DNA of 63,047 nt, filler included, from Reclinomonas americana ATCC 50394 (Eukaryota): the NCBI GenBank assembly GCA_048213135.1. It is 7 parts of 6 records of this genome, joined end to end, with 100 filler letters (N's around TTAATTAATTAA, not from the genome) between each part and the next. Parts side by side here need not be neighbours in the genome. Positions count along the whole stretch, not along the records: positions 48,890 to 59,182 come from PS015778.1; 6 more parts are not named here. One strand, written 5' to 3'. The number at the start of each line of letters is the position of its first letter. The stretch's first letter is position 1. This document shows, piece after piece, positions 1 to 63,047 of the stretch. The translations under genes were made by a program, and so were the position numbers. The notes below the pieces were generated by a model. That model made no database searches. It was not told the origin of the DNA and saw nothing but the letters and a program-made list of their open reading frames with translations.

Positions 1-342
1 CGATCCATCACAATCGCATGCTCAGCTTGACTTTAACGCCAAGCATGTTCTGGCGGACTTTATGCTCCGAAGTACTTAATTTAAGTACTAGATGAACTAC
101 ACGCACGTGGTCCGCTTCGCAAGTGTTTGTATCGACGTCGATCGATATCGGACTTCGCGCTGCTTTGACGAATTCGGATGACGGCCTCCCAGGTCTCCGC
201 AAATACGTACTTCCTTCTTGGTTGTACAGGCTTCTCTCGTACACGGTGCACCACTTGCCACCCAAACTCGGAGAAACACCTTCGCAAATCAACCATTTCG
301 TCGCGGGACGAACCTCTTCTTCGTCTTCTTGGCGAGACCACA

Positions 343-1786
343 ATGGGCCAGAATTCCTCGACACCCAGCAGCGACCCCGCACCTCCCGCCGACGCTGCCG
401 ATGCCGCCGCCCGCCATCAACAGCAGCTGCGCGCCTCAGCGCAAAACGCCGCGCAAAGTGCTGCCGCCCGTGTGCTCCTCGGCAGCGCCGGAGACCTGGG
501 CCTGAACATTGCTCTTCCTGTGGACGCCCACCTGCCCGCAGCACAAGTGGTGGACGATGATCCGCGTGTCAGCGTTGCTGCCGCTGTGCGTTCACCTCTC
601 CCTCCATTCTCCCACTCGCCCTCTCTCTCCCACTCACTCCTCCGCGTTGCAGGAATACGACCGCCTGATGACCGCCTACCGTACTCTGGAGGCCGAGCTT
701 TCCGAGTCCTTCAAACACTACCCAGAGATCACGTCCACTGGACAGCGACTGTGTCGTGAGTCGGTGACATACTCGGAGGTGCGTGTGTTCCGTTCTGTTT
801 CTTGGTGGTGTCCGCGACAGCCGTCCGCCTCTCACCGCCATTGCACGCACAGGTGGGCCGCAACTTTGCTCAGTCGCTCACTAGCTTTGCACTCGACATG
901 CCACGCGACTCGGCCGTGCGCGATGTCATGGCGCGATTTGGAGCGTGCGTCGTCACTCAAAGCTCGTTCGCACATTCGCGCCTGCTCACTCTCCCTTGCG
1001 TGTGCGTGCATGCAGTCACTTTGATACCATTTTCGCTCTCCAGCACACAGTGGTGTGTTGCTTTCCTTGCACCTCACACAGCCGTCTCTCTGACTCCCAT
1101 TTTCAACACGATAGCACAATCGCGCTGCCGAGGACTTTGTCGCACCCGCACGAGACTTTGCCTCGAAGGAGCTGGTGGAGATCCGAGAGACGCAAGGCAG
1201 ATTCACCGCCGCGGCGCAGAAAGCGGAGCGTGTTTTGCGCTCGCTGCGGGCGCGGAAGAAGGCCGACCCGAGCCGTGAGTTGAACGACATGGACGACTAT
1301 TTCCACGAGATGCAGGGGTGTCTCCGCCGTGTCGACTATGTCATCAAGGTCGACCATCCGTGCTCCTTACGCAGAGTCGTCACCGCCTCCCACTCACCAC
1401 CGGCTGTCACGTGCAGGTGCGCGATTTTTCAAGTATCAAGCAACTGTGTCACGTGTGCGACGGACTGCGCGAGTTCTTCGCTTCTGGTCTTGCTGCTATG
1501 GACGGTACTCCCGCTCGCTTCTTTGCCCACGAGGGTGTTGTGCGTCGTTACTTATACTCGCACGCAGAAATTCAACCGTATCTCGAGGGCACAAAGATGC
1601 AGCTGTCCCTGGTTCGTGGCTTGCCTCTCTCGCGTTGCATTTATTTTTCCCTCACACATCCTTCTTCAGGCGGCTGCTCGGCCCGGAGTACCCGTCAGTC
1701 GTGGCGAGGTAGAGGGTGGACCGTCGTCGTCATCGTCTGCGGCTTCCGCTGCTGCCGACGCCGGAGCCAGTGGAACGGGATTGTGA
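343..1786 (+). CDS. Probable BAR-domain protein (ACAP/APPL-like), about 8 exons, possible N-myristoylation (MGQNSS)
   Basis: Spliced across GT-AG introns into a continuous helical protein (EYDRLMTAYRTLEAELSESFKHY...VGRNFAQSLTSF...AAEDFVAPARDFASKELVEIRETQGRFTAA...LCHVCDGLREFFASGLAAMDEIQPYL). The BAR call is from pattern resemblance only. Confidence 0.55.
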
Positions 1787-1829
1787 CGTGCCCTCATCGT
1801 AGAGTAAAATACATGTAACTGGTGGTGTG

Positions 1830-3731
1830 TTACTCGGCCGCCGTTTTTCGCACCCACAGCTTGGCGTCCTCGAGAAGGAAGGCGCGGAACACGGTCGTCA
1901 CCAGTGCTCGACTCTGCTGCGGCAACTCGCGCACCGCCGAATACGCGAGCTCCACGTTGGCGACCTCCACCTCCAGCGCAGCCACTGTGGCGACAAAGTA
2001 GATCAGCACCCGTCTGACACACCTCTCCTCTCAACCTTTTCCCCTCCTCACCTACGTCAATCAGCGTGTGCAACTGCAAGTTACCGCGACAATGATGTGC
2101 AACAAAATGCTGACCGTCTTCGCTAATGTCGACCCACGCGGCGTCCTTGATGTGGTGCACAGAAGCTCCCGTCCGTGTATCCCACACCCACATTTGCCGC
2201 ACATGCTCCGTCTGGCCACGCAGCCCCAGTGAGCACAGGATCGGAAACACGAACACATCACCAAAGGGGACCACACGCACAATCACAAATATATCGCCGC
2301 TGACCCACGACACCCACGCCACCTGCAGCACAAACACGTCAGGAGCCAGCAACAGCATTTCACACTCAAGCACAGCGCAACTGGGCTCTCGCACTCCAGA
2401 TCCGGCACACACAGCAGCTTGTCACCAGAGGCAATGTGAAACACCTCGAGCACCTTTCGGCGCGATCGTTCACCGCGCACATCCACATCGCTGACGCACG
2501 CAATTCGGGTATCATCGTGACTAAACGCAACTCCGCACCCACCAGTCGGCACATGCAGCAGCGACAGGGAGCGCGGACGTGCTCGAATGTTTGTCAAGTC
2601 GACCAGACACACGTGTGGGAACCAACCCATGACAGCCAGCAGGCCAGAGCGACAACTGATGGCTGCACATTCGGGCCGAAAGGCGACATCCACTGAACCC
2701 ACGAAGCGATCCACTGACGACACCGGAAACCGATTGCGTGCCAGCCGGTACGCGACGATACCATTCTCCAGCATGAACACCACGAAGCGATTGCATGGCG
2801 AAAAGTACTTGATCGAGTGCCGCAACCGGTACAGCGCTCGATCCGAGAACGCCTCGGCCACTCGCCCAGCACGCAGATCGACCCCAATCAGCTTGGACAG
2901 GTTTTCTTGCTGCGGACCGACCTCCACCATCACGCAGTCGGGGCCGCCGTGCGGCGCCAGACTCATGTTCACAATCGGTGAGTCGCTCAGGTCTTTCACC
3001 GCATCGCCCACACGGCGACACGGCCCCATATCCCACAGCTGCAGACCCCCGTGGATATCGCACACCGCCACGCGAGGCGTCTCTCGTTGCCGTGAGCAGA
3101 AGCACAGGCGCGCAGCTGGTGGATCGCTGATGCTCATCTCTCGTGTGCGACATACAAACGGCCGGCGGCCACCAATCGTCGGGATTGCTGACGAAGACGA
3201 GATGGTGGTGCTTGGTGGTGCCGGTCGTGGTGGAGAAGGCGACGCTGCTTGCAGCGGTGGAGCTGGCGGCGGCGGCGGCGGTGGTGGTGGTGGTGGTGGT
3301 GACGGTGGTGGTGACGGTGGCAGTTCTGCCTCCACTGCAGGCGCAACGCGGAGACGAATGGCACCACGCAGCGGCACTGTGGGGTCCAGTACACGATCCT
3401 GATGACGCCAGCGATCGTCAGTTGGACCGTCCAATCACAATGCATCACAATCACAATCACAAACCTTTTGCGTGATCAGAATGCGTCCTTGCACGGCCAG
3501 CGCCGCCGCTGCCGTGCGCACCGCAGGCATCAGTGCACGCCAGGCCTCTGCTGACACTCGCCGCGCCACCTCCGACGGACAACACGACTTGTGCGGTCCG
3601 CGTTCCTGCACCAGTTGCAGAATTGCCGCTTCCAGAGCCGCCTGATCACCCACTGTGCGCGAGACGCAAAGTGTGTCAAACAGACATGCTCACAGAGAGA
3701 GAGAGAGAGATCGTTCTCCTCTCTCGCAACT
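1830..3731 (-). CDS. DUF3253-like N-terminal domain + poly-Pro linker + WD40-like beta-propeller
   Basis: Spliced N-terminus AALEAAILQLVQERGPHKSCCPSEVARRVSAEAWRALMPAVRTAAAALAVQGRILITQK|DRVLDPTVPLRGAIRLRV matches the DUF3253 pattern. It is followed by a poly-Pro run and propeller-like segments (GGLQLWDM, VAFSHDDTRIA, QMWVWDTRTG). Stop TAA at 1830-1832. Start codon apparently split by intron 3653-3730. Confidence 0.65.
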
Positions 3732-3788
3732 GTCTGTGAGTCGACGCGGCGCGAAAATTCATGTCGTGTCGTGTTTTTGTCGCGAGGG

Positions 3789-4524
3789 ATGATGCACGCC
3801 GTGGATGTGGATCGCGAGGCCAAAGTCGCCGGCTGGTTCGCGCGGAATCGACACACGCTGTTGCTCATGGCGTGGTATGCGTGCCACATGTGGCTGTATC
3901 ATCAGCTGAGCGTGAGCATGTTTGACATGCTGGCGGATTATCGCGAGTGGAACCGCCAGCAGCCGCGCACGCCAAGCCACATTGGTCTGGTGAGTGATCC
4001 ACGCACAAGGCGCACAGCACACATACGCACACACCTGCATGCATGCAATGATTGTGACACGTGGGGTCGCACTTGTCCGGATTTTGATTTTCATGCATTG
4101 ACACGTGTGTGTGTCTGCAGGGCTTCATCTTTCTCATCGCCTTCATCATCAGTGCGGTGGTGTCGCTGATTGTCACTCTGATCTCTGGTCGCTGGATCAG
4201 CCCGGTTCTGTTGAATCTGGTGACGCTGTACAAGTGGCGCGAGCTGAATGCTGCTGTCGCCGCCAGCCAGTGGAGCTCGCAACTTGGCGACCTCGCCTTG
4301 GGTTCGTACAGACCCTCCCCCCTCCCCAGTGACTCCGCTCACATGCCTACCCCCTCTCTCTCCCTCTATCAGAATACGGCATGGTGCAGGTGGCTGCACT
4401 GGTCGTCACGGTGGTCAACGGACTGCGCCTGCTTGCCGGCTGGTTTGGGTGGCTGACCGCCGTCTTCATGAGCGTATCGCTCTTCTTCCTGACCAGTTAC
4501 ATACTGGTGTTGCTCGAGGACTGA
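3789..4524 (+). CDS. Small multi-pass membrane protein of unknown function, 3 exons
   Basis: ATG at 3789; introns begin GTGAGT and GTTCGT; hydrophobic segments (GFIFLIAFIISAVVSLIVTLI; FGWLTAVFMSVSLFFLTSYILVLL); TGA at 4522-4524. Confidence 0.6.
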
Positions 4525-4551
4525 GGTGAATGAAGAGCACGCAACCACCCT

Positions 4552-7500
4552 TCACTGCGGTGCGCCGGCACGGAACTCGCGAATTCTCTCCAGCAGATCG
4601 GGACCTACAAGGCACCATTCCTCGTCACCATCAATTCCAGTGTCTCGCAAGATCGCACATGGAACACGTGACGCAACGAGGTATCAGGTCGGCCTCGGAG
4701 ATCGGCAAGTTGGTGAACGGATTCTTGCCCTTGTCCATGATGCATCGCCGGATCGCGTCGCGGTCAACCACTTGCCCGCTCGGCAGCTCCACGGGGTCGC
4801 TCATGAGGTCGTCGGTCAGCGCATCTGCGTGCGAGAGCAGCAAATTAGCAGTGGCACGCACCCATATACTGTGGCGCGCATACCACGCAGTTCAGGCGGC
4901 GGATCGGCAAAATAGGCAGCCTGCCGTTCGACCACGAGCTCCGCGTCGACCAGGCGACGCAAGAACATGTCGAAGCGGTCGCACTTGTCGTCCGGAATGA
5001 TTCCACGATTGCGCAAGAGCACCGAGGCGTTCTCGAATGTGCGTCTCTTGTAGTACAACGTGTCTCGTACGACAGCCAACGGAAACTGCTCCTCGTCCGA
5101 CATGCACACATACATGCTGGCGGTCTCGCTCAGCAGTCGCCGCGGATCGAACTTGTACTGCTCGCGATTCTCCACCTGGCGCGCAGGCCGACCACGACGA
5201 TCAGTAACACGAACAGTCAACCAGCCACACACTGTACTCCCATCATTTCTCACCTGCAACTGCGAGTTGGCATTGGTCAAGTAGTTCAGCAAGTAGTTCA
5301 GGACGCCCACAACACGCGGCAGCATCGCCTGCGAGACAACACCATAAGCACCACAAGCAGGCAGTGTGAATGCGTGCTCGACGAGACCTCGCTGCAGAAA
5401 CGGCGGGGAATCATCTCCGACATCCAGCGTGTCATCTCGGTGGTGGCCATGGAGCACGAAATGTACGACTTGGCGCTCTTTTGGTTCTCTCGGTACTCGC
5501 GCACCTGCGCCTCTTGTGCGTCCTGCGCACGAGCAAGTGTCAGAACACAGCTGTGTCGTCGCCCTAAAAAATGGAACAGGGAGACTGACCGCCGGGAGCG
5601 ACAAGAAGGCTTCTTCGTGGCGCTGCAGCTCGTGCTCCCGAATCTTCTTCAGCGTGGCAATGGTCTCGTCCAGCAGATACGTGCAGTCGTTCAGCAGCAT
5701 GTGCAAAAAGTGATCAAAAAGCGAAGTGCTGTGGACACAGACCGTCAGCATCAGCAAGAACTATGCGCACGTGGAGGGAGCCAACACACGCACTTGGCCA
5801 AATCGAGAATGCGCGGCGTCCAGTGTCGGTGGGAGCGCATCTTGGCGAACACAAGAGCCACCAGGTGGCGTGCCTGGTACTTGTCGAATCTCACTGCAAA
5901 TACACAGTCAGATCACAATCAATATTCGCTGTCACACAAGAGCACACCACGCAACGTGCTTCCGCATCCACATACAGCTGAATGCTATTGTGTGAACAGC
6001 GGGGTCAGTGAGCTGTACATGCACCGAGGAGTGGAAAACGACGAAAAATGACGCAACATGCCAGGCACGAGCATCGCCGCAATGTCGGGATTGTCGAGCA
6101 TCACGAGCAGCGACGGTTCTCTCTGACCACGCTGAATGAGGTTGTACACCACCTGCGTGCACGCCAAACGTGAGAGCGTGAGTTGGAGGAGGAGGAGAGC
6201 GCATACAATGTCCGTCGCTCGTTGGCGTCTACCTTCAAGAAATCGTGCCGAATGCCTGCATTGGTCACCAGCCGCTTGTGTGCAATGAGCTGGGACATGA
6301 GGGCCAATGACCATGCGCACGACTGCACTTGCAGCACATTGGCGCTCTCGGTAAGTGCCGTGAAGTGAGCCAGCAACTCGCCCACATTCTCGGCCAGCAT
6401 TGTGGGCAGCATGGCATAGGTCGGCGGGACCTCGTCGGGAATGGATCTGTTGGTGTGCACGCAAGTCAGCCAACGCAGGTGCCAGCGCGTTGTGTGCGTG
6501 GCAGACTCATACCGCACGCTAGTCGGGCTCTCCAGCGCGTCGGGACTGCTACCAATGGCGTGTGCCAGCAGGTAGCGTGATGATGCCTCTGTGCGACAGG
6601 AACACAGTTCAGTCAGCGGTGCCAGGTATACACGTACTGCTCGGCAACGCACCGAGGTAATCCATCATAGGCAAGAACACATCGCGATCGTAGATCAGGC
6701 GATCAGTGGCCAGAAGCCACCGCCACTGCGGCATGAGTGGCTCCAGACCCTGCATCCCACACGAAAAAATAAGCAAAAGAACACACATCGCCATCAGTGG
6801 GGGCACGACGGCGGCGCACCTGGCCAGCGTGCTCGATTTCGGCCTGGTGGTACGTGTTGGCGGTGAACTCAAACACCTTGCGGGTGCGTATGAGACCCAG
6901 ATTGATGCAGCGGGCGGTCATGAAAAAGAGCTCCGAGTTGAAACTCTCCGGCACCTCCGGATGCTCTGCGACCGGCGTCATTCACGGCGCGCCATATTTG
7001 AGTTACACTAGAGCGCCACACAGACACACACCTCCTGCTAGATACTGTTGCACATTCTCCTCCGACCACACCAACCGATCGAGTGGGTGCATTGCGCAGT
7101 AGCGCTTCGTCAACGTGTACTCGGGTGCAATGGTCGACAGACGGCTGCCGGTGATCACCGGAGCCACCAAGTTCAACATAATGGCCGACAGGTTCAAGAA
7201 CTGCGACACATGCGTGTGAGACATGCAGACAGGCAAGGCGGCAGCAGTGCTCTCGCGACACGCAACAAAGCCCTCGGTGCCAAACTGGTGATCGACGTCA
7301 CCACCAAACAGCTCAAACTGCGGGTGAGAAGCAATTGTCAGCGTGCGTGCGTGTGCGTTGAAGAGCTGCAACGCAAAAAAACACACCCGAATGGAGTTGC
7401 GCATACGGCTGGCGTCCAGCGCCACGCCGATCCACTGCAGAAGTGCCGCGCGCGAAGGACTGTTGCGATCCTTCAGAAAATTGCGGAAAATCTGAGTGAG

Positions 7501-9150
7501 CACACTCTGCGCACAGCGACACTCCACACAGTGAGTGAGGTGGGTAGCCGGACGACGGCCAGCACGTCACTGCACCTGGTGTGACTGGATTTTGCTGGAT
7601 AGAACAGAGATCTTGGAGTCGACGTCCTTTTGCGAGAGCATTTTGGTGGGGAAGAAGCGGCGCAGCAACTCGGTCTGCATTGCACACGTGAGCACCCACG
7701 TTGAACGCACACACACATGGAAATGAGAGGCACACAACCTGCTGGAGCGGGTGAAAGCCCACAAGAATGCCGAGCAGCGACGACACTTCCAGCTGTCGAC
7801 CGTAGAACGACTCGTGCAGTGGCATTGGCATCCATTGCGGCTGGCTGATCAGCTGTGCACTCGCTCGACAGAGTGAGAACGAGGTGATTGCGGGAAGCGC
7901 GGAGGGATCAGCTGCCGGCGTACCACTTTCTGCACCGCACGGATGCACGTGAGCTTCTCGCACGCAATGACCAGTGGGAGGAAGTTGTCCAGCATGGTCA
8001 TCTTGACAAGCTCACGATTCACGTGATTGAACTGGGCGATGCACATCTGATAATGGCGCATCGTGTTGTCAGTGCTCTCTCGTCTCTCCACACACACGCA
8101 TCACACCACGTTACCTTCAGCAGCTCAATCTCGTCACTCTCATGCACCCCCTCCCAGATGGCCATCATGAACTCGGCAGACACCGAATGCTGACCCTCGC
8201 CACACAGACCACGCAGCAGTTCGCGACCGGCCCGTCCCCAACTGGAGTGCCAAGGAAGGTTGGCTTCCAACAACGACTAAAGAGAGAGGTGGCGGCATCG
8301 GCACTCACTTTGACACGTCTCGCTCGCCGGCATACATGATCTCCAGTTCGGCACTCCTGCACAGAGGATGAGCAACTCGTAGCGACGACACAAAAAAGGA
8401 CAGCGACGACGGAACACTGCTGCCGAATGCTCGCAGTCAAACAGATCGTAGTTGAGCAGCAGCAGCTTGCTGATGCGGCAGATCACAGGCAACACCGCCG
8501 ACTGTAGCACATCGACCACCGGCGCCTGCGATTCCTGCGCTCGCTCCATGAATGTCACCAACTACGAACAACAGAGAGCGAGAGATGCATGCGCGGACCT
8601 CCAGTCGCTCCGCGTGCTCCCTCGCTCGCTCAAAGCAGCCGGCCAAGTACTCGAGTCGCGACTGCATTCGTGGCTTGTTTCGCGGGCTTGATCCAGCAGC
8701 AGCCGACGACGATGTCGGTGATGATGACGATGCCGAAGAGGAGGGCGACGATGGAGACGAGACTTCGCCTTCTGCTTGGCCTCTGTGCGGCAGAAAGCGC
8801 GGGTCGCACGAGAGGATCTCCACTAGCGCAGGTTCCACGTGCTGTGCACACAGGAGCAGTGCTGTGCAGAGGGTGGCATTGAGTTGAAGAGACAAGAGAC
8901 AAGAGCGCGTGTGTGTGTGTGGAGACGCAACGACGATTGGCTTGTGCGAGCTCCAGATGGATGCATTGCAGGTGGTAGTAGGTACGCGGATCGCGCTGTT
9001 GTTCCACCGCATTAGTGTGTGTGTATGTGAGTGAGAGAGTGTGTGACACGTGTAACTCGACGCAACAGAGGGATCCACTGTGGCCTGCAGCACGACATTC
9101 AGTGCACGCGATATGCTGCGCGCCAACTCTTCCTCTTCCGAGTCACTCAT
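4552..9150 (-). CDS. UFD2: Ufd2/UBE4-family U-box ubiquitin conjugation factor E4, more than 20 exons
   Basis: Spliced motifs TEGFFLNLSAIML, FNSELFFMT, FLHMLLNDCTYLLDE, QVENREQYKFDPRRLL and a C-terminal U-box PPPELRDALTDDLMSDPVELPSGQVVDRDAIRR...NPFTNLP. Confidence 0.93.
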
Positions 9151-9388
9151 TGCTCACTCGCTACGAAACACACAAGATCACACAAAACACGCTGCGTCGC
9201 CAACTTTTGCCGGGTTTTGCTTTGTCGTCGCACGGGACATGATCACAAAAAAAGCAACATCACTTCACTCGCCGTGACCGCCAAAGCTGCCAGTTCTTCG
9301 CTGCAGCGTCGCTGATCACTACGTCGTACACACACAAAGCAGAAAAAAAAGTACTTACAACAGGAAAAATCCATTAACAAAAAATGAA

Positions 9389-12300
9389 TCAAAATTTGGC
9401 ATCGTGCCCGTGCACGAAGCCTCCCGACAAGTGACGGTACTCCACAATCTGCTGCCGAGCTCGCAACTGCGAGTCGTTCAGCAGAGCCAACTGTCGTAAT
9501 GTGATGGCGGAGGCGCGCTCGTTGCCGGCGACGTCGATGCTGCGCAGCGTGCTTCCCGGCCGCGACAACGACGACACAATGGCGAGAATCGCTGCATCGT
9601 CCAGATGATTGTCTGTCGGTGGCGACGAGTGGTGAGTGCAGTGACTAACGAGTGCGGCGCTGTGACGGAGTCGTGCGTACCCGAAATCATGAAGCGTCGT
9701 AGACTGTTGTTTTGCCAGAGGGCGGTCGCCAGCATGAGGCCACCAAACGTCGCAATGCGTTGCCCTGTGACGCAGTGAGAAGGTCAGCCTCTCTTCCCCC
9801 CAGCGCGCCCGTTGGTGAACGGACTCACATGACACGTCGAGCACTCGGAGTGTCGTCGTCTGCTCGACGAAGCGAGCCACAATGACGGCGCCCTTGTCGG
9901 TCAACAGATTGCCTGACACAGAAGCAACGCACGGTTAGTGGCGTTGAGGAGGCTGCGCGAATATGGAACACCGCAGACGTAACGACTAATGTCGAGGTAG
10001 GTGAGTGTTGGACATTGTGCGGCGCCAGTCAGCAGCGCCTCGATGCCGGCATCACCAATTTGGTTGCCTGCATTGCACAAAGTGAGTCTGCGACCGCAGT
10101 TCTCGTGTTCCACATTTGCACTCCACCACACCTGCCAAGCAGAGCCGCTGTAACCTGCCGTTTTGCGGCAGGTGCACGAGAATGTGGTTGGCCAGCTCTG
10201 GACCAATGTTGTTCTCTGCACATTCTCAACATCAGTCAGCGGCTTGTAGTTTCACAACGCAGTCGCTGCATCGTAGCCCCGTACCGCTAATGTTGAGTTC
10301 GGTCAACGACGTGTTTTGCGTCAAGCGCTCCCACAAAAAGCGGGAGCCACGGGCGCCCAGCTTGTTGCCGCGCAGATTCAGCGACGTCAGCGTCTGGTTG
10401 ACGGCCAACGCACTGGCCAGTGCCGCGCCACCAAACTTCATGAAGCCAAACTCGCTGCTGCCGGGGCTGACGGAGCTGAAGCCTTTGCCGCCACGCCCTG
10501 CTCCCAGACACACGCCGAATGAGCACATGCCTTCTCTCTCTCTCTATCAAGAAACAGAGTGGCGTACCTGTTGCAGAGTCATCGCGTCCACCGGTAATGT
10601 TGTTCCACTCGAGATTCAGGCGGACGAGTGCCTTATTATTCTGCAGAGCCTCCGCAACCATGGCCGCACCCTCGTCTTTCAGATCGTTAACTGTATGCGG
10701 GAAGACCAGTGAGACAGGTGAAATAGCTGTGCTTTCGCCCAGCCCCATCGCCACGCAACAGCCGAGTGACAGGCATTCGAGCGTCGGGTGACCATCCACA
10801 AACTGGGCGAGAGCCACCGAGCCAGCTGGACCGCAGTGTGCGCCACTCAAGTCCAACGAGCGCAGTGGTGTGATGCGCTCCGCCTGCACCACCTCTCCCG
10901 CTGCGATTTGCTCAGCCTCGACGGCCTCGGACCGCTGCTGTCTCCTCAAATGCCGCATCAGTTCACGCACAAGTCGCTCCGTGGATCCACGCGGCACCAG
11001 AACTGTGCACGTCCAAAAAAAGGTGAGACAACAAACAGGCGGAGAAGGACAGGCCCCTCCCAGCTGCGCGGTCGCACCTCGAAGGTGGCTCACTCCCGTG
11101 AATGCCTCGGTCAGTGCCTCGAATTGGTCAATCTCGTGCAACTCGGCGCACGTGGCCTGTGCGTACACCATTTCGCACCAGGCTCGCGATGTCATGCGTG
11201 TGGGTGCCAGGTCGCCCACATTCAAAAATGAGAATATTCGTTTCCACAAGGCCTGCGTTGCCGCTATCGTGGGTATTCCCTCTCGTTGTTTTCCCCTCTT
11301 CAATACACGTGCACTCACCGGTTCCGGCAGCAAGTGATCGAGACCGCGGAGTGGCGACACCGGCCCCCGCGCTGTCGCCAGCGCTCCACCGGCGCCGACA
11401 CGTTTCCGGCTGAGTGGCGACGGCTCCGAGAAGGTGTACTTGAGTGGTGGTAGTTGGGTGACAGCCGCCGTCGCCGTGTCGATGCTGAGTGGGGCGGCGT
11501 ACCGTGCCTTCGGCTTTGGCACAGCAAACGACGGATTGTTACCGCCAGCGGCTGCCGATTTCGGGTGCGGTGGCACGCCAAAGGTGCGTGGCGAGGTCGA
11601 TGACGAGCTGCCAGAGGAGGACGACGAGCCGGAGCTGCGACCACCCGAAAACGGACTAATGCGATTGTTGTTGCGCGTTGTGCGTACCAACGGTGGTGTC
11701 AGCCGCCGTGCCGGATCGACCAAAGTCGCCGCTGGTGGCATGAGTTGCCTGGCGGTCTCGGTGCTGATGAGTGGCGTGGCAGAGGGTTCGGAGCTGCGGC
11801 GTTGCGACGACGATCGTTGTAGCCGTGGAGGCACAAACGAGGACGGAGCAGGTGGGGCCGACGGCAACGCCAACGGCAACACCGGCTGCTCCTCGTTGGC
11901 CAGCGACGGCAGCAGTGGTGGCAGCTGATCCTCCTCCATCGCCTCCGGCTCGTCGACTGGTGAGAACGATGCTGGTGGCAGGGATGCCGCCTGCGCCGTG
12001 TTGCTGCGCACTGCAACGCTGTCATCGTGCGGCGAAAACGGCGCCTCGACAGACCGTCTGAACAGCGACGGCGAACCAGAGGAGAGCGGTGGTGACGGTG
12101 ACGGCTGTGGCGAGAATGCCACAATCGGCAGCAATGCAATGTCAGCCGCATCCACGACCACCACGTCGTCGTCGTCGTCGTCTTCTTCGCCCTGTTGCAT
12201 CTCCTCGGGTGGTGACACGGACGACTTGACGGATGCAGATGATGCCGACGACGCCGTTGATGCTGATGACGATGACGAGGAGGAGGAGGAGGAGAAGGAA

Positions 12301-13103
12301 GAGCGAGCGGCGCCTCCACGATGTTTCTTGGTCGATTCCCTAAACGCCTCCAACATGCTTCCCTGATCGTCGTCGTCGTCGTCGTCATCGTCGTCGACAA
12401 CATCGTCATCGTCGCCCCCGACTCCATTCTTCCCCACGCCCGGAGCGGCACTGAGCTGCACATTGTCGCGCGCAAAGAACTTGCCATTGTCGATCGAGTT
12501 GTTGCGTGCGCCAGACCACACCGGTGGACCACTCAGCGACGCTCGCCGCCCTCGATCGAGCGCCATGCGCAACAGCGAGTGCGGGTGATGATGATGCGGT
12601 CCAGGCACCGACTGCGTCACGTCCATCTTGTTGCAGGCGCCCGGCCGGGCCTCTTGACCCTGTTCGACACAAGCACAGATCAACAAACCGAACACATCTC
12701 CTCTCTCTCTGTGTCGCGTGTGCCCACTGACCGCCTGATCGCCATCGTCGCTGAGCAGCTCCTCCATGTCGGGATCGTCGGGAGAGAACGCCTGCTTGAC
12801 CAGTGTGCGCAGGGCGGCGCCTTGTGGAAAGGGCGTCAGTTGTCGCACAGGTTCGTCCGCTGCTGCTGCTGCTCCAGCTGCTGCCGACCGCCCTGTGTGT
12901 GCGACCCCCGAAGTGCCTGGCTCATCGCTGTGGCCACTCGCCGCAGGCGTCGACGAAGAAGAGGAGGACGACGACGAAGAAGACGAGTGCGCGTGTGCGG
13001 GTGGTGTGGGCACACACACGGCCACCGTCGGCACCATGCTCAGCGCACCAAACGAGCTCCCGTGCAACGACCGTGCACGCGACATGGGGGGCGGACGCGA
13101 CAT
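9389..13103 (-). CDS. Long disordered S/P/D-rich N-terminus + F-box-like motif + RNI-type leucine-rich repeats
   Basis: LWKRIFSFLNVGDLAPTRMTSRAW (F-box-like); repeats LRSLDLSG, LECLSLGFNDLKDEGAAMVAEAL, LTSLNLRGNKLGARG, LTYLDISRNLLTDKG after splicing. Confidence 0.75.
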
Positions 13104-13194
13104 CTGTGTGCGTGTGCGCCAAAACACCACTGAAAATCTTGCCTTTCTGCAGCCCAACGGTTTGCGTGCCCAAATTGCTGCCATTTCATTTGCC

Positions 13195-14948
13195 TTACAG
13201 AATGGAAGCCAGCGCATTCTCAAAACGATAGGCGCGCGCGGTGCTGGCCGGCAAGCGGTTGACAGCCGCACGTGCAGTTTCGACACCGCCCCACGGACTC
13301 TCCTTCGGGTCCAGCGGCGCGAAGAAGGGATCTGCAAGGCAATCCCGTGAGAAAATAATTGCAGAAAAGCTCCAAGTCCACAGCTGGAGAAACGCAACGA
13401 TCGGTGCCAAACATGACGCGGCTGGGGTCGGCGAGCTTGGAGAGGGCCGACATGGCGGGATCGCCGTACACCAGGCAGTCGTAGTACAGCATGCGGAGGT
13501 AGTGAGACGGCGGGTGGGCCAGCTTGTGAGCCACCTGTGACAGTGGTCAGTCAACTCACGAGGGAAAAGAGGAATAGAAGAGAAAGCGCACCTCCTTGTC
13601 TGTGTGGACGCAGTGATCGAGGCGGGCCATGAGGTACGGCAGGGTGCCACCGCCGTGCGCAATCAGCATGCGCAGCTGCGGGTGACGATCGAGCACGCCC
13701 GACAGCACCATGCGACACACGGCGGTCGTGGTCTCGAACGGGAAGCCGAGTGCCAGGTACAGACTGTGACCGTAGCCACCTACGCGCGCACACACACACA
13801 CACACATATGAGACAGGGCGCCGAAAAGAATGCCCGTCAACAACCGGGGAGAATGCGAACCGCCATACGCCTCGTTGCCGAGACCGTAGTGCGGGTGCAG
13901 GAAGAGCATCAACTTGGTGCGCTCGAGCGCCGACCACAACGGCTCCATGAGCGGATCGTCCAGACCGCGACCGAGCCCCGTCGAGCCAATGATGAATCCA
14001 CGGCAGTGCGGGAGACGCGCCACGCGTTCAATTTCCTCCACACATGCTTGCGGATCGGCCTGCACACGCAAGGTCAGCGCAGAGCAAAAAAACACGACAC
14101 GCACCCAGCGACGCACGCACGCACCACCGGCAACACGCCAAACCACAACAGCCGCCCATTCGAGTTGGCACTCATTCTGCACACTGCGTGAGCAACGATA
14201 ACGAAGGAGCGAAAAAAGAGCGCGGCGCAAACGCAACTGCTCCAGATCGTCATTCACGATCTTGGCCAGTCCAGGCGCCTCAGCCGCGCCCACAAAGTCC
14301 AGCCACGGATTCGCCACACTCACCACCGACACCTACAACGAAGGTCAGCAGCAACAACACAGAGCACAGGAAGAGCTGTTGCTGGACCTGAATCTTATGC
14401 ACGTCCATGAAGCGGATCTTCTCCTCGGCCGAGTAGAACGAGGGCCCAATGACACGCCCGCGCTTGGTGCTCGCCTCCGCCGCCTCATCCGGCAGGATCA
14501 CCAAGCGATCCTCTCCACTCTCCGCGTGCCGAAACACAAACGGAACCGTCGAGCGTGCACGCATAATCTACAACCCCCCCGTTATAGTGTTGGCGACGAA
14601 TGCACAAGAGTGGAAGAGTGGAAGAGCGCAACATCCATGTACACAGGCGGATACATGTGCGTGTGCACATCGACCGTCCAGCCCTCCTCGTAGCGCTTCA
14701 TCGCCTGCGCACTCACCGACTACGCGCACGTGGCATGAGCGTGCAACAAAACACACACACTTGCACACAGAGGAGGAGAACGCAACANNNNNNNNNNNNN
14801 NNNNNNNNNNNNNNNNNNNNNNNNNNNNNNNNNNNNNNNNNNNNNNNNNNNNNNNNNNNNNNNNNNNNNNNNNNNNNNNNNNNNNNNNNNNNCGACTGTG
14901 ACGCCACACAGGCAACGCGCGAGCCGACGCACGCAACAACATGGACAT
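13195..14948 (-). CDS. Amidohydrolase-2 family decarboxylase, isoorotate (uracil-5-carboxylate) decarboxylase/ACMSD-like; contains an N gap
   Basis: Spliced motifs VDVHTHMYPP, SVANPWLDF, FLHPHYG, LALGFPFETT, AHGGGTLPYL, MFGTDHPFF. N-terminus MSMLLRASARALPVWRHS resembles a mitochondrial presequence. Confidence 0.88.
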
Positions 14949-15038
14949 GCTTCCTCCCTCGCCACTCACTGTGCGCGCGCGTGTGTGATGCAGGACGCAG
15001 ATGAGCATGAACTTCACTCTCCCTCGCTCGTCACTCTC

Positions 15039-15641
15039 TCAATCATACACACCCCACCGCTCTCGCCGCAGCTGCTCCACCTGCGCGCGTCGCACCGACG
15101 GATCGCCACAACACCGCTTATGCTTGCGCCCACTGCCACACAGACACACATCATTCGGTCGCTGCTGCATCAACGCGCGTCCTCCAGCGGCACCCATGCG
15201 CGCAGGCAGTCCCAGTGATGCAGCAAGTGCCGCCTGCAACGCCGGGTCATCGTCTTCGTCAAGTGGAGGTGGTGGAGCAGGCTCATCGTCCTCCTCGTGT
15301 TGTTGTTGGTGTTGTTGAGGGTTAAACATAGACGCGGGATGCAACTGCTCAGCAGACAGCTCGCCCTCCAGTCGCTGGAAGCCCGGGTTGAACACCGAGT
15401 ACGCCGACAGCTCACCAGGCGCCTGTGCACAATGCACACAGTCAGGTCTTTGTGTTTCATTGTGACTTTTTCTGCTCATATAATACGCGACTCGTGTTCG
15501 CCGATCGAGTGTGAGATAGATGCCGGCAAAGGCGCTGAAGATAAAGTAGAGGATGCCGCCTTCGACAGAGAGGGCCCATGAGTAGCCGGCAATCCACACG
15601 GCGAACAGGAGGAGAAGACGTTGCCAGGTCCACGCAAACAT
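15039..15641 (-). CDS. SAYSD1: SAYSvFN-domain membrane protein with C-terminal UIM-like and SEC-C-like motifs
   Basis: Hydrophobic hairpin, then GELSAYSVFNPGFQRLEGELSAEQ; DDDPALQAALAASL; RPNDVCLCGSGRKHKRCCG. One intron at 15423-15491. Start codon uncertain. Confidence 0.85.
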   Translation of the reverse strand: MFAWTWQRLLLLFAVWIAGYSWALSVEGGILYFIFSAFAGIYLTLDRRTRVAYYMSRKSHNETQRPDCVHCAQAPGELSAYSVFNPGFQRLEGELSAEQLHPASMFNPQQHQQQHEEDDEPAPPPPLDEDDDPALQAALAASLGLPARMGAAGGRALMQQRPNDVCLCGSGRKHKRCCGDPSVRRAQVEQLRRERWGVYD

Positions 15642-15726
15642 TGACAGAGAATTGATTGAGTAAGAGGAGTGCTCGCGGCTGTGTCTGTCTTCGTTGTGCG
15701 TGTGTGTGTGCTTGTGCGTGGTGGCG

Positions 15727-17717
15727 ATGTGGATTGGCAAGGTGTGCAGGCGTCACTCTCTATGTGTACACGCGTGTGTGCGTGTGAGTTGTGAGTGTGA
15801 CTGTGTGTGCGTGTGTTTGTTGTGCAGCGGCATCCCGCTGGCTACTTGATGGTAGTGTTTGGTGAGTGTGCGTGATAGTGCTTCAACACATACACACAGG
15901 CGCACACGCACACAAGAGACCAGTGCACACAAGACAAAAAAGTGATCAGTGTCAAGAAATCAGCGCATTCTCGCGCCTTCTCATCAGTTGCACACACGCA
16001 TCTGCGTGCACTGTGTAGCAGGCGACAGTGTGCATGGCGTGTGCGTGTGTGTGGTGTGTGTGCGCGCGCCATGGCCGTCTTCTCTCATCTCTCGCGCGCG
16101 CGCAGTTCTTGGTCTTGTCGGCTACGTGTCGTATGCGTATGCGTTCGAGTCGGTGCCGTATCGGTTGAGCGAGTCGCCTGCGTGGAGTGTCAGCCGATTA
16201 GTGGTCTATGTGCTGGGCGCATCGCTGTTGACGGTGTCGTATTTGCGATGTGTGTTTACGAATCCAGGGTGCGTCCCTCAAGCCCTTCCATCGTCGTCGT
16301 CGTCGTACTGGCGCTGAGTTGGTCGGTTGTGCTTGTGGCGTAGGTGGGTTCCACCGGACTGGCATGTTGGGGAGCAGTCGGCGGAGGACTCGGAGGCGAG
16401 TGAGATCGAGACCGGTCGTCATCGCTCGCAGCATGCAAACAATGGCGCCGTCGCCACTGTCGGCAACGGAGCCGGCACGACGGTGACCACCACGAATGCC
16501 ACGTCGACTGCTGGCCACTTGAGCGATCATTCTGGCTCCGACTCTGATGACGACGACGAGGACGATGAGGAGATTGATCTCGAGACGTGCGTCTTGTCGC
16601 GTTACCTTACTGTGCGCGCTCGTGAAGACTCAGGCTGGGAGTGATGCACAGTGGCCACTCCATCCCCGTACGAAGGCAACAACGAACGGCGCTGCTGCCA
16701 CCGAATCGCGCCGCCGGTCGTGGTGGATCGTCGCAGCCGTTTGACAATCCGCTCCGTCACGAGGACATTCGGGCGTGCCGCCGCTGCAATCGTCCCAAGC
16801 CCGAGCGTGCACACCACTGCAGCATTTGCAAGCAGTTGCGTGCCTGTCTCCTTCTGTGTTGCATGAGTGCTCTGCTCTGTTGCTTACCCCGATGTCGTGG
16901 TTGTGCGCAGTTGTGTGAAGCGAGTGCGTCTGACTGTCCCCTGGCGTCGCTGCACGGCGTGAGTCTCTTCTCACTCCTTCTCTTCCGCTGTCTATCACCA
17001 GATGGACCACCACTGCCCGTGGGTTCACAACTGCGTCGGCTTCCACAACCACAAATTCTTCTTCCTGTTCCTCCTGTGGACGTGCTTCACGTGTCTGTGG
17101 GTGGCCGTCACCATGTTCCCCGATTTCTTGGCCGTCCTCAAGGTGAGACACGCACGCCCACGCATCCAGTGCCCTCCTTGTTGTTTTTGACTCTTACGCT
17201 ACTGTGCAGGACGCAAGTGAGCGTCCGCAAGGACTCTCGACCAACATCATGGTGGCGTTCTTCATCTCAGGCGTCTTCGGCATGGTCCTCATCTGCTTCG
17301 GTGGTTTCCACATGCACCTCATCTTCACCAATCAAACCACCCTCGAATCCATCGGCACGGGTGGTTCGTCTTGTTTTCCCCCCTCTCCCACCTGTGTCGG
17401 CGTCTGACTCACACTGTGTGGCGCAGCGGAAAAGTATGACATGGGCGCGTACGCAAACGCTCGTCCCATTCTCGGCGGCAGCATGTGGCAGTGGTTCCTG
17501 CCGGTGGCCGTCGATCCAGCGGTGGCCGGCGACGGCATGCATTTTGATCGACGAGAGAGTGACGGATCATACACGTATTACGAGAGGACACGGCGGAAGA
17601 CGCAGCATAGTTCCGAGGTTCGTCGCTGACAATGGTGAATTGTTGTCCGTCTGATTGCTCACTCGCACCTCCCGACGCTGCGCGCAGGTCCGCGTTCAAC
17701 CACCGAGTTTCACATGA
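15727..17717 (+). CDS. DHHC (zDHHC) palmitoyl-acyltransferase
   Basis: Spliced [48 protein letters not shown], plus TNPG, NQTTLE and YDMGAYAN motifs. The stop could alternatively be 17629 if the last intron is not used. Confidence 0.92.
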
Positions 17718-17970
17718 GAAAGGGCGAGTGAGCTTTTTGTCTGCAACCGCGATGTGTATTGTAGAGGTTGTTGATATTACAGCAACAACAATCAATCTTC
17801 ATCGGCGGCAGGGAAGTGCGTGTGGTTAGCAGCAACAGCAGCAGCAGCAGGAGCAGGTGATACAGGGGCGGAGGGCGCGCTGAAACAGGAGGATATAGTG
17901 ACACAAATAGACATCTAACAAGTGGCGGCAGTGTAAGGTGAGGCGCACGGAGGCACATTTTCTCTTCGTA

Positions 17971-19727
17971 CTATGAACTAGCCCCGTCGGTTATTGACAC
18001 GGGTGCTGCGTCGGCGGCGCTGGCACCAGCCGCCATGGCGACTGCGGCTTCCACCGAGGCGGCGGTGGCCGACAGCCGGAAGCTGATGTGCTTGGTGATG
18101 AGGTCAATAGCAACTGTGCAAGCACATGCCTCTTGTGTCAGCTAGGCAGAGAAACAGGGAGCAAATGCACGAAATGAGGCTCACCAAAATTGTCACCACC
18201 GCGGGGGATGATAATGTCGGCCCACTTCTTCGTCTGCAACGGACATGCGTTTGTTAAGCTGCTGCGCGACTCATTCCACAATCATCGGAGATGGGCAACT
18301 TACCGGGTTGATGTACTCGTCGTAGCTCGGCTTCACACTCTTCTCGTACTGCGTCAGCACCGACTCGAGAGTTCGACCGCGCGACGTAATGTCTCTCCGA
18401 ACTGAGCAGCAAGGGAATCGTCAGCGCTCAACACACGCACGCACACAGAGAATGCGTGTCTGTGGAGGTGACACGCAACTGCGTCTCTGGTGGTGGATCG
18501 TGAGAAGCACAGCAAGTGAGTGAATCGTTGACGTGCACACAACAACGCGCGTGCAAGCATGCATACGTACCGCCAGCCGGGTATCAGAATCCTGTATCGT
18601 TCATTGCGGAGGTCAGCACCAAGTTTGCGAAACACAGGAGACATGTGGGCAACGGTGACGCAACAGTGTCCACAAAGATCTTCATGTCCATCAGCTCGCG
18701 GGCCTCGGCATCGTACAGTGCCATAATACCCTGCGACAACACACAGATTCGGCGATGAGCGAAAAGCGATCGATCCTGCTCCAGTAATCGCTCGAGCATC
18801 CGCACCTCGATGATCACCACCTCGGTGCCCTGCACGCTAGTGTGGCCCACCTGCACCGCCCAACCCCACAGTCAGCCAGCCACTCATGCACGAACTCACG
18901 AACGGATCATCAACCAACACACCCTCGAGTTGGTCTTGAAGTCATACTTTGGAATCTGCACAGCCTTGCCTGCAACGGACATCAGCACACACACTCACAG
19001 CTACATCGCCTCTCATCGGAACACACCTACACGCAGCGCCCACAGCACATCGCGGAACAGCTGGTGATCGAACGCATCTGCAATCACACTCGCCACTGTG
19101 AGCCATCGCTGGGCAGTGACACACACTCACTCGCTTCTCATGCTGCCTCGCACCTGGATGATCAAAGTTGTACGCTCCGGAGTGTGCCAGATCCTGCTCG
19201 TCACTGCCACCATCGTCAGACAGACAGACAGTGAGAGAGAGAGAGAGAGCTCTGACACCTACTCACCAGGTCAACTCCTTGTAAAAGTTGTCGTGTGACA
19301 CCATGGTAACCCGGCCATCCAGTGCCGCACAGATCTGCAACACAACGCACATGCGGTGAGTGGCACTCCAACGCGCATATGCGTGCACAAGTCGATCGCC
19401 ACCAAACCTTGTCACACACAGTGGTCTTTCCAGAGGCCGTGCCACCCGCCACACCTGCATTACACAAAGAGAACAAGTCCATTTTCAGGAGCAGGGGGGA
19501 GGTCACGGGGGTGCGTGTCAGTCACAAGTGCACATGCACATGCACAGAGACAAGCACAACACACAACACACACACACACACGCGCGCGTGAACGGACCAA
19601 TGATGAGTGCGCGACGTGAGGGCGTCAGTGGAACCTCCCTGTGTCGACCAAAGTCACCGCCCTCCTCCACATCGTCAATCTCCTCCTCGTCAAAGGTCTC
19701 CAACTCGGACAGTGCGTGTGAGGTCAT
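17971..19727 (-). CDS. UCK: Uridine(-cytidine) kinase
   Basis: Spliced [91 protein letters not shown]. Confidence 0.95.
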
Positions 19728-20418
19728 GAGTGGCGCGTGTGTGTTGGCGTGTGGTGGTGGCGGCGTGTGCGGTCGGACAAAGTAATCAAGCGCGGAGGCA
19801 AAGGCAAACCCCTGAGTGGTGCGGTAAGGTGATGATGGTGATTGCGCGCGGGTAGGCGATTGAAATGGATGAGCTGGCAAAACCAGCGATGCAGGANNNN
19901 NNNNNNNNNNNNNNNNNNNNNNNNNNNNNNNNNNNNNNNNNNNNNNNNNNNNNNNNNNNNNNNNNNNNNNNNNNNNNNNNNNNNNNNNNNNNNNNNNNNN
20001 NNNNNNNNNNNNNNNNNNNNNNNNNNNNNNNNNNNNNNNNNNNNNNNNNNNNNNNNNNNNNNNNNNNNNNNNNNNNNNNNNNNNNNNNNNNNNNNNNNNN
20101 NNNNNNNNNNNNNNNNNNNNNNNNNNNNNNNNNNNNNNNNNNNNNNNNNNNNNNNNNNNNNNNNNNNNNNNNNNNNNNNNNNNNNNNNNNNNNNNNNNNN
20201 NNNNNNNNNNNNNNNNNNNNNNNNNNNNNNNNNNNNNNNNNNNNNNNNNNNNNNNNNNNNNNNNNNNNNNNNNNNNNNNNNNNNNNNNNNNNNNNNNNNN
20301 NNNNNNNNNNNNNNNNNNNNNNNNNNNNNNNNNNNNNNNNNNNNNNNNNNNNNNNNNNNNNNNNNNNNNNNNNNNNNNNNNNNNNNNNNNNNNNNNNCGA
20401 CGTCGGACCGACCAATCG

Positions 20419-20904
20419 CTAATAATATACGAGAACCTCTACGGTGCGCTGGAGGCGACACCGCTCCACGCTCATCTCTAGTCTGCTGTGGCCATCGCGA
20501 GAAATGGGATTCGCGCGGACACGGAACGTCAGCGAGCGATTCGTCCGCTCAATCAGCTCGGCAATGCGTCGGGCTCCAACGTCGGTGATGCGATTTTCTG
20601 AGCGACACAGCAGTCAGTGGGTGCCTCATGCGGCGGTGCCGCATTTGGGGTCTGTACGTACGAGACACAAACAGACTCGACAGCACTTGATTCAGCGACA
20701 TTACTTCGCACAGACAACTCACGCCCTCGTCGCCAATCATGTTGCCTGCGCGAACCGACAGTGCCTTCAGCGACACTGGCTGTGACGAAGAATGCAGCGC
20801 GCGCAGACGCAACTCTCCATGTGCAACACCACGAGTGTCTTGTTGCGACTGAGAGCGTCGGCCAGCAGCTCAGCACCCCGTGACGCGGTTGCCGTCTCTG
20901 AGAA
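20419..20904 (-). CDS. RNI-type LRR protein, 3' fragment cut by the scaffold end
   Basis: GAELLADALSRNKTLVVLHMESNMIGDEGVSCLCEVM...LSSLFVSQNRITDVGARRIAE; TAG at 20419-20421. Confidence 0.75.
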
Positions 20905-21004
20905 NNNNNNNNNNNNNNNNNNNNNNNNNNNNNNNNNNNNNNNNNNNNTTAATTAATTAANNNNNNNNNNNNNNNNNNNNNNNNNNNNNNNNNNNNNNNN
21001 NNNN
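20905..21004. other. Artificial scaffold spacer N44-TTAATTAATTAA-N44
   Basis: Exactly 100 nt with a six-frame stop linker at 20949-20960; the identical design recurs six times in the window. Confidence 0.97.
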
Positions 21005-21657
21005 CGAGATCCTCGATGGTAGCCGATGCTGTCACTGGCACGAAACCCACGACCGTCCCGTCGCTCGAGTACGCCGTGACCTGCGGCACCATCACGTTAT
21101 CAGCAATAGGCGAAACATGAATCGCTGAGAGGAGTGCCATTACCGTCGGCTGCTTGTTGAAACTGGAGCTGTAAAAGGCCGCCGTGGAGGACGGCGTGGT
21201 CACCGAGACCGTGGCCACGGCAATGGTCGAGCGCGGAAAGCGCGTGGGATCCACGTAAATGGAGCTCAGCGCGAGGTACAAGAGCGTGGTGACCACGGTG
21301 GTGAAGACGAGCACAGCCGAGGCGCGCGTTCTCACGCGGTCGTAGACCGCATCGAGGAACACCGGTGTGTGAATGCCTGTCGTCGCAGACATCTCAGCAA
21401 TGAGAGAGGGAAGGGAAGGGAAGGGAGGGAGGGAAGGGAAGAGAGGGGAGGGAGAGGAGAGACGCACCGCGGAATCCACTTCGCGGGTTGTACTGCACAC
21501 CAAGGCACCGCCACGCACGATCCCGTCGCGGAGCACACGCACGACCACATCGCTCACAGCATCCGCGCTCACGTGCACGACTCGCACTCGTCTCATCATC
21601 CTCCGAGTCATCATCATCATCATCGACCCCATCAGCTGCATCAGTCTTGCTCGCATC
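21005..21657 (-). CDS. Fragment: acidic segment, one TM helix and the start of a beta-rich ectodomain; probably the N-terminal part of the giant STRA6-like gene
   Basis: DDDDDDSEDDE...RASAVLVFTTVVTTLLYLALSSIY (TM)...PQVTAYSSDGTVVGFVPVTAS, which has the same repeat style as 22072-27200. Confidence 0.5.
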
Positions 21658-22071
21658 NNNNNNNNNNNNNNNNNNNNNNNNNNNNNNNNNNNNNNNNNNN
21701 NNNNNNNNNNNNNNNNNNNNNNNNNNNNNNNNNNNNNNNNNNNNNNNNNNNNNNNNNNNNNNNNNNNNNNNNNNNNNNNNNNNNNNNNNNNNNNNNNNNN
21801 NNNNNNNNNNNNNNNNNNNNNNNNNNNNNNNNNNNNNNNNNNNNNNNNNNNNNNNNNNNNNNNNNNNNNNNNNNNNNNNNNNNNNNNNNNNNNNNNNNNN
21901 NNNNNNNNNNNNNNNNNNNNNNNNNNNNNNNNNNNNNNNNNNNNNNNNNNNNNNNNNNNNNNNNNNNNNNNNNNNNNNNNNNNNNNNNNNNNNNNNNNNN
22001 NNNNNNNNNNNNNNNNNNNNNNNNNNNNNNNNNNNNNNNNNNNNNNNNNNNNNNNNNNNNNNNNNNNNNNN

Positions 22072-23559
22072 GCGTACCTTGTCTGAGAGCTGAAGGCGTT
22101 GGCTCCATAGAGCTGTGGGGCCGGGCCCGAGTTGGGAGTGACAGGAACAATGCTCAAACTCGGCGACTTGCCAGCCAGACCTGCGGCGGAGAAAAAACGG
22201 ATGACAAGGTGGACGCACAACTGCACGCCGCGGGCAGCGAAGTGGATACGTACCCTGTCCCTGCGCTTGCAACACCAGAGAAGCCTGGAAGTATGCTGGC
22301 TGTCCCGCTTGGGAAGGAAACACCACAGTCTCCGGCGCATCCATCACAATCGACAACTTGGTGGCCGACGTGGTCACCTGAATCTCAAATGTCGGCAACG
22401 ACATGACGCCGTCACACGAGAAACTCAGCCGGTAAGTCGACGCGTTGCCGTAGATGGTGAACTGCAAGTTGGAGAAGGTGGCGCTGTACGAAGGTGGCGG
22501 GGGTCAGGCAGGCAAGCAGGATGAACGACTGGAGCACTGCGACGCACCGGCCATCTGCGCCGGTGACAGCCGTAAAGTTGCGGACGCCCTTCGGGTTGCC
22601 GTAACTGAACAGTGCGCAGCGGTCAGCAAGAGAAGCAAAGAGAGTGAATGAGACACGAGTGTACGCAACGACGGAAGCTGTGTGAGGAGACTGCAAGACG
22701 TACAAAGGGCGTGCACGAATCAGCAAGCAAACATGGCGAGTATGGTGCGAAGGAGACAACGCAACTACAAGTCGACTCCACTCTGCGAGGTGACGAGAGC
22801 AAACACCTTCTTGCCCTGAATGGGCGATCCATTCGCGTCGAGCACTGACCGACGAGAGCGAAAGTGAGCAGCTGGCGACACATGCAACAAAGAGAGAAGA
22901 TGAGAAGAGAGACTCACCCTGCACAATAGGTGGAGTGGAGAATTGATTCCCTTCCACCACCGAGGACGACGGCTGCTGCGTCAGTATGACTTGGTTCACT
23001 GGAAACAAGGAACGCCAAGCAAGTGAGGCTGGCGCGTGGCAGGCAATACGCAGATATACAACGGCGTACCGTTGGTGGTGACAGTGAGCGGCGACGTCGC
23101 ATCGGGTCCCCATTTCAACTCGGCATCCTACAGCGCAGGAGGGTGAGTCACGTTGGTGGAGCGAGGGCAGTATGTCGTTCGACTCCACCTCTGAGACGAT
23201 CTTCAACAGGAACAACTGCGACCAGAACGAAAATCAGCAAAACGCGAGGGCGTGCGAGAGAGAAGAGCAGCTGCGTGACGCACATTAGAAGAGCCAGCTG
23301 TGATGGCAGCGCCCGAAAACTGAATCATGCCGTTCTCATCCGAGGGACCGGCACGAGCGTTTTGAATGTCGACTGCGCACGACTCAGCACAAGGAGCACG
23401 TATATAACACAGGAGAACGCGTACGCAACTCAGACTGAGGGAGGGAACGCCCAGAACTGTCGGGTTCGGCTGCACGACTGCCACCAAGGTCGCATACTTG
23501 TTCACCAGCGGCATTCCGTTGGTGTCGAGCACCTGCACCACGGGTTGCACGGGGAGCGG
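22072..23559 (-). CDS. Fragment: Ig-like beta-sandwich repeats; probably a mis-oriented part of the giant STRA6-like gene
   Basis: PLPVQPVVQVLDTNGMPL, VILTQQPSSSVVEGNQFSTPPIVQ, TFSNLQFTIYGNASTYRLSFSCDGV; open at both N gaps. Confidence 0.6.
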
Positions 23560-23668
23560 NNNNNNNNNNNNNNNNNNNNNNNNNNNNNNNNNNNNNNNNN
23601 NNNNNNNNNNNNNNNNNNNNNNNNNNNNNNNNNNNNNNNNNNNNNNNNNNNNNNNNNNNNNNNNNNNN

Positions 23669-26600
23669 GCCACCAGCGTGTGAGCAACGGTCGTGCACGC
23701 TCCATCTCACGGTGTGAGTGTTGCGGGGCGCAGTGCGCAAGGCGACGTGACGGCCGACGTCACAATCACGGTGGCAGTCTCTGGCTTCTATCGGATGATC
23801 TACACCATGGATGGTCTTGTGGTCAACGGTCACCAGTTTCAGATTGTCAACAATCAGCCGCAACAGTCGCAGGTTGGATTTGGTGTTTCATCTCGTTCCC
23901 ACACGGGTGAGTGAGTGTGGTAAGACTCACCTGTTGGGATACCGCAGGTGTGCGCCGCGGTGAACATTATCTCTTCGGTGCCGTCACGAGTCAGCATCGA
24001 CGCGCTGTTTCCCGAACCATTGGCTGTGCAGGTGCGGGCGGGCTCCGGTGGCATAATGTGATGTATATGCGCGTGGAACTCACAAATGACACTGTAGGTG
24101 GTGAATTCGCAAGGCGCGCCAATCCCCGGCATCGGAGTCGCTCCATTGTTGTGGGATGCTTTTCAGGCTTCGATTGGCATCAATTTTCAGATTCCATGGT
24201 CGCAGTTCCTGAACCCCAACTTTGGCGGATTGCCTGCCAATGCCACTGGCATAGCCATGCTGACGAATCTCAGTATCGTGAACGGTTGGCACGACGCGTG
24301 AAGAGTTTGCTGCCGATACAAACAGTCGCTGACATTTTCTTTCCTCGATGTGTAGCATACTCGAATACTGTCGGCTTGCTTGTCGCTGCTGCCCTCCAGG
24401 GCAGTTCGAGCACAGAATGCTTGTCTGACATGACCGTCATGCCACTGATCGGCATTGACGACGCTGGTGTGTTGGAGCATTCGTTGTTCATCTCCGTGCG
24501 CAACTGTCACTCATCGTTCCCTCCATGCAGTCACCTCCTTCTCCGTGGCGACGCCACCGGTTTGTGGGCAGGCTGGCGACTTGCTTTCTGTGCAGCCCAA
24601 GATCTGTTTACAAGGCCCCAAGGGTCCGCTTGTCGGGCGACAAGTGCAAGTCGCCATCTCGACGGGGCAAGTGGGCAGTCTCAGTAACGTCCCAAGCGAG
24701 TGGCTGGATTACCTTTTCTACAGTAGCACGGTGGGTGCAGACATTCTGCTTCTCTTGTTGTCGTCGTCGCTTTGTGTTGTTGACGCCATTCTTGTGCACT
24801 ACAGGCCGCCATCTGGGGCAGTCACTTTTTACTCGGCTACTCCACCACGACGCCAGCCATTGTGCGTCTCGTCGCTTTTCCGTTCCCTGCTGTGATTCCA
24901 TTGTGGCTCATTCGACTCTTGTATGTGTCCAGTTGTATGGCTCCTACAACTTTTCGTTTGTACCAGTCTTCACCTCTCCACAACTGACAGATTCAACTGG
25001 TGCGAAGCTGTTCACTGCGCTCTCCAAACATGCTGTGCTGACAGAAGTTCGCAGGGTGCACAACGATGCAGCTGGGCGTGCGCAACGGTTTCTACCAGGA
25101 CTTGCCCATGCTCGTTGCGTGTGATGCTCTGAAGAGTGTGTCCTCGTACCGGCAGTTCACGCACTGAACGGTGGCTCCTTTGTGCGCAGTCCGTGTCTGG
25201 CGGTCGCATCGGTGGCTTCTTCACCATTCCCGAATGCCCCAATCCAGGTACCGTTGCCCGCCACCCGCACCGTCCTTTGTAGGTCTCTGAGCTCACATTC
25301 CGCTGTCGCAGTAACGAGTCTCGTGTACGTGGCACAGCCGGGCACCGGTGGTCCCAACGCCGAAGTCAATGTCGGTACTGTGTTACCGAATCAGCCCGTG
25401 GTGCGGGCAGTGATTGATCCCACACTCGGTCGTGCGGACAATATACCGTTGCGCAAACGAATCGCGTCTCTTCGTCTTCACACGCTCACTATGCGTCCTT
25501 TCCTCCACAGTGTATTTGTGCTGTACAACAATTCGACATTCACCGCCGAAACCTACGCCATGACGGACACCACTGGCACTGCTACATTTTCAGGTGTGGT
25601 GTTAAAATGTGCACTTGTTGCCGACAGGCCTGTCTCATACCGGAATGTGCAGGAATCGAGTTTGCCGGCGGCCTCACCGGGAACTACAGCCTACAATTCT
25701 TGATACCGTACGCCAACAACTTGATCTTGTCGCCGCTGTCTCAGCCGGTGCAAGTGTACAATCCACTGCAACAGCTGGCCGTGTCGTGGACTGCGCCCGA
25801 GTTCATCAGCTCTGGCTTCCCACTGCCATCGGCATTCCAGCCCTCCGTTCGCCTTGTGGTTCGATGCAAACTGTTCCCTTGCCGTTACTTGTCCTCGTAC
25901 TCATCATCTCCGCTCTGTTGTTTGTCGCACAGTTCGACAACACGCCGACTCCATTCCCAGCAGTGACGGTGACGGCTTCCATTGTTACTCCGGTCGGCAT
26001 CACGTCCCCGGCGACGCTCTCCAACAATGTGGTCAACACGAACACCATGGGCGTGGCGCAGTTCACCGATCTCACAATCAACGGTCCGCCAGGTCGCTAC
26101 CAGCTGCAGTTCACTGCCTACGGCATCAACAGGCGAGTGCTCGCCGATAATCGTTCCGTGTTTTTTGCCACTGCGCTGACTGACATTCGTCTTTCGCGCA
26201 GCGTGCCGAGTCCGACAGTGACAGTGGCGCTGGAACCAAATTCACTGACGGTTGTGAGCCAGCCGACGTCACTTGTCATCGGCCAGCCGACAAGTTCGAG
26301 CATTTGCATCCAGGCCACGGTCACTCTCCAGTATGGATTTGAGACGGGCACAATGCCAGTTGGCAACACTGGCATCTTTCTGTCGATTGCTGGTGTGTCG
26401 CCGTCGCCGGTGGCCACCGCTGGTCAGCCGGAAGTCGGCGATGCACAACAGTTCACCTCTGCCAGCACCGGTCAGGTGTGCTACAGTGGCGTGATTCTGC
26501 CGTGGGGCAATGCAGGTGAGAGCTGCGACAAGCATGATTGTTGTGAGCACTCCCTGTTGCCGACACGCCTCCTCGCAGGCGTGTACAACATCACGGCACA

Positions 26601-29600
26601 GACACCAAGTGGCGACGTGTCCGTCCAACTGCAGCCGATTCAAGTGACCAATCCTGTGGACAAGGTGGTTCTCGTGTCTACTCCTGCCTACATTACTCTC
26701 GGCGCGCCGTTCTCGGTGACAGCTCAGGCCCTCGACGTCAATGGTTACAGTGGGGTGGAAAGGGGAGCGATTGTTGACTTGTGCACACGCCTGACTTGAA
26801 ACATAACACAGGCATGCCGATTCCGGACGTCCTGTGCGTGGTGGCCGTGCCAAATTCTGTTTACACGCTACAAAATGTGCGTCCGTCGCCGTTGTTGTGT
26901 TGTTGTTGTTGTTGTTGTTGTTGTCGTGTAAGCTCACTTGGATCCGTCGAGCAGGTGGCGTCGATCAGCAACGGTCAGGGTATGGCTGTGTCTTCGGGCA
27001 CCGCCGTGACCATCGGGCCGTCAGCCACCAACTTCCAGTTGCTGGTTCGTGTTTGTGTTTGTTGCCGTGTGGTTGCTGCTGCTTTTGAGAATCATGTTCT
27101 TCGGTTGCAGGTGTTCTGTGAGGGAAGACCGTCACCTCTCTCCGGCAACATCTTGTTCGACAATCCCACGCAAGCCAGTGCGGCTGGAATTGCAAACTGG
27201 CAGGTGTGACACACTTTGTGCAACACTCATTTGGTCTCATTCGCTAAACGACATCGACGACCACACAACACAGTCCAAGTTGTACATTCTCGGAGCAGTC
27301 AGCTTGCCGATCCTGTGGAGCACCACCGGTGAGCATCATTGCCGCACACCTTCTCGTTCTCTCTCGCTGCAGACTCACTCTTCTTGTGCACGATTACAGC
27401 TTGGACTGCACGCGTGTCATTTTTCGTCGGCTTCATTGGCGTCCTCGGTTTCGCGGCTTTCGTCATGTTTTACCTGGTGGCCTGGGCCAACTACAACACC
27501 ATGGTCAGTGACTGGAAGAAGAAAGCACGTTCGACAAAGTCCTTTTATTTAGTGTGTGNNNNNNNNNNNNNNNNNNNNNNNNNNNNNNNNNNNNNNNNNN
27601 NNNNNNNNNNNNNNNNNNNNNNNNNNNNNNNNNNNNNNNNNNNNNNNNNNNNNNNNNNNNNNNNNNNNNNNNNNNNNNNNNNNNNNNNNNNNNNNNNNNN
27701 NNNNNNNNNNNNNNNNNNNNNNNNNNNNNNNNNNNNNNNNNNNNNNNNNNNNNNNNNNNNNNNNNNNNNNNNNNNNNNNNNNNNNNNNNNNNNNNNNNNN
27801 NNNNNNNNNNNNNNNNNNNNNNNNNNNNNNNNNNNNNNNNNNNNNNNNNNNNNNNNNNNNNNNNNNNNNNNNNNNNNNNNNNNNNNNNNNNNNNNNNNNN
27901 NNNNNNNNNNNNNNNNNNNNNNNNNNNNNNNNNNNNNNNNNNNNNNNNNNNNNNNNNNNNNNNNNNNNNNNNNNNNNNNNNNNNNNNNNNNNNNNNNNNN
28001 NNNNNNNNNNNNNNNNNNNNNNNNNNNNNNNNNNNNNNNNNNNNNNNNNNNNNNNNNNNNNNNNNNNNNNNNNNNNNNNNNNNNNNNNNNNNNNNNNNNN
28101 NNNNNNNNNNNNNNNNNNNNNNNNNNNNNNNNNNNNNNNNNNNNNNNNNNNNNNNNNNNNNNNNNNNNNNNNNNNNNNNNNNNNNNNNNNNNNNNNNNNN
28201 NNNNNNNNNNNNNNNNNNNNNNNNNNNNNNNNNNNNNNNNNNNNNNNNNNNNNNNNNNNNNNNNNNNNNNNNNNNNNNNNNNNNNNNNNNNNNNNNNNNN
28301 NNNNNNNNNNNNNNNNNNNNNNNNNNNNTGCCGTCATGGTCGCAGGTGTTTTCGTCGCCTGACCAGTACCAGGGTGCACTGACGGTCATGGTAGTTTTCA
28401 TCGCACTGTTGACTGTGGCCACCATGATTGTCGAGTTGGTCATGGTGTTCTTCCGACGCGCACGCAACTGGGAGGTTTGTAGCGGTGGCATTGTCGCGCG
28501 TTGTGGGTGGCTGAGAAACTAACAGTTTGTGCGTGTGCCACGCACAGTTCTGGCGATGGCGAGAGAATGAGTACAGGGCGCTGGTGCGTCGGCTCTTGAT
28601 GCACGAGATTCAGCAGGACGTGCTTGCCGGAGACGATTCGTGGTTCCACCCAGTTGTGTTTGAGAAGAAAGAGAGGATGTTTGTGTTCTCGTAGCTGACA
28701 CGCCTTTGGCCAAACAGCCGACACCTGAGCGACCTCCACGGTCGTGCTGTCTGCGATGCATTCACGGTTTTGTCGGATGTTTGCGCAAGTGTTGCGTCGC
28801 CTTTCTTGCGCACCATTGTCGACGTGGTTGCACAGCCGCTAACTGTGGGGGTGCGTGCGATTGCAGTGTTCACTAGCAAGCCGACGAACCATCAACGTCG
28901 ATACGAACAACGCGGTTTCTTCTATCCCATCCGTCTGCTCATCATGGTGGCTCTCGGTTTGGTGGTACAGTACGTCTTGTTCGTGGGCGTCGGCCTGCTT
29001 CACGCCTACGTGATCCAGCTGACCACACAAGCCAAGTCCGCTGCGCTGCTGCAAAGTGGCAACGATGCAGTTGCGTGCGATGTGATTTGTGTGCATTATT
29101 GGCAAGCTGTGTGCGTTCCTAACTGCGCATTTGCACAGACGAGTTGTGTTTGTGTGTGTATGTGGTCCAGCTAAGCATGTCTTGAATGCGCTCACCTGTG
29201 CCTTGCGTGTCTTTGCATACACAGCGGCCGTCACCTCATACCAAAAGTATCTTGTCGAGCGAGCGCAACAGTACAGCGGACTCGGTGCACAGAGTCTGTC
29301 CTCGTTCGTGAGCAACCACCTTTTGACGTCGGCGCAGATTCAGGAGGTGTGTGTGTGTTCTACTCTAGTTTTTCCATGTGCTCCTGTGGATATTGACGTT
29401 GGTAACAGCTGCACGGCGCCGTCACCTCTGCGGTCCAAGTCGCCGGCAATGCGCTGTACAGTGCCATTTACGGCTCCGATCAAGGTGAGACTGCCGAGTG
29501 GCATTGTCGTCGAGTTTGGTTCGTGTGTGGCACTGAATGTGTCGATGCAGGGCACACTGCGTGGAGCCAGCCTCTCATTAAGTCGGTGTACATTGGTGCC

Positions 29601-31333
29601 GCCCTCGCGCTCTTCTCAACCACAGCCAGCCTGCTGACACTATTCCCGAGTTTCCGCAAAGCCGTTGCGTCTGTCCTCCACTCTTCCCCTTTACTGGCGC
29701 CTGCGCTCAACTTTCTGCATGTGGGGCTCGTCAGATTATGCGACTGCGGCAGGGCGAAGCGGAGCCAAACATTCGCAATTCTGGTCATCCGCCTGTCGTC
29801 ATGTACATTCCAGTGCAAGTATGGTACGCCGACCTGCAACTATGGCGCGTAGGGGAGATCTCTCTTTGTTATGTGCTGATGGTTTCTCTGGTGTCTTTGT
29901 GCACCACGCGCAGGGCGGTGGCGTTTGGCTTTGCCCAATTCACGCTTGTCTTTGCGGCGTTCTTCTTCGTCTGGCTGTGGGCTCCGTCACGCAACTTTAT
30001 TGTCAACAAGATCATTCGCATCCTGATTGCCCTGGCCGGTGTCGGTGCGTGATTCTGCGAGTCGCCGTGATCGTTCACACCATACTTGTAACTGACTGTG
30101 TTGTTGCGCAGAATTCGCCCTCCGCATTCTGTACTTTGTGTGAGTAGCTATTACCAAGTAATCATTCGTCCATTTTTAATGACTTATTCCGTGTGCGATG
30201 CGTGCAGCCTGGCATTATGCGTACGTCTTTGCCGGTTGTGCCAATTACCATGTGTTGTGTTGTGTAGCTAACGTGGGCGGTGCGCACAGGTGCTGACGAG
30301 ACACCACGACATTGTGCATCATCGGTGGTTCCTGCTGTTCGACACCGTCTACAGCTTTGTGTCCTTGTGCGTCAGCTCACCTCTCTCTCTCCCGTCGTTG
30401 CATTTTGGTGACTCAAGCACACCACTGCGTGCAGCGTCCCTGGTCTCGGTTTCTCCATCCTGCGACTCGTCTTCAATCTGCTGTGGTCCGTGGTGCTCTA
30501 CGTGAGAAGTTGAGTGACGCATAAAGTGTCAGTTATTGTCTTCGCCCAGTCTTGCTGATTCTGGTGGTGTTGCCTCCAACAGTGGACATTCCGACCTCGG
30601 TATATCGCATCGGCTTTGATAGAGGCCACTCGGGTTGGTGTGCCATGGTCAAGACGGCATAGTTGCGTGCGGTGATTGTGTGAGAGAAATGCCGATGAGC
30701 TGCGACGAGACTCACGTCTGGTGCGAAACAGTGTCTTCAATCATCCGGTGGTGGTCACCTTCTGCAACTTGCTGATGGAGGGCGTTCTCGAAGACCGCAT
30801 ATACCGCAAGCGTGCGTAACACACCGTCTGCAGTGCTCCAGTTCTTGTCGTCCCTAGCTGACCCGCCTTGGTGTGTAGGCAACAACCCGGAGTACATCAA
30901 ACCAACAATACTGTACAAGTCACGGCCAATCAACTTGAAGGAGGACGCCGGCTTCCGCGAAGTAGAGATGGCGATTGAGACGCGTCGGCGTGCGCTCGCT
31001 CGGCGACAGCGCATTCTCAATCGGTGGTTCCTGGCAGTGACCTTGGCGCGCAACCCGCAGCTGGTCGAGTTCCGCAGTTGGCGACTGGCGGAGAAGCGTG
31101 AGGCCGAACAGGCACGCACAGCAGCGGCCAAGGTTGAGGCAGAACGCAGACGGCAAGCGTACGAGGCGTTCCACTATGATGTAGCCGCCCGTCGACGGCT
31201 GGAACAACGGCCGGAAAAGGTGCTGGCGATGTGGGACCCGGCCCAGGGACGGCTCGGCATCCCGCTGTTGCCGGTGAACGAGGGTGGGCGAGGCGGGTAC
31301 GATGATGATGGGTTGCAGAGGCGCGGCCATTAG
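23669..31333 (+). CDS. Giant membrane protein: tandem Ig-like repeats followed by a STRA6/RBP-receptor-like multi-pass domain (5' partial, internal gap)
   Basis: Repeats such as TNTMGVAQFTDLTINGPPGRYQLQF and QPVVRAV; C-terminal GFFYPIRLL, FRKAIMRLRQG, YIPVQVW, FDRGHSGWCAMVKTAYVFNHPVVVTFCNLL, RILNRWFLAVTLARNPQLVEFR. Confidence 0.7.
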
Positions 31334-31489
31334 TTGTGAAAGGTGCATACGTTGTTTAAATGAGAATGAAATGCTGTTGTTTTCCGACCCGCATTCTATC
31401 TCTCTTCAGCACTGTTGGAAGACGATGTATGATACATGTCCACGGCAATACACAATTCCAAACAGCACATTACATATTACTCCTCCGCA

Positions 31490-33710
31490 TCACTCTACAT
31501 GTTCGTGGTGACGACGACGTCGACGACAGCAACTCCACAACGACTGCAGTCGTGCTCGTATCCGCTCTCGCAGTGGTGACGACCGTGGATCGCGCGTGAC
31601 AGCGTTGAAAACGGCACCAAACAGGAGCGCAAACAAGGTGAATGCCATCAAAATGACATTGAACGGCATGGTCTGGTCCGGATACGGAATCATGACAATG
31701 AGGGGTGGGGTGAACATCGTCTCCTCTTCGTCGCCGACGCGAACATGTACCACTGCGTCCGGCAACTGCACGCCACGTGAGGCATCTGGCGGGTACTCCT
31801 CGATGGTGCGCATGTGCGCCGTGTATGGCATGGTAAGCGTGAGGCGCGCGCCACCAGGCGGAACTTGTACCGTCAGTAACTGCACGGAGACGTCGGTGCG
31901 CGACGAGCGAGCAGATGGCCGCCCGTCTGCTCGCGTGGGAGCGCTGACCAGTATTCTGGCGTCTTGGTCGCGCGCCGCGTGGTCGGCCAGTCGATGTCGG
32001 AACATGTGCGATCGCACGACTGGCACGGAACACGTGGCGGTAAGAATCAGAAGGAGAAAACACAGAAAACACCGGCTGTGCATACCCGACGACCACGGCA
32101 CCCGTGCACCGTCGAGAATGGCTCCAAACTGATGCGGCAGCAGAAGCAGTGATCGGGGAAACAGTTGCAGCAGATCGACAGCGACAGGCTCGTCGGCGTG
32201 GCGATTGGAGAGCGACACCTGAATAACGCCCTCGGCGAGAGATGCGCTGGAGACCGTGCGAAACACATCGAGAGGAGTGACTGTATCATCAAGCCAATCA
32301 GCAAACAAAACAGACAACACGGTGCACGGGGAGCAGTGGCAACAACCCGAGCGCACCATGCATCTCCACACGCGGCCATTTCTCTGACGCGCCGGACGCG
32401 GGCGAGAATGACAGGCGCACCGTACGTCCCTGCTCCGCTGTGAAGCGATGCACCACCTCGCTGCCACTGTCGCTCGCCACACCCACATCGTCGGTGGCGC
32501 TGAGTACTTGCCACGAGGATGGTCGCGGTACGCGGACTTCGAGTGCGGCTGTCGTCACGGCCACGCACGGACTAAAGACGAGATCGTCACCGCACGCCAA
32601 CAGCTGGTCCATGGCAACCACACCACTGCGCAGCGTCTGAGCGCCAACTTGGCGAACGGAGGCCAGACGGTGGGTGATATGCGCCTCGCCGCTCTCGTCG
32701 ACGCGGAAGTGCGCGCTAATGGAGTGATGGTCGGTCTCCAAGAACAGAATCGGGCACGTGAGCAGACGAGAGAAGCCACCCTGCACGTACAGTTGGTCAT
32801 CGACAACCTCGCAGACGCACAAAGCCGCGAGTGATACCTTGCCACGACACGGATGGAGACGGCGCAAGGCACTGAGATTCTCCGTGCACAGCGATTCGTC
32901 GGGAAGCAATCCGTAGCGCCAGAACGGCGACGCCAGATCCACGGCCGGCACGGCATCGCTCAAGCGCATGCGCGACTGCTGCGTGCCCTCGAAATCCCAC
33001 GACGACAGCACCGACCCTGCATCTCCGTGAGCGGTGGATGGAGTCCAAGAATGACGAGCGACGAGCCACGATACCAGAGTAAAACGTCGGCCGCGTCAAG
33101 TCCAAGTGCTCAAACGCCACATTGTACAGCGGCGACAGCATGTGCACCAGCTGTTTCCACAGCAGCTCGACTTGCCTGCGGGGGAGACATGTGAGTACGG
33201 TTATCTTGCGCGCTCTCTCTCTCTCGTTGCATACCCTGCACTCGCACTCGACTCATCAAAGGCGACCAACAGCTGCGCGCCCGACGGAAGCGCCACCTCA
33301 TCACTGCCCCACTCATCCGTATGCCACCGCCCACGTGACAACGAGAAGAACAACTGCGTGACACACAGTGAGACACTCACAAGAGATAGAGAGACAACGA
33401 GAATGCATGCACACACACACCTCCTTCACATGACTCGCACGCAGCACGTGTGCCAGCGCGCGAGGAAACAGCTCAAACTCATCCTCCGGCACTGCACACA
33501 CACACATGAGCACGCACACACACACACGCAGCCAGACACACACAACAACTCACACTGTGAAGCGCGCACAGTGATCTCATGCGCAACCAGCAGCGCGCCC
33601 ACGCGTTTCAAAGGCCGCACTTGCACACGCTCACTCACACTCTCATCGCACAGCACCACACTGCTCACTAAGCAAACAACGAGGAGGAAGAGGAGGAGAA
33701 CTCTGCGCAT
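31490..33710 (-). CDS. PIGT: GPI transamidase subunit PIG-T/Gpi16
   Basis: Signal peptide; FELFPRAL, LSRGRW, PSGAQL, YGLLPDESLCTENL...LHPCRGKGG, IEEYPPDASRG, PDQTMPFNVI; C-terminal TM helix. Confidence 0.92.
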
Positions 33711-34440
33711 AGTGTGATTGAGAGACAAAACGAAATTGTCTTTGTTTGTGTTGCACTTTCNNNNNNNNNNNNNNNNNNNNNNNNNNNNNNNNNNNNNNNN
33801 NNNNNNNNNNNNNNNNNNNNNNNNNNNNNNNNNNNNNNNNNNNNNNNNNNNNNNNNNNNNNNNNNNNNNNNNNNNNNNNNNNNNNNNNNNNNNNNNNNNN
33901 NNNNNNNNNNNNNNNNNNNNNNNNNNNNNNNNNNNNNNNNNNNNNNNNNNNNNNNNNNNNNNNNNNNNNNNNNNNNNNNNNNNNNNNNNNNNNNNNNNNN
34001 NNNNNNNNNNNNNNNNNNNNNNNNNNNNNNNNNNNNNNNNNNNNNNNNNNNNNNNNNNNNNNNNNNNNNNNNNNNNNNNNNNNNNNNNNNNNNNNNNNNN
34101 NNNNNNNNNNNNNNNNNNNNNNNNNNNNNNNNNNNNNNNNNNNNNNNNNNNNNNNNNNNNNNNNNNNNNNNNNNNNNNNNNNNNNNNNNNNNNNNNNNNN
34201 NNNNNNNNNNNNNNNNNNNNNNNNNNNNNNNNNNNNNNNNNNNNNNNNNNNNNNNNNNNNNNNNNNNNNNNNNNNNNNNNNNNNNNNNNNNNNNNNNNNN
34301 NNNNNNNNNNNNNNNNNNNNNNNNNNNNNNNNNNNNNNNNNNNNNNNNNNNNNNNNNNNNNNNNNNNNNNNNNNNNNNNNNNNNNNNNNNNNNNNNNNNN
34401 NNNNNNNNNNNNNNNATCACGCGCGCGCGCTCTCCGTCGC

Positions 34441-34731
34441 ATGTCAGGAGGTCCGTGTGTGTGTGCATGAGTGTGTGTGTGTTAGAGGGTGTGTGACTCA
34501 CTAGTGTGTGTGTGTGCAGAGGGCGACGGGAGCGAGTCTCCTCCGCTCACCCCGCCCACTGCGAGTGGCAGTGTGCCCAACTCGCCCGGAGGCTCTCTCG
34601 ACTCGGCGCGTGTCGCTGCGCAAGTGCAACAGCTGTCGCCGGCGGATGCGCGCGCGCGTCTGGCCGTCTACTCGGTCGAGTATGCGCGACTCAAGAGTCA
34701 GATGGCCGTCCTCAAGAAGGCCGTCCTCAAA
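34441..34731 (+). CDS. PPP1R21: PPP1R21-like (KLRAQ domain) protein, 5' fragment cut by the scaffold end
   Basis: RLAVYSVEYARLKSQMAVLKKAVLK resembles the KLRAQ motif (EYSKLRAQNQVLKK). Confidence 0.65.
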
Positions 34732-34757
34732 GTGCGCACGTGTGTGTGTGTGTGTGT

Positions 34758-34857
34758 NNNNNNNNNNNNNNNNNNNNNNNNNNNNNNNNNNNNNNNNNNN
34801 NTTAATTAATTAANNNNNNNNNNNNNNNNNNNNNNNNNNNNNNNNNNNNNNNNNNNN
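34758..34857. other. Artificial scaffold spacer
   Basis: N44-TTAATTAATTAA-N44. Confidence 0.97.
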
Positions 34858-34997
34858 GTAGATGTGGAGAGAGAAGAGAGAGGCGCAGGGAGAGAGTGTG
34901 TGTGTGTGTGCGAGAGAGCAAGAAGAGAGAAGAAGGAGAGGAGAGTTGCATTTCCTCTCACTTGTTCTCTCATCAAAGTGCACGAAAGTCTCCCTTT

Positions 34998-35013
34998 TCT
35001 CTCTCTCTATCTC

Positions 35014-35050
<37 letters not shown>
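34998..35050. repeat. Imperfect (CT)n microsatellite
   Basis: Visible CT dinucleotide run with a few interruptions. Confidence 0.85.
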
Positions 35051-35052
<2 letters not shown>

Positions 35053-35316
35053 CAGCACACACACTCTGCTTGTCTCTCTTTGTCTGTGTCTCACTCACCG
35101 CCTGTTGCGCGCGAAATGATCCACCAGCAACCAAACTGGTGCTGCGCTTCACCAACGTTGTCGAGTACATGTTACACACAAGGAAGAACAGCTCACGCAC
35201 ACTTACACAGGAGACAAGGAAAGAGTGCACGCTCACGAGTGTCTGTAAAAGAAATTTTGGCGCGAACTCCGCGTCAACTCCGTCTCCTTCTTTTTTAGTC
35301 ACGCGTGTGTCTCAGC

Positions 35317-37073
35317 ATGCGGCCACTTGCACTGGCTCTCTACATTCACTGGCCGTGGTGTCATCGCATATGCCCGTACTGCGACTTTGTCAAGTTCTAT
35401 ACGCACAATCGCCTCTTTGTGGGCGCACATGCAGAGATTCTGATATTCGCTTTCCAGGTATCGATGGCGATCCGAGGTGCACGGATCGGTTGACTATGTG
35501 CAGCGCATGACGAGGTAAGGCGAGCGATCGATGTGTGAGCGATTTTCTCAGAGCATTGATCGCGTGTCAGATCGATCATGCGAGCGATCGATGCGATGCG
35601 ACCTGCGGCAGACAACTCGACGTCGCTCTGGTCGATCCATTTCGGTGGAGGAACGCCCTCGTTAGCACCAGTGCGTTGCATCACCACTGCTGTTGCCCTT
35701 TCCGATCGGTTTGTTGATTGGCGGCGCAGTCGTGGGCGGTGCGAGCGATTGTCGAGCACGCCAAGGCAGTGCTCGGTGCGCCGATCAGTGGAGAGGTGGG
35801 ACTGGAGGCGAACCCGACCGAGTCGCTGCTGTCGGTGGAGTACATGGATGCGTTGCGAGAGGCGGGCGTGACGCGCTTGTCGTTGGGTGTGCAGTCGTTT
35901 GTCGATGAGCGGCTGCGCGTGCTGGGGCGCGATCACAGCGGCGAGGTTTGCTCTCGGGGAACTCGCCGTTGTGTGTATGATGCTCATGTGGCTGTGGCAG
36001 GAGGCGCTGCGGACGGTGCGTGCGGCAATGGAGCGCTTTCCGCACGTGTCACTCGACTTGATGTATGGGTTGCCGTCGCAGTCCACTGCGCAGTGGGAGA
36101 GCGAATTGGAGGTCAATCCCCACCCGACTCTATCAGTGTGCATTCACTCACAGTGGTTGTGGTGGTGAGACAGGAGGCGCTGCAGATGTGCAACGTTCGA
36201 CACGTGTCGCTGTACCAGCTCACGCTGGAGAAGAGAACGGCGTTGCGTGTTGATGAGTGTCAGCTGTTTTTTGCATGCCACTTATGTGCTCGTGCAGGTT
36301 TGCTCGCCTGCACGGCGCCGGCAAGCTGCAGGTGCCCGACGAAGACGAGTGTGCTGAGCAGTTTGACGCGGCAGTGGCAGTGGCGCGACGACACGGACTG
36401 CACCAGTATGAGGTAGTGTGCACGAGTGAGCAATGTTGCCTCGCCGACTCGCTCACACCACGTGCATGCAGATCAGCAACTTTGCGGCCTCGGAGACGGA
36501 CGAGTCGCGGCATAATTCACACTACTGGCACGGTGGCAGCTACATTGGCGTGGGGCCTGGGTTGCGTGAGAGCTCACCATGCTTCGACTTTGACTTGTGC
36601 AAGACAACTCACCACTGTTGTGATGCCTGCGCAGCGCCCACTCGCGCCTCCCATCGGCCGACGGGCAGCACCACTGGGCCACGGTGCAGATACTAGTTGC
36701 GTGCAGTCTGGTGCACGCTGGTGACGTCCCATCGTGCCTCACGACTTGTCGGCAGGATCCCGAGACATGGATGCAGCAGGTGGAGGCCGGGAACGACGGG
36801 TGCGTCCGACGCGATCCACTCACACATCGCCAGCGCGCCGAAGAGTACGTTCTCACTGCGGTGCGAACGCGACGCGGAGTGCACTGGAGCACGGTGCAGG
36901 AGCTGCTGCCGGCCGCCACGAGCGATCTGGTGAACATGGACATGCTGCACCATCTGGCTCACGAAGCCGGCCTCGTGCTGCTCCACGCACATGGTTTCAC
37001 GCTCACGCCAGCTGGCCTCCGCGTGGCCGATACCATTGCCACGCAGCTGCTGTTGCCACCAAGTGCAAGGTGA
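35317..37073 (+). CDS. RSAD1: HemW/RSAD1 radical-SAM heme chaperone (HemN-like)
   Basis: LYIHWPWCHRICPYCDF (CxxxCxxC), SIHFGGGTPSL, LEANP, RLSLGVQSF, DLMYGLP, HVSLYQLT, YEISNFA, SRHNSHYW, YIGVGPGAHSR. Confidence 0.93.
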
Positions 37074-37456
37074 AATATCCATGACCAGCTGCAGATATCG
37101 ACGATCGCGAGGGTCTCGAGCTCGATCCGGACCCACCATGTGACAGGGCGATCTGAGTCGCACAATCCAGCAACGCGACAATATGAGTGGGCACTTGAGC
37201 GCTCACGGAAACGGCGCGCACTGCATCAGTTGCGCAATGAAATCGAAACCGACGACGTTCAAGGCTTTCTCCTTCTCGCACCTGCACCTATGGCTGCATA
37301 TGCGCTCCCACTCATATATGTGCGGCACCGCATATTAGAAAACCACGAAGGATGCGACGTTGCGGGTGTCATGCAAGGGGTCAACCCCGTGCGCGTCCTC
37401 AACTCCGTCCGTTTGCTGTTGTCTTTGTTTGTGTGTGTGTGGTCGAGAGCGCGCGA

Positions 37457-38757
37457 ATGGGCGAGGAGAAGAAGCAAGACAAGCCGAGCAGTTACGCACA
37501 TGCAAAGAGAAGAAATGAGAAAGTTGCATGTGTGTCTCACTCACTCTCTTACACAGCTGGTGCACCGGCTGCATGGAAGAACTTTGTCGCTGGTGGTGTT
37601 GGCGGTGAGCACTCACACATACTCTCACTCTCTCACACGCACACATGCGCGTTGCAACTCACAACCTTGTTGCTCAGGCACGTTTTTGGTGTTTGTCGGG
37701 CACCCACTGGACACAGGTTTGCATTCCCACTCACACACGCACTCATCACTTGCATGTGTCTCACTCGTGCGCGCGTATAGTCAAGGTCCGCCTGCAGACA
37801 ATGACCGCCACTGCTGGTGCCCCGCAGTTCACGGGCGCACTCGACTGCTTCCAGCAGACACTGAGGAAGGAGGGCGTTGCGTGCCACTCTCGCCTCTCTA
37901 CTCTTGCCTCTCTTGCCTCTCTCACTGTCGCCAAACGCATAGTTCCGCGGGTTGTACAAGGGCGTCGGGTCGCCACTCATGGGCATCTCTTTCCTCTACT
38001 CGATCTGCTTCTACTCGTACGGTTTCGGCAAGAGCCTCTTTGCCGACAAGAACGACCCCGGCAAACCGCTCTCCATTCCCGCCATTATGGGCGCCGGTTG
38101 CGTCGCCGGCTTTGCCACCACAGTCACGTCCCTGTTCCCCCCTCCTCCGCTCATGGCTGCATGCTGACTGGTGAACGAGCAGATTGTGACGGTGCCGATT
38201 GAGCTGGTCAAGGCACGCCTGCAGATCCAGTACGCCACCGGCTCGGCCGAGTACAAGGGCGTCGTGGACTGCGCTGTCAAGGTGTATCAACGCAATGGAA
38301 TTGCCGGTCTCTATCGTGGTGTGATGGTGACGCTGCTGCGCGACGTGCCCGGCACGGCCGCGTACTTTGCCGGCTACGAAGTGGTGCGACGAGCGCTGGT
38401 CAAGGACGGTCAGAGCCTCGATTCTGTCAGCAAGTGGGGACTGCTCTTTGCCGGTGGCATGGCCGGTGCGTTTCTTGTTGTGCGGGAAAACACCACTGCG
38501 TCTGACTTGTGTGAACAGGCTGGGCCAACTGGCTGGCGATCTTCCCTATCGACGTCGTCAAGTCGCGCCTGCAGACGCAGCCAGACACACAACCACCGCG
38601 CTACACGGGTACTCTGGACTGCTTCCGCAAGATCTACCGCGCCGAGGGCATGCGCGGCCTCTTTGCCGGCCTCACCCCGACCATGGTGCGCAGCTTCCCG
38701 GCCAACGCCGCCTGCTTCTTCGGTTACGAGCTGGCCATGGATCTGTTGGGTCGCTAA
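37457..38757 (+). CDS. Mitochondrial carrier family protein (carnitine/acylcarnitine- or ornithine-carrier-like), 7 exons
   Basis: Three signature repeats PLDTVKVRLQ, PIELVKARLQ and PIDVVKSRLQ; RDVPG; RSFPANAACF. Confidence 0.93.
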
Positions 38758-38869
38758 GTCACTGGAGAGGGAGTCTGAGAAAGAAACGCAAACGCCACCA
38801 GACTCTCCGTCGCCGAAGTGAAACGTCGCAGGACGATTTGCAATTACGTTTTTTGTGCAAGTAAGAGAC

Positions 38870-39436
38870 ATGGGCTCCGCCGGATCAAACGAGGTCACCT
38901 CCAGCCCCGACGAGAACGTCAGTTGCGTTATACGCCCGCTTTTCCCGGTGCTTTTTCCACCTCGCGTGTCGCTTGTGTGCGTTCTCGCGCAGTCATGAGA
39001 AATTTCTCGCACTCACCTCTCGCACTGTCGTTCTCACTGCGTCTCTGTCAGTCACTCTCTCTCACTCGCTGTGTTAGTCAGTCACTCTTGCCATGACACT
39101 GTCCTTCTCGCTCACTCTCTGTGTGCACAGCCAGCAGCTCCGACGTGACACAGACGCTGACACAGAACGGCCTGCAGACCACCGGCAGTGCCAGTGTGTG
39201 CGTAACACCTCCCCTCACTCACTCTCTGCGTGTTTGAGAAGTGAGACTGATGCTTTGTTGTTGTTAGCGATGTCAATGGACACTCCAAGTCAGTCGACAT
39301 CAACGGTGATGACTAGAGAGAGACATATGTCGTGCTTGGCCTGTGCCCTCACGTGCATCGTCATCTTCATGCAGATCTGGAGCCCATGAGCGAGTTCAAC
39401 CCGCTCTCCTTTGGCAGCAACAGCGGCAGCATGTAA
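38870..39436 (+). CDS. Possible small S/T-rich spliced hypothetical protein
   Basis: ATG exon MGSAGSNEVTSSPDENV ends at GTTGCGT; later coding-like segments are bounded by AG/GT; internal phases are ambiguous. Confidence 0.3.
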
Positions 39437-39571
39437 AAAACGCACACACACTCGCCCACACACACAATGAACATGATGATGATCATGATAGCGACAACCA
39501 TTTCACTGGCCATGCGCTATAAAGGGGGAAGGGACACGCGTAGTCACTCTTGCAAAAAAGCGCGGTCGATC

Positions 39572-39830
39572 TTACATGTGGTGCAGGGCAGCAGTCTCGG
39601 CAGCCTGGCCGTCCTTGAAGCCGGCAGCGTACTCCGGGTTGGGCATCGGGAACATCCAGCAGCCAGTGCGCGGCTGAATGCCAGCCTGCATCACAAGAAG
39701 TGAGTCACATGAGAGGGAAAAAGTTGTCTTTTTTTTTTGCAAGTTTTTGTTTTGTGCGTACCTCCCAGCCAGCAGCGTACTGCGCAGTGGCGCCAGATGG
39801 CACGGGGACGTCGACGAATTGGTGCTCCAT
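39572..39830 (-). CDS. Small (~60 aa) two-exon protein with a duplicated YAAG motif
   Basis: MEHQFVDVPVPSGATAQYAAGWE|AGIQPRTGCWMFPMPNPEYAAGFKDGQAAETAALHHM*, intron GTACGC...CAG. Confidence 0.45.
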
Positions 39831-40491
39831 GGTAGTAAGAAGGGATCTGTGTGACCCAAAAGTAAGACACACATTCTTTTTTGTTTTCTCGTCTGTGCGT
39901 GCGTTTGACAATGCATGTCACACAATCAACGCAAAGAGAGAGAGCGACATGCAGTGCATTGCAAGTGAAAGAGGGGGCGGGCGAGACAAGATTATGCGTA
40001 ATGTCACACATGACGCGCGGGAAAACCACACACACAAAACAAAAAAACAGCATCACGATGCACGTGTCACGAGGGAGGCGGCAACAAGGATAGCACAGAG
40101 GAGACGAGAGCGAGCGAGATGACACTGATGACGCAACAACGGCGTAGCTTGGTGCGAAAACGCGGATAACTACGTTGGTCGGGTGGACGGTGGACGGTGG
40201 AAAAAAAACACGCGCGCACACTTTCACGACGCACACGCACTCACCAAAAGATGGCCACTGCGGCAGCAGCAGCGGCCGTCGCGCGCTCGACTGGTCTGAG
40301 CTCGTCGACTCTGTTCCATCAGCAGCAGCGGACCATGTTTCATCACAAAGTTTAGTGTTTGTGTATTGGCACTTTTCTCGTTTGCGACTTTTATGGGGGA
40401 AACACACACACGCGACAGACACGCACACAGAGTCATGCTCTTCTCTGTTGCGCGTGTGTGCGTGCTCATTCGCTTTGTTTGTGCGCAGTCC

Positions 40492-41683
40492 ATGCCAGAG
40501 GCGCTCATGTACTCGTACGATGACGACGATGACGATGACGATGCAGTGCTCTCACCCACAGTGCGTTCTTTTCCTGTGTTCGTGGTGGGGGTGTGTGTCG
40601 ACCTTTTTTATTGTGTGTTATTCGTGTGTGGAGGTGTCTCACGAATCTCCCCGCGGGCCCCCATGCAACGTCTTCTTTCGCACTCCGCTCTCTCGCGTCG
40701 CCGATCATGCATTAATGCTGTGTGTTTTTATGTTTTTCTCTGTTGCATGGCTGTTTCTGTGTGTGCATTGCACTTGCGCGTGGCGGTGTTGTCGCTCTGT
40801 GCTGTGTGCGAGAAGGGGCGAAAGTAGGGGAGCTCGACGAACAACGCGCAACATGGCGCGCCATCTTGCGTGTTTTGTTCCTTCTCTCTCTCTCTCTCTC
40901 CTGCCTCTGTGCTCCCTTCTCTCTTGCTTGTCTCCTTGTCTTGTGCTACTCTCTCCCCTCTGCGCACCCGCAGATCCTTTGTGGAACATTCTGTCCGCAG
41001 CTCTTTGTGTGTGTGCTCACTTTTTTGTTTGTTTGTTTTTTGCAGGGATGCCTGTCGCCGACTCTCCATCTGTACGCCGCGTCCGGTGCGTGGCTCATAA
41101 CCGCAGAGAACAACACGCACACACACAGGGAGAGAGAGAGAAGAGATGCACAGATCCCGCTGCCTACCTGCGCAAGATAGACATGGCCACCGTGTTCAAG
41201 TTCACGGGGGGAAAAGAGAGAGAGAATCATCTTCTGTTCTTTTGCGTGTCCCTGCGCGCTGCGGTATGTGCGCGGCAGCCCCCCGTCTCTCCCTGTCCAA
41301 GGCGTTTGTGCATGACCCCCGACATACACCCGGAGTCGTTTACCGAATGCGGCGATGATCGGACTCGCTAATTTTGGGATTTTGTTTCCGTGTGCAGACG
41401 TCGACGTGTATGATCCACTCGGCCTGCCTGCCGATCCGGTGATGCCGACCACCGCCATGTGGGACGATGTCGCCTCGTCTACAATTTCCTCGTTGCGTCA
41501 CGACGTATTTTTTTAATTGATGCCTGTATCTCCAATCAACTTACCCTTGGCTTCAGGCGTCACACGACGAGCAACACGCTGTCGTCGGCCAGTGATGCAT
41601 GCTTCTCCGACTTGCTCGTTGGCGCCGATGGCGACGACGACAGCTCGGGAGTCGATCTGGGCTGGGATTCTCTGCCACCACCG
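40492..41683 (+). CDS. Hypothetical multi-exon protein fragment running into a gap
   Basis: Coding-like islands between intron-like tracts (MPEALMYSYDDDD; DVYDPLGLPADPVMP; SDLLVGADGDDDSSG); no family recognised. Confidence 0.3.
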
Positions 41684-42104
41684 NNNNNNNNNNNNNNNNN
41701 NNNNNNNNNNNNNNNNNNNNNNNNNNNNNNNNNNNNNNNNNNNNNNNNNNNNNNNNNNNNNNNNNNNNNNNNNNNNNNNNNNNNNNNNNNNNNNNNNNNN
41801 NNNNNNNNNNNNNNNNNNNNNNNNNNNNNNNNNNNNNNNNNNNNNNNNNNNNNNNNNNNNNNNNNNNNNNNNNNNNNNNNNNNNNNNNNNNNNNNNNNNN
41901 NNNNNNNNNNNNNNNNNNNNNNNNNNNNNNNNNNNNNNNNNNNNNNNNNNNNNNNNNNNNNNNNNNNNNNNNNNNNNNNNNNNNNNNNNNNNNNNNNNNN
42001 NNNNNNNNNNNNNNNNNNNNNNNNNNNNNNNNNNNNNNNNNNNNNNNNNNNNNNNNNNNNNNNNNNNNNNNNNNNNNNNNNNNNNNNNNNNNNNNNNNNN
42101 NNNN

Positions 42105-42520
42105 GACTGCTGCAGCAGGTGCGGCGCGAAAAAGAGCTGCGGCTGCTGTGCCAGTCCACCAAACACCGTCGACAGCTGCATCGACAGCGGTGTGACCAGC
42201 GCCTGCTGCGGCGACAACACAAACATGCCACCCTCCACTCCCGTCATCGGCATGTGCGACATGAGCAGCGACGACACAGTCGACGCAGGGGCCGACAGAG
42301 TCATCATCGGCGCCGGTGGCGGCGGTGGCGGCGGCAGCACATACTGCGCCTCCATGGCGGCCGTCATCGGCAGCGGATCGGACTTGATCGCCGGCGACGG
42401 GCACTGATTGTTGCGCATCGAAAGCAGCGGCGAGCTGGTCTTCATCACATTGCTGCGCCCGTTCTCCACAATCCACGGTGGCGGCGCCGCCTTTTGCACT
42501 GGCGCAGGCGGCGGCGGCGG
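42105..42520 (-). CDS. Low-complexity P/Q/M-rich coding fragment
   Basis: Open frame between a gap and a spacer (QYVLPPPPPPPAPMM...QQPQLFFAPHLLQQ). Confidence 0.35.
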
Positions 42521-42620
42521 NNNNNNNNNNNNNNNNNNNNNNNNNNNNNNNNNNNNNNNNNNNNTTAATTAATTAANNNNNNNNNNNNNNNNNNNNNNNN
42601 NNNNNNNNNNNNNNNNNNNN
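42521..42620. other. Artificial scaffold spacer
   Basis: N44-TTAATTAATTAA-N44. Confidence 0.97.
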
Positions 42621-43072
42621 CTGTTGTCTGGAATCTCATGTTTTCTCTCTCTCGCGTCAAACAGTGGATCCAATTCAAGAAGCTCGCGCACGTCGATCAA
42701 CGTACGCGCTTCCACGCACGTGAGGGTGGCCCCACCGACTGGGACGACGTGCTCATCTAATCTCCACCCTGTACTTGTGTCACTTGCATACTCTTGTTTT
42801 GTCTCCTGCTAATCCTCTCTGTTTCGCTTCCGGGTTCTATCTTCTTCTTCCTCCAAGGAATGGCCATTCACACGCACACGTGTGCGAACCGTGTGTGACT
42901 CCCTGTGCCTTTCTTTCTTCCCCCCACGCTCCTCATCACAACCCTGCTCTGACGCCGCCGCAGCTGCCGCTGCCGTTGTCGTCTCTGCTCATCTATAATT
43001 ACAATGCAATGAAAAAAAGGAAGGAAAAAACACAACCATCGCCCGCGAGAGATTTTAACAACTACAACAGCG

Positions 43073-47464
<4,392 letters not shown>

Positions 47465-48021
47465 TCTTGAAAAAGACGCAATCAGCCTTCTCTCTCACTG
47501 CGAGTCGCAAGAACGAGGGCAAACGGCCGTGTCCTGCATGCAAAACCGGGATCTAATCGAGTGGTAATCGTGCGGCCACAGACACAGCGCGCAGGTTCAA
47601 GAATGCAAACATGTGTACATGGGTGCACCTCTGCGTCTGCACAATGAGGCGCGTTGGTTGCGATGCAGGATGACAACTTCGCGGACATGTCCAAAAGCAA
47701 AACACTAGTACACGTGCACTTCATTCACCACAACCATGGCCTTGGCACACCAACAATATACAACACATAATTACTTCTCCAACAGCCATCTTCCCTTTCA
47801 GGAGGCAAAGCCAATCAAACGCGTGTTGGCCTCGAGCTCGAAAGGAATTCGAATTCGCGATCGTGGCCATGGCGCAAATGGTGTCACTTCATTCACCACA
47901 TTGTGCATGACGCTCAACCCGGCTCGTGATATTGCAGCCCGTGCATTCAGTTCGCACCCCACCGTTTCATCATGTGCACCACGCGGAGACAGCCGCAACG
48001 TCGAAGGACACAATCGTCCAA

Positions 48022-48641
48022 ATGAACGCCGCCGTGCGCCGAGTGCTCTTCCTCTCGCGACGCAATGTCGCCTTCTTCTCTGACTCAGCAGCAACCGCAC
48101 CTCCTCCGCCAAAGCGCGCCGATCTGCCTCGAGTTGCACAACTGATGCACACTGTCACTGCCTCACTCTCTCTCACACATTGCCCGCGCAGGTGGCTGCT
48201 CGGCAACCTGTGGAGATGCACTTGGAGAGCGGCAAAACCTTCTCGTGGTGTGCATGCGGACTGAGCAAGAAGAACGTTGCGTGTGCATGTCAGTGTGCGC
48301 GTGATTTTGGGGAAGTCAACTCAATCGCTCTCTTCTTGTGCAGCCTCAATGCGGTCTGTCTATGTTGGACACACAGAGAAAGAGAGCAGTGCATCACTCG
48401 CTCGCTCACTCACTCACTCGGATGCACACAGATGGATCGCACAAAGGCACTGGATTCAAGCCGGTGCGCATCACACCGGGACCCGAATCGTTTCGTCTTT
48501 GCCCACCTCCTCCTCCTCCTCATGTCTTCCTCGCACTCAAAAATTGTGCACCACAGAGGCATTCCAGAGGATGTGTGGCTCTGCAACTGCAAGCGCACCA
48601 AGACGCCGCCGTTCTGCGACGGCTCGCACAATCAACTGTGA
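48022..48641 (+). CDS. CISD3: CDGSH iron-sulfur protein with two domains (CISD3/MiNT-like), presequence-like N-terminus
   Basis: Spliced [24 protein letters not shown] and VWLCNCKRTKTPPFCDGSH. Confidence 0.92.
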
Positions 48642-48789
48642 GGCGCATGAAATGTGACGCGAGTTGTCTTGTATACCATCATCATTAGGTGCACGTAGGG
48701 ATAGGCAAAACACGGATATGTGAGAAACAACAACAACAACAACAACAACAGAGGGGAAGGAGATGTAGTCTAGGAGAGAGTGTTTTCTA

Positions 48790-48889
48790 NNNNNNNNNNN
48801 NNNNNNNNNNNNNNNNNNNNNNNNNNNNNNNNNTTAATTAATTAANNNNNNNNNNNNNNNNNNNNNNNNNNNNNNNNNNNNNNNNNNNN
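48790..48889. other. Artificial scaffold spacer
   Basis: N44-TTAATTAATTAA-N44. Confidence 0.97.
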
Positions 48890-49099
48890 GGCGGTGGTGG
48901 TGGTGGTCGTGGCGGTGGCCGTGGCGGTGGTGGTAGCGGAAGCGCCAGCGCTCGTGGCCCTGCTGCTGCTGCTGGCTTTGGCGGAAGTGCCAGCGCTCGC
49001 GACGGATACGGTGCGCCAGCGGGCGGCCGTGGCGGTGGCGGTGGACGTGGTGGTGGCCGCGGCGGCGGACGTGGTGGCGGTCGACGGTCCGACTTTTGA
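48890..49099 (+). CDS. RGG-rich C-terminal fragment, probably the inverted tail of the adjacent DEAD-box helicase
   Basis: GGGGGGRGGGRGGGGSG...GGRGGGRGGGRGGGRRSDF*; the helicase on the minus strand runs into the gap as ...RADGGGSGG. Confidence 0.6.
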   Translation, partial: GGGGGGRGGGRGGGGSGSASARGPAAAAGFGGSASARDGYGAPAGGRGGGGGRGGGRGGGRGGGRRSDF

Positions 49100-49455
49100 G
49101 ACGGCTGTCATTAGAGCGANNNNNNNNNNNNNNNNNNNNNNNNNNNNNNNNNNNNNNNNNNNNNNNNNNNNNNNNNNNNNNNNNNNNNNNNNNNNNNNNN
49201 NNNNNNNNNNNNNNNNNNNNNNNNNNNNNNNNNNNNNNNNNNNNNNNNNNNNNNNNNNNNNNNNNNNNNNNNNNNNNNNNNNNNNNNNNNNNNNNNNNNN
49301 NNNNNNNNNNNNNNNNNNNNNNNNNNNNNNNNNNNNNNNNNNNNNNNNNNNNNNNNNNNNNNNNNNNNNNNNNNNNNNNNNNNNNNNNNNNNNNNNNNNN
49401 NNNNNNNNNNNNNNNNNNNNNNNNNNNNNNNNNNNNNNNNNNNNNNNNNNNNNNN

Positions 49456-52101
49456 ACCGCCGCTACCACCACCGTCCGCTCGCTCCTTGACAACGTTCAA
49501 GCCGGGTGTGCCGCGCAGACCCATCTTGCCCACAGTCTTGGTGAGGATCTCGGGCGGTCCAGGCAAACCTGCACACGCATCGAAATGAGCAGAGGAACAG
49601 CGAGCAGCGAGCAGCGGAGCACCAACACACCATGGATCTCGGCAAAGTAGTTGGCCCACTGTATGAGTCGAGGAGGTGCGTGTGTGAGTGAGTGTGAGAG
49701 AGAATGATATTGCAACACAGAACTTCTCCCATCACGCAAACCTTGACGAGGTTCTCCTTGTCCCATCCGACACGGCGCAGGGCTCCATTGTAATAGCCCA
49801 ACCACGCCTGGTATGCACGCGAGGCGCTGTCGTTCAGCTCGGAACGGCTGTCGGCCACCTGGCGCAACACTCCGGCAATGCGGCTCCTGTGGGAAACAGT
49901 GAGCGACTCAGAACGCTCCTTTCTTTCTCTCCACACGCAACTGGAATCCAGCATCGCTGCCCGGCATTGGCGACTCGGTGAGCGGCAAGTCACGCACCTC
50001 GCGCAAGAACGAATCCTCGAAGGGCGCCAGCACCAGCACACCACGTCCCTCCTTGCCGGCACGAGCCGTGCGGCCGAGGCGATGAATGTACTGGGCGCGA
50101 TCCGACGGCAGACCCACCTGGATCACACACGACACGTCGGGGTAGTCCATGCCACGAGCGGAGACGTCGCTGGAGAACATGACCATGTTGGTGCCCTCGC
50201 GGAACGTCTGCGACGTCTGTTCCGACAAAGGAAGCAAGTCAACACAGGGCAGGATCTTACGTTTTTTTCGCAAAAGAAAACGAACCTTGGTGCGGTACGA
50301 CTGCGACTTGCGCGAGTGAATCTCGAGCACCGGCAGCTTCAGCTCGTTGAAGAGCGCCGCGTAGAACGCCGTGTGATTGGCGGTCGGGAAGAACACCATG
50401 ATCTTGTAGTCCGGCAGCTCCATCTCCTCCTGCACGAGGCAGTAGAGGGTCTCCAGCTGCGCCTCGAGCGGCACAATCATGAACTGCTGTTGCACTTGCA
50501 CATTGGTGTTGACATCGTCCTTGATCGTGTCGATCTTGACGTGGTTCGAGCGCAGCGCCTCGTGAGCCACCTGTCGCACCTCCTGCGGGATGGTGGCCGA
50601 GAAGAGCATTGTCTGGCGCTCCGCCGGCAAGAAGCTCAGGATCTTCTCAATCGACGGTCGGAAACCCTATGCCCACGCAAAAATGGTCAGCGCACTCGTT
50701 CAGGGGACAGAGGGAGCACCCAAGTGAACGTACCATCTCCAGCAGCTGATCTGCCTCGTCGAGAATGAGCACGGAAATGCCCTGCAGGCGATCGGCCACG
50801 TTGCGGGTGTTCTCCAAGTGGTCAATCAGACGGCCGGGAGTGGCCACGAGAATGTCGCAGCCCGAGTTGAGGTTGGTCACGTCGCGCGACATGTTGGTGC
50901 CGCCAAACACCACCTGCACCTTGTACGGGTGGAAACGCAACAGCATCTCCGCCTCCTTGGCAATCTGCTGCGCCAGCTCACGCGTCGGCGACAACACCAG
51001 AGTCTGCGACACAAAAACACACCGAGCCATTTCAGTCTTTTTGCACAAACAGGAGGGACGGGGGAACAAGGCATGTGCACCTGGATGGCGGCACGCACTC
51101 GCGGCGGACTGCGCATCATGGTCTCAATGGCCGGGATGAGGAAGCCCAGCGTCTTGCCAGTGCCCGTCTTGGCCTTGGCCAGCACATCGATACCTACGCA
51201 CCACAGTGAGCCACAACTCCCCCTGCTCATTCCCTCCAACACACTCACCGCGTGCAGCCGGCTCAATGGTCATGGCCTGCACATGCGTCATGAGCTCGTA
51301 GCCAAACACCTCGGCCACGGCACGACGCGACTTCTCCGAGATGATCTGCACACCATCCACAGTGAGTCGTCGCCAGCTACTCCTCCTCGCACACACGCAA
51401 GCACGGCTCACCGTGCAATCCGCAAAGCGATGCTCCGACAGCGCATTCGACGTGGTGCTCGACACGAAACGCGCAGGCGGTGCAGCCGCAGAGCCAGCCG
51501 CAGCCGAGGCCGGACGCGGCTGCTGCTGCTTTGCCGGTTGCTGCACTCCACTGCCCGAGGCAGCCGAGGCCGGTCGCGGCTGTCGTCCACCTCGCGCAGG
51601 CGGAGGAGCCTCGTCGACCTCCATGGAGGCGGCCGCAGTCACAGTCGGCTGCTGCGCCATGGGGCACTCGCGCTTGAAGTGATCCGTGGCGCCGCACACG
51701 TGGCATCCACCAGGTGCGCCACCAGCAGCACGACGACGACGCGCGCCTCCATTGGCAGCAGGGGCCGCAGCACCAGAGCCACTGGCGACTGTGAGGCATG
51801 CAATGAGTGACAACTCCACTGGTGCACAACTGCCGCACATAGTAGATACCTGAAGGCACCTCGTCCTCACCACCAGCCGCATCGTCGCCTGTGTGTATGT
51901 GCGACACACACAAAGAAAGAGTTTGCGTTTTTTGGCGCGCGCGTTTGTGTGCATGTGCATCAACACCAACAAACCTGCACCACCACGACTTCCGCCACGA
52001 CGCCTGCGTTTTCTTGGCTGCGGGCTGCTTGTCTCCAGACCTTCTCCGTGGCGCTTTTGCGGAAGACCGCCGTTGCGCGAGTGTGCCTCAGCTCGATCCA
52101 T
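49456..52101 (-). CDS. DEAD-box RNA helicase (Mss116/CYT-19-like) with an N-terminal CCHC zinc knuckle; 3' end in gap
   Basis: Q motif GYELMTHVQ, AKTGTGKT, PTRELA, TPGRL, DEAD, SAT, ARGMD, HRLGRTARAG, AYQAWLGYY; knuckle CHVCGATDHFKRECP. Confidence 0.93.
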
Positions 52102-52294
52102 TTGTGGGCGTGATGAATATGCAGTCTGCAGTCTCCCGCAAATTCCACCGTGTACGGTACGACGTCGGTTTTCACTCACGTGCACAACTTGTTTCTTGCA
52201 ACCGATACACATTACGACTCGAATTACTCGGATTACAGCCTTGACCGCCCGCCGCTTTCATTTTTAAACTGCACACAGCTGCTACTTGCACCTT

Positions 52295-53373
52295 TCATAG
52301 CTCCATCAATCCGATTCCGTAGTGCTTGCCCACTGCCCAGCGCTGCGAGCCGACCGCCCGTCGGCAATGCAACAGCGACGAGTACTCGACTCCGTAGATG
52401 CGGTCGTGGAAGCTGACGTCGGTGTGTGCTGACCAGCCGGATAGTGCGTGGCCGTGTGTCACCACGAGTACGGCACCCTTGCCGGCGTGCGCGCGGGCCA
52501 GTCGTTCCACGGCTTGTACGTAGCGCCGGTATGCGTCGTGCAGCTCTTCGGTGTGTTGCGGCCGTGGTTGCGAGTGGTCGAATTCGAGCACCACTCCCGC
52601 ACCACGGTCGGTGACCAATGTGTTGAGTTCGTCAGGCTCCGACAGCATGTAGTTTGCCGGGACCTTGGTGACGCGCTCGTTGAGCATCTCGCCGACTTGC
52701 GGATCAATGATAATCGAGCTTATGCCGAGCACCGTGGCCACAGCGGCGGCCGTCTCGGCGCACCGCAAAAACGGCGACGACACGATGCATGCGATGCGCG
52801 GCAATTCGGCCCCGTTGAACCACGGGGCGAGGTAGTCCCGCGCCACTTGCAGCGCCAACTCGTGGCCTCGCTCACTGAGCGGAGTATCCCACGGCCTGCT
52901 CCCGCAAAAACGCACTCGTGAGGTGTGAACAGAAAGTTCCGGGAAGAAACAGCGCGCGCACACCGAGCAGCTGAGCGCGTCCAATCTGCATCGACATCGT
53001 CCAGCCGCTCGCTGTGCCGCATCAGAATCACATGCTCCTGTGCCGGGGCGCCAGCAGTGACAGCCGCCACGGCGCCAGTGTGCGGCGGCAATGGCGGATG
53101 TGACGACACAACCGGTGCGAAACCCGGCGGTGGCGGTGGTGCATACGGTGACAAGGAAACAGAGCGAATGGGAACCGCGGGTGGCGGAGGCATTGCTGTG
53201 CCCGCCGACGCAGACGCCGACCTGTGGCGAGAGCGGCAGCGGACAACAGCGAGTCAGCAATCGAGCTCGAGAAAAGTGAGAAGAGATGTACTGGCGGACA
53301 ACATGCAAAAAACGGAACACGCACCGCTGCACAGCTACCGCCGGCAGTGCTGGCGATAGAGGTGGTCTTCCAT
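52295..53373 (-). CDS. Histidine phosphatase (phosphoglycerate mutase-like) with a Pro-rich N-terminus
   Basis: VILMRHSERLD...PWDTPLSERG, IVSSPFLRCAETA, LVVTHG. First exon uncertain. Confidence 0.85.
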
Positions 53374-54303
53374 ACAGATCCACTCTGTGACACACGCAGC
53401 GTGATGATGAATGATGATGATGAATGAATGAATGAAAGAATGATGAGCGGCCAAACCTGTCAAGCGCGGCTGCTGGTGGATGTGAGGGCAGAGAACTGAG
53501 TGTTTACACAAGCAGGTGAGACCCAGCACCACTCGCCACGCTCATGTGAGGTACATGCGCACGCACCTCCTCTCATCATCGGGCAACGATCCCGCCGCAC
53601 TCCCCGGCGAAGCTCGACTGCGCGCCACACACACACANNNNNNNNNNNNNNNNNNNNNNNNNNNNNNNNNNNNNNNNNNNNNNNNNNNNNNNNNNNNNNN
53701 NNNNNNNNNNNNNNNNNNNNNNNNNNNNNNNNNNNNNNNNNNNNNNNNNNNNNNNNNNNNNNNNNNNNNNNNNNNNNNNNNNNNNNNNNNNNNNNNNNNN
53801 NNNNNNNNNNNNNNNNNNNNNNNNNNNNNNNNNNNNNNNNNNNNNNNNNNNNNNNNNNNNNNNNNNNNNNNNNNNNNNNNNNNNNNNNNNNNNNNNNNNN
53901 NNNNNNNNNNNNNNNNNNNNNNNNNNNNNNNNNNNNNNNNNNNNNNNNNNNNNNNNNNNNNNNNNNNNNNNNNNNNNNNNNNNNNNNNNNNNNNNNNNNN
54001 NNNNNNNNNNNNNNNNNNNNNNNNNNNNNNNNNNNNNNNNNNNNNNNNNNNNNNNNNNNNNNNNNNNNNNNNNNNNNNNNNNNNNNNNNNNNNNNNNNNN
54101 NNNNNNNNNNNNNNNNNNNNNNNNNNNNNNNNNNNNNNNNNNNNNNNNNNNNNNNNNNNNNNNNNNNNNNNNNNNNNNNNNNNNNNNNNNNNNNNNNNNN
54201 NNNNNNNNNNNNNNNNNNNNNNNNNNNNNNNNNNNNNNNNNNNNNNNNNNNNNTGTCTCGCTCTTGCTTCTCCCCGCAAGAGCGATCACACACCCACTCA
54301 ATC

Positions 54304-56120
54304 ATGTGCGCCCTCCGCGCCAGCCCACCAAGCAGCTCCGTGCGCGTCAACGTGAAGCTCATGCTGCAATTCGCCGTCACGGACGTGCAACCGCACCGCG
54401 ACTCCGTGCGCAGCCTTCTCGACGCGATCCGCGCACACCTCACCGAGGGCCGACCCGGCGGCCTCGCCCTCGACCCATCGCGCCTCGTCTTTGAAGAGAC
54501 ACACATGTGTCCCAACGGTGGCATCGAGTGGACGCCTGTGCACCCCGACGACCACCGCCCTCTGCACAGTCACAACGCCGCGCTGTTCATTGACCTGCAC
54601 GAGGTGCCTCTCGACAGCTGCTCAGCGCTGACGACGGCACACGATGCGGCCGAGCAGCATCGTCGCCTGCTTGCTGTGCGCGGGGAGACCATGCGGCCGA
54701 ACTCGTGTCCATCGCCCATGCCTTCACCGCAAGAGACGAAACACAATGAGCCTGCCGCCGCTTCTCCGTTTCCCGACGAGTCTCCTGCGCCCTCGGCTCC
54801 CACGGTCATTGTAGGCGCAGGAGGAGGAGGCGCAGGAGGAGGAGGGCGCAGAAAGTTTCGTTGTCAGGGGCGGGAAGGCGACAGCGAGGGGGACGCGCAT
54901 CGTGACTGTCAATTTGTTGTTCCGTGTGTTTGTCTGAGCAGGAGTCTGCCGTCTGGAGGCGCACCATCACTGGCACCCTCAGAGTACATGCATTCAAGGT
55001 CTGTGTGTGTGTGCGTGCGCACGTGTGTGTGCCTCTCATCGCTGCCTCACNNNNNNNNNNNNNNNNNNNNNNNNNNNNNNNNNNNNNNNNNNNNNNNNNN
55101 NNNNNNNNNNNNNNNNNNNNNNNNNNNNNNNNNNNNNNNNNNNNNNNNNNNNNNNNNNNNNNNNNNNNNNNNNNNNNNNNNNNNNNNNNNNNNNNNNNNN
55201 NNNNNNNNNNNNNNNNNNNNNNNNNNNNNNNNNNNNNNNNNNNNNNNNNNNNNNNNNNNNNNNNNNNNNNNNNNNNNNNNNNNNNNNNNNNNNNNNNNNN
55301 NNNNNNNNNNNNNNNNNNNNNNNNNNNNNNNNNNNNNNNNNNNNNNNNNNNNNNNNNNNNNNNNNNNNNNNNNNNNNNNNNNNNNNNNNNNNNNNNNNNN
55401 NNNNNNNNNNNNNNNNNNNNNNNNNNNNNNNNNNNNNNNNNNNNNNNNNNNNNNNNNNNNNNNNNNNNNNNNNNNNNNNNNNNNNNNNNNNNNNNNNNNN
55501 NNNNNNNNNNNNNNNNNNNNNNNNNNNNNNNNNNNNNNNNNNNNNNNNNNNNNNNNNNNNNNNNNNNNNNNNNNNNNNNNNNNNNNNNNNNNNNNNNNNN
55601 NNNNNNNNNNNNNNNNNNNNNNNNNNNNNNNNNNNNNNNNNNNNNNNNNNNNNNNNNNNNNNNNNNNNNNNNNNNNNNNGGCCAGACAGCGCGAGCCCCA
55701 GCGGACATAAACAAAAGTTGTCGCCCTCAACGCATTGTAGACGGAGTGGGCCGTACACTTCGCATCCATCCACGTCCGCACTGACGATCCCACTCCGTCG
55801 ACCACACGATGCAGCCGGATTCGTCACCTGCAGCGCATGGATCATCGATATCGGTATCCGAATGCCTCGCGATCGGCAACAGCACACCGCGCGCGCGGTC
55901 AGTCGACATGGCCTGCGAAGTCGCATCTGAACTGGTGGTGATCATCGTGGCCGATGCTGACATTGGCCGGTGGTATGGCGATGAGCTGCCGAACGGCGCT
56001 CCGGAATGGGCCGTTCCTGTAAATGTCGAGCTTCCCACCTATGAAGAGCTGATGCTCCGTGCAGAAGAAGAAGCAGATGCCTCCTCGTGTGGCGAAGAAG
56101 TGTATGACAACGACCCGTGA
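54304..56120 (+). CDS. Hypothetical protein or proteins interrupted by a gap
   Basis: Long coding-like frames at 54304-~54870 and 55809-56120; no family recognised. Confidence 0.35.
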
Positions 56121-56165
56121 GGTGTAACATGTGATTTCAACTTGCTTCTTCACCTCGCTGATTGA

Positions 56166-59059
56166 TCATTGCACTGCAGACACGACGAGCAGCGTGTGGT
56201 GGCCGAACTCGTCACCCACGTCGAAATCGACAAAGGGTTCGCGGCACAGCGGGCACTGAGCGCCACCGGAGCGCTGTCGGCCGAGTAGAAGCTGTGCGCA
56301 GCCTTGGCACAACAGTTGGTGACCGCATGGCTGCAGGCGTGTGTCGCGTAAACCGTCGCACATTTGGCAGGCGTGCCTGCAGGCGACGGTGGCCAGCGTG
56401 CGCGACTCGGCCGCTAGCTCATCGGCCGACGGACGGCGCTCCAATTCGTCACTCACGCAACTGCATCACCGAGCTCGTCAGCACAGCCCTCAAGACTGGT
56501 GGCCACCATCAATCGTGCACTCACCGCAGTGCCAGCCTGACGATGCGAGTGCACACTGGCGACGGCCACGTACGCCCCGCCTGGCCGTCGGCCAACTCGG
56601 CTGCCTTTGCTTCGAATGCATCCACCGCTGACGAATCACCAGTGCCCGCCTGATATTCGAGTCGTCCCAGAGTGGCCAGCTGTGCATGCACCTCGTCGAC
56701 CGGCAAACCCGAGTACAACTGCAGCAGGATGATGCCGAGCGAGAAAATGTCAGCACTCGGTCGCAGCTTGCCGAGAAGCGCTTGCCGATCTGCGTAGCCA
56801 GGATCGCCGGCAACCTGCACCGACATGTGGGTCTGCGTTGCAACGCGCAGTTGTTCAGTGGTGGCATCAGTGGCACACGATGTCACAGCGAAAGCGTACG
56901 TACCCCATCGGTGCGAAACAGTTGCGCGATGCCCAGATCGGCCACATGCACTTCTCCGGCGTCGTCGAAGAGAATGTTGGCGGGTTTGAGATCGCGGTGA
57001 ATGACTGTCAACACGTATCGTTATGCACCGCACGAGAAGATTCATGCTTTGCAGAAACTCACCGTTCTAAGCAGCAAAAGTCACGAGAGTGGGACTCGGG
57101 TTAGCACCACTGGTGTCTGTCTCACTGCACAAAGTAACATGAAGAAAACATACCATTCTGCGCACACTGCGTCAGCATCTCACGAGTGACACACTGCGCG
57201 GTGAACGCCGTACGCAACTTGTGCAAGTTGGCGACCACTTCCGCACACCGAGCGAAGCAGTGCGTGCGGTCTTCGATTGCCATTGGCCGCAGATGGTGCC
57301 TCTGGTTCTCCAGCAGTCGATGTTGCAGATTGTGCTCGCTGCAGACAAAAGTTGAGCGCACAGTGAGCGTGTTGCAGACAACAAATGCGCTGGCGGCTTC
57401 ACCTCATGCGCTCGAGCACCAGGCATCGCTGACCGGCATCCGACTCCGAGAACCCAATCAGTCGAACAATACCCGGCATGGCGGCCGCCTGCAAAACGTC
57501 CAACTGGGCAGCCGTGCAGGGATCAGTCTCACACAACGTGGCACAGGAGATCCGACAGTGACCTACCTCGCTGGTGAACGAATTGATGTGACGCGCAGCG
57601 GCACCGTCAAACACCTTGACGGCCACCAGCTGCTTGCCGAGACTACCCGCGTACACTATGGCCTGACCTCCTCGACCGATGCGCTGTGCAAAGCCGTCCG
57701 TCATGGCAACAATTTCGTCCCACGAAAACGGTCTCGGCACATCTTTGTTGCGGTGCCACGGATGAGCTATGAGTGGGCGAGTGCTGCTCAAATGAAAGAG
57801 GCAAATACACACCACGTCGATTTCCGTCGACGCCTCCTCTTTGTACACGGTCGAGTTCGGCAGCCAGCAACGCTGCACGCTGGCGATACTCGTCCATCTG
57901 CGCCACTTCCAAACGCAACAACCGCTGCTGCTCCTGCATGTCAGCGACGACGGCGTCGCGCGCTGCCAGGTGGCCTCGCAGCTGTTCGATCTCGGCCTCG
58001 CGCTGCAGCTGATGCTCATGCCATCTCCTCATGGCCGCCTGCTGCTGCTCCTGGTACCCTCGATGCAATGCAGCGATCTCAGCGTCGTGCTGCAGCGCAC
58101 GAACTCTCACGGCGGCACGCTGCTCCTCCAGCTCACGCTGCAGGCGTGCTACCGCGTCTTCCAACTCGCGCACACGACTCGCCTGTCCTTTTTCCTGAGC
58201 CGGGGACGCACGCATGAGGAAGACGCGACGGCTTCAACACGACGAGCAGAGTCGTCAACAATAACGAACCTGTCTCCGTGGCAGCGGCAGAGGTGGCGCC
58301 TGCGGTGCATCTCGACGTACTGTGTGGCAAGTCAGTCGCCGAGAAAAAGAGGAGGGCGGTAAAGAAAAAACTGCAGCTCACCATCATCCGCCCCCGCTTG
58401 CAGCAACACGTCGATGATTCGCCCCCCTCCCAGACTGCGAGCCAAGTGCAGTGGTGTGCTGCCGAGATCATCCCGCATGCTCAACAACTCGGGTGCGCGC
58501 GCAGCCAGCAAGTGCACAACGCCCTCGTGACCGCGATGCACGGCCCAGTGCAACGCGTTACGACCCGGCTCGTCATTCAGCTCATTCGTGACTGCGCGCA
58601 CCATTTCCACTGGACACCGTCGCTCGTCGGCCAGCAGCCACTGCACTGAGTACCATTGACCGGCGTACGCCGCACGCATCAGTGGTGTCCACCCGTAGTC
58701 GTCGGCAAGCGCCACAAGTTGCGCGCCAACACCACTGTCGGCCCACAGGTAATCCAACATTGCAATGTGCCCGCAGGCGCCTGCGTGACTAAACACCGAT
58801 TCACCACTGTCGGACATCCCACGTCTGCTCAGCAGCACCTCGGCACCCTGCAAGTCCACCAGTTCGCGCAGTGCGCGCACATCGCCATCGGCCGCGAGAT
58901 CGATTACACTCTTGCTTCTCTCTCTCGGATTCTGGTGTTGGTGCTGCTGCGGCAGTCGCCGTCTCCGACGACGATTCTCACTGTGTGTGTGAAAGTGACA
59001 CGGGTGAGTCGCGCATGCACGAGAGCGTGGAGGAAAGGGAGAGCGCGAGGGCACCTCAT
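56166..59059 (-). CDS. Ankyrin repeats + coiled coil + IRAK/RLK-Pelle-like protein kinase + C-terminal RING finger
   Basis: Ankyrin motifs GWTPLMRAA, GRNALHWA, GSTPLHLA; kinase PFSWDEIVAMTDGFAQRIGRGGQAIVYAG, VAVK, VIHRDLKPANIL, ADLGIA, GDPGY, ADIFSLGIILLQL, RRPS; RING CQMC...PCGHQLLCQGC...CPLCR. Confidence 0.88.
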
Positions 59060-59182
59060 GATTGCTTGCCTGCGGAAAAATGATCAGTCATGGTATGGGA
59101 GGACATGACGACGTGACCAACCCTTCGAAGCTTCTATCTCTCCCTCTCTGCTGCGACGTGACCGAGCATGTTGCCCTTTTCC

Positions 59183-59282
59183 NNNNNNNNNNNNNNNNNN
59201 NNNNNNNNNNNNNNNNNNNNNNNNNNTTAATTAATTAANNNNNNNNNNNNNNNNNNNNNNNNNNNNNNNNNNNNNNNNNNNN
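59183..59282. other. Artificial scaffold spacer
   Basis: N44-TTAATTAATTAA-N44. Confidence 0.97.
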
Positions 59283-59596
59283 TCTCCCTCCTGCTCTCCC
59301 GCTGCGATCACGTGCCACGACGCTCCATCTCCCCTTTTCTCCACCAATTATGCCACCCCCCTCTACACAGCACGCACATGCATCATCATCACCACCAAAA
59401 CTCTGCGTTAAGTGGAGAAACGGGAAATTGTAGACAGTAGAATAACCGATTTTCGGGCATTGTGCGAGAGAAGACCAATCACTTGCTGGATTTTCCAGGA
59501 GTGGCAACCACGGCTGTGCACACACGCACACACATACACGCGTGAAGACGAGGGTAAGTGTGAGTGTGTGTGGGGGGTGTGCGCGCGGCCACATTC

Positions 59597-61100
59597 ATGG
59601 GCGGTGCCACATGCTCGCAGCCATACGGTGAGAGCGTGATGCATAACCGCAAAAACAAACAAACAAAAACAAGTATGATTACGGACGGCGATTTGCTCAC
59701 CTCCCCCCTCTTACCACCACAGGCACCTTTGCTGCAGATGGCGACAACCCACTAGTGCGTCGGAAGCGAAGTCGCACGTACTCGATGACATCGCAGCCGC
59801 CGGTTGAGGCAATCACAACCACAACAACAACAACAACCACACCAATTGTGACAACAGCAGCGGACTGCTCTCCTCCTCCCCCTTCACCACCTTTACCATC
59901 TGTGTCTCCCCCACTACGAAGTGCCAGTCGCCGTGTGCTGCCACAACAACAGGCACCGCCGGCGACGCTGCAACATGACAACTCGACGGGCTCGTTTTTC
60001 AATGGTTTTTTCCTCCTCCTGTCCACGCTTGTTCTTCTTTTCCGCCTGCGCGTGAACTGTCACTGGTCAAGCTCAATCGTCACGTCTCTCCTCTCTTTGC
60101 GTGTCTATGTGCCGCAGATTCAAGCAGTGTGATGGAACGGCAGAGTTCGAGGAGATCGCGTGACCGGAACAACACGTCGGTGACGCTGTTGGCGAGCGAC
60201 GAGTCCCTCTTGGTGGCCGCCGTGCAGCAGCAGCATCGGCGATGGAGCGATGTACCTCCACCGTCGTCGGGACTGGAGTTGCATCGCTCAGTGTCGCAGA
60301 GGAGTGGAATTCTCAATCGGCAGACGTCCTCCACCACGGGCGTGCAACTGCAGCAGCAGACGTCACCGGGTGTGATGATGCGGGAACGATCGAGGAGTAG
60401 CGTGGCGCAGAGTCTCGAATCCCCGACGCTGTCGGCATTGTTCAGATTGCAGTCGGTGGCGCGCTTTGGGGAGCTGGAGGAGTGCATACTGCAGCAGCAC
60501 CAGCAGCAGCTGCAGCAGTATCTCATGTCACCGGCGTCGTCGTCGCCGATGCAGACTCCAGGCTCCTCTCCGACACTAATGGCCACCACACCACCGCAAC
60601 AGCAGCAGCAGCAACATCGCACGCAGTCCCATCAGCACCACCAGCAATACCAGCAGCAATCGCAGTCGGCGCCGGTGTCGCGCTCCTCGTCGCACGTCAG
60701 CCTGCTGCAGGCCGCGGCGGCGTCGGCCGGTGGTGGCAGCTCGGCCAGTTTGACGGTGGCCTCGTCGCCACCGCTGAGCCGACCAACGACACCACCGTCG
60801 CCGCTGCTGATGGCCCCGCAACCGGATTTCCTGTTGCGCGCGCCACCACCGCCTCTGCGCAAGTACTCGACCAACGTGGTGGTGATCACGGTGCCACCGT
60901 CGCCCACGGCATCTGCGGTCACACCACAGCCAAAACCGCTGCCCTCACTCGGCTCACCACAACCGTTGCAACGTGCCTCGCGCAGTGACGGTGTACTGAT
61001 GCCACCTCCACGGAAACGTGGTGGTTCCATCGGTCCGGCTATTGTCGTGCAAGGCGAAGGTCTGCCGTCGTTCATGGACAGCTGCGACGACGAGCTGCAG
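59597..61100 (+). CDS. Disordered S/P/Q-rich protein, likely a 5' fragment, with a possibly acylated N-terminus (MGGATC)
   Basis: MGGATCSQPY|GTFAADG...; 348-aa low-complexity ORF; donor CAG|GTGCGG at 61101 shortly before the scaffold end. Confidence 0.5.
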
Positions 61101-61223
61101 GTGCGGTCAGCTGCATGTGCAGCACGAGGCGCGCACCTCCCAGTTCCACGTCTGCCGTCTGCCGTGGGCGACTGACGGTGGAGACAGGGGGAAGAAAAGC
61201 GAAAAATGAAATGAATCGTAATC

Positions 61224-61323
61224 NNNNNNNNNNNNNNNNNNNNNNNNNNNNNNNNNNNNNNNNNNNNTTAATTAATTAANNNNNNNNNNNNNNNNNNNNN
61301 NNNNNNNNNNNNNNNNNNNNNNN
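61224..61323. other. Artificial scaffold spacer
   Basis: N44-TTAATTAATTAA-N44. Confidence 0.97.
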
Positions 61324-61325
61324 TC

Positions 61326-63047
61326 ACCATGGGCGGACCGCTGAACGTCACGGGTGTGACGACCATGACTGGAGCACTGACGGGCAACGGAGGTGCCGTG
61401 TTCGACGGCAATGTGCAGCTGCAGGCCGGCCGCACGCTGACTGTTGTCTCCGGCGCCACGTCACTCGGCGGCACGCTGAGTGTGACTGGTGCGACGACCT
61501 TGACGAGCTCGCTCTCTATCGGCGGCACCACCATCCACACTGGCAACACTTCTGTGGTCGGCACGTTTACCGTCGGGACGGCTGCGACGGCGCTCGGCGG
61601 CACGCTGGCTGTCACTGGTACGACTGCGCTTACTGGTCAACTGACTGCGAGTGGCGGTGCGAACTTTACCGGTGGCCCCGTGTTTGTGCTCGGCACCAAC
61701 ACGTTTACCGTTAGCGGTGGCCTCACCACCCTTGGCGCCGGTCTGACCGTCACTGGGCCGACAAACATTACGGGCGCCACGAGTGTCACTGGTGCCACGC
61801 GCTTTGACGGCAATGTGACTGTGCCCGACGGCAACAACGTGACAATCGGCAACGGAGTGGTGACCATGAATGGATCGCTGACGGTCATCGGCAACGCGAG
61901 CTTCGCCACTGCCTCGTTCACGACCAGCTTGTCGATTACGGGCGGTTCGTCGCTCACCGTCACCACCGGTCCCACCTCTCTGGGTGGCACTCTGGCTGTC
62001 ACTGGTGTTTCCACGTTTGCCGGCGCCGTGAACGTGAACAACACACTGGCTGTGACTGGCAACACCACCGTCGGTGGCACGCTCGGTGTCACGGGTGCGA
62101 CGACCCTGTCGTCCACGCTGACTACCGGCGGCAACACCACCATTGGTGGCACTCTCACGGTGAACGGCGTGTCGTTCACGTTGACCACTGGCTCAGCCAC
62201 GATAGGCGGCACACTGACCACCACTGGTGCGACTGCATTGAACAACACTCTGGCAGTGACTGGTTTGACTACTCTCAACGGTGGCCTCTCTGTCTCCGGC
62301 ACCAACACTGTGACGGTCGGCACTGGTGCCGTGTCACTCGGTGGTGCTCTCTCGGTAACTGGCGTCTCCAAACTGAATGCCGGCTTCACGGCATCTGGCG
62401 GACCTGTGGAAATCGGCAGTGCCATGACTGTCACTGGCGCGAACACTGTGACTGTCGGCACCGGTGCCGTCACGCTGGGAGGCGCACTGACGGTGGCAGG
62501 TCTCACCACCCTCAACGGGAATGTGTCGACCGCCGGCTTGACCGTCAACGGTCCCTTCAAGGTGAATGACGGTTTCACGCTGACCATGGGTAACGGTGCC
62601 AGCACGTTTGCTGGCTCGGTGGGCGTCACTGGTGTGACGACGCTCACTGGAGCTCTCAGTGCCAACGGCGGCGCTGTTGTCACTGGCGGTGCGCTGTCCG
62701 TGGCTGGCTCCAACGCCTTGAATGTCTCTGGCGCCACCAATGTCACTGGCGCTCTGAGTGTTGGCGGCATTAGCACTCTGGCCGGTGCCGTGTCGGTGAC
62801 TGGAGCCGCGCTCTCAGTCACTGCCGGTACAACGTCATTGGGTGGCACTCTGGCCGTGACTGGAGTGACCACGCTCACTGGCGCCCTCACCGCCAATGCA
62901 GCAGCCACCTTTAATGCGCCAGTGAGTGTCGCAGGCACGTCGGCGTTTGCTGTCAACACGGGTGCCACGACCCTCGGCGGCACGCTGGCGGTGACTGCAG
63001 GCACGACGCTGTCGAGCACACTGGGTGTGACCGGTCCGGCGACATTC
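61326..63047 (+). CDS. Intronless G/T/V/L/A/S-rich hexapeptide-repeat protein (beta-helix/fibre-like), open at both ends
   Basis: 574 stop-free codons on the + strand, absent from the ORF track: GATSLGGTLSVTGATTLTSSLSIGG, GPTSLGGTLAVTGVSTFAG, GNTTVGGTLGVTGATTLSSTLTTGG. Confidence 0.8.

What the first reader, a model, noticed from the sequence alone, without database searches (positions are those of the whole stretch)
2375..57218. A second, abundant class of 5' splice site shifted by one nucleotide (|GTTGCGT) across most genes
Seen in the sequence: ordinary donors here are mostly G|GTGCGT, GTGAGT, GTACGT, GTGTGT or GTTCGT, with G at +5. About 40 introns (hand count) instead start GTTGCGT/GTTGCGC or the parallel forms GTTACGT, GTCACGT, GTCGCGT, GTTGAGT, GTTGTGT and GTTTCGT. 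This is the same consensus displaced by one base, with G at +6 and none at +5. Examples, given as the first intron base: minus strand 2381, 4677, 5955, 6057, 7266, 8931, 9066, 9983, 10759, 13398, 14237, 14632, 15491, 18479, 18664, 20813, 43205, 44040, 44773, 49941, 57218; plus strand 16835, 25448, 29664, 30662, 36242, 36561, 36696, 37491, 37876, 38123, 48276, 48490. Conserved motifs fix the boundaries: FGTD-H-PFF (C|AT), KIFVDT|DSD, GVGP-G-AHSR, KKN|PQCDGSH, KEG|FRGLYKG, TEGF|FLNLS. Established knowledge: atypical GUUAAGU-type donors read by U1 in a shifted or bulged register are known in mammals as rare exceptions. Inference: this organism uses the shifted register as a routine mode, which may involve altered or variant U1/U6 snRNA recognition or a dedicated factor. 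I do not know of a description of this at such frequency.
Basis: partly seen in the sequence, partly recalled or inferred. Interest (0 to 1): 0.93.

Follow-up and report, generated by a model that had tools for sequence, protein, structure and literature searches.

The report
Abundant one-base-shifted intron start signal
In this intron-dense microbial eukaryote roughly a quarter or more of the introns begin GTTGCGT, the usual start signal pushed one base into the intron, a way of marking introns known in humans only as a rare exception.

Summary
All 33 listed sites carry the stated heptamers. GTTGCGT occurs 46 times against 16.3±3.6 in dinucleotide shuffles. 25 of the 46 sit on predicted intron starts and 1 lies inside the 12.7 kb of predicted intron.

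Exact boundaries were tested against homologues at 30 junctions in six conserved genes, chosen because they contained listed sites. 13 are ordinary G+5 donors and 4 are ambiguous. No listed site was refuted.

In my gene models 47 of 173 introns (27%) belong to the shifted class, and GTTGCGT is the commonest donor heptamer. The two classes share length, branch site and acceptor, and their interiors are unrelated. They are therefore ordinary GT-AG introns, not U12-type and not introners.

The last exon base behaves like position -2 of ordinary donors (G in 5/47 against 81/109), and +3 is T, then C. This favours a shifted register over a bulged one.

The snRNA side could not be tested: no genome, no RNA-seq run listed, and no snRNA gene in the window. 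I rate it a new variant of a known kind, with no description found in the searched literature.

The parts
2375..57218 (.). Span holding the 47 predicted shifted-class introns (G at +6, none at +5) among 173 predicted introns in 24 gene models
4605..4677 (-). Shifted-class intron (ctc|GTTGCGTC, 73 nt) in the U-box of a Ufd2/UBE4-like gene
   Evidence: Best of 57 GT/GC-AG junctions against the Ufd2 HMM (54.1 vs 49.2 bits). Ties for best among 3220 unconstrained deletions, and is the only GT-AG placement among the ties.
5985..6057 (-). Shifted-class intron (cat|GTTGCGTC, 73 nt), Ufd2-like gene
   Evidence: Best of 20 junctions, 86.2 vs 82.2 bits
5894..5955 (-). Putative shifted-class intron (cac|GTTGCGTG, 62 nt) after a 29-nt exon (5956-5984), Ufd2-like gene
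   Evidence: Breaks the frame if retained. The HMM does not discriminate: rank 4 of 38, 86.2 vs 88.8 bits. Inconclusive.
7201..7266 (-). Shifted-class intron (ttt|GTTGCGTG, 66 nt, in frame, no stop), Ufd2-like gene
   Evidence: Best of 152 junctions (35.0 bits); retention scores 19.2
5329..5387 (-).
   Evidence: Best of 46 junctions, 32.2 vs 11.7 bits
13332..13398 (-). Shifted-class intron (atc|GTTGCGTT, 67 nt) splitting FGTD-H-PFF of an iso-orotate-decarboxylase-like amidohydrolase
   Evidence: Unique best of 5661 unconstrained deletions (65.8 bits; next 62.4). Best of 68 GT/GC-AG junctions.
14177..14237 (-). Shifted-class intron (gca|GTTGCGTT, 61 nt), same gene
   Evidence: Best of 25 junctions, 50.9 vs 46.2 bits. 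The alignment to PDB 4lal keeps the same offset (90) on both sides (read together with the spliced translation).
14568..14632 (-). Shifted-class intron (gat|GTTGCGCT, 65 nt), same gene
   Evidence: Best of 57 junctions, 74.2 vs 68.7 bits; within 0.4 bits of the unconstrained maximum
15423..15491 (-). Variant shifted-class intron (cga|GTCGCGTA, 69 nt, in frame) inside a SAYSvFN domain
   Evidence: The upstream exon ends at Pfam profile position 39 and the downstream exon starts at 40
18592..18664 (-). Shifted-class intron (act|GTTGCGTC, 73 nt), uridine-cytidine kinase gene
   Evidence: KIFVDT|DSDTRLA: alignment offsets to human UCK2 (6pwz) leave exactly the 9 residues that the two microexons supply
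18402..18479 (-). Shifted-class intron (gca|GTTGCGTG, 78 nt) following a 7-nt microexon (18480-18486)
37876..37942 (+). Shifted-class intron (ggc|GTTGCGTG, 67 nt), mitochondrial carrier gene
   Evidence: tblastn of P0151: residues 136|137 abut at 37875|37943. Best of 45 junctions, 77.3 vs 72.6 bits.
38123..38182 (+). Variant shifted-class intron (aca|GTCACGTC, 60 nt, contains an in-frame stop), mitochondrial carrier gene
   Evidence: Best of 73 junctions, 166.2 vs 160.4 bits
48276..48343 (+). Shifted-class intron (aac|GTTGCGTG, 68 nt) in the first CDGSH motif, followed by a 10-nt microexon (48344-48353)
   Evidence: Splicing gives C-A-C-GL-S-KKN-P-Q-C-D-G-S-H. This has the same spacing as the uninterrupted second CDGSH copy of the same gene.
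36561..36634 (+). Putative shifted-class intron (tgg|GTTGCGTG, 74 nt), HemW/RSAD1-like radical-SAM gene; likewise 36242-36297 and 36696-36755
   Evidence: The NCBIfam HemW alignment of the upstream exon ends at the donor. The PDB gave nothing. Partial support only.
14060..14124 (-). Ordinary-class comparator (gtg|GTGCGTGC, 65 nt) in the same gene as three shifted-class introns
   Evidence: Best of 39 junctions
18487..18570 (-). Ordinary-class comparator (gcg|GTACGTAT, 84 nt) between the two uridine-kinase microexons

Best explanation
These are ordinary U2-type GT-AG introns that use a second, abundant 5' splice-site consensus, H|GTYGCGT (mostly |GTTGCGT). It is the organism's usual G|GTGCGT signal displaced one base into the intron.

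Shown: cleavage lies immediately before the GT of GTTGCGT. The class makes up about 27% of predicted introns, and 13 of 30 homology-tested junctions. Its introns have the same length, branch site and acceptor as the others and are not copies of one another.

Inferred: the 5' end of U1 pairs one position further into the intron than usual (shifted register). The intron's G+1 takes the place of the usual exonic -1 G. U+3 takes the place of U+2, and GCGU at +4 to +7 takes the place of +3 to +6. U+2 is left unpaired. The cut itself is still set later by the catalytic core on the true GU, so the later U6 contact would have to accommodate one extra base.

The stricter consensus of this class would compensate for the lost base pair.
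For: Boundaries. In every homologue-HMM scan of a consensus site except 5955, the |GTTGCG junction is the best GT/GC-AG solution: 4677; 37876 and 38123; 14632, 14237 and 13398; 7266 and 5387; 6057. In the six any-dinucleotide scans it has the optimal intron length and lies within 1.1 bits of the maximum. Zero-gap offsets to PDB UCK2 support 18664 and 18479. Pfam profile positions 39|40 meet at 15491. An internal CDGSH repeat supports 48276.

Abundance. 47 of 173 predicted introns, and GTTGCGT (25) is the top heptamer. An unsupervised two-class mixture on donors predicted without any motif recovers ca|GTTGCGT (about 50 sites) and G|GTGcGt (about 80-90 sites).

Same machinery. Median length is 69 vs 68 nt. 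Branch motifs are CTCAC/CTGAC, 19 vs 18 nt from the 3' end. C at acceptor -3 is 38/47 vs 89/109.

Shifted rather than bulged. G at -1 is 5/47 vs 81/109. S(-1) matches C(-2) (p=0.65) and not C(-1) (p=1e-16). Position +3 is T 36, C 7, A 2, G 2. The shifted duplex scores -2.9 and the bulged one +2.2 kcal/mol, and the free MFE duplex of the consensus is the shifted one.

Compensation. Register +4 C is 41/47 vs 44/109 (p=3e-8). Register +6 T is 39/47 vs 61/109 (p=0.001).
Against: No transcript evidence and no snRNA sequence could be obtained.

The class tables come from my own gene finder. Its last rounds scored positions -4 to +10 of donors, which can sharpen class differences. The motif-free round and the raw list (1 G in 33) agree, but they are smaller.

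Only -1 and +3 separate shifted from bulged. Positions -2 and -3 fit either alignment equally well.

With a textbook U1 end the shifted duplex is weak: -5.2 kcal/mol for the best consensus and about 0 to -2.7 for individual sites. The near-fixed C at +5 would face a U1 pseudouridine, so ordinary U1 pairing does not explain it.

The 30 tested junctions come from genes picked because they contained listed sites, so 13/30 overstates the genome-wide share. 5955 was not resolved, and 17 of the 33 listed sites have no homology test.
Confidence: 0.6

Rival explanations
1. Same introns, but U1 (and U6) pair in the ordinary register with one U of the GUU looped out (bulge at +2/+3).
For: GUU allows the bulge to sit at either U. 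This register is validated for a few human sites: 68 predicted, 54 after curation, of 201,541 (Tan et al. 2016, PMC4856993, Table 3). Exon positions -2 and -3 fit the unshifted alignment as well as the shifted one. U6 must tolerate an extra base in any case.
Against: A bulged register keeps the -1G:C pair, yet G at -1 is depleted to 5/47, against 81/109 in ordinary donors. A looped-out base need not be T then C. The evaluated duplex scores +2.2 kcal/mol, against -2.9 for the shifted one.
Confidence: 0.13
2. The organism has an altered U1 5' end, or a second U1 variant or other dedicated reader, complementary to GUUGCGU or GUGCGU. The class would then be read by full pairing rather than by a strained register.
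For: The class has a rigid consensus (C at +5 in 41/47, T at +7 in 39/47), which an ordinary U1 end does not explain. Rigid donors are typical of introns with their own reader.
Against: No snRNA could be examined. The shifted and ordinary consensus share the same GCGU core, as expected from one reading head. Branch site, acceptor and length are identical in the two classes. The U1 5' end is conserved in nearly all eukaryotes (general knowledge, recalled).
Confidence: 0.2
3. The boundaries are mis-set. The real donor would be the GC three bases downstream (GTT|GCGT..., adding a valine) or another nearby site, or the segments are retained.
For: GTT|GCGT is often the second-best solution in the scans. 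It outranks the listed site at 5955, 88.8 vs 86.2 bits. 8 of the 47 introns would stay open if retained.
Against: The GC alternative scores 4-9 bits lower at 4677, 37876, 14632, 14237, 13398 and 6057. 39 of 47 introns break the frame if retained. Retention of 7266 costs 16 bits. Profile and PDB offsets are gap-free only with the listed boundaries.
Confidence: 0.03
4. A recent burst of a mobile intron (introner) that carries GTTGCGT at its end.
For: One heptamer heads many short introns of similar length.
Against: Interiors of shifted-class introns are no more alike than those of ordinary introns or mixed pairs: mean local score 13.1 vs 12.6 vs 12.9, and the 99th percentile is about 22 in all three. 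There is no target-site-duplication or terminal-inverted-repeat signal. Ordinary introns have the same length distribution.
Confidence: 0.03

Closest known systems
Shifted-register 5' splice sites of mammals (Roca & Krainer 2009, known to me through its citation and Figure 1B legend in Tan et al. 2016, PMC4856993)
   Same: The GU is followed by a U, and the U1-complementary block is displaced by one base. There is no G at +5 and a G at +6. Cleavage stays at the true GU.
   Different: In humans these are rare exceptions. All noncanonical registers together cover 2.1% of 201,541 sites after curation. Here the class is about 27% of predicted introns and carries the commonest donor heptamer. Its block is GCGU, not AAGU. 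No suppressor-U1 proof exists for this organism.
Bulge +2/+3 register 5' splice sites (Roca et al. 2012, via Tan et al. 2016, Table 3)
   Same: A GUU start with the rest of the consensus one base late.
   Different: There are 68 (54 after curation) such sites among 201,541 in humans. A bulged register should keep the -1 G preference, which is absent here (5/47).
U12-type (minor) introns
   Same: A minority class with a more rigid donor than the majority class.
   Different: There is no [AG]TATCCTT donor and no TCCTTAAC branch site anywhere in the window. The branch site and acceptor are identical to those of the majority class.
Introner elements of algae and other protists
   Same: Many short introns with a uniform end.
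   Different: No sequence similarity beyond the splice signals, and no duplications or inverted repeats.

Membership tests
U2-type GT-AG spliceosomal introns | GT at the 5' end and AG at the 3' end, placed so that removal restores the reading frame | tested here: met
   13 shifted-class junctions fixed by homology. 39 of 47 break the frame if retained.
U2-type GT-AG spliceosomal introns | Branch-site motif and YAG acceptor like the organism's other introns | tested here: met
   CTCAC/CTGAC 19 vs 18 nt from the 3' end. C at acceptor -3 in 38/47 vs 89/109. Median length 69 vs 68 nt.
Shifted-register 5' splice sites | No G at +5, G at +6 and U at +7, with U at +2 and +3 | tested here: met
   Position counts for 47 introns: +3 T 36, +4 G 37, +5 C 41, +6 G 47 (by definition of the class), +7 T 39
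Shifted-register 5' splice sites | Exon position -1 behaves like the ordinary -2 (no G preference) | tested here: met
   G at -1 in 5/47 vs 81/109. S(-1) vs C(-2) p=0.65; S(-1) vs C(-1) p=1e-16. Motif-free mixture: G 0.08.
Shifted-register 5' splice sites | Rescue by compensatory U1 mutations in the shifted register only | not testable with these tools
   Needs experiments. The U1 gene is not available.
Bulge +2/+3 register 5' splice sites | Ordinary pairing of -1 and +1/+2 is kept, so the -1 G preference should persist | tested here: not met
   G at -1 in 5/47. The evaluated duplex scores +2.2 kcal/mol.
U12-type introns | [AG]TATCCTT donor and TCCTTAAC branch site | tested here: not met
   0 matches to either motif on either strand
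Introner elements | Copies similar along their length, with insertion signatures | tested here: not met
   Within-class similarity equals the between-class background. No target-site duplication or inverted repeat.
GC-AG introns (reading GTT|GCGT) | GC at the first two intron bases, with the frame and homology best at that site | tested here: not met
   Lower HMM score in 6 of 7 scans, by 4-9 bits. Higher only at 5955.

The most novel reading that the evidence does not exclude
This lineage has re-tuned 5' splice-site recognition. Either its U1 5' end has changed (the near-fixed C at +5 predicts a G where other eukaryotes have a pseudouridine), or it has a second U1-like RNA. Either way, a quarter or more of all introns would be defined one base out of the universal register, and the U1-to-U6 hand-off would routinely accommodate an extra nucleotide. 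That would be a natural two-register spliceosome.
Probability: 0.2. Interest if true: 0.9.

Novelty: new variant of a known kind. Interest (0 to 1): 0.78.

Why it matters
G at +5 is among the most conserved intron positions in eukaryotes. Pairing registers displaced by one base are known only as rare exceptions in humans, found by mutational work.

An organism that uses such a register for about a quarter of its introns would be a natural system for three questions:
- how the cleavage site is kept fixed while the recognition helix moves;
- how U1 hands the site to U6;
- which protein or snRNA changes permit this.

There is also a practical point. Gene finders and pooled donor logos that assume one register will mis-model these genes. 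The window also holds microexons of 7 and 10 nt that only resolve when this donor class is accepted.

Tried and rejected
- RNA evidence: the look-up of sequencing runs listed no RNA holder.
- Whole genome: none is held, so U1, U5 and U6 genes and spliceosomal proteins could not be inspected. Rfam at gathering threshold found nothing in the window.
I sent stop-free ORFs instead.
- The search for homologous proteins with the Ufd2 exon, lengths 'longer', found nothing. The exhaustive search gave only distant homologues, at most 38% identity. No protein of this organism appeared in any search, so no existing annotation could be compared.
- Relatives in metagenomes: one weak hit (L001, 34% identity over 134 residues). 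It looks prokaryotic and has no such introns.
- The PDB gave nothing for the HemW/RSAD1-like exons, so 36242, 36561 and 36696 stay only partly supported.
- The kinase exons around 57218 gave no Pfam hit.
- The ESM Atlas gave no lineage clue.
- Earlier scan notes: none for this genome or this motif.
- Literature: searches for GTTGCGT, GUUGCGU, and GTTGCG or GTTGCGT combined with splice and intron terms returned only primers and unrelated sequences in the listings I saw. Searches on registers, and on bulged sites in protists, returned the human work and general reviews. These cover only CC-licensed PMC papers and bioRxiv.
- Rejected on the evidence: GC donor three bases downstream, intron retention, introner burst, U12-type, and chance enrichment.
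- The first codon-only gene finder fragmented genes and was replaced.

Full report
**What the window is.** It is 63 kb of GC-rich (about 46-60% in 5-kb windows) eukaryotic DNA, gene-dense and extremely rich in introns. Six 100-base blocks of N44-TTAATTAATTAA-N44 show that it is a chain of at least seven contigs joined by six-frame-stop linkers; the other N runs look like gaps. No whole genome is held. No RNA run was listed, and Rfam finds no RNA gene in the window. Stop-free ORFs hit these Pfam families:
- Ufd2 core with U-box, DEAD-box helicase, mitochondrial carrier, Amidohydro_2, uridine kinase;
- radical SAM with HemN_C, Gpi16, DHHC, SAYSvFN, histidine phosphatase;
- ankyrin, LRR_6, protein kinase, RING and CDGSH.

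Homologues in the large protein libraries are distant: 38% identity for Ufd2, 42-52% for the amidohydrolase and up to 58% for the carrier. No protein of this organism itself appeared. I could therefore not name the organism or compare an existing annotation.

**The observation.** All 33 listed positions start with the stated heptamers: 24 GTTGCGT, 3 GTTGCGC and 6 variants. Each is followed by a short intron-like stretch with a CTSAC-type branch motif and YAG, and only one has G at -1. GTTGCGT occurs 46 times on the two strands, against 16.3±3.6 (largest 28) in 100 dinucleotide-preserving shuffles. Its one-mismatch neighbours occur 4-26 times.

I wrote a small dynamic-programming gene finder with self-trained codon usage. 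It required only GT...AG and gave a bonus for a branch motif, a pyrimidine before AG, and intron length. With no donor motif scored beyond GT, it chose GTTGCGT 21 times and GTTGCGC 4 times among 243 introns; no other heptamer was chosen more than 4 times. An unsupervised two-component mixture on those 242 donors recovered two classes:
- ca|GTTGCGT, about 50 sites, with -1 A .38, C .35, T .19, G .08;
- G|GTGcGt, about 80-90 sites, with -1 G .66-.82.

After adding that mixture as a donor score and resolving strand overlaps, I had 24 gene models with 173 introns. Of these, 109 have G at +5, 47 have G at +6 but not at +5, and 17 have neither. GTTGCGT (25) is the commonest heptamer and GTGCGTC (7) is next. 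29 of the 33 listed sites are donors in this set. Of the 46 GTTGCGT occurrences, 25 are at predicted donors, 1 is inside the 12.7 kb of predicted intron, 6 are in 32 kb of exon and 4 are antisense. The other 10 lie outside the retained models, three of them listed sites.

**Exact boundaries, tested by homology.** I built HMMs from homologues returned by the searches. For each junction I enumerated every GT/GC...AG pair that keeps the frame, and in six cases every deletion of any dinucleotide type. Each spliced peptide was then scored. The listed junction is the best GT/GC-AG solution at these sites:

| Site | Score vs next best (bits) | Junctions compared |
|---|---|---|
| 4677 | 54.1 vs 49.2 | 57 |
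| 37876 | 77.3 vs 72.6 | 45 |
| 38123 | 166.2 vs 160.4 | 73 |
| 14632 | 74.2 vs 68.7 | 57 |
| 14237 | 50.9 vs 46.2 | 25 |
| 13398 | 65.8 vs 57.1 | 68 |
| 7266 | 35.0 vs 33.6 (retention 19.2) | 152 |
| 6057 | 86.2 vs 82.2 | 20 |

- At 13398 the listed junction is also the unique best of 5661 unconstrained deletions.
- An unlisted variant, 5387 (GTCTCGT), is also best, 32.2 vs 11.7 bits.
- In the unconstrained scans the listed junction always has the optimal intron length and lies within 1.1 bits of the maximum. The ties are shifts that give the same or nearly the same protein but lack GT-AG ends.
- tblastn of the closest carrier homologue puts residues 136|137 at 37875|37943.

In the uridine kinase gene, alignment to human UCK2 (6pwz) ends at FVDT (chain residue 157). 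It resumes at chain residue 167 in the next large exon. The nine missing residues, DADTRLSRR in human, are supplied exactly by a 21-nt exon (DSDTRLA) and a 7-nt exon (AGACGCA, giving RR and the first base of the next codon). These are flanked by |GTTGCGTC (18664), |GTACGTAT (18570) and |GTTGCGTG (18479).

In the SAYSvFN gene the exon before 15491 (GTCGCGTA) ends at Pfam profile position 39, and the next exon starts at 40.

In the CDGSH gene, splicing at 48276 and after a 10-nt exon gives CACGLSKKNPQCDGSH. This has the same spacing as the uninterrupted second copy, CNCKRTKTPPFCDGSH, in the same gene.

Site 5955 was not resolved: rank 4 of 38, 2.6 bits below a GC alternative. The three HemW-like sites have only partial support from NCBIfam coordinates, because the PDB gave nothing.

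Tally for the 30 homology-tested junctions in six genes:
- 13 clear shifted class;
- 13 clear G+5 class;
- 4 ambiguous (7738, 5955, 5793/5787, 14387).

The genes were chosen because they held listed sites, so 13/30 overstates the share. 47/173 is the less biased figure.

**What the class is not.**
- *A GC donor three bases downstream (GTT|GCGT).* This loses by 4-9 bits in six of seven scans.
- *Retained sequence.* Retention breaks the frame in 39 of 47 shifted-class introns, against 86 of 109 ordinary ones.
- *U12-type.* Neither U12 motif occurs in the window.
- *An introner family.* Interiors of shifted-class introns are no more alike (mean local score 13.1, 99th percentile about 22) than ordinary ones (12.6, 22) or mixed pairs (12.9, 22). 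There is no duplication or inverted-repeat signature.

**Same spliceosome at the 3' side.** Median length is 69 vs 68 nt, with IQR 63.5-74 vs 63-75. The branch motifs are CTCAC/CTGAC with the A 19 vs 18 nt from the 3' end. Acceptor -3 is C in 38/47 vs 89/109, and GC content is 0.55 in both classes.

**How it probably works.** Aligned with a one-base shift, the two consensus sequences coincide: a/c-G-[T]-T-G-C-G-T against a/c-G-[G]-T-G-C-G-T. Two positions can separate a shifted register from a bulged one, and both favour the shift.
- *Position -1.* It has G in 5/47 against 81/109 in ordinary donors. Its composition matches ordinary -2 (p=0.65) and not ordinary -1 (p=1e-16).
- *Position +3.* It is T 36, C 7, A 2, G 2, like an ordinary +2, where C is the usual second choice.

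Positions -2 and -3 do not discriminate. With the textbook U1 5' end (recalled, pseudouridines treated as U), the free MFE duplex of the shifted consensus is the shifted one. The evaluated energies are -2.9 kcal/mol (shifted) and +2.2 (bulged).

The class is also more rigid than the ordinary one. C at register +4 is 41/47 vs 44/109 (p=3e-8), and T at register +6 is 39/47 vs 61/109 (p=0.001). This fits compensation for a lost pair.

The shifted duplex is nevertheless weak: -5.2 kcal/mol at best, against -10.2 for the ordinary consensus. The fixed C would face a pseudouridine of a standard U1. I therefore keep open that the U1 end, or another reader, is altered. Cleavage stays at the true GU, so the later U6 contact must absorb one extra base. 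All of this paragraph is inference from sequence statistics.

A caveat applies to the class tables. The last rounds of my gene finder scored positions -4 to +10 of donors. The motif-free round and the raw list agree with the tables.

**Comparison with what is known.** I read the introduction and the 'Revised list' section, with Table 3, of Tan et al. 2016 (PMC4856993). They describe the shifted register (their reference 10) and bulged registers. They count 68 (54 after curation) bulge +2/+3 sites among 201,541 human 5' splice sites, and 2.1% for all noncanonical registers together.

Here one such register accounts for about 27% of predicted introns and supplies the commonest donor heptamer. 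My motif and concept searches of CC-licensed PMC papers and bioRxiv showed no description of a GTTGCGT-type donor class in the listings I saw. Subscription journals and the genome paper of this unidentified organism were not covered, and supplements were not consulted.

**Verdict.** I rate it a new variant of a known kind, of high interest to splicing specialists if RNA data bear it out.

Noticed in passing
20905-21004, 34758-34857, 42521-42620, 48790-48889, 59183-59282, 61224-61323: Six blocks of N44-TTAATTAATTAA-N44, which are six-frame-stop linkers. The window is a chain of at least seven contigs, so gene neighbourhood across these points is artificial. The other N runs (105-770 nt) look like scaffold gaps or masked stretches.
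   Followed up: partly
18480-18486 (-), 48344-48353 (+), 18571-18591 (-), 5956-5984 (-): Microexons of 7, 10, 21 and 29 nt are needed to rebuild conserved motifs (DxDTRLxRR of uridine kinase, the CDGSH cluster motif, YVDAE of Ufd2). My gene finder also proposed 4-nt exons in the kinase gene (57154-57157, 57063-57066). I did not verify those.
   Followed up: partly
13195-14719 (-): The Amidohydro_2 gene is closest to fungal uracil-5-carboxylate (iso-orotate) decarboxylase structures (4lal, 4hk5; E about 6e-44). This is an enzyme of the thymidine salvage pathway best known from fungi.
   Followed up: no
whole window, predicted introns: The shifted-class introns are enriched in phase 2 (14/47 against 11/109; phases differ with p=0.006). 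This is not explained by a simple one-base slide of ordinary introns.
   Followed up: partly
7201-7266, 10691-10759, 15423-15491 (-); 25448-25510, 36696-36755, 37491-37556 (+): Several introns are multiples of three with no in-frame stop, so frame alone cannot reveal them. Homology shows that at least 7266 and 15491 are removed.
   Followed up: partly
14333-14387 (-): An intron well supported by homology (86.9 vs 69.4 bits) starts cag|GTCCAGCA. It fits neither donor class.
   Followed up: no
48084-48641 (+): A small gene encodes two CDGSH iron-sulfur motifs (CISD3/Miner2-like architecture). The first is split over three exons and the second is uninterrupted.
   Followed up: partly
whole window: (CA)n/(GT)n and (CT)n/(GA)n microsatellites give the commonest 7-mers (up to 186 occurrences). 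They often lie in introns and between genes.
   Followed up: no

Follow-up and report, generated by a model that had tools for sequence, protein, structure and literature searches.

A non-G exon end accompanies a shifted GTTGCGT-type intron start in a Reclinomonas americana window: a possible one-base displacement of U1 pairing

In human, 5' splice sites of the shifted-register kind number only tens. They are described as atypical in PMC4856993, whose Table 2 gives the test oligonucleotide ACA/GUCAAGUAU (here and below a slash marks the junction between exon and intron). These sites are the closest known case for a group of donors predicted in a single 63-kb window of Reclinomonas americana ATCC 50394, the window being the whole stretch of DNA that was analysed. 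In this window introns appear to start in two alternative ways. An exon that ends in G would be followed by a donor of the form G/GT whose core is variable (it may be GTGCGT, GTGAGT, GTACGT or one of many weaker sequences), and an exon that ends in A, C or T usually by GTT and a nearly invariant GCG(T/C). We call shifted all donors of the form GTT..GY, which have T at +3 by definition, and ordinary those with G at +5 and Y at +6. As in the human sites of PMC4856993, the exon has a base other than G at its end, cleavage takes place at a retained GU, and the U1 pairs would be displaced by one position with G+1 facing C9, a likeness which on our side is read from the predicted donors. Unlike those human sites, the shifted donors make up 24/81 to 34/175 of the predicted introns (about a fifth to a third) and obey a near-complete exon-end rule; their +3 base is always U, by definition of the class, and their core is GCGU where the human one is AAGU. 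Shifted donor use on this scale appears to be undescribed, and full-text literature searches returned no description of a GTTGCGT-type donor class.

Bulged and asymmetric-loop registers of U1 are a second relative. As presented in PMC4856993, they also carry one extra nucleotide between the GU and the downstream pairing block, but unlike them the GTT class is devoid of the -1 G, and its extra base has to be T. In a bulged register G at -1, G at +1 and U at +2 form their canonical pairs while one nucleotide at +3 or +2 loops out, whereas G at -1 is found in none of 24 shifted donors. The donors at 8114, 25248 and 33074, which combine a -1 G with an additional A, C or other nucleotide, do fit the bulged type, and displaced donors whose extra base is not T, which keep the G in 6 of 9 cases, may belong to that family. 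The known dependence between the exon-end G and intronic positions (PMC8283771 and PMC11732430) is a mutual compensation too, and here the ordinary donors after non-G tend towards perfect cores; that dependence, however, acts within one register, whereas here the spacing between cleavage site and core changes by one base.

The ordinary donors themselves have counterparts elsewhere. The GTGCGT donors of Mamiellophyceae share their consensus AG/GTGCGT and a CTGAC-like branch site (PMC3879977, PMC2483917), Thecamonas has donors with C at +4, and lineages whose donors read GYGCGY or have +4 C are reported to retain the standard U1 5' end (bioRxiv 10.1101/2022.06.08.495308); unlike in our window, a GTT class goes unmentioned in the accessible text of these three sources. 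The branch sites predicted here are CTGAC-like, with about 10-20 nt between them and the acceptor, as opposed to 43-52 nt in the canonical introns of Micromonas (PMC3879977). The nearest protein relatives of the window's genes show only about 40-58% identity, which sets the organism apart from these lineages. Mastigamoeba balamuthi, which is reported to have GUGCGC donors and an ACGUAC U1, has 3.4 introns per gene averaging 137 bp, in comparison with a size of about 65 nt and a very high density among the predicted introns of the window. U12-type introns, the substrates of the minor spliceosome, carry a donor of the RTATCCTT type together with a matching branch site. This donor motif is absent from all 81 high-confidence donors of the window.

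Introns were predicted with our own gene finder, whose intron score leaves out the exon bases. All paths on both strands amount to 604 introns, of which an exon-level strand filter retains 175 and a stricter filter 81. Self-training raised its output from 222 to 284 introns, and because of this upward drift the raw output was replaced by the filters and by homology checks. A junction was considered homology-anchored when it scored at least 5 bits better than any other in-frame GT-AG choice up to 45 nt away; 43 junctions from three genes were examined in this way and 19 of them were fixed. Homology also exposed errors of the gene finder: the in-frame intron called at 13720 is false, and the donors called at 14402 and 5232 are wrong. 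With each of the two donors corrected, the ordinary class gained a -1 G that had been hidden, and dropping the intron at 13720 left this class with one -1 C donor fewer. No Rfam family, snRNA or tRNA was detected in the 63-kb window.

The initial annotation had proposed that the two donor forms obey a compensation rule, shifted donors being used where the exon does not end in G. A table of the -1 base against donor class, built for the predicted introns of this one window, bears out the association strongly. In the 81-intron set, G occupies -1 in 0/24 shifted donors (A 12, C 7, T 5), 33/45 ordinary donors and 8/12 of the remaining donors (shifted versus ordinary, Fisher p = 5.6e-10). The 175-intron set gives 1/34 versus 55/87 (p = 1.7e-10), the 44 introns of positions 4552..14948 give 0/12 versus 22/32 (p = 6e-5), and the homology-anchored junctions 0/6 versus 13/13 (p = 3.7e-5), the six shifted ones being fixed with margins of 5.5 to 21 bits. 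Every predicted intron of the shifted class begins with GT, and 21 of the 24 shifted donors were recovered by a run that had no donor model beyond GT. Seen from the exon, a non-G end is followed by 24 shifted and 12 ordinary donors in the 81-intron set. The rule is statistical rather than absolute: ordinary donors after non-G do occur, and a probable exception of the opposite kind lies at 36561. Phase-2 introns are commoner in the shifted class, with 13/34 shifted and 15/87 ordinary cases in the 175-intron set.

The identity of the -1 base within the shifted class is informative as well. A is the commonest (12/24, where the baseline in exons is 0.24; p = 0.004), as expected if -1 faces U10 of U1. 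G is below the exon baseline (0/24 versus 0.18, p = 0.008), which fits a choice between two alternatives and not an independent system. It is also rarer there than at -2 of ordinary donors (0/24 versus 9/45, p = 0.02), a difference not predicted by a shift of one base alone.

The same tendency can be seen without any gene model. GTTGCGY is present in 72 copies in the window versus 39.3 +/- 6.1 expected, a number that none of 100 shuffles reached. When 8-mers were counted according to the preceding base and compared with 200 dinucleotide shuffles, A/GTTGCGT was found 18 times (expected 3.0), C/GTTGCGT 12 times (4.8) and T/GTTGCGT 13 times (5.0), while G/GTTGCGT was at chance (3 found, 3.3 expected), such that the excess of GTTGCGT is confined entirely to copies after non-G. 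One of the copies after G, at 38097, lies by translation inside a mitochondrial-carrier exon, the next exon being a Pfam Mito_carr match, and another, at 4545, lies just past the Ufd2 stop codon. Among predicted donors GTTGCGT is the commonest heptamer, with 24 to 34 copies across gene-finder runs.

Other cores behave in the same manner. Five more shifted donors after non-G read GTTGAGT (twice), GTTACGC, GTTTCGT and GTTCCGT; GTTGAGT, GTTACGY and GTTTCGT are the shifted forms of G/GTGAGT, G/GTACGT and G/GTTCGT and likewise follow non-G, so that the rule extends across shifted cores, as the register idea predicts. Ordinary-register donors that happen to have T at +3 (the G/GTTCGT type) retain the G in 8/10 cases (versus the shifted class, p = 2.5e-6), which ties the rule to the register and not to T at +3. 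The shifted core is nearly perfect (+4 G 21/24, +5 C 22/24) and the ordinary core looser at the matching bases (+3 G 28/45, +4 C 21/45), as expected if the core compensates for a lost C8 pair. Further downstream no mirroring is apparent, T being present at +9 in 6/24 shifted and at +8 in 21/45 ordinary donors. Intron lengths, branch sites and acceptors are alike in the two classes.

Two genes of the minus strand carry several shifted donors each. The first, a Ufd2/UBE4-like gene for a U-box ubiquitin chain elongation factor (4553..9150, minus strand), was recognized by Pfam U-box and Ufd2P_core matches in its exon translations; the spliced model, whose start and stop were read from the sequence, aligns to an HMM made from 11 homologues and contains about 25 short introns, six of them with GTTGCGT donors. 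The bases that precede these six had been listed as C,C,T,T,C,T, and those of the amidohydrolase gene discussed below as C,A,T,T, both correctly. The donors, all on the minus strand, are C/GTTGCGT at 4671..4677 (73-nt intron, better than the in-frame GT-AG alternatives by 5.5 bits), T/GTTGCGT at 6051..6057 (73-nt intron, gapless LVPG/IIQLYV, 7.7 bits), T/GTTGCGT at 7260..7266 (66-nt intron restoring the conserved ..EGF/FLN.., 10.3 bits), C/GTTGCGT at 5949..5955 (62-nt intron), C/GTTGCGT at 8925..8931 and T/GTTGCGT at 9060..9066 (71-nt intron, margin -0.7). The frames at 5955 fit the Ufd2 HMM, and the alignment has a gap of 5 residues there (margin -4.0), which leaves this junction not fixed by homology. 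The donor at 8925..8931 falls near the N-terminus of the protein, where conservation is poor (margin 0.4). A seventh, shifted-type donor, T/GTTCCGT at 8409..8415 (minus strand), has a margin of 2.2 bits. A word-based protein search with one poorly conserved Ufd2 reading frame gave no match.

The second gene, an amidohydrolase of the Amidohydro_2 family by Pfam match (13195..14968, minus strand), has its sequence broken by an N gap (14788-14892), and homologues of 40-43% identity align along its spliced model. Its donor C/GTTGCGT at 13392..13398 has the largest margin (21.0 bits); the split codon C/AT at 13398 yields the His of the conserved GTDHPFF only with GT...AG boundaries. A/GTTGCGT at 14231..14237 (61-nt intron) allows a gapless alignment over the junction with a margin of 6.8 bits, and T/GTTGCGC at 14626..14632 (65-nt intron) joins HTHMYPPVYMD/IMRARS without a gap (15.5 bits). 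Two further T/GTTGCGT are probable donors: the one at 14780..14786 adjoins the N gap, in which its exon would lie, and received no call from the gene finder, and the one at 14931..14937 is ahead of the gap, its acceptor, which the model places across the gap, being unreliable. All five are on the minus strand.

Between these two, a leucine-rich-repeat gene (gene model 9441..13103, minus strand; Pfam LRR_6) offers a comparison of paralogous junctions, since each of its 84-nt exons is one repeat. The donor type varies among them: C/GTTACGT at 9977..9983 (minus strand), which is the shifted form of G/GTACGT, T/GTGAGT (9828), G/GTACGC (9680), G/GTGTGG (10131) and G/GTACGG (10284). Within the same span there is a shifted T/GTTGCGT at 10753..10759 (minus strand) with a predicted intron of 69 nt. 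Elsewhere, a DEAD-box helicase gene (49456-52101), whose model could be aligned with homologue P0011 across 472 columns, has a shifted A/GTTGCGT at 49935..49941 (minus strand) in a variable stretch (margin -1.1). Homology-guided refinement would have moved this donor to 49934 (+1.1 bits) and the Ufd2 donor 5955 to 5937 (+3.9 bits). Both moves were rejected, as they do no more than close gaps in variable stretches, at the price of a 44-nt intron or of a long distance between branch site and acceptor, and the two junctions count as not fixed by homology.

The exception named in the initial annotation is confirmed at the level of the sequence, which at 36561 reads tgg/GTTGCGT. This probable donor (36561..36567, plus strand) belongs to a HemW-like radical-SAM gene, and its 74-nt intron was taken from the chosen gene path; the exon upstream matches positions 231-257 of the HemW profile. 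Solved structures queried with the HemW-like exon yielded nothing useful, and the case for the exception is consequently made by the gene path together with a motif that the junction would restore. An ordinary donor after non-G lies at 36416, where the HemW profile places the flanking exons end to end.

What is observed is a pattern in the sequence, a -1 position from which G is excluded, and junction positions backed by homology. From this we infer the following for U1, U6 and cleavage, as the best reading and with a probability of about 0.5. On shifted donors U1 would pair one base displaced, the intron's G+1 replacing the exon's G-1. In the register of U1 both donor forms would thus amount to a single motif, G-(G/T)-T-G-C-G-T. 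In the shifted form the first G of the intron would face C9 of U1, the place normally held by the last G of the exon, the U at the third intron base would pair with A7, the usual partner of U+2, and one mismatch would remain at C8. Cleavage would occur before the only GU, one base upstream of where it normally falls with respect to the U1 helix, and for catalysis the extra U would have to be bulged opposite U6.

How far U1 pairing can carry this reading was explored in silico with two assumed U1 5' ends, the standard one and a G5 variant, either of which may differ from that of the organism. In gapless pairing with these assumed ends, shifted donors show more complementarity one base displaced than in the canonical register, with means of 6.5 versus 4.0 pairs for the standard end (shifted register more stable in 18/24) and 7.3 versus 3.1 for the G5 variant (24/24). 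The minimum-energy duplex joins G+1 to C9 in 18/24 donors with the G5 variant and in 8/24 with the standard end, for which it is weak (mean -1.2 kcal/mol). Deleting the extra T, however, strengthened binding to either assumed U1, the natural form being the better one in only 0/24 and 1/24 cases. The compensation reading is partly supported. Its statistical rule, shifted donors going with non-G exon ends and ordinary donors with G, has strong support; the stability of the U1 duplex alone does not account for N/GTTGCGT being more numerous than N/GTGCGT, since the extra T weakens it.

In the most serious rival a second snRNA serves the shifted class, be it a variant U1 fully complementary to GUUGCGU (e.g., with A for C at 8) or some other first-contact factor, and shifted donors would be the consensus of a recognition system of their own instead of a displaced reading by ordinary U1. 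That GTTGCGT is the commonest donor heptamer, that the shifted core is far more uniform than the ordinary one and that something else may favour a U which lowers binding to both assumed U1 ends would all suit it, and altered U1 5' ends that fit unusual donors are reported for Entamoeba and Mastigamoeba (bioRxiv 10.1101/2022.06.08.495308). Yet an independent system should ignore the exon-end G, whereas this G is depleted below the exon baseline and the two classes are almost complementary. A scan of metagenome contigs, which does not bear on the present organism, for a U1-like 5' end with the pattern ATACGYAMCTG and the loop motif after it gave at least 119 loci; two of them had a downstream ATTGCAC, neither looked U1-like by eye, and by a motif filter none was U1-like among the matches listed. 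We consider a second snRNA unlikely, and less so than an unshifted U1, for which the chances seem slim. Here U1 would stay in its canonical register with the extra U bulged (G+1 with C8, U+2 with A7), and the link with non-G would come from the well-known trade-off by which a 5' splice site can be weak on its exonic side if it is strong on its intronic side, or the reverse. Human sites are known to use registers with a bulge at +3 or +2 (PMC4856993), the window contains G/GTAACGT, G/GTACCGT and G/GTATCGT, which resemble bulged forms, and a trade-off does exist, ordinary donors with perfect cores being commoner after non-G (6/16 of perfect-core versus 6/29 of other donors in the 81-intron set). 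However, with a bulge any extra base should do, whatever stands at -1, which does not agree with the contrast between extra T and other extra bases; a trade-off predicts G at its baseline of about 0.18 rather than its exclusion; and the minimum-energy duplex has G+1 with C8 in 0/24 shifted donors with the standard end and 1/24 with the G5 end.

Two other explanations would deprive the pattern of any present function or of its reality. If the GTTGCGT introns descended from a mobile family, or from duplications of T at non-G sites, the extra T would be a functionless footprint, and Micromonas does have mobile intron families with fixed donor sequences (PMC3879977). The intron interiors are nevertheless no more similar within than between donor classes (mean local alignment scores: shifted 7.22, ordinary 7.34, mixed 7.22, shuffled 6.60), both classes agree in length, branch site and acceptor, and four other cores obey the same rule, so that we regard this as very improbable. 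Still less credit is due to the idea that the association is an artefact of intron prediction, although homology did reveal the errors at 13720, 14402 and 5232 and self-training did drift to an excess of introns. The 8-mer counts are independent of the gene model, exon bases do not enter the intron score, nearly all shifted donors are found without a donor model and the homology-anchored junctions separate completely; in addition, both donor corrections raised the proportion of -1 G in the ordinary class, and removal of 13720 took out a -1 C donor.

To return to the displaced pairing of U1, a two-register donor code that holds across the genome, requiring a G one position ahead of the U that pairs with A7 of U1, exonic or intronic alike, is a tentative extension and one that we would rate below even odds. 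Since simple U1 duplex energy does not favour the extra U, recognition under such a code would have to value the pair with C9 over that with C8, or make use of a dedicated snRNA variant. If it were true, about one intron in four would be cut one base upstream of the canonical register, and exon ends, together with their codons, would be freed from the G constraint, in which case intron positions and phases need not be bound by the last base of the exon. Gene finders trained on a single matrix would misplace or miss such junctions. The organism would then provide a natural test system, with hundreds to thousands of native substrates, for the questions of how the cleavage site is selected where the GU stands one base off the U1 helix and of which contact gives the exon-end G its importance.

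The last base of the exon (position -1) largely separates two classes of donor in this window. The initial annotation had proposed that shifted donors, in which the intron begins with GTT followed by the usual core (e.g., /GTTGCGT, the slash marking the exon/intron border), occur almost only after exons that do not end in G, ordinary donors (e.g., G/GTGCGT) being mostly preceded by G. This association is upheld by motif statistics, by predicted introns and by homology-anchored junctions, and the -1 bases listed in that annotation are identical to those in the sequence. As for near-exclusivity, a strong statistical rule stands but an absolute one does not, given sites 36561 and 36416.

The window (63,047 bases, about 57 % G+C, with 22 N runs totalling 5,084 bases) is gene-dense and that of an intron-rich eukaryote. 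Its six gaps at 20905-21004, 34758-34857, 42521-42620, 48790-48889, 59183-59282 and 61224-61323 share an identical build (44 N + TTAATTAATTAA + 44 N) and are contig-joining six-frame-stop linkers, so that adjacency across them may be non-biological. Predicted genes fall into three co-oriented blocks (minus to ~21.6 kb, plus from 23.7 to 41.7 kb, minus from 42 kb), whose order is uncertain because of the linkers. The closest proteins to these genes are only ~40–58 % identical, those nearest to the DEAD-box helicase exon coming from green algae and plants, and Pfam/NCBIfam matches back the gene names (U-box and Ufd2P_core, Amidohydro_2, LRR_6, DEAD/Helicase_C, Mito_carr and radical-SAM HemW-like). 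Searches of the window found no Rfam families or tRNAs. Predicted introns are about 65 nt long (median 65), with a G+C content of 0.55 and a CTGAC/CTCAC-like branch site some 10–20 nt upstream of a CAG acceptor.

These introns are predictions of a purpose-written Viterbi gene finder. It scores coding sequence with a three-periodic Markov model, intron content with a model of its own, donors with a first-order model over +3 to +10, branch sites and acceptors with matrices, and length with a further term. Since the intron score takes no exon bases, the -1 base is not directly selectable. The 604 introns predicted over all paths on both strands were filtered to 175 in which both flanking exons outscore the opposite strand; a strict set of 81 was defined by a signal of at least 6, two exon scores of at least 2.5 and a length of 45–110, and was limited to introns whose read-through is interrupted or plainly non-coding. 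Self-training inflates the number of introns, and the finder fuses adjacent genes. An in-frame intron at 13720 was exposed as false by homology, as were the predicted in-frame donors at 14402 and 5232, where the true donors are cag/GTCCAG and cag/GTGAGA, respectively; these two errors concealed a -1 G in the ordinary class.

When shifted donors are defined by +3 T, +6 G and +7 Y without +5 G, and ordinary donors by +5 G and +6 Y, tabulating the -1 base against donor class on the predicted introns, as the initial annotation had suggested for the genome, reveals a marked association. In the 81-intron set G precedes 0/24 shifted donors (A 12, C 7, T 5) and 33/45 ordinary ones (Fisher p = 5.6e-10), as well as 8/12 of those in neither class; the 12 ordinary donors after another base include some prediction errors. 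The looser set gives 1/34 and 55/87 (p = 1.7e-10), and the 44 introns of the region 4552..14948 give 0/12 for shifted and 22/32 for all other donors (p = 6e-5). With the donor model switched off, GT being the sole requirement, 21 of the 24 shifted donors are still recovered, and the link is kept among 419 far noisier introns (8/40 vs 55/114, p = 0.0025).

The same bias is visible in motif counts made without gene models. GTTGCGY occurs 72 times in the window, with 39.3 ± 6.1 expected. Compared with 200 dinucleotide-preserving shuffles of the window, A/GTTGCGT is found 18 times (3.0 expected), C/GTTGCGT 12 times (4.8) and T/GTTGCGT 13 times (5.0), G/GTTGCGT being found 3 times (3.3), so that the surplus is confined entirely to non-G preceding bases. 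One of the three G-preceded copies, at 38097, lies within a mitochondrial-carrier exon as judged from its translation, the gene path passing through it to splice at 38123, and another, at 4545, immediately follows the Ufd2 stop codon. Only 36561, singled out earlier as an exception, looks like a donor, and it is probably a genuine G/GTTGCGT site. Six-mer counts are uninformative for ordinary donors since the 8-mer T/GTGCGT is itself in excess (59 vs 25.0 expected), probably through TG-rich runs such as GTGTGCGTG within introns rather than through donors.

The borders were also placed with profile HMMs built on homologues of three genes, each of 43 junctions being compared with read-through and with all other frame-keeping GT-AG pairs no more than 45 nt away. 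Nineteen were ahead of all alternatives by at least 5 bits. Among them, the six shifted donors (7266 T, 6057 T, 4677 C, 14632 T, 14237 A and 13398 C, with their -1 bases) never follow G, as opposed to 13/13 of the others (Fisher p = 3.7e-5). At 13398 the split codon C/AT yields the His of a conserved GTDHPFF stretch, which places the border before GTT, given the AG acceptor. Among the 11 shifted donors of these genes, homology leaves five (5955, 8415, 8931, 9066 and 49941) unfixed, all of them in variable regions. The DEAD-box model aligns to a homologue over 472 columns, gap-free at all seven junctions covered. Two introns, 50217-50285 (-) and 6447-6512 (-), are among those that are stop-free with lengths divisible by three (69 and 66 nt), so that a plain ORF scan runs through them; across the former, the Helicase_C profile passes from position 55 to 59, with a homology margin of 12.4 bits.

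Departures from the rule occur on both sides. The donor at 36416 is ordinary after a non-G base (A/GTGTGC), with flanking exons that align to positions 203-231 and 231-257 of the HemW profile. The 175-intron set includes one G/GTTGTGT donor. Tandem donors 3 nt apart, cag/GTT/GTGTGCC, are present at 7735-7738 (-), with a homology margin of 0.5 bits between the choices; one reading of them is the sole G-preceded GTT..GY donor in that set.

The rule was formulated for GTTGCGY-type donors and extends beyond this core. Other shifted donors in the 81-intron set are A/GTTGAGT (twice), A/GTTACGC, T/GTTTCGT and T/GTTCCGT, and the 175-intron set adds C/GTTACGT, C/GTTTCGT and others; such cores are one-base-shifted forms of G/GTGAGT, G/GTACGT and G/GTTCGT. 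The +3 T is not by itself the cause of the pattern, because ordinary-register donors with +3 T (e.g., G/GTTCGT) keep a -1 G in 8/10 cases (vs 0/24, p = 2.5e-6). Among donors with one extra base before the G-Y block, G precedes 0/24 if that base is T and 6/9 if it is not, the latter looking like bulged-register donors. G/GTAACGT, G/GTACCGT and G/GTATCGT at 8114 (-), 25248 (+) and 33074 (-), which keep the exon G and carry a non-T extra base at +3, look like this type. Donors with two extra Ts are seen at 49741 (-), aag/GTTTGCGTG, and at 17458 (-), agc/GTTTGCGTA; the former is homology-fixed (6.6 bits), follows G and is assigned by the class definitions to the ordinary register (+5 G, +6 C). In the leucine-rich-repeat gene at 9441-10497 (-), each 84-nt exon encodes one 28-residue repeat with the intron at a constant codon position. 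Its paralogous junctions, C/GTTACGT, T/GTGAGT (ordinary after non-G), G/GTACGC, G/GTGTGG and G/GTACGG, offer a small natural experiment in which donor type varies with the final base of the exon.

G before shifted donors is rare by two yardsticks: the 0/24 lies under both the frequency of G before internal GTT in exons (0.18, p = 0.008) and that at -2 of ordinary donors (9/45, p = 0.02), which carry little information at -2 and -3. The commonest base before shifted donors is A (12/24 vs 0.24 before internal GTT, p = 0.004). Their core is near-invariant (+4 G 21/24, +5 C 22/24) and that of ordinary donors loose (+3 G 28/45, +4 C 21/45). No class differences were found in intron length, branch site or acceptor. 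A mobile intron family carrying its own donor is spoken against by the interiors of shifted-class introns, which are no more alike than those of ordinary introns. An independent recognition system would be indifferent to the -1 base, unlike the pattern observed. The two classes are used in a nearly complementary way, which is consistent with their being alternatives to one another.

The best available reading, which we infer, is a shifted U1 register. Aligned on the U1 5' end, both classes would form a single motif, G-(G/T)-T-G-C-G-T, the intron's own G taking the place of the exonic one, as the initial annotation had supposed. A one-U1 model is reasonable since, according to bioRxiv 10.1101/2022.06.08.495308, a standard U1 has been kept in lineages whose donors are of the GYGCGY or +4 C type; a G5-type variant end is reported there for Mastigamoeba. 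With either an assumed standard end (AUACUUACCUG) or an assumed G5 end of this type, gapless pairing of shifted donors is superior in the shifted register (mean pairs 6.5 vs 4.0 and 7.3 vs 3.1, respectively), the canonical register being superior for 45/45 and 44/45 ordinary donors. In minimum-energy duplexes, G+1 of shifted donors pairs with C9, which faces G-1 in the canonical register, in 18/24 cases with the assumed G5 end and 8/24 with the assumed standard end, and G+1 of ordinary donors pairs with C8 in 41/45 and 40/45 with the two assumed ends. Duplex energy nevertheless disfavours the extra U: its deletion in silico strengthens binding to either assumed U1 (natural form better in 0/24 and 1/24). 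Since U-less sites bind better, U1 duplex stability alone fails to explain why N/GTTGCGT donors (24) outnumber ordinary donors after non-G (12). Under the shifted-register reading, some factor would have to rank G facing C9 over G facing C8; this could be a protein (U1-C or another), a variant snRNA, or U5 or U6 acting at a later step.

The shifted-register concept is already known from rare human sites: atypical donors that U1 reads in a shifted register, which along with bulged registers are the nearest likeness described (PMC4856993 and the review PMC9311317). Our literature searches found no account of such a GTT... donor class. Confirmation by transcripts and by the U1 gene would give it genuine interest for the study of splicing.

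Follow-up and report, generated by a model that had tools for sequence, protein, structure and literature searches.

Very short coding exons have been described in plants, where ultra-short microexons of 1-15 nt include a validated 4-nt exon in rice as well as adjacent exons of 5 and 12 nt in Peptidase M1, and in Chlamydomonas, whose microexons include kinase motifs (PMC8831610, PMC11096116; published systems are described here from the accessible portions of the papers cited). In animals, RPS24 contains consecutive regulated microexons of 3, 18 and 22 nt, and microexons have likewise been described in Drosophila (PMC8042270).

Atypical 5' splice sites and atypical U1 snRNAs have also been reported. 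In humans, 5' splice sites shifted by one base (+1-shifted) are read by canonical U1 (Roca and Krainer 2009, as cited in PMC4856993). In Entamoeba and Mastigamoeba the 5' arm of U1 is altered to fit an atypical donor (bioRxiv 10.1101/2022.06.08.495308), and in the diplonemid S. specki two U1 5' ends, canonical and altered, occur side by side (PMC12621601). A tunicate paper of 2026 deals with a case in which the route of a specialised U1 was not taken (PMC13326754).

Here we describe a kinase gene of Reclinomonas americana ATCC 50394, located in a stretch of joined genome parts of 63,047 nt (the window), in which two consecutive exons of 4 nt would lead into the catalytic loop. As in the plant examples in the portions consulted, these are internal exons whose lengths are not multiples of three, they encode a domain motif at a conserved position, they are traps for annotation, and they are fused in some relatives where the flanking introns were lost or are absent. 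Unlike the plant microexons described there, both adjacent exons measure only 4 nt and belong to a lineage-specific kinase-RING family known from genome sequence alone. The occurrence of several tiny exons in series is shared with RPS24 and Drosophila; animal microexons, as described there, are largely alternative and the coding ones are mostly multiples of three, whereas here each exon shifts the frame within a catalytic domain. A literature search of partial coverage, from which supplements and most subscription papers were missing, retrieved no paper describing a neighbouring pair of 4-nt exons and no GTTGCG donor class with a U1 of its own. The pair can be regarded as an extreme form of a known microexon phenomenon, the proposed coupling between donor and U1 being the more surprising part.

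The kinase-RING gene and its family

The predicted product of the window gene carries, in this order, ankyrin repeats, a coiled coil, an IRAK/RLK-Pelle-like kinase domain and a C3HC4 RING (Table 1); within the model the start codon and the first exon, of 5 nt, are provisional, the coiled coil was called from the sequence and the Pfam hits were made on single exons. Searched alone against Pfam, the C-lobe exon gave no match; the C-lobe of paralog L033 gave a weak Pfam Pkinase match, with IRAK4 as its best PDB match (E 2.5e-8). The best PDB match of the N-lobe exon of the window gene was a plant LysM receptor kinase (E 0.0046). Based on these best matches to IRAK4 and RLKs, obtained with single exons, the family may provisionally be called IRAK/Pelle-like. 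The residues of an active kinase are all present in the gene model (VAVK, HRDLKPAN and DLG), which makes activity a prediction, and both the G-loop and the P+1 loop deviate, the latter having GD where GT is usual. An acidic open frame on the plus strand (55850-56115) converges with the kinase gene, the 3' ends of the two facing each other, and stops about 50 nt short of the kinase stop codon.

Table 1. Predicted features of the kinase gene, and one further gene, in window coordinates
Feature	Position	Strand	Description or basis
Whole gene model	56166..59059	minus	12 exons, 714 aa, frame open once spliced
Ankyrin-repeat exon	58382..58980	minus	Pfam Ank_2 PF12796, E 8e-18
Kinase N-lobe exons, G-loop and VAVK	57403..57742 (57567-57742, 57403-57503)	minus	gene model, PDB match
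Exon 7, end of helix E (His + 2 nt, AA)	57219..57338	minus	63 genome matches; family alignment
Atypical +1-shifted 5' splice site, CAA/GTTGCGTAC	57210..57221	minus	complementary to variant U1 over 11 positions
Intron 7	57158..57218	minus	61 nt, GT...CAG; branch-like CTGAC at 57171-57175
Microexon 1, AATG (last base of Lys codon + Met)	57154..57157	minus	homologues in paralogs
Intron 8, phase 0	57067..57153	minus	87 nt, GTATGT...TAG; branch-like CTAAC at 57100-57104
Microexon 2, AACG (Asn + first base of Val)	57063..57066	minus	homologues in paralogs
Intron 9, phase 1	57005..57062	minus	58 nt, GTGAGT...CAG
Exon 10 (IHRDLKPAN of the catalytic loop; DLG)	56904..57004	minus	Pfam Pkinase, E 2.7e-8
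Kinase C-lobe exon	56525..56832	minus	gene model
Last exon, C3HC4 RING	56166..56460	minus	Pfam zf-C3HC4_3 PF13920, E 6.5e-9
Ufd2/UBE4-family gene	4819-7566	minus	GTTGCGT introns at 7266, 6057 and 5955

A search with the family profile among 2968 candidates found no homologue, either spliced or from outside this genome; one hit in the 50%-representative library, a repeat protein, was judged spurious. The family pattern gave 208 matches on metagenome contigs, with no relative among them, and a query made of the C-lobe and RING had as its sole match the kinase-RING protein P0001 (34% identity). No close relative was thus found in the libraries and metagenome contigs searched and, judged from these searches, the family is lineage-specific and expanded, with about 60 copies in one genome. 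It resembles the IRAK/Pelle/RLK superfamily in its best PDB matches (IRAK4 and plant receptor kinases) and in the variable loop between helix E and HRD, and P0001 in joining kinase and RING in one protein. Unlike IRAK/Pelle/RLK kinases, it has an ankyrin N-terminus and GD in the P+1 loop, and no death domain or transmembrane domain was seen in the family.

A second copy of the window gene (L002/L097, an allele or a recent duplicate) shows 97% identity to it. In a comparison covering exons 1-11 plus 12 nt, differences occur at 28 of 1863 exon versus 32 of 743 intron positions, and indels are confined to non-exon sequence. That the gene is an untranscribed pseudogene and its motifs relics is hardly credible: although some paralogs show altered catalytic loops or a frameshift, as this reading would allow, the 714-aa frame is intact and the codon changes relative to the second copy comprise 22 synonymous versus 6 replacement, with zero indels in exons.

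The 4-nt exons and their homologues

On re-reading the minus strand, the coordinates, intron sizes (61, 87 and 58 nt) and GT...AG ends given in the sequence-only reading proved exact. The spliced frame would place K-M-N-V after the helix E His and directly ahead of IHRD. Four residues is the common spacing between helix E and HRD in protein kinases. Both 4-nt exons have AG before them, GT after them and spliceable introns on either side, which are the flanks taken here as microexon-like. Most introns of the family have branch-like motifs; the acceptor of intron 9 is without a clear one under the pattern used.

To gauge chance, the 216-nt interval was subjected to 2000 dinucleotide shuffles and searched with a lax donor pattern that had been loosened after the data had been seen. 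A frame-restoring microexon-like pair arose in 5.4% of the shuffles and one of 4+4 nt in 0.15%, and the same shuffling of eight other paralogs gave 0.2-7.4% and 0-0.25%, respectively. In a scan of the whole window, 23 microexon-like motifs came up, of which two or more are demonstrably false, and a microexon-like motif alone is therefore weak evidence. Further short exon-like motifs on the minus strand, candidates only, lie at 18480-18486 (7 nt), 14717-14719 (3 nt) and 39223-39225 (3 nt).

The paralogs provide a comparative test. Exon 7, which lies upstream of the microexons, gave 63 matches in a genome-wide search, and a pattern of phase-1 acceptor plus HRD had 55 exact matches in the whole genome versus 0 for the reversed control. 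Regions with both flanks were recovered for 62 paralogs; L022, which has an N gap and lacks the downstream exon, was left out, as were hits ending before query residue 30 or with E > 1e-3, such as L047, and L050 was kept with an N gap in its middle intron (intron 8 position). The 62 regions are not independent, as they include alleles and recent copies, and correspond to 59 distinct protein rows and about 12 lineages.

Among these 62 regions the exons measure 4+4 nt in 51 and 10+4 nt in seven, the first is fused upstream in two and both are fused in two; that is, the homologue of microexon 1 is a separate exon in 58 regions and fused upstream in the other four. The frame is kept in 62/62, the total being 12 nt in 55 and 18 nt in seven. 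The 10-nt variant fits the observation that the length of the loop between helix E and HRD varies among related IRAK/Pelle/RLK kinases. An automatic scan detected exactly two microexon-like motifs in 55/62 regions, and the frame was restored in all 55; the remaining seven were set by hand, namely L012 and L057 (third candidate), L064 (first donor missed), L089/L090 (one microexon) and L033/L034 (none). In L089/L090, where the first microexon is fused upstream, six coding nucleotides are followed by one 4-nt exon; in L033/L034 ten coding nucleotides (2+4+4) are followed by one intron, and the last intron of the gene is also absent. These four regions may serve as natural controls for the microexon model. 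The fused state may have arisen by loss or may be ancestral.

In the 58 regions with two microexons, the second reads AATG in 44, AACG in six, CCTG in five, CCCC in two and GGTG in one, and changes in the microexons are codon-like (Asn AAT/AAC, Lys AAA/AAG). The introns vary in sequence as well as in length: the middle one (intron 8 position) measures 76-991 nt and the one at the intron 7 position 60-94 nt, with all three length classes modulo 3 represented. The pair occurs in about 10 of the 12 lineages of a quick tree based on the flanking exons only, the deep branches of which are not resolved. Altered catalytic loops (HGN, HCD, HGD, HRN, RRD) were observed in L025, L026, L071-L077 and L089-L091, possible pseudokinases in which the microexon structure is kept, and L092 has a frame shift directly past the catalytic loop.

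Family-wide conservation and the paralogs with microexons fused upstream strongly support the earlier proposal that two 4-nt microexons lead to the catalytic loop. From this evidence we infer, with a probability of about 0.85, that both are real coding exons, most likely included constitutively. Three short introns would then sit within 12 coding bases, in the loop that joins helix E to the catalytic HRD. Sizes of 56-99 nt and branch-like motifs suggest that each intron is probably recognised singly, by intron definition, and exon size would therefore hardly be limited. Strict intron-by-intron definition would let tandem exons shrink to 4 nt inside a catalytic domain.

Alternative splicing models

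The statement that only inclusion of both microexons restores the frame is, strictly, false: allowing up to three introns of at least 40 nt each, 410 GT-AG combinations keep it. Of these paths 157 keep helix E and four also keep the four-residue loop; among those four, the 4+4 model has the best weakest donor. The in-frame bypasses, weaker and unconserved, could represent minor isoforms.

One such model uses a single 8-nt exon at a time, possibly in a mutually exclusive manner, ending at the second GT of a GTNNGT donor. Frame and four-residue loop are kept in this way, two models of this type in the window copy also keep helix E, and GT is present at +5 in 47/51 (intron 8 position) and 33/51 (intron 9 position) of the 4+4 paralogs. 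This GT is, however, part of the donor consensus anyway, the shifted donors pair less well (6.0 vs 7-7.5 pairs) and show no conservation past the GT, and 4/51 paralogs have neither +5 GT. Moreover, L089/L090 need an exon of exactly 4 nt and L033/L034 hold 2+4+4 coding bases, all of which makes the 8-nt exon very improbable.

The microexons might also be dispensed with altogether, leaving one intron, if the donor lay 5 nt downstream or if intron 7 were read as coding. Both versions are open in the window copy, with 713 aa for the downstream donor (a loop one residue shorter) and 733 aa when intron 7 is retained and microexon 2 skipped (a loop 19 residues longer). Reading through intron 7 fails in 48/58 paralogs, and in the 97%-identical second copy intron 7 carries a +1 nt indel, by which coding read-through is ruled out in that copy. 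The downstream donor has GT in only 38/58 paralogs, and no consensus. As two conserved units of acceptor, 4 nt and donor would be left unexplained, we give models of this kind very little credence.

Skipping has severe predicted consequences, in agreement with the sequence-only reading: when the gene model was spliced in our script, omission of one or both microexons wrecked the kinase C-lobe and the RING. With either one skipped, the product has 617 aa, without HRD or RING, and a stop 8 nt into the last exon; with both skipped it has 538 aa, and the stop lies 225 nt upstream of the last junction. The skipped products are therefore truncations, and only the double skip has the upstream stop typical of decay substrates; UPF1 was found in the genome. 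As skipping shifts the frame of the kinase, the sequence-only reading had suggested that the microexons could act as an on/off splicing switch, in which regulated skipping would turn the kinase-RING protein off. The unproductive products and the presence of UPF1 would suit such a role, and retention of so awkward a structure over many lineages could reflect a use. Against it, in four paralogs the boundaries of one microexon or of both are missing while the coding letters are present, microexon variation is codon-like, other microexon sizes merely track the variable loop length, and ultra-short microexons of plants are described, in the portion consulted, as conserved and as merged via intron loss (PMC8831610). 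The switch is thus unsupported and appears improbable, and constitutive inclusion is the likelier condition.

The first donor and the two U1 snRNAs

The ends of the three introns had been called normal. GT and AG are indeed present in each, but the first donor, AA/GTTGCGT, is not normal, its consensus being shifted by one base. Two kinds of U1 gene occur in the genome, a canonical one (L100) and a variant (L098/L099) in which three bases of the 5' arm are substituted; the variant has four stem-loops and intact 70K and U1A loops and Sm site. The variant matches Rfam RF00003 over its full length (1-166, E 1.5e-14) and no other Rfam family at E <= 0.01; both genes score slightly below the Rfam cut-off of 69.5 bits (64.0 for the variant, 63.7 for the canonical). 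Searching metagenome contigs for the variant-U1 pattern gave 0 matches. The duplex computed for the first donor of the window gene reaches -13.6 kcal/mol with the variant versus -1.4 with canonical U1, and the in-register pair scores are 10.5 and 4.5, respectively.

Across the family, donor class at the intron 7 position follows the last exon base in 58/58 paralogs: GTT-type donors (43) all come after A and ordinary donors (15) all after G. Every GTT-type donor pairs better with the variant (mean -12.6 vs -1.6 kcal/mol) and every ordinary donor with canonical U1 (-10.2 vs -3.3 kcal/mol). Position +5 is C or T in 43/43 GTT-type donors, matching the need of G5 in the variant. The ordinary class was found in two separate clades, and L033/L034 have a GTTGCGT donor at the third intron position, after T. 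By eye, L061 and L056 show apparent shifted-type donors at the intron past the C-helix Glu codon, which is ordinary in most paralogs.

The motif is also frequent outside the kinase genes. In non-kinase DNA, which includes 12 loci chosen for having it, GTTGCGT ranks first among 30 permutations of its letters (101 occurrences vs 60 for the next); a branch-plus-acceptor motif follows in 61% vs a background of 29%, and G stands at -1 in only 7/101. Genome-wide, the AA-donor 9-mer occurs 2344 times vs 1477 for the reversed control, a count that includes foreign contigs and carries little weight. The three GTTGCGT introns of the Ufd2-family gene in the window restore its frame, those at 6057 and 5955 flanking a 29-nt exon. 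As to a possible minor (U12-type) identity, introns of the GTT class share CTCAC/CTGAC-like branch motifs with ordinary introns; a search for U12 gave no match, which is not proof of absence, and one of the genome for U5 snRNA, uninformative as to absence, gave none either.

Across the family, the donor of the first of the three introns thus occurs in two classes, according to the split codon: AG (Arg/Ser) is followed by an ordinary donor, which canonical U1 would read, and AA (Lys/Asn) by GTTGCGT, most likely read by the variant, whose three 5'-arm substitutions make the one-base-shifted register almost fully complementary. The homologous intron would flip class with its split codon, AG vs AA, and in L033/L034 the class would go with an exon ending in T. 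It can thus be proposed that two coexisting U1 snRNPs divide the major-spliceosome introns, canonical U1 serving ordinary donors and the variant the +1-shifted GTTGCGT donors, a proposal for which we consider the odds to be even.

Alternatively, canonical U1 may read GTTGCGT by pairing in a shifted register or with a bulge, the variant being a bystander or the U1 of a second organism; this we regard as possible but rather doubtful. Both types of register are established for human sites, as described in the portion consulted of PMC4856993, and a shifted canonical register also predicts A at -1. Yet canonical U1 pairs poorly with these sites (the mean of -1.6 kcal/mol given above) and the +5 bases are those that G5 of the variant requires, and preservation of the stem-loops and Sm site speaks against a bystander. 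A mixed assembly could be suspected from the two kinds of U2 and the compositionally foreign contigs C1 and C2. Nevertheless, contigs bearing either kind of U1 match the 4-mer composition of the window (r 0.95-0.98), all with an excess of GTTGCGT, and one and the same kinase gene contains both donor classes.

Several observations concern the assembly and the other snRNAs. Contigs C1 and C2 of the genome (L126-L143) are multi-megabase, with a GC content of about 0.47 and a 4-mer correlation with the window below 0.1; they are probably from another organism, perhaps bacterial. The two distinct U2 genes, L156 (G000:C14:162841-163039) versus L157/L158 (on C409 and C371), score 114 vs about 85 bits and have identical branch-recognition sequences. 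U6 gave three hits in the genome, of which the two read are identical. The 12-nt TTAA-type spacer between N runs at 59227-59238 of the window, and similar gaps, are contig joins and thus an assembly device.

A division of introns between two U1 snRNPs would differ from the systems described so far, as far as the accessible portions of those reports go. The donors resemble the human +1-shifted sites in that A occupies -1 and the consensus lies one base further inside the intron; the human sites are rare, whereas these are common, and they occur together with a U1 gene whose arm is complementary in the shifted register. The Mastigamoeba U1 and the variant share a U-to-G change reading C in the donor, but Entamoeba and Mastigamoeba have one altered U1 candidate fitting the donor consensus, whereas canonical and variant U1 coexist here. 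The variant U1 of S. specki is presented without a tie to a distinct donor class, in contrast to the match of each U1 to one class in the present genome. Unlike both S. specki and the amoebae, two donor classes occur here at the same homologous intron, each with a matching U1.

Tandem 4-nt exons within a catalytic domain would be close to the smallest size that exons reach, and about 60 kinase genes of this genome would be broken or mis-spliced by gene finders. Four states within the family (4+4, 10+4, one fused and both fused) act as internal controls, so that gain and loss of microexons may be traced in a single genome. The match between the donor class of the first intron and a second U1 opens to direct test the long-standing question of whether U1 paralogs specialise on a class of introns.
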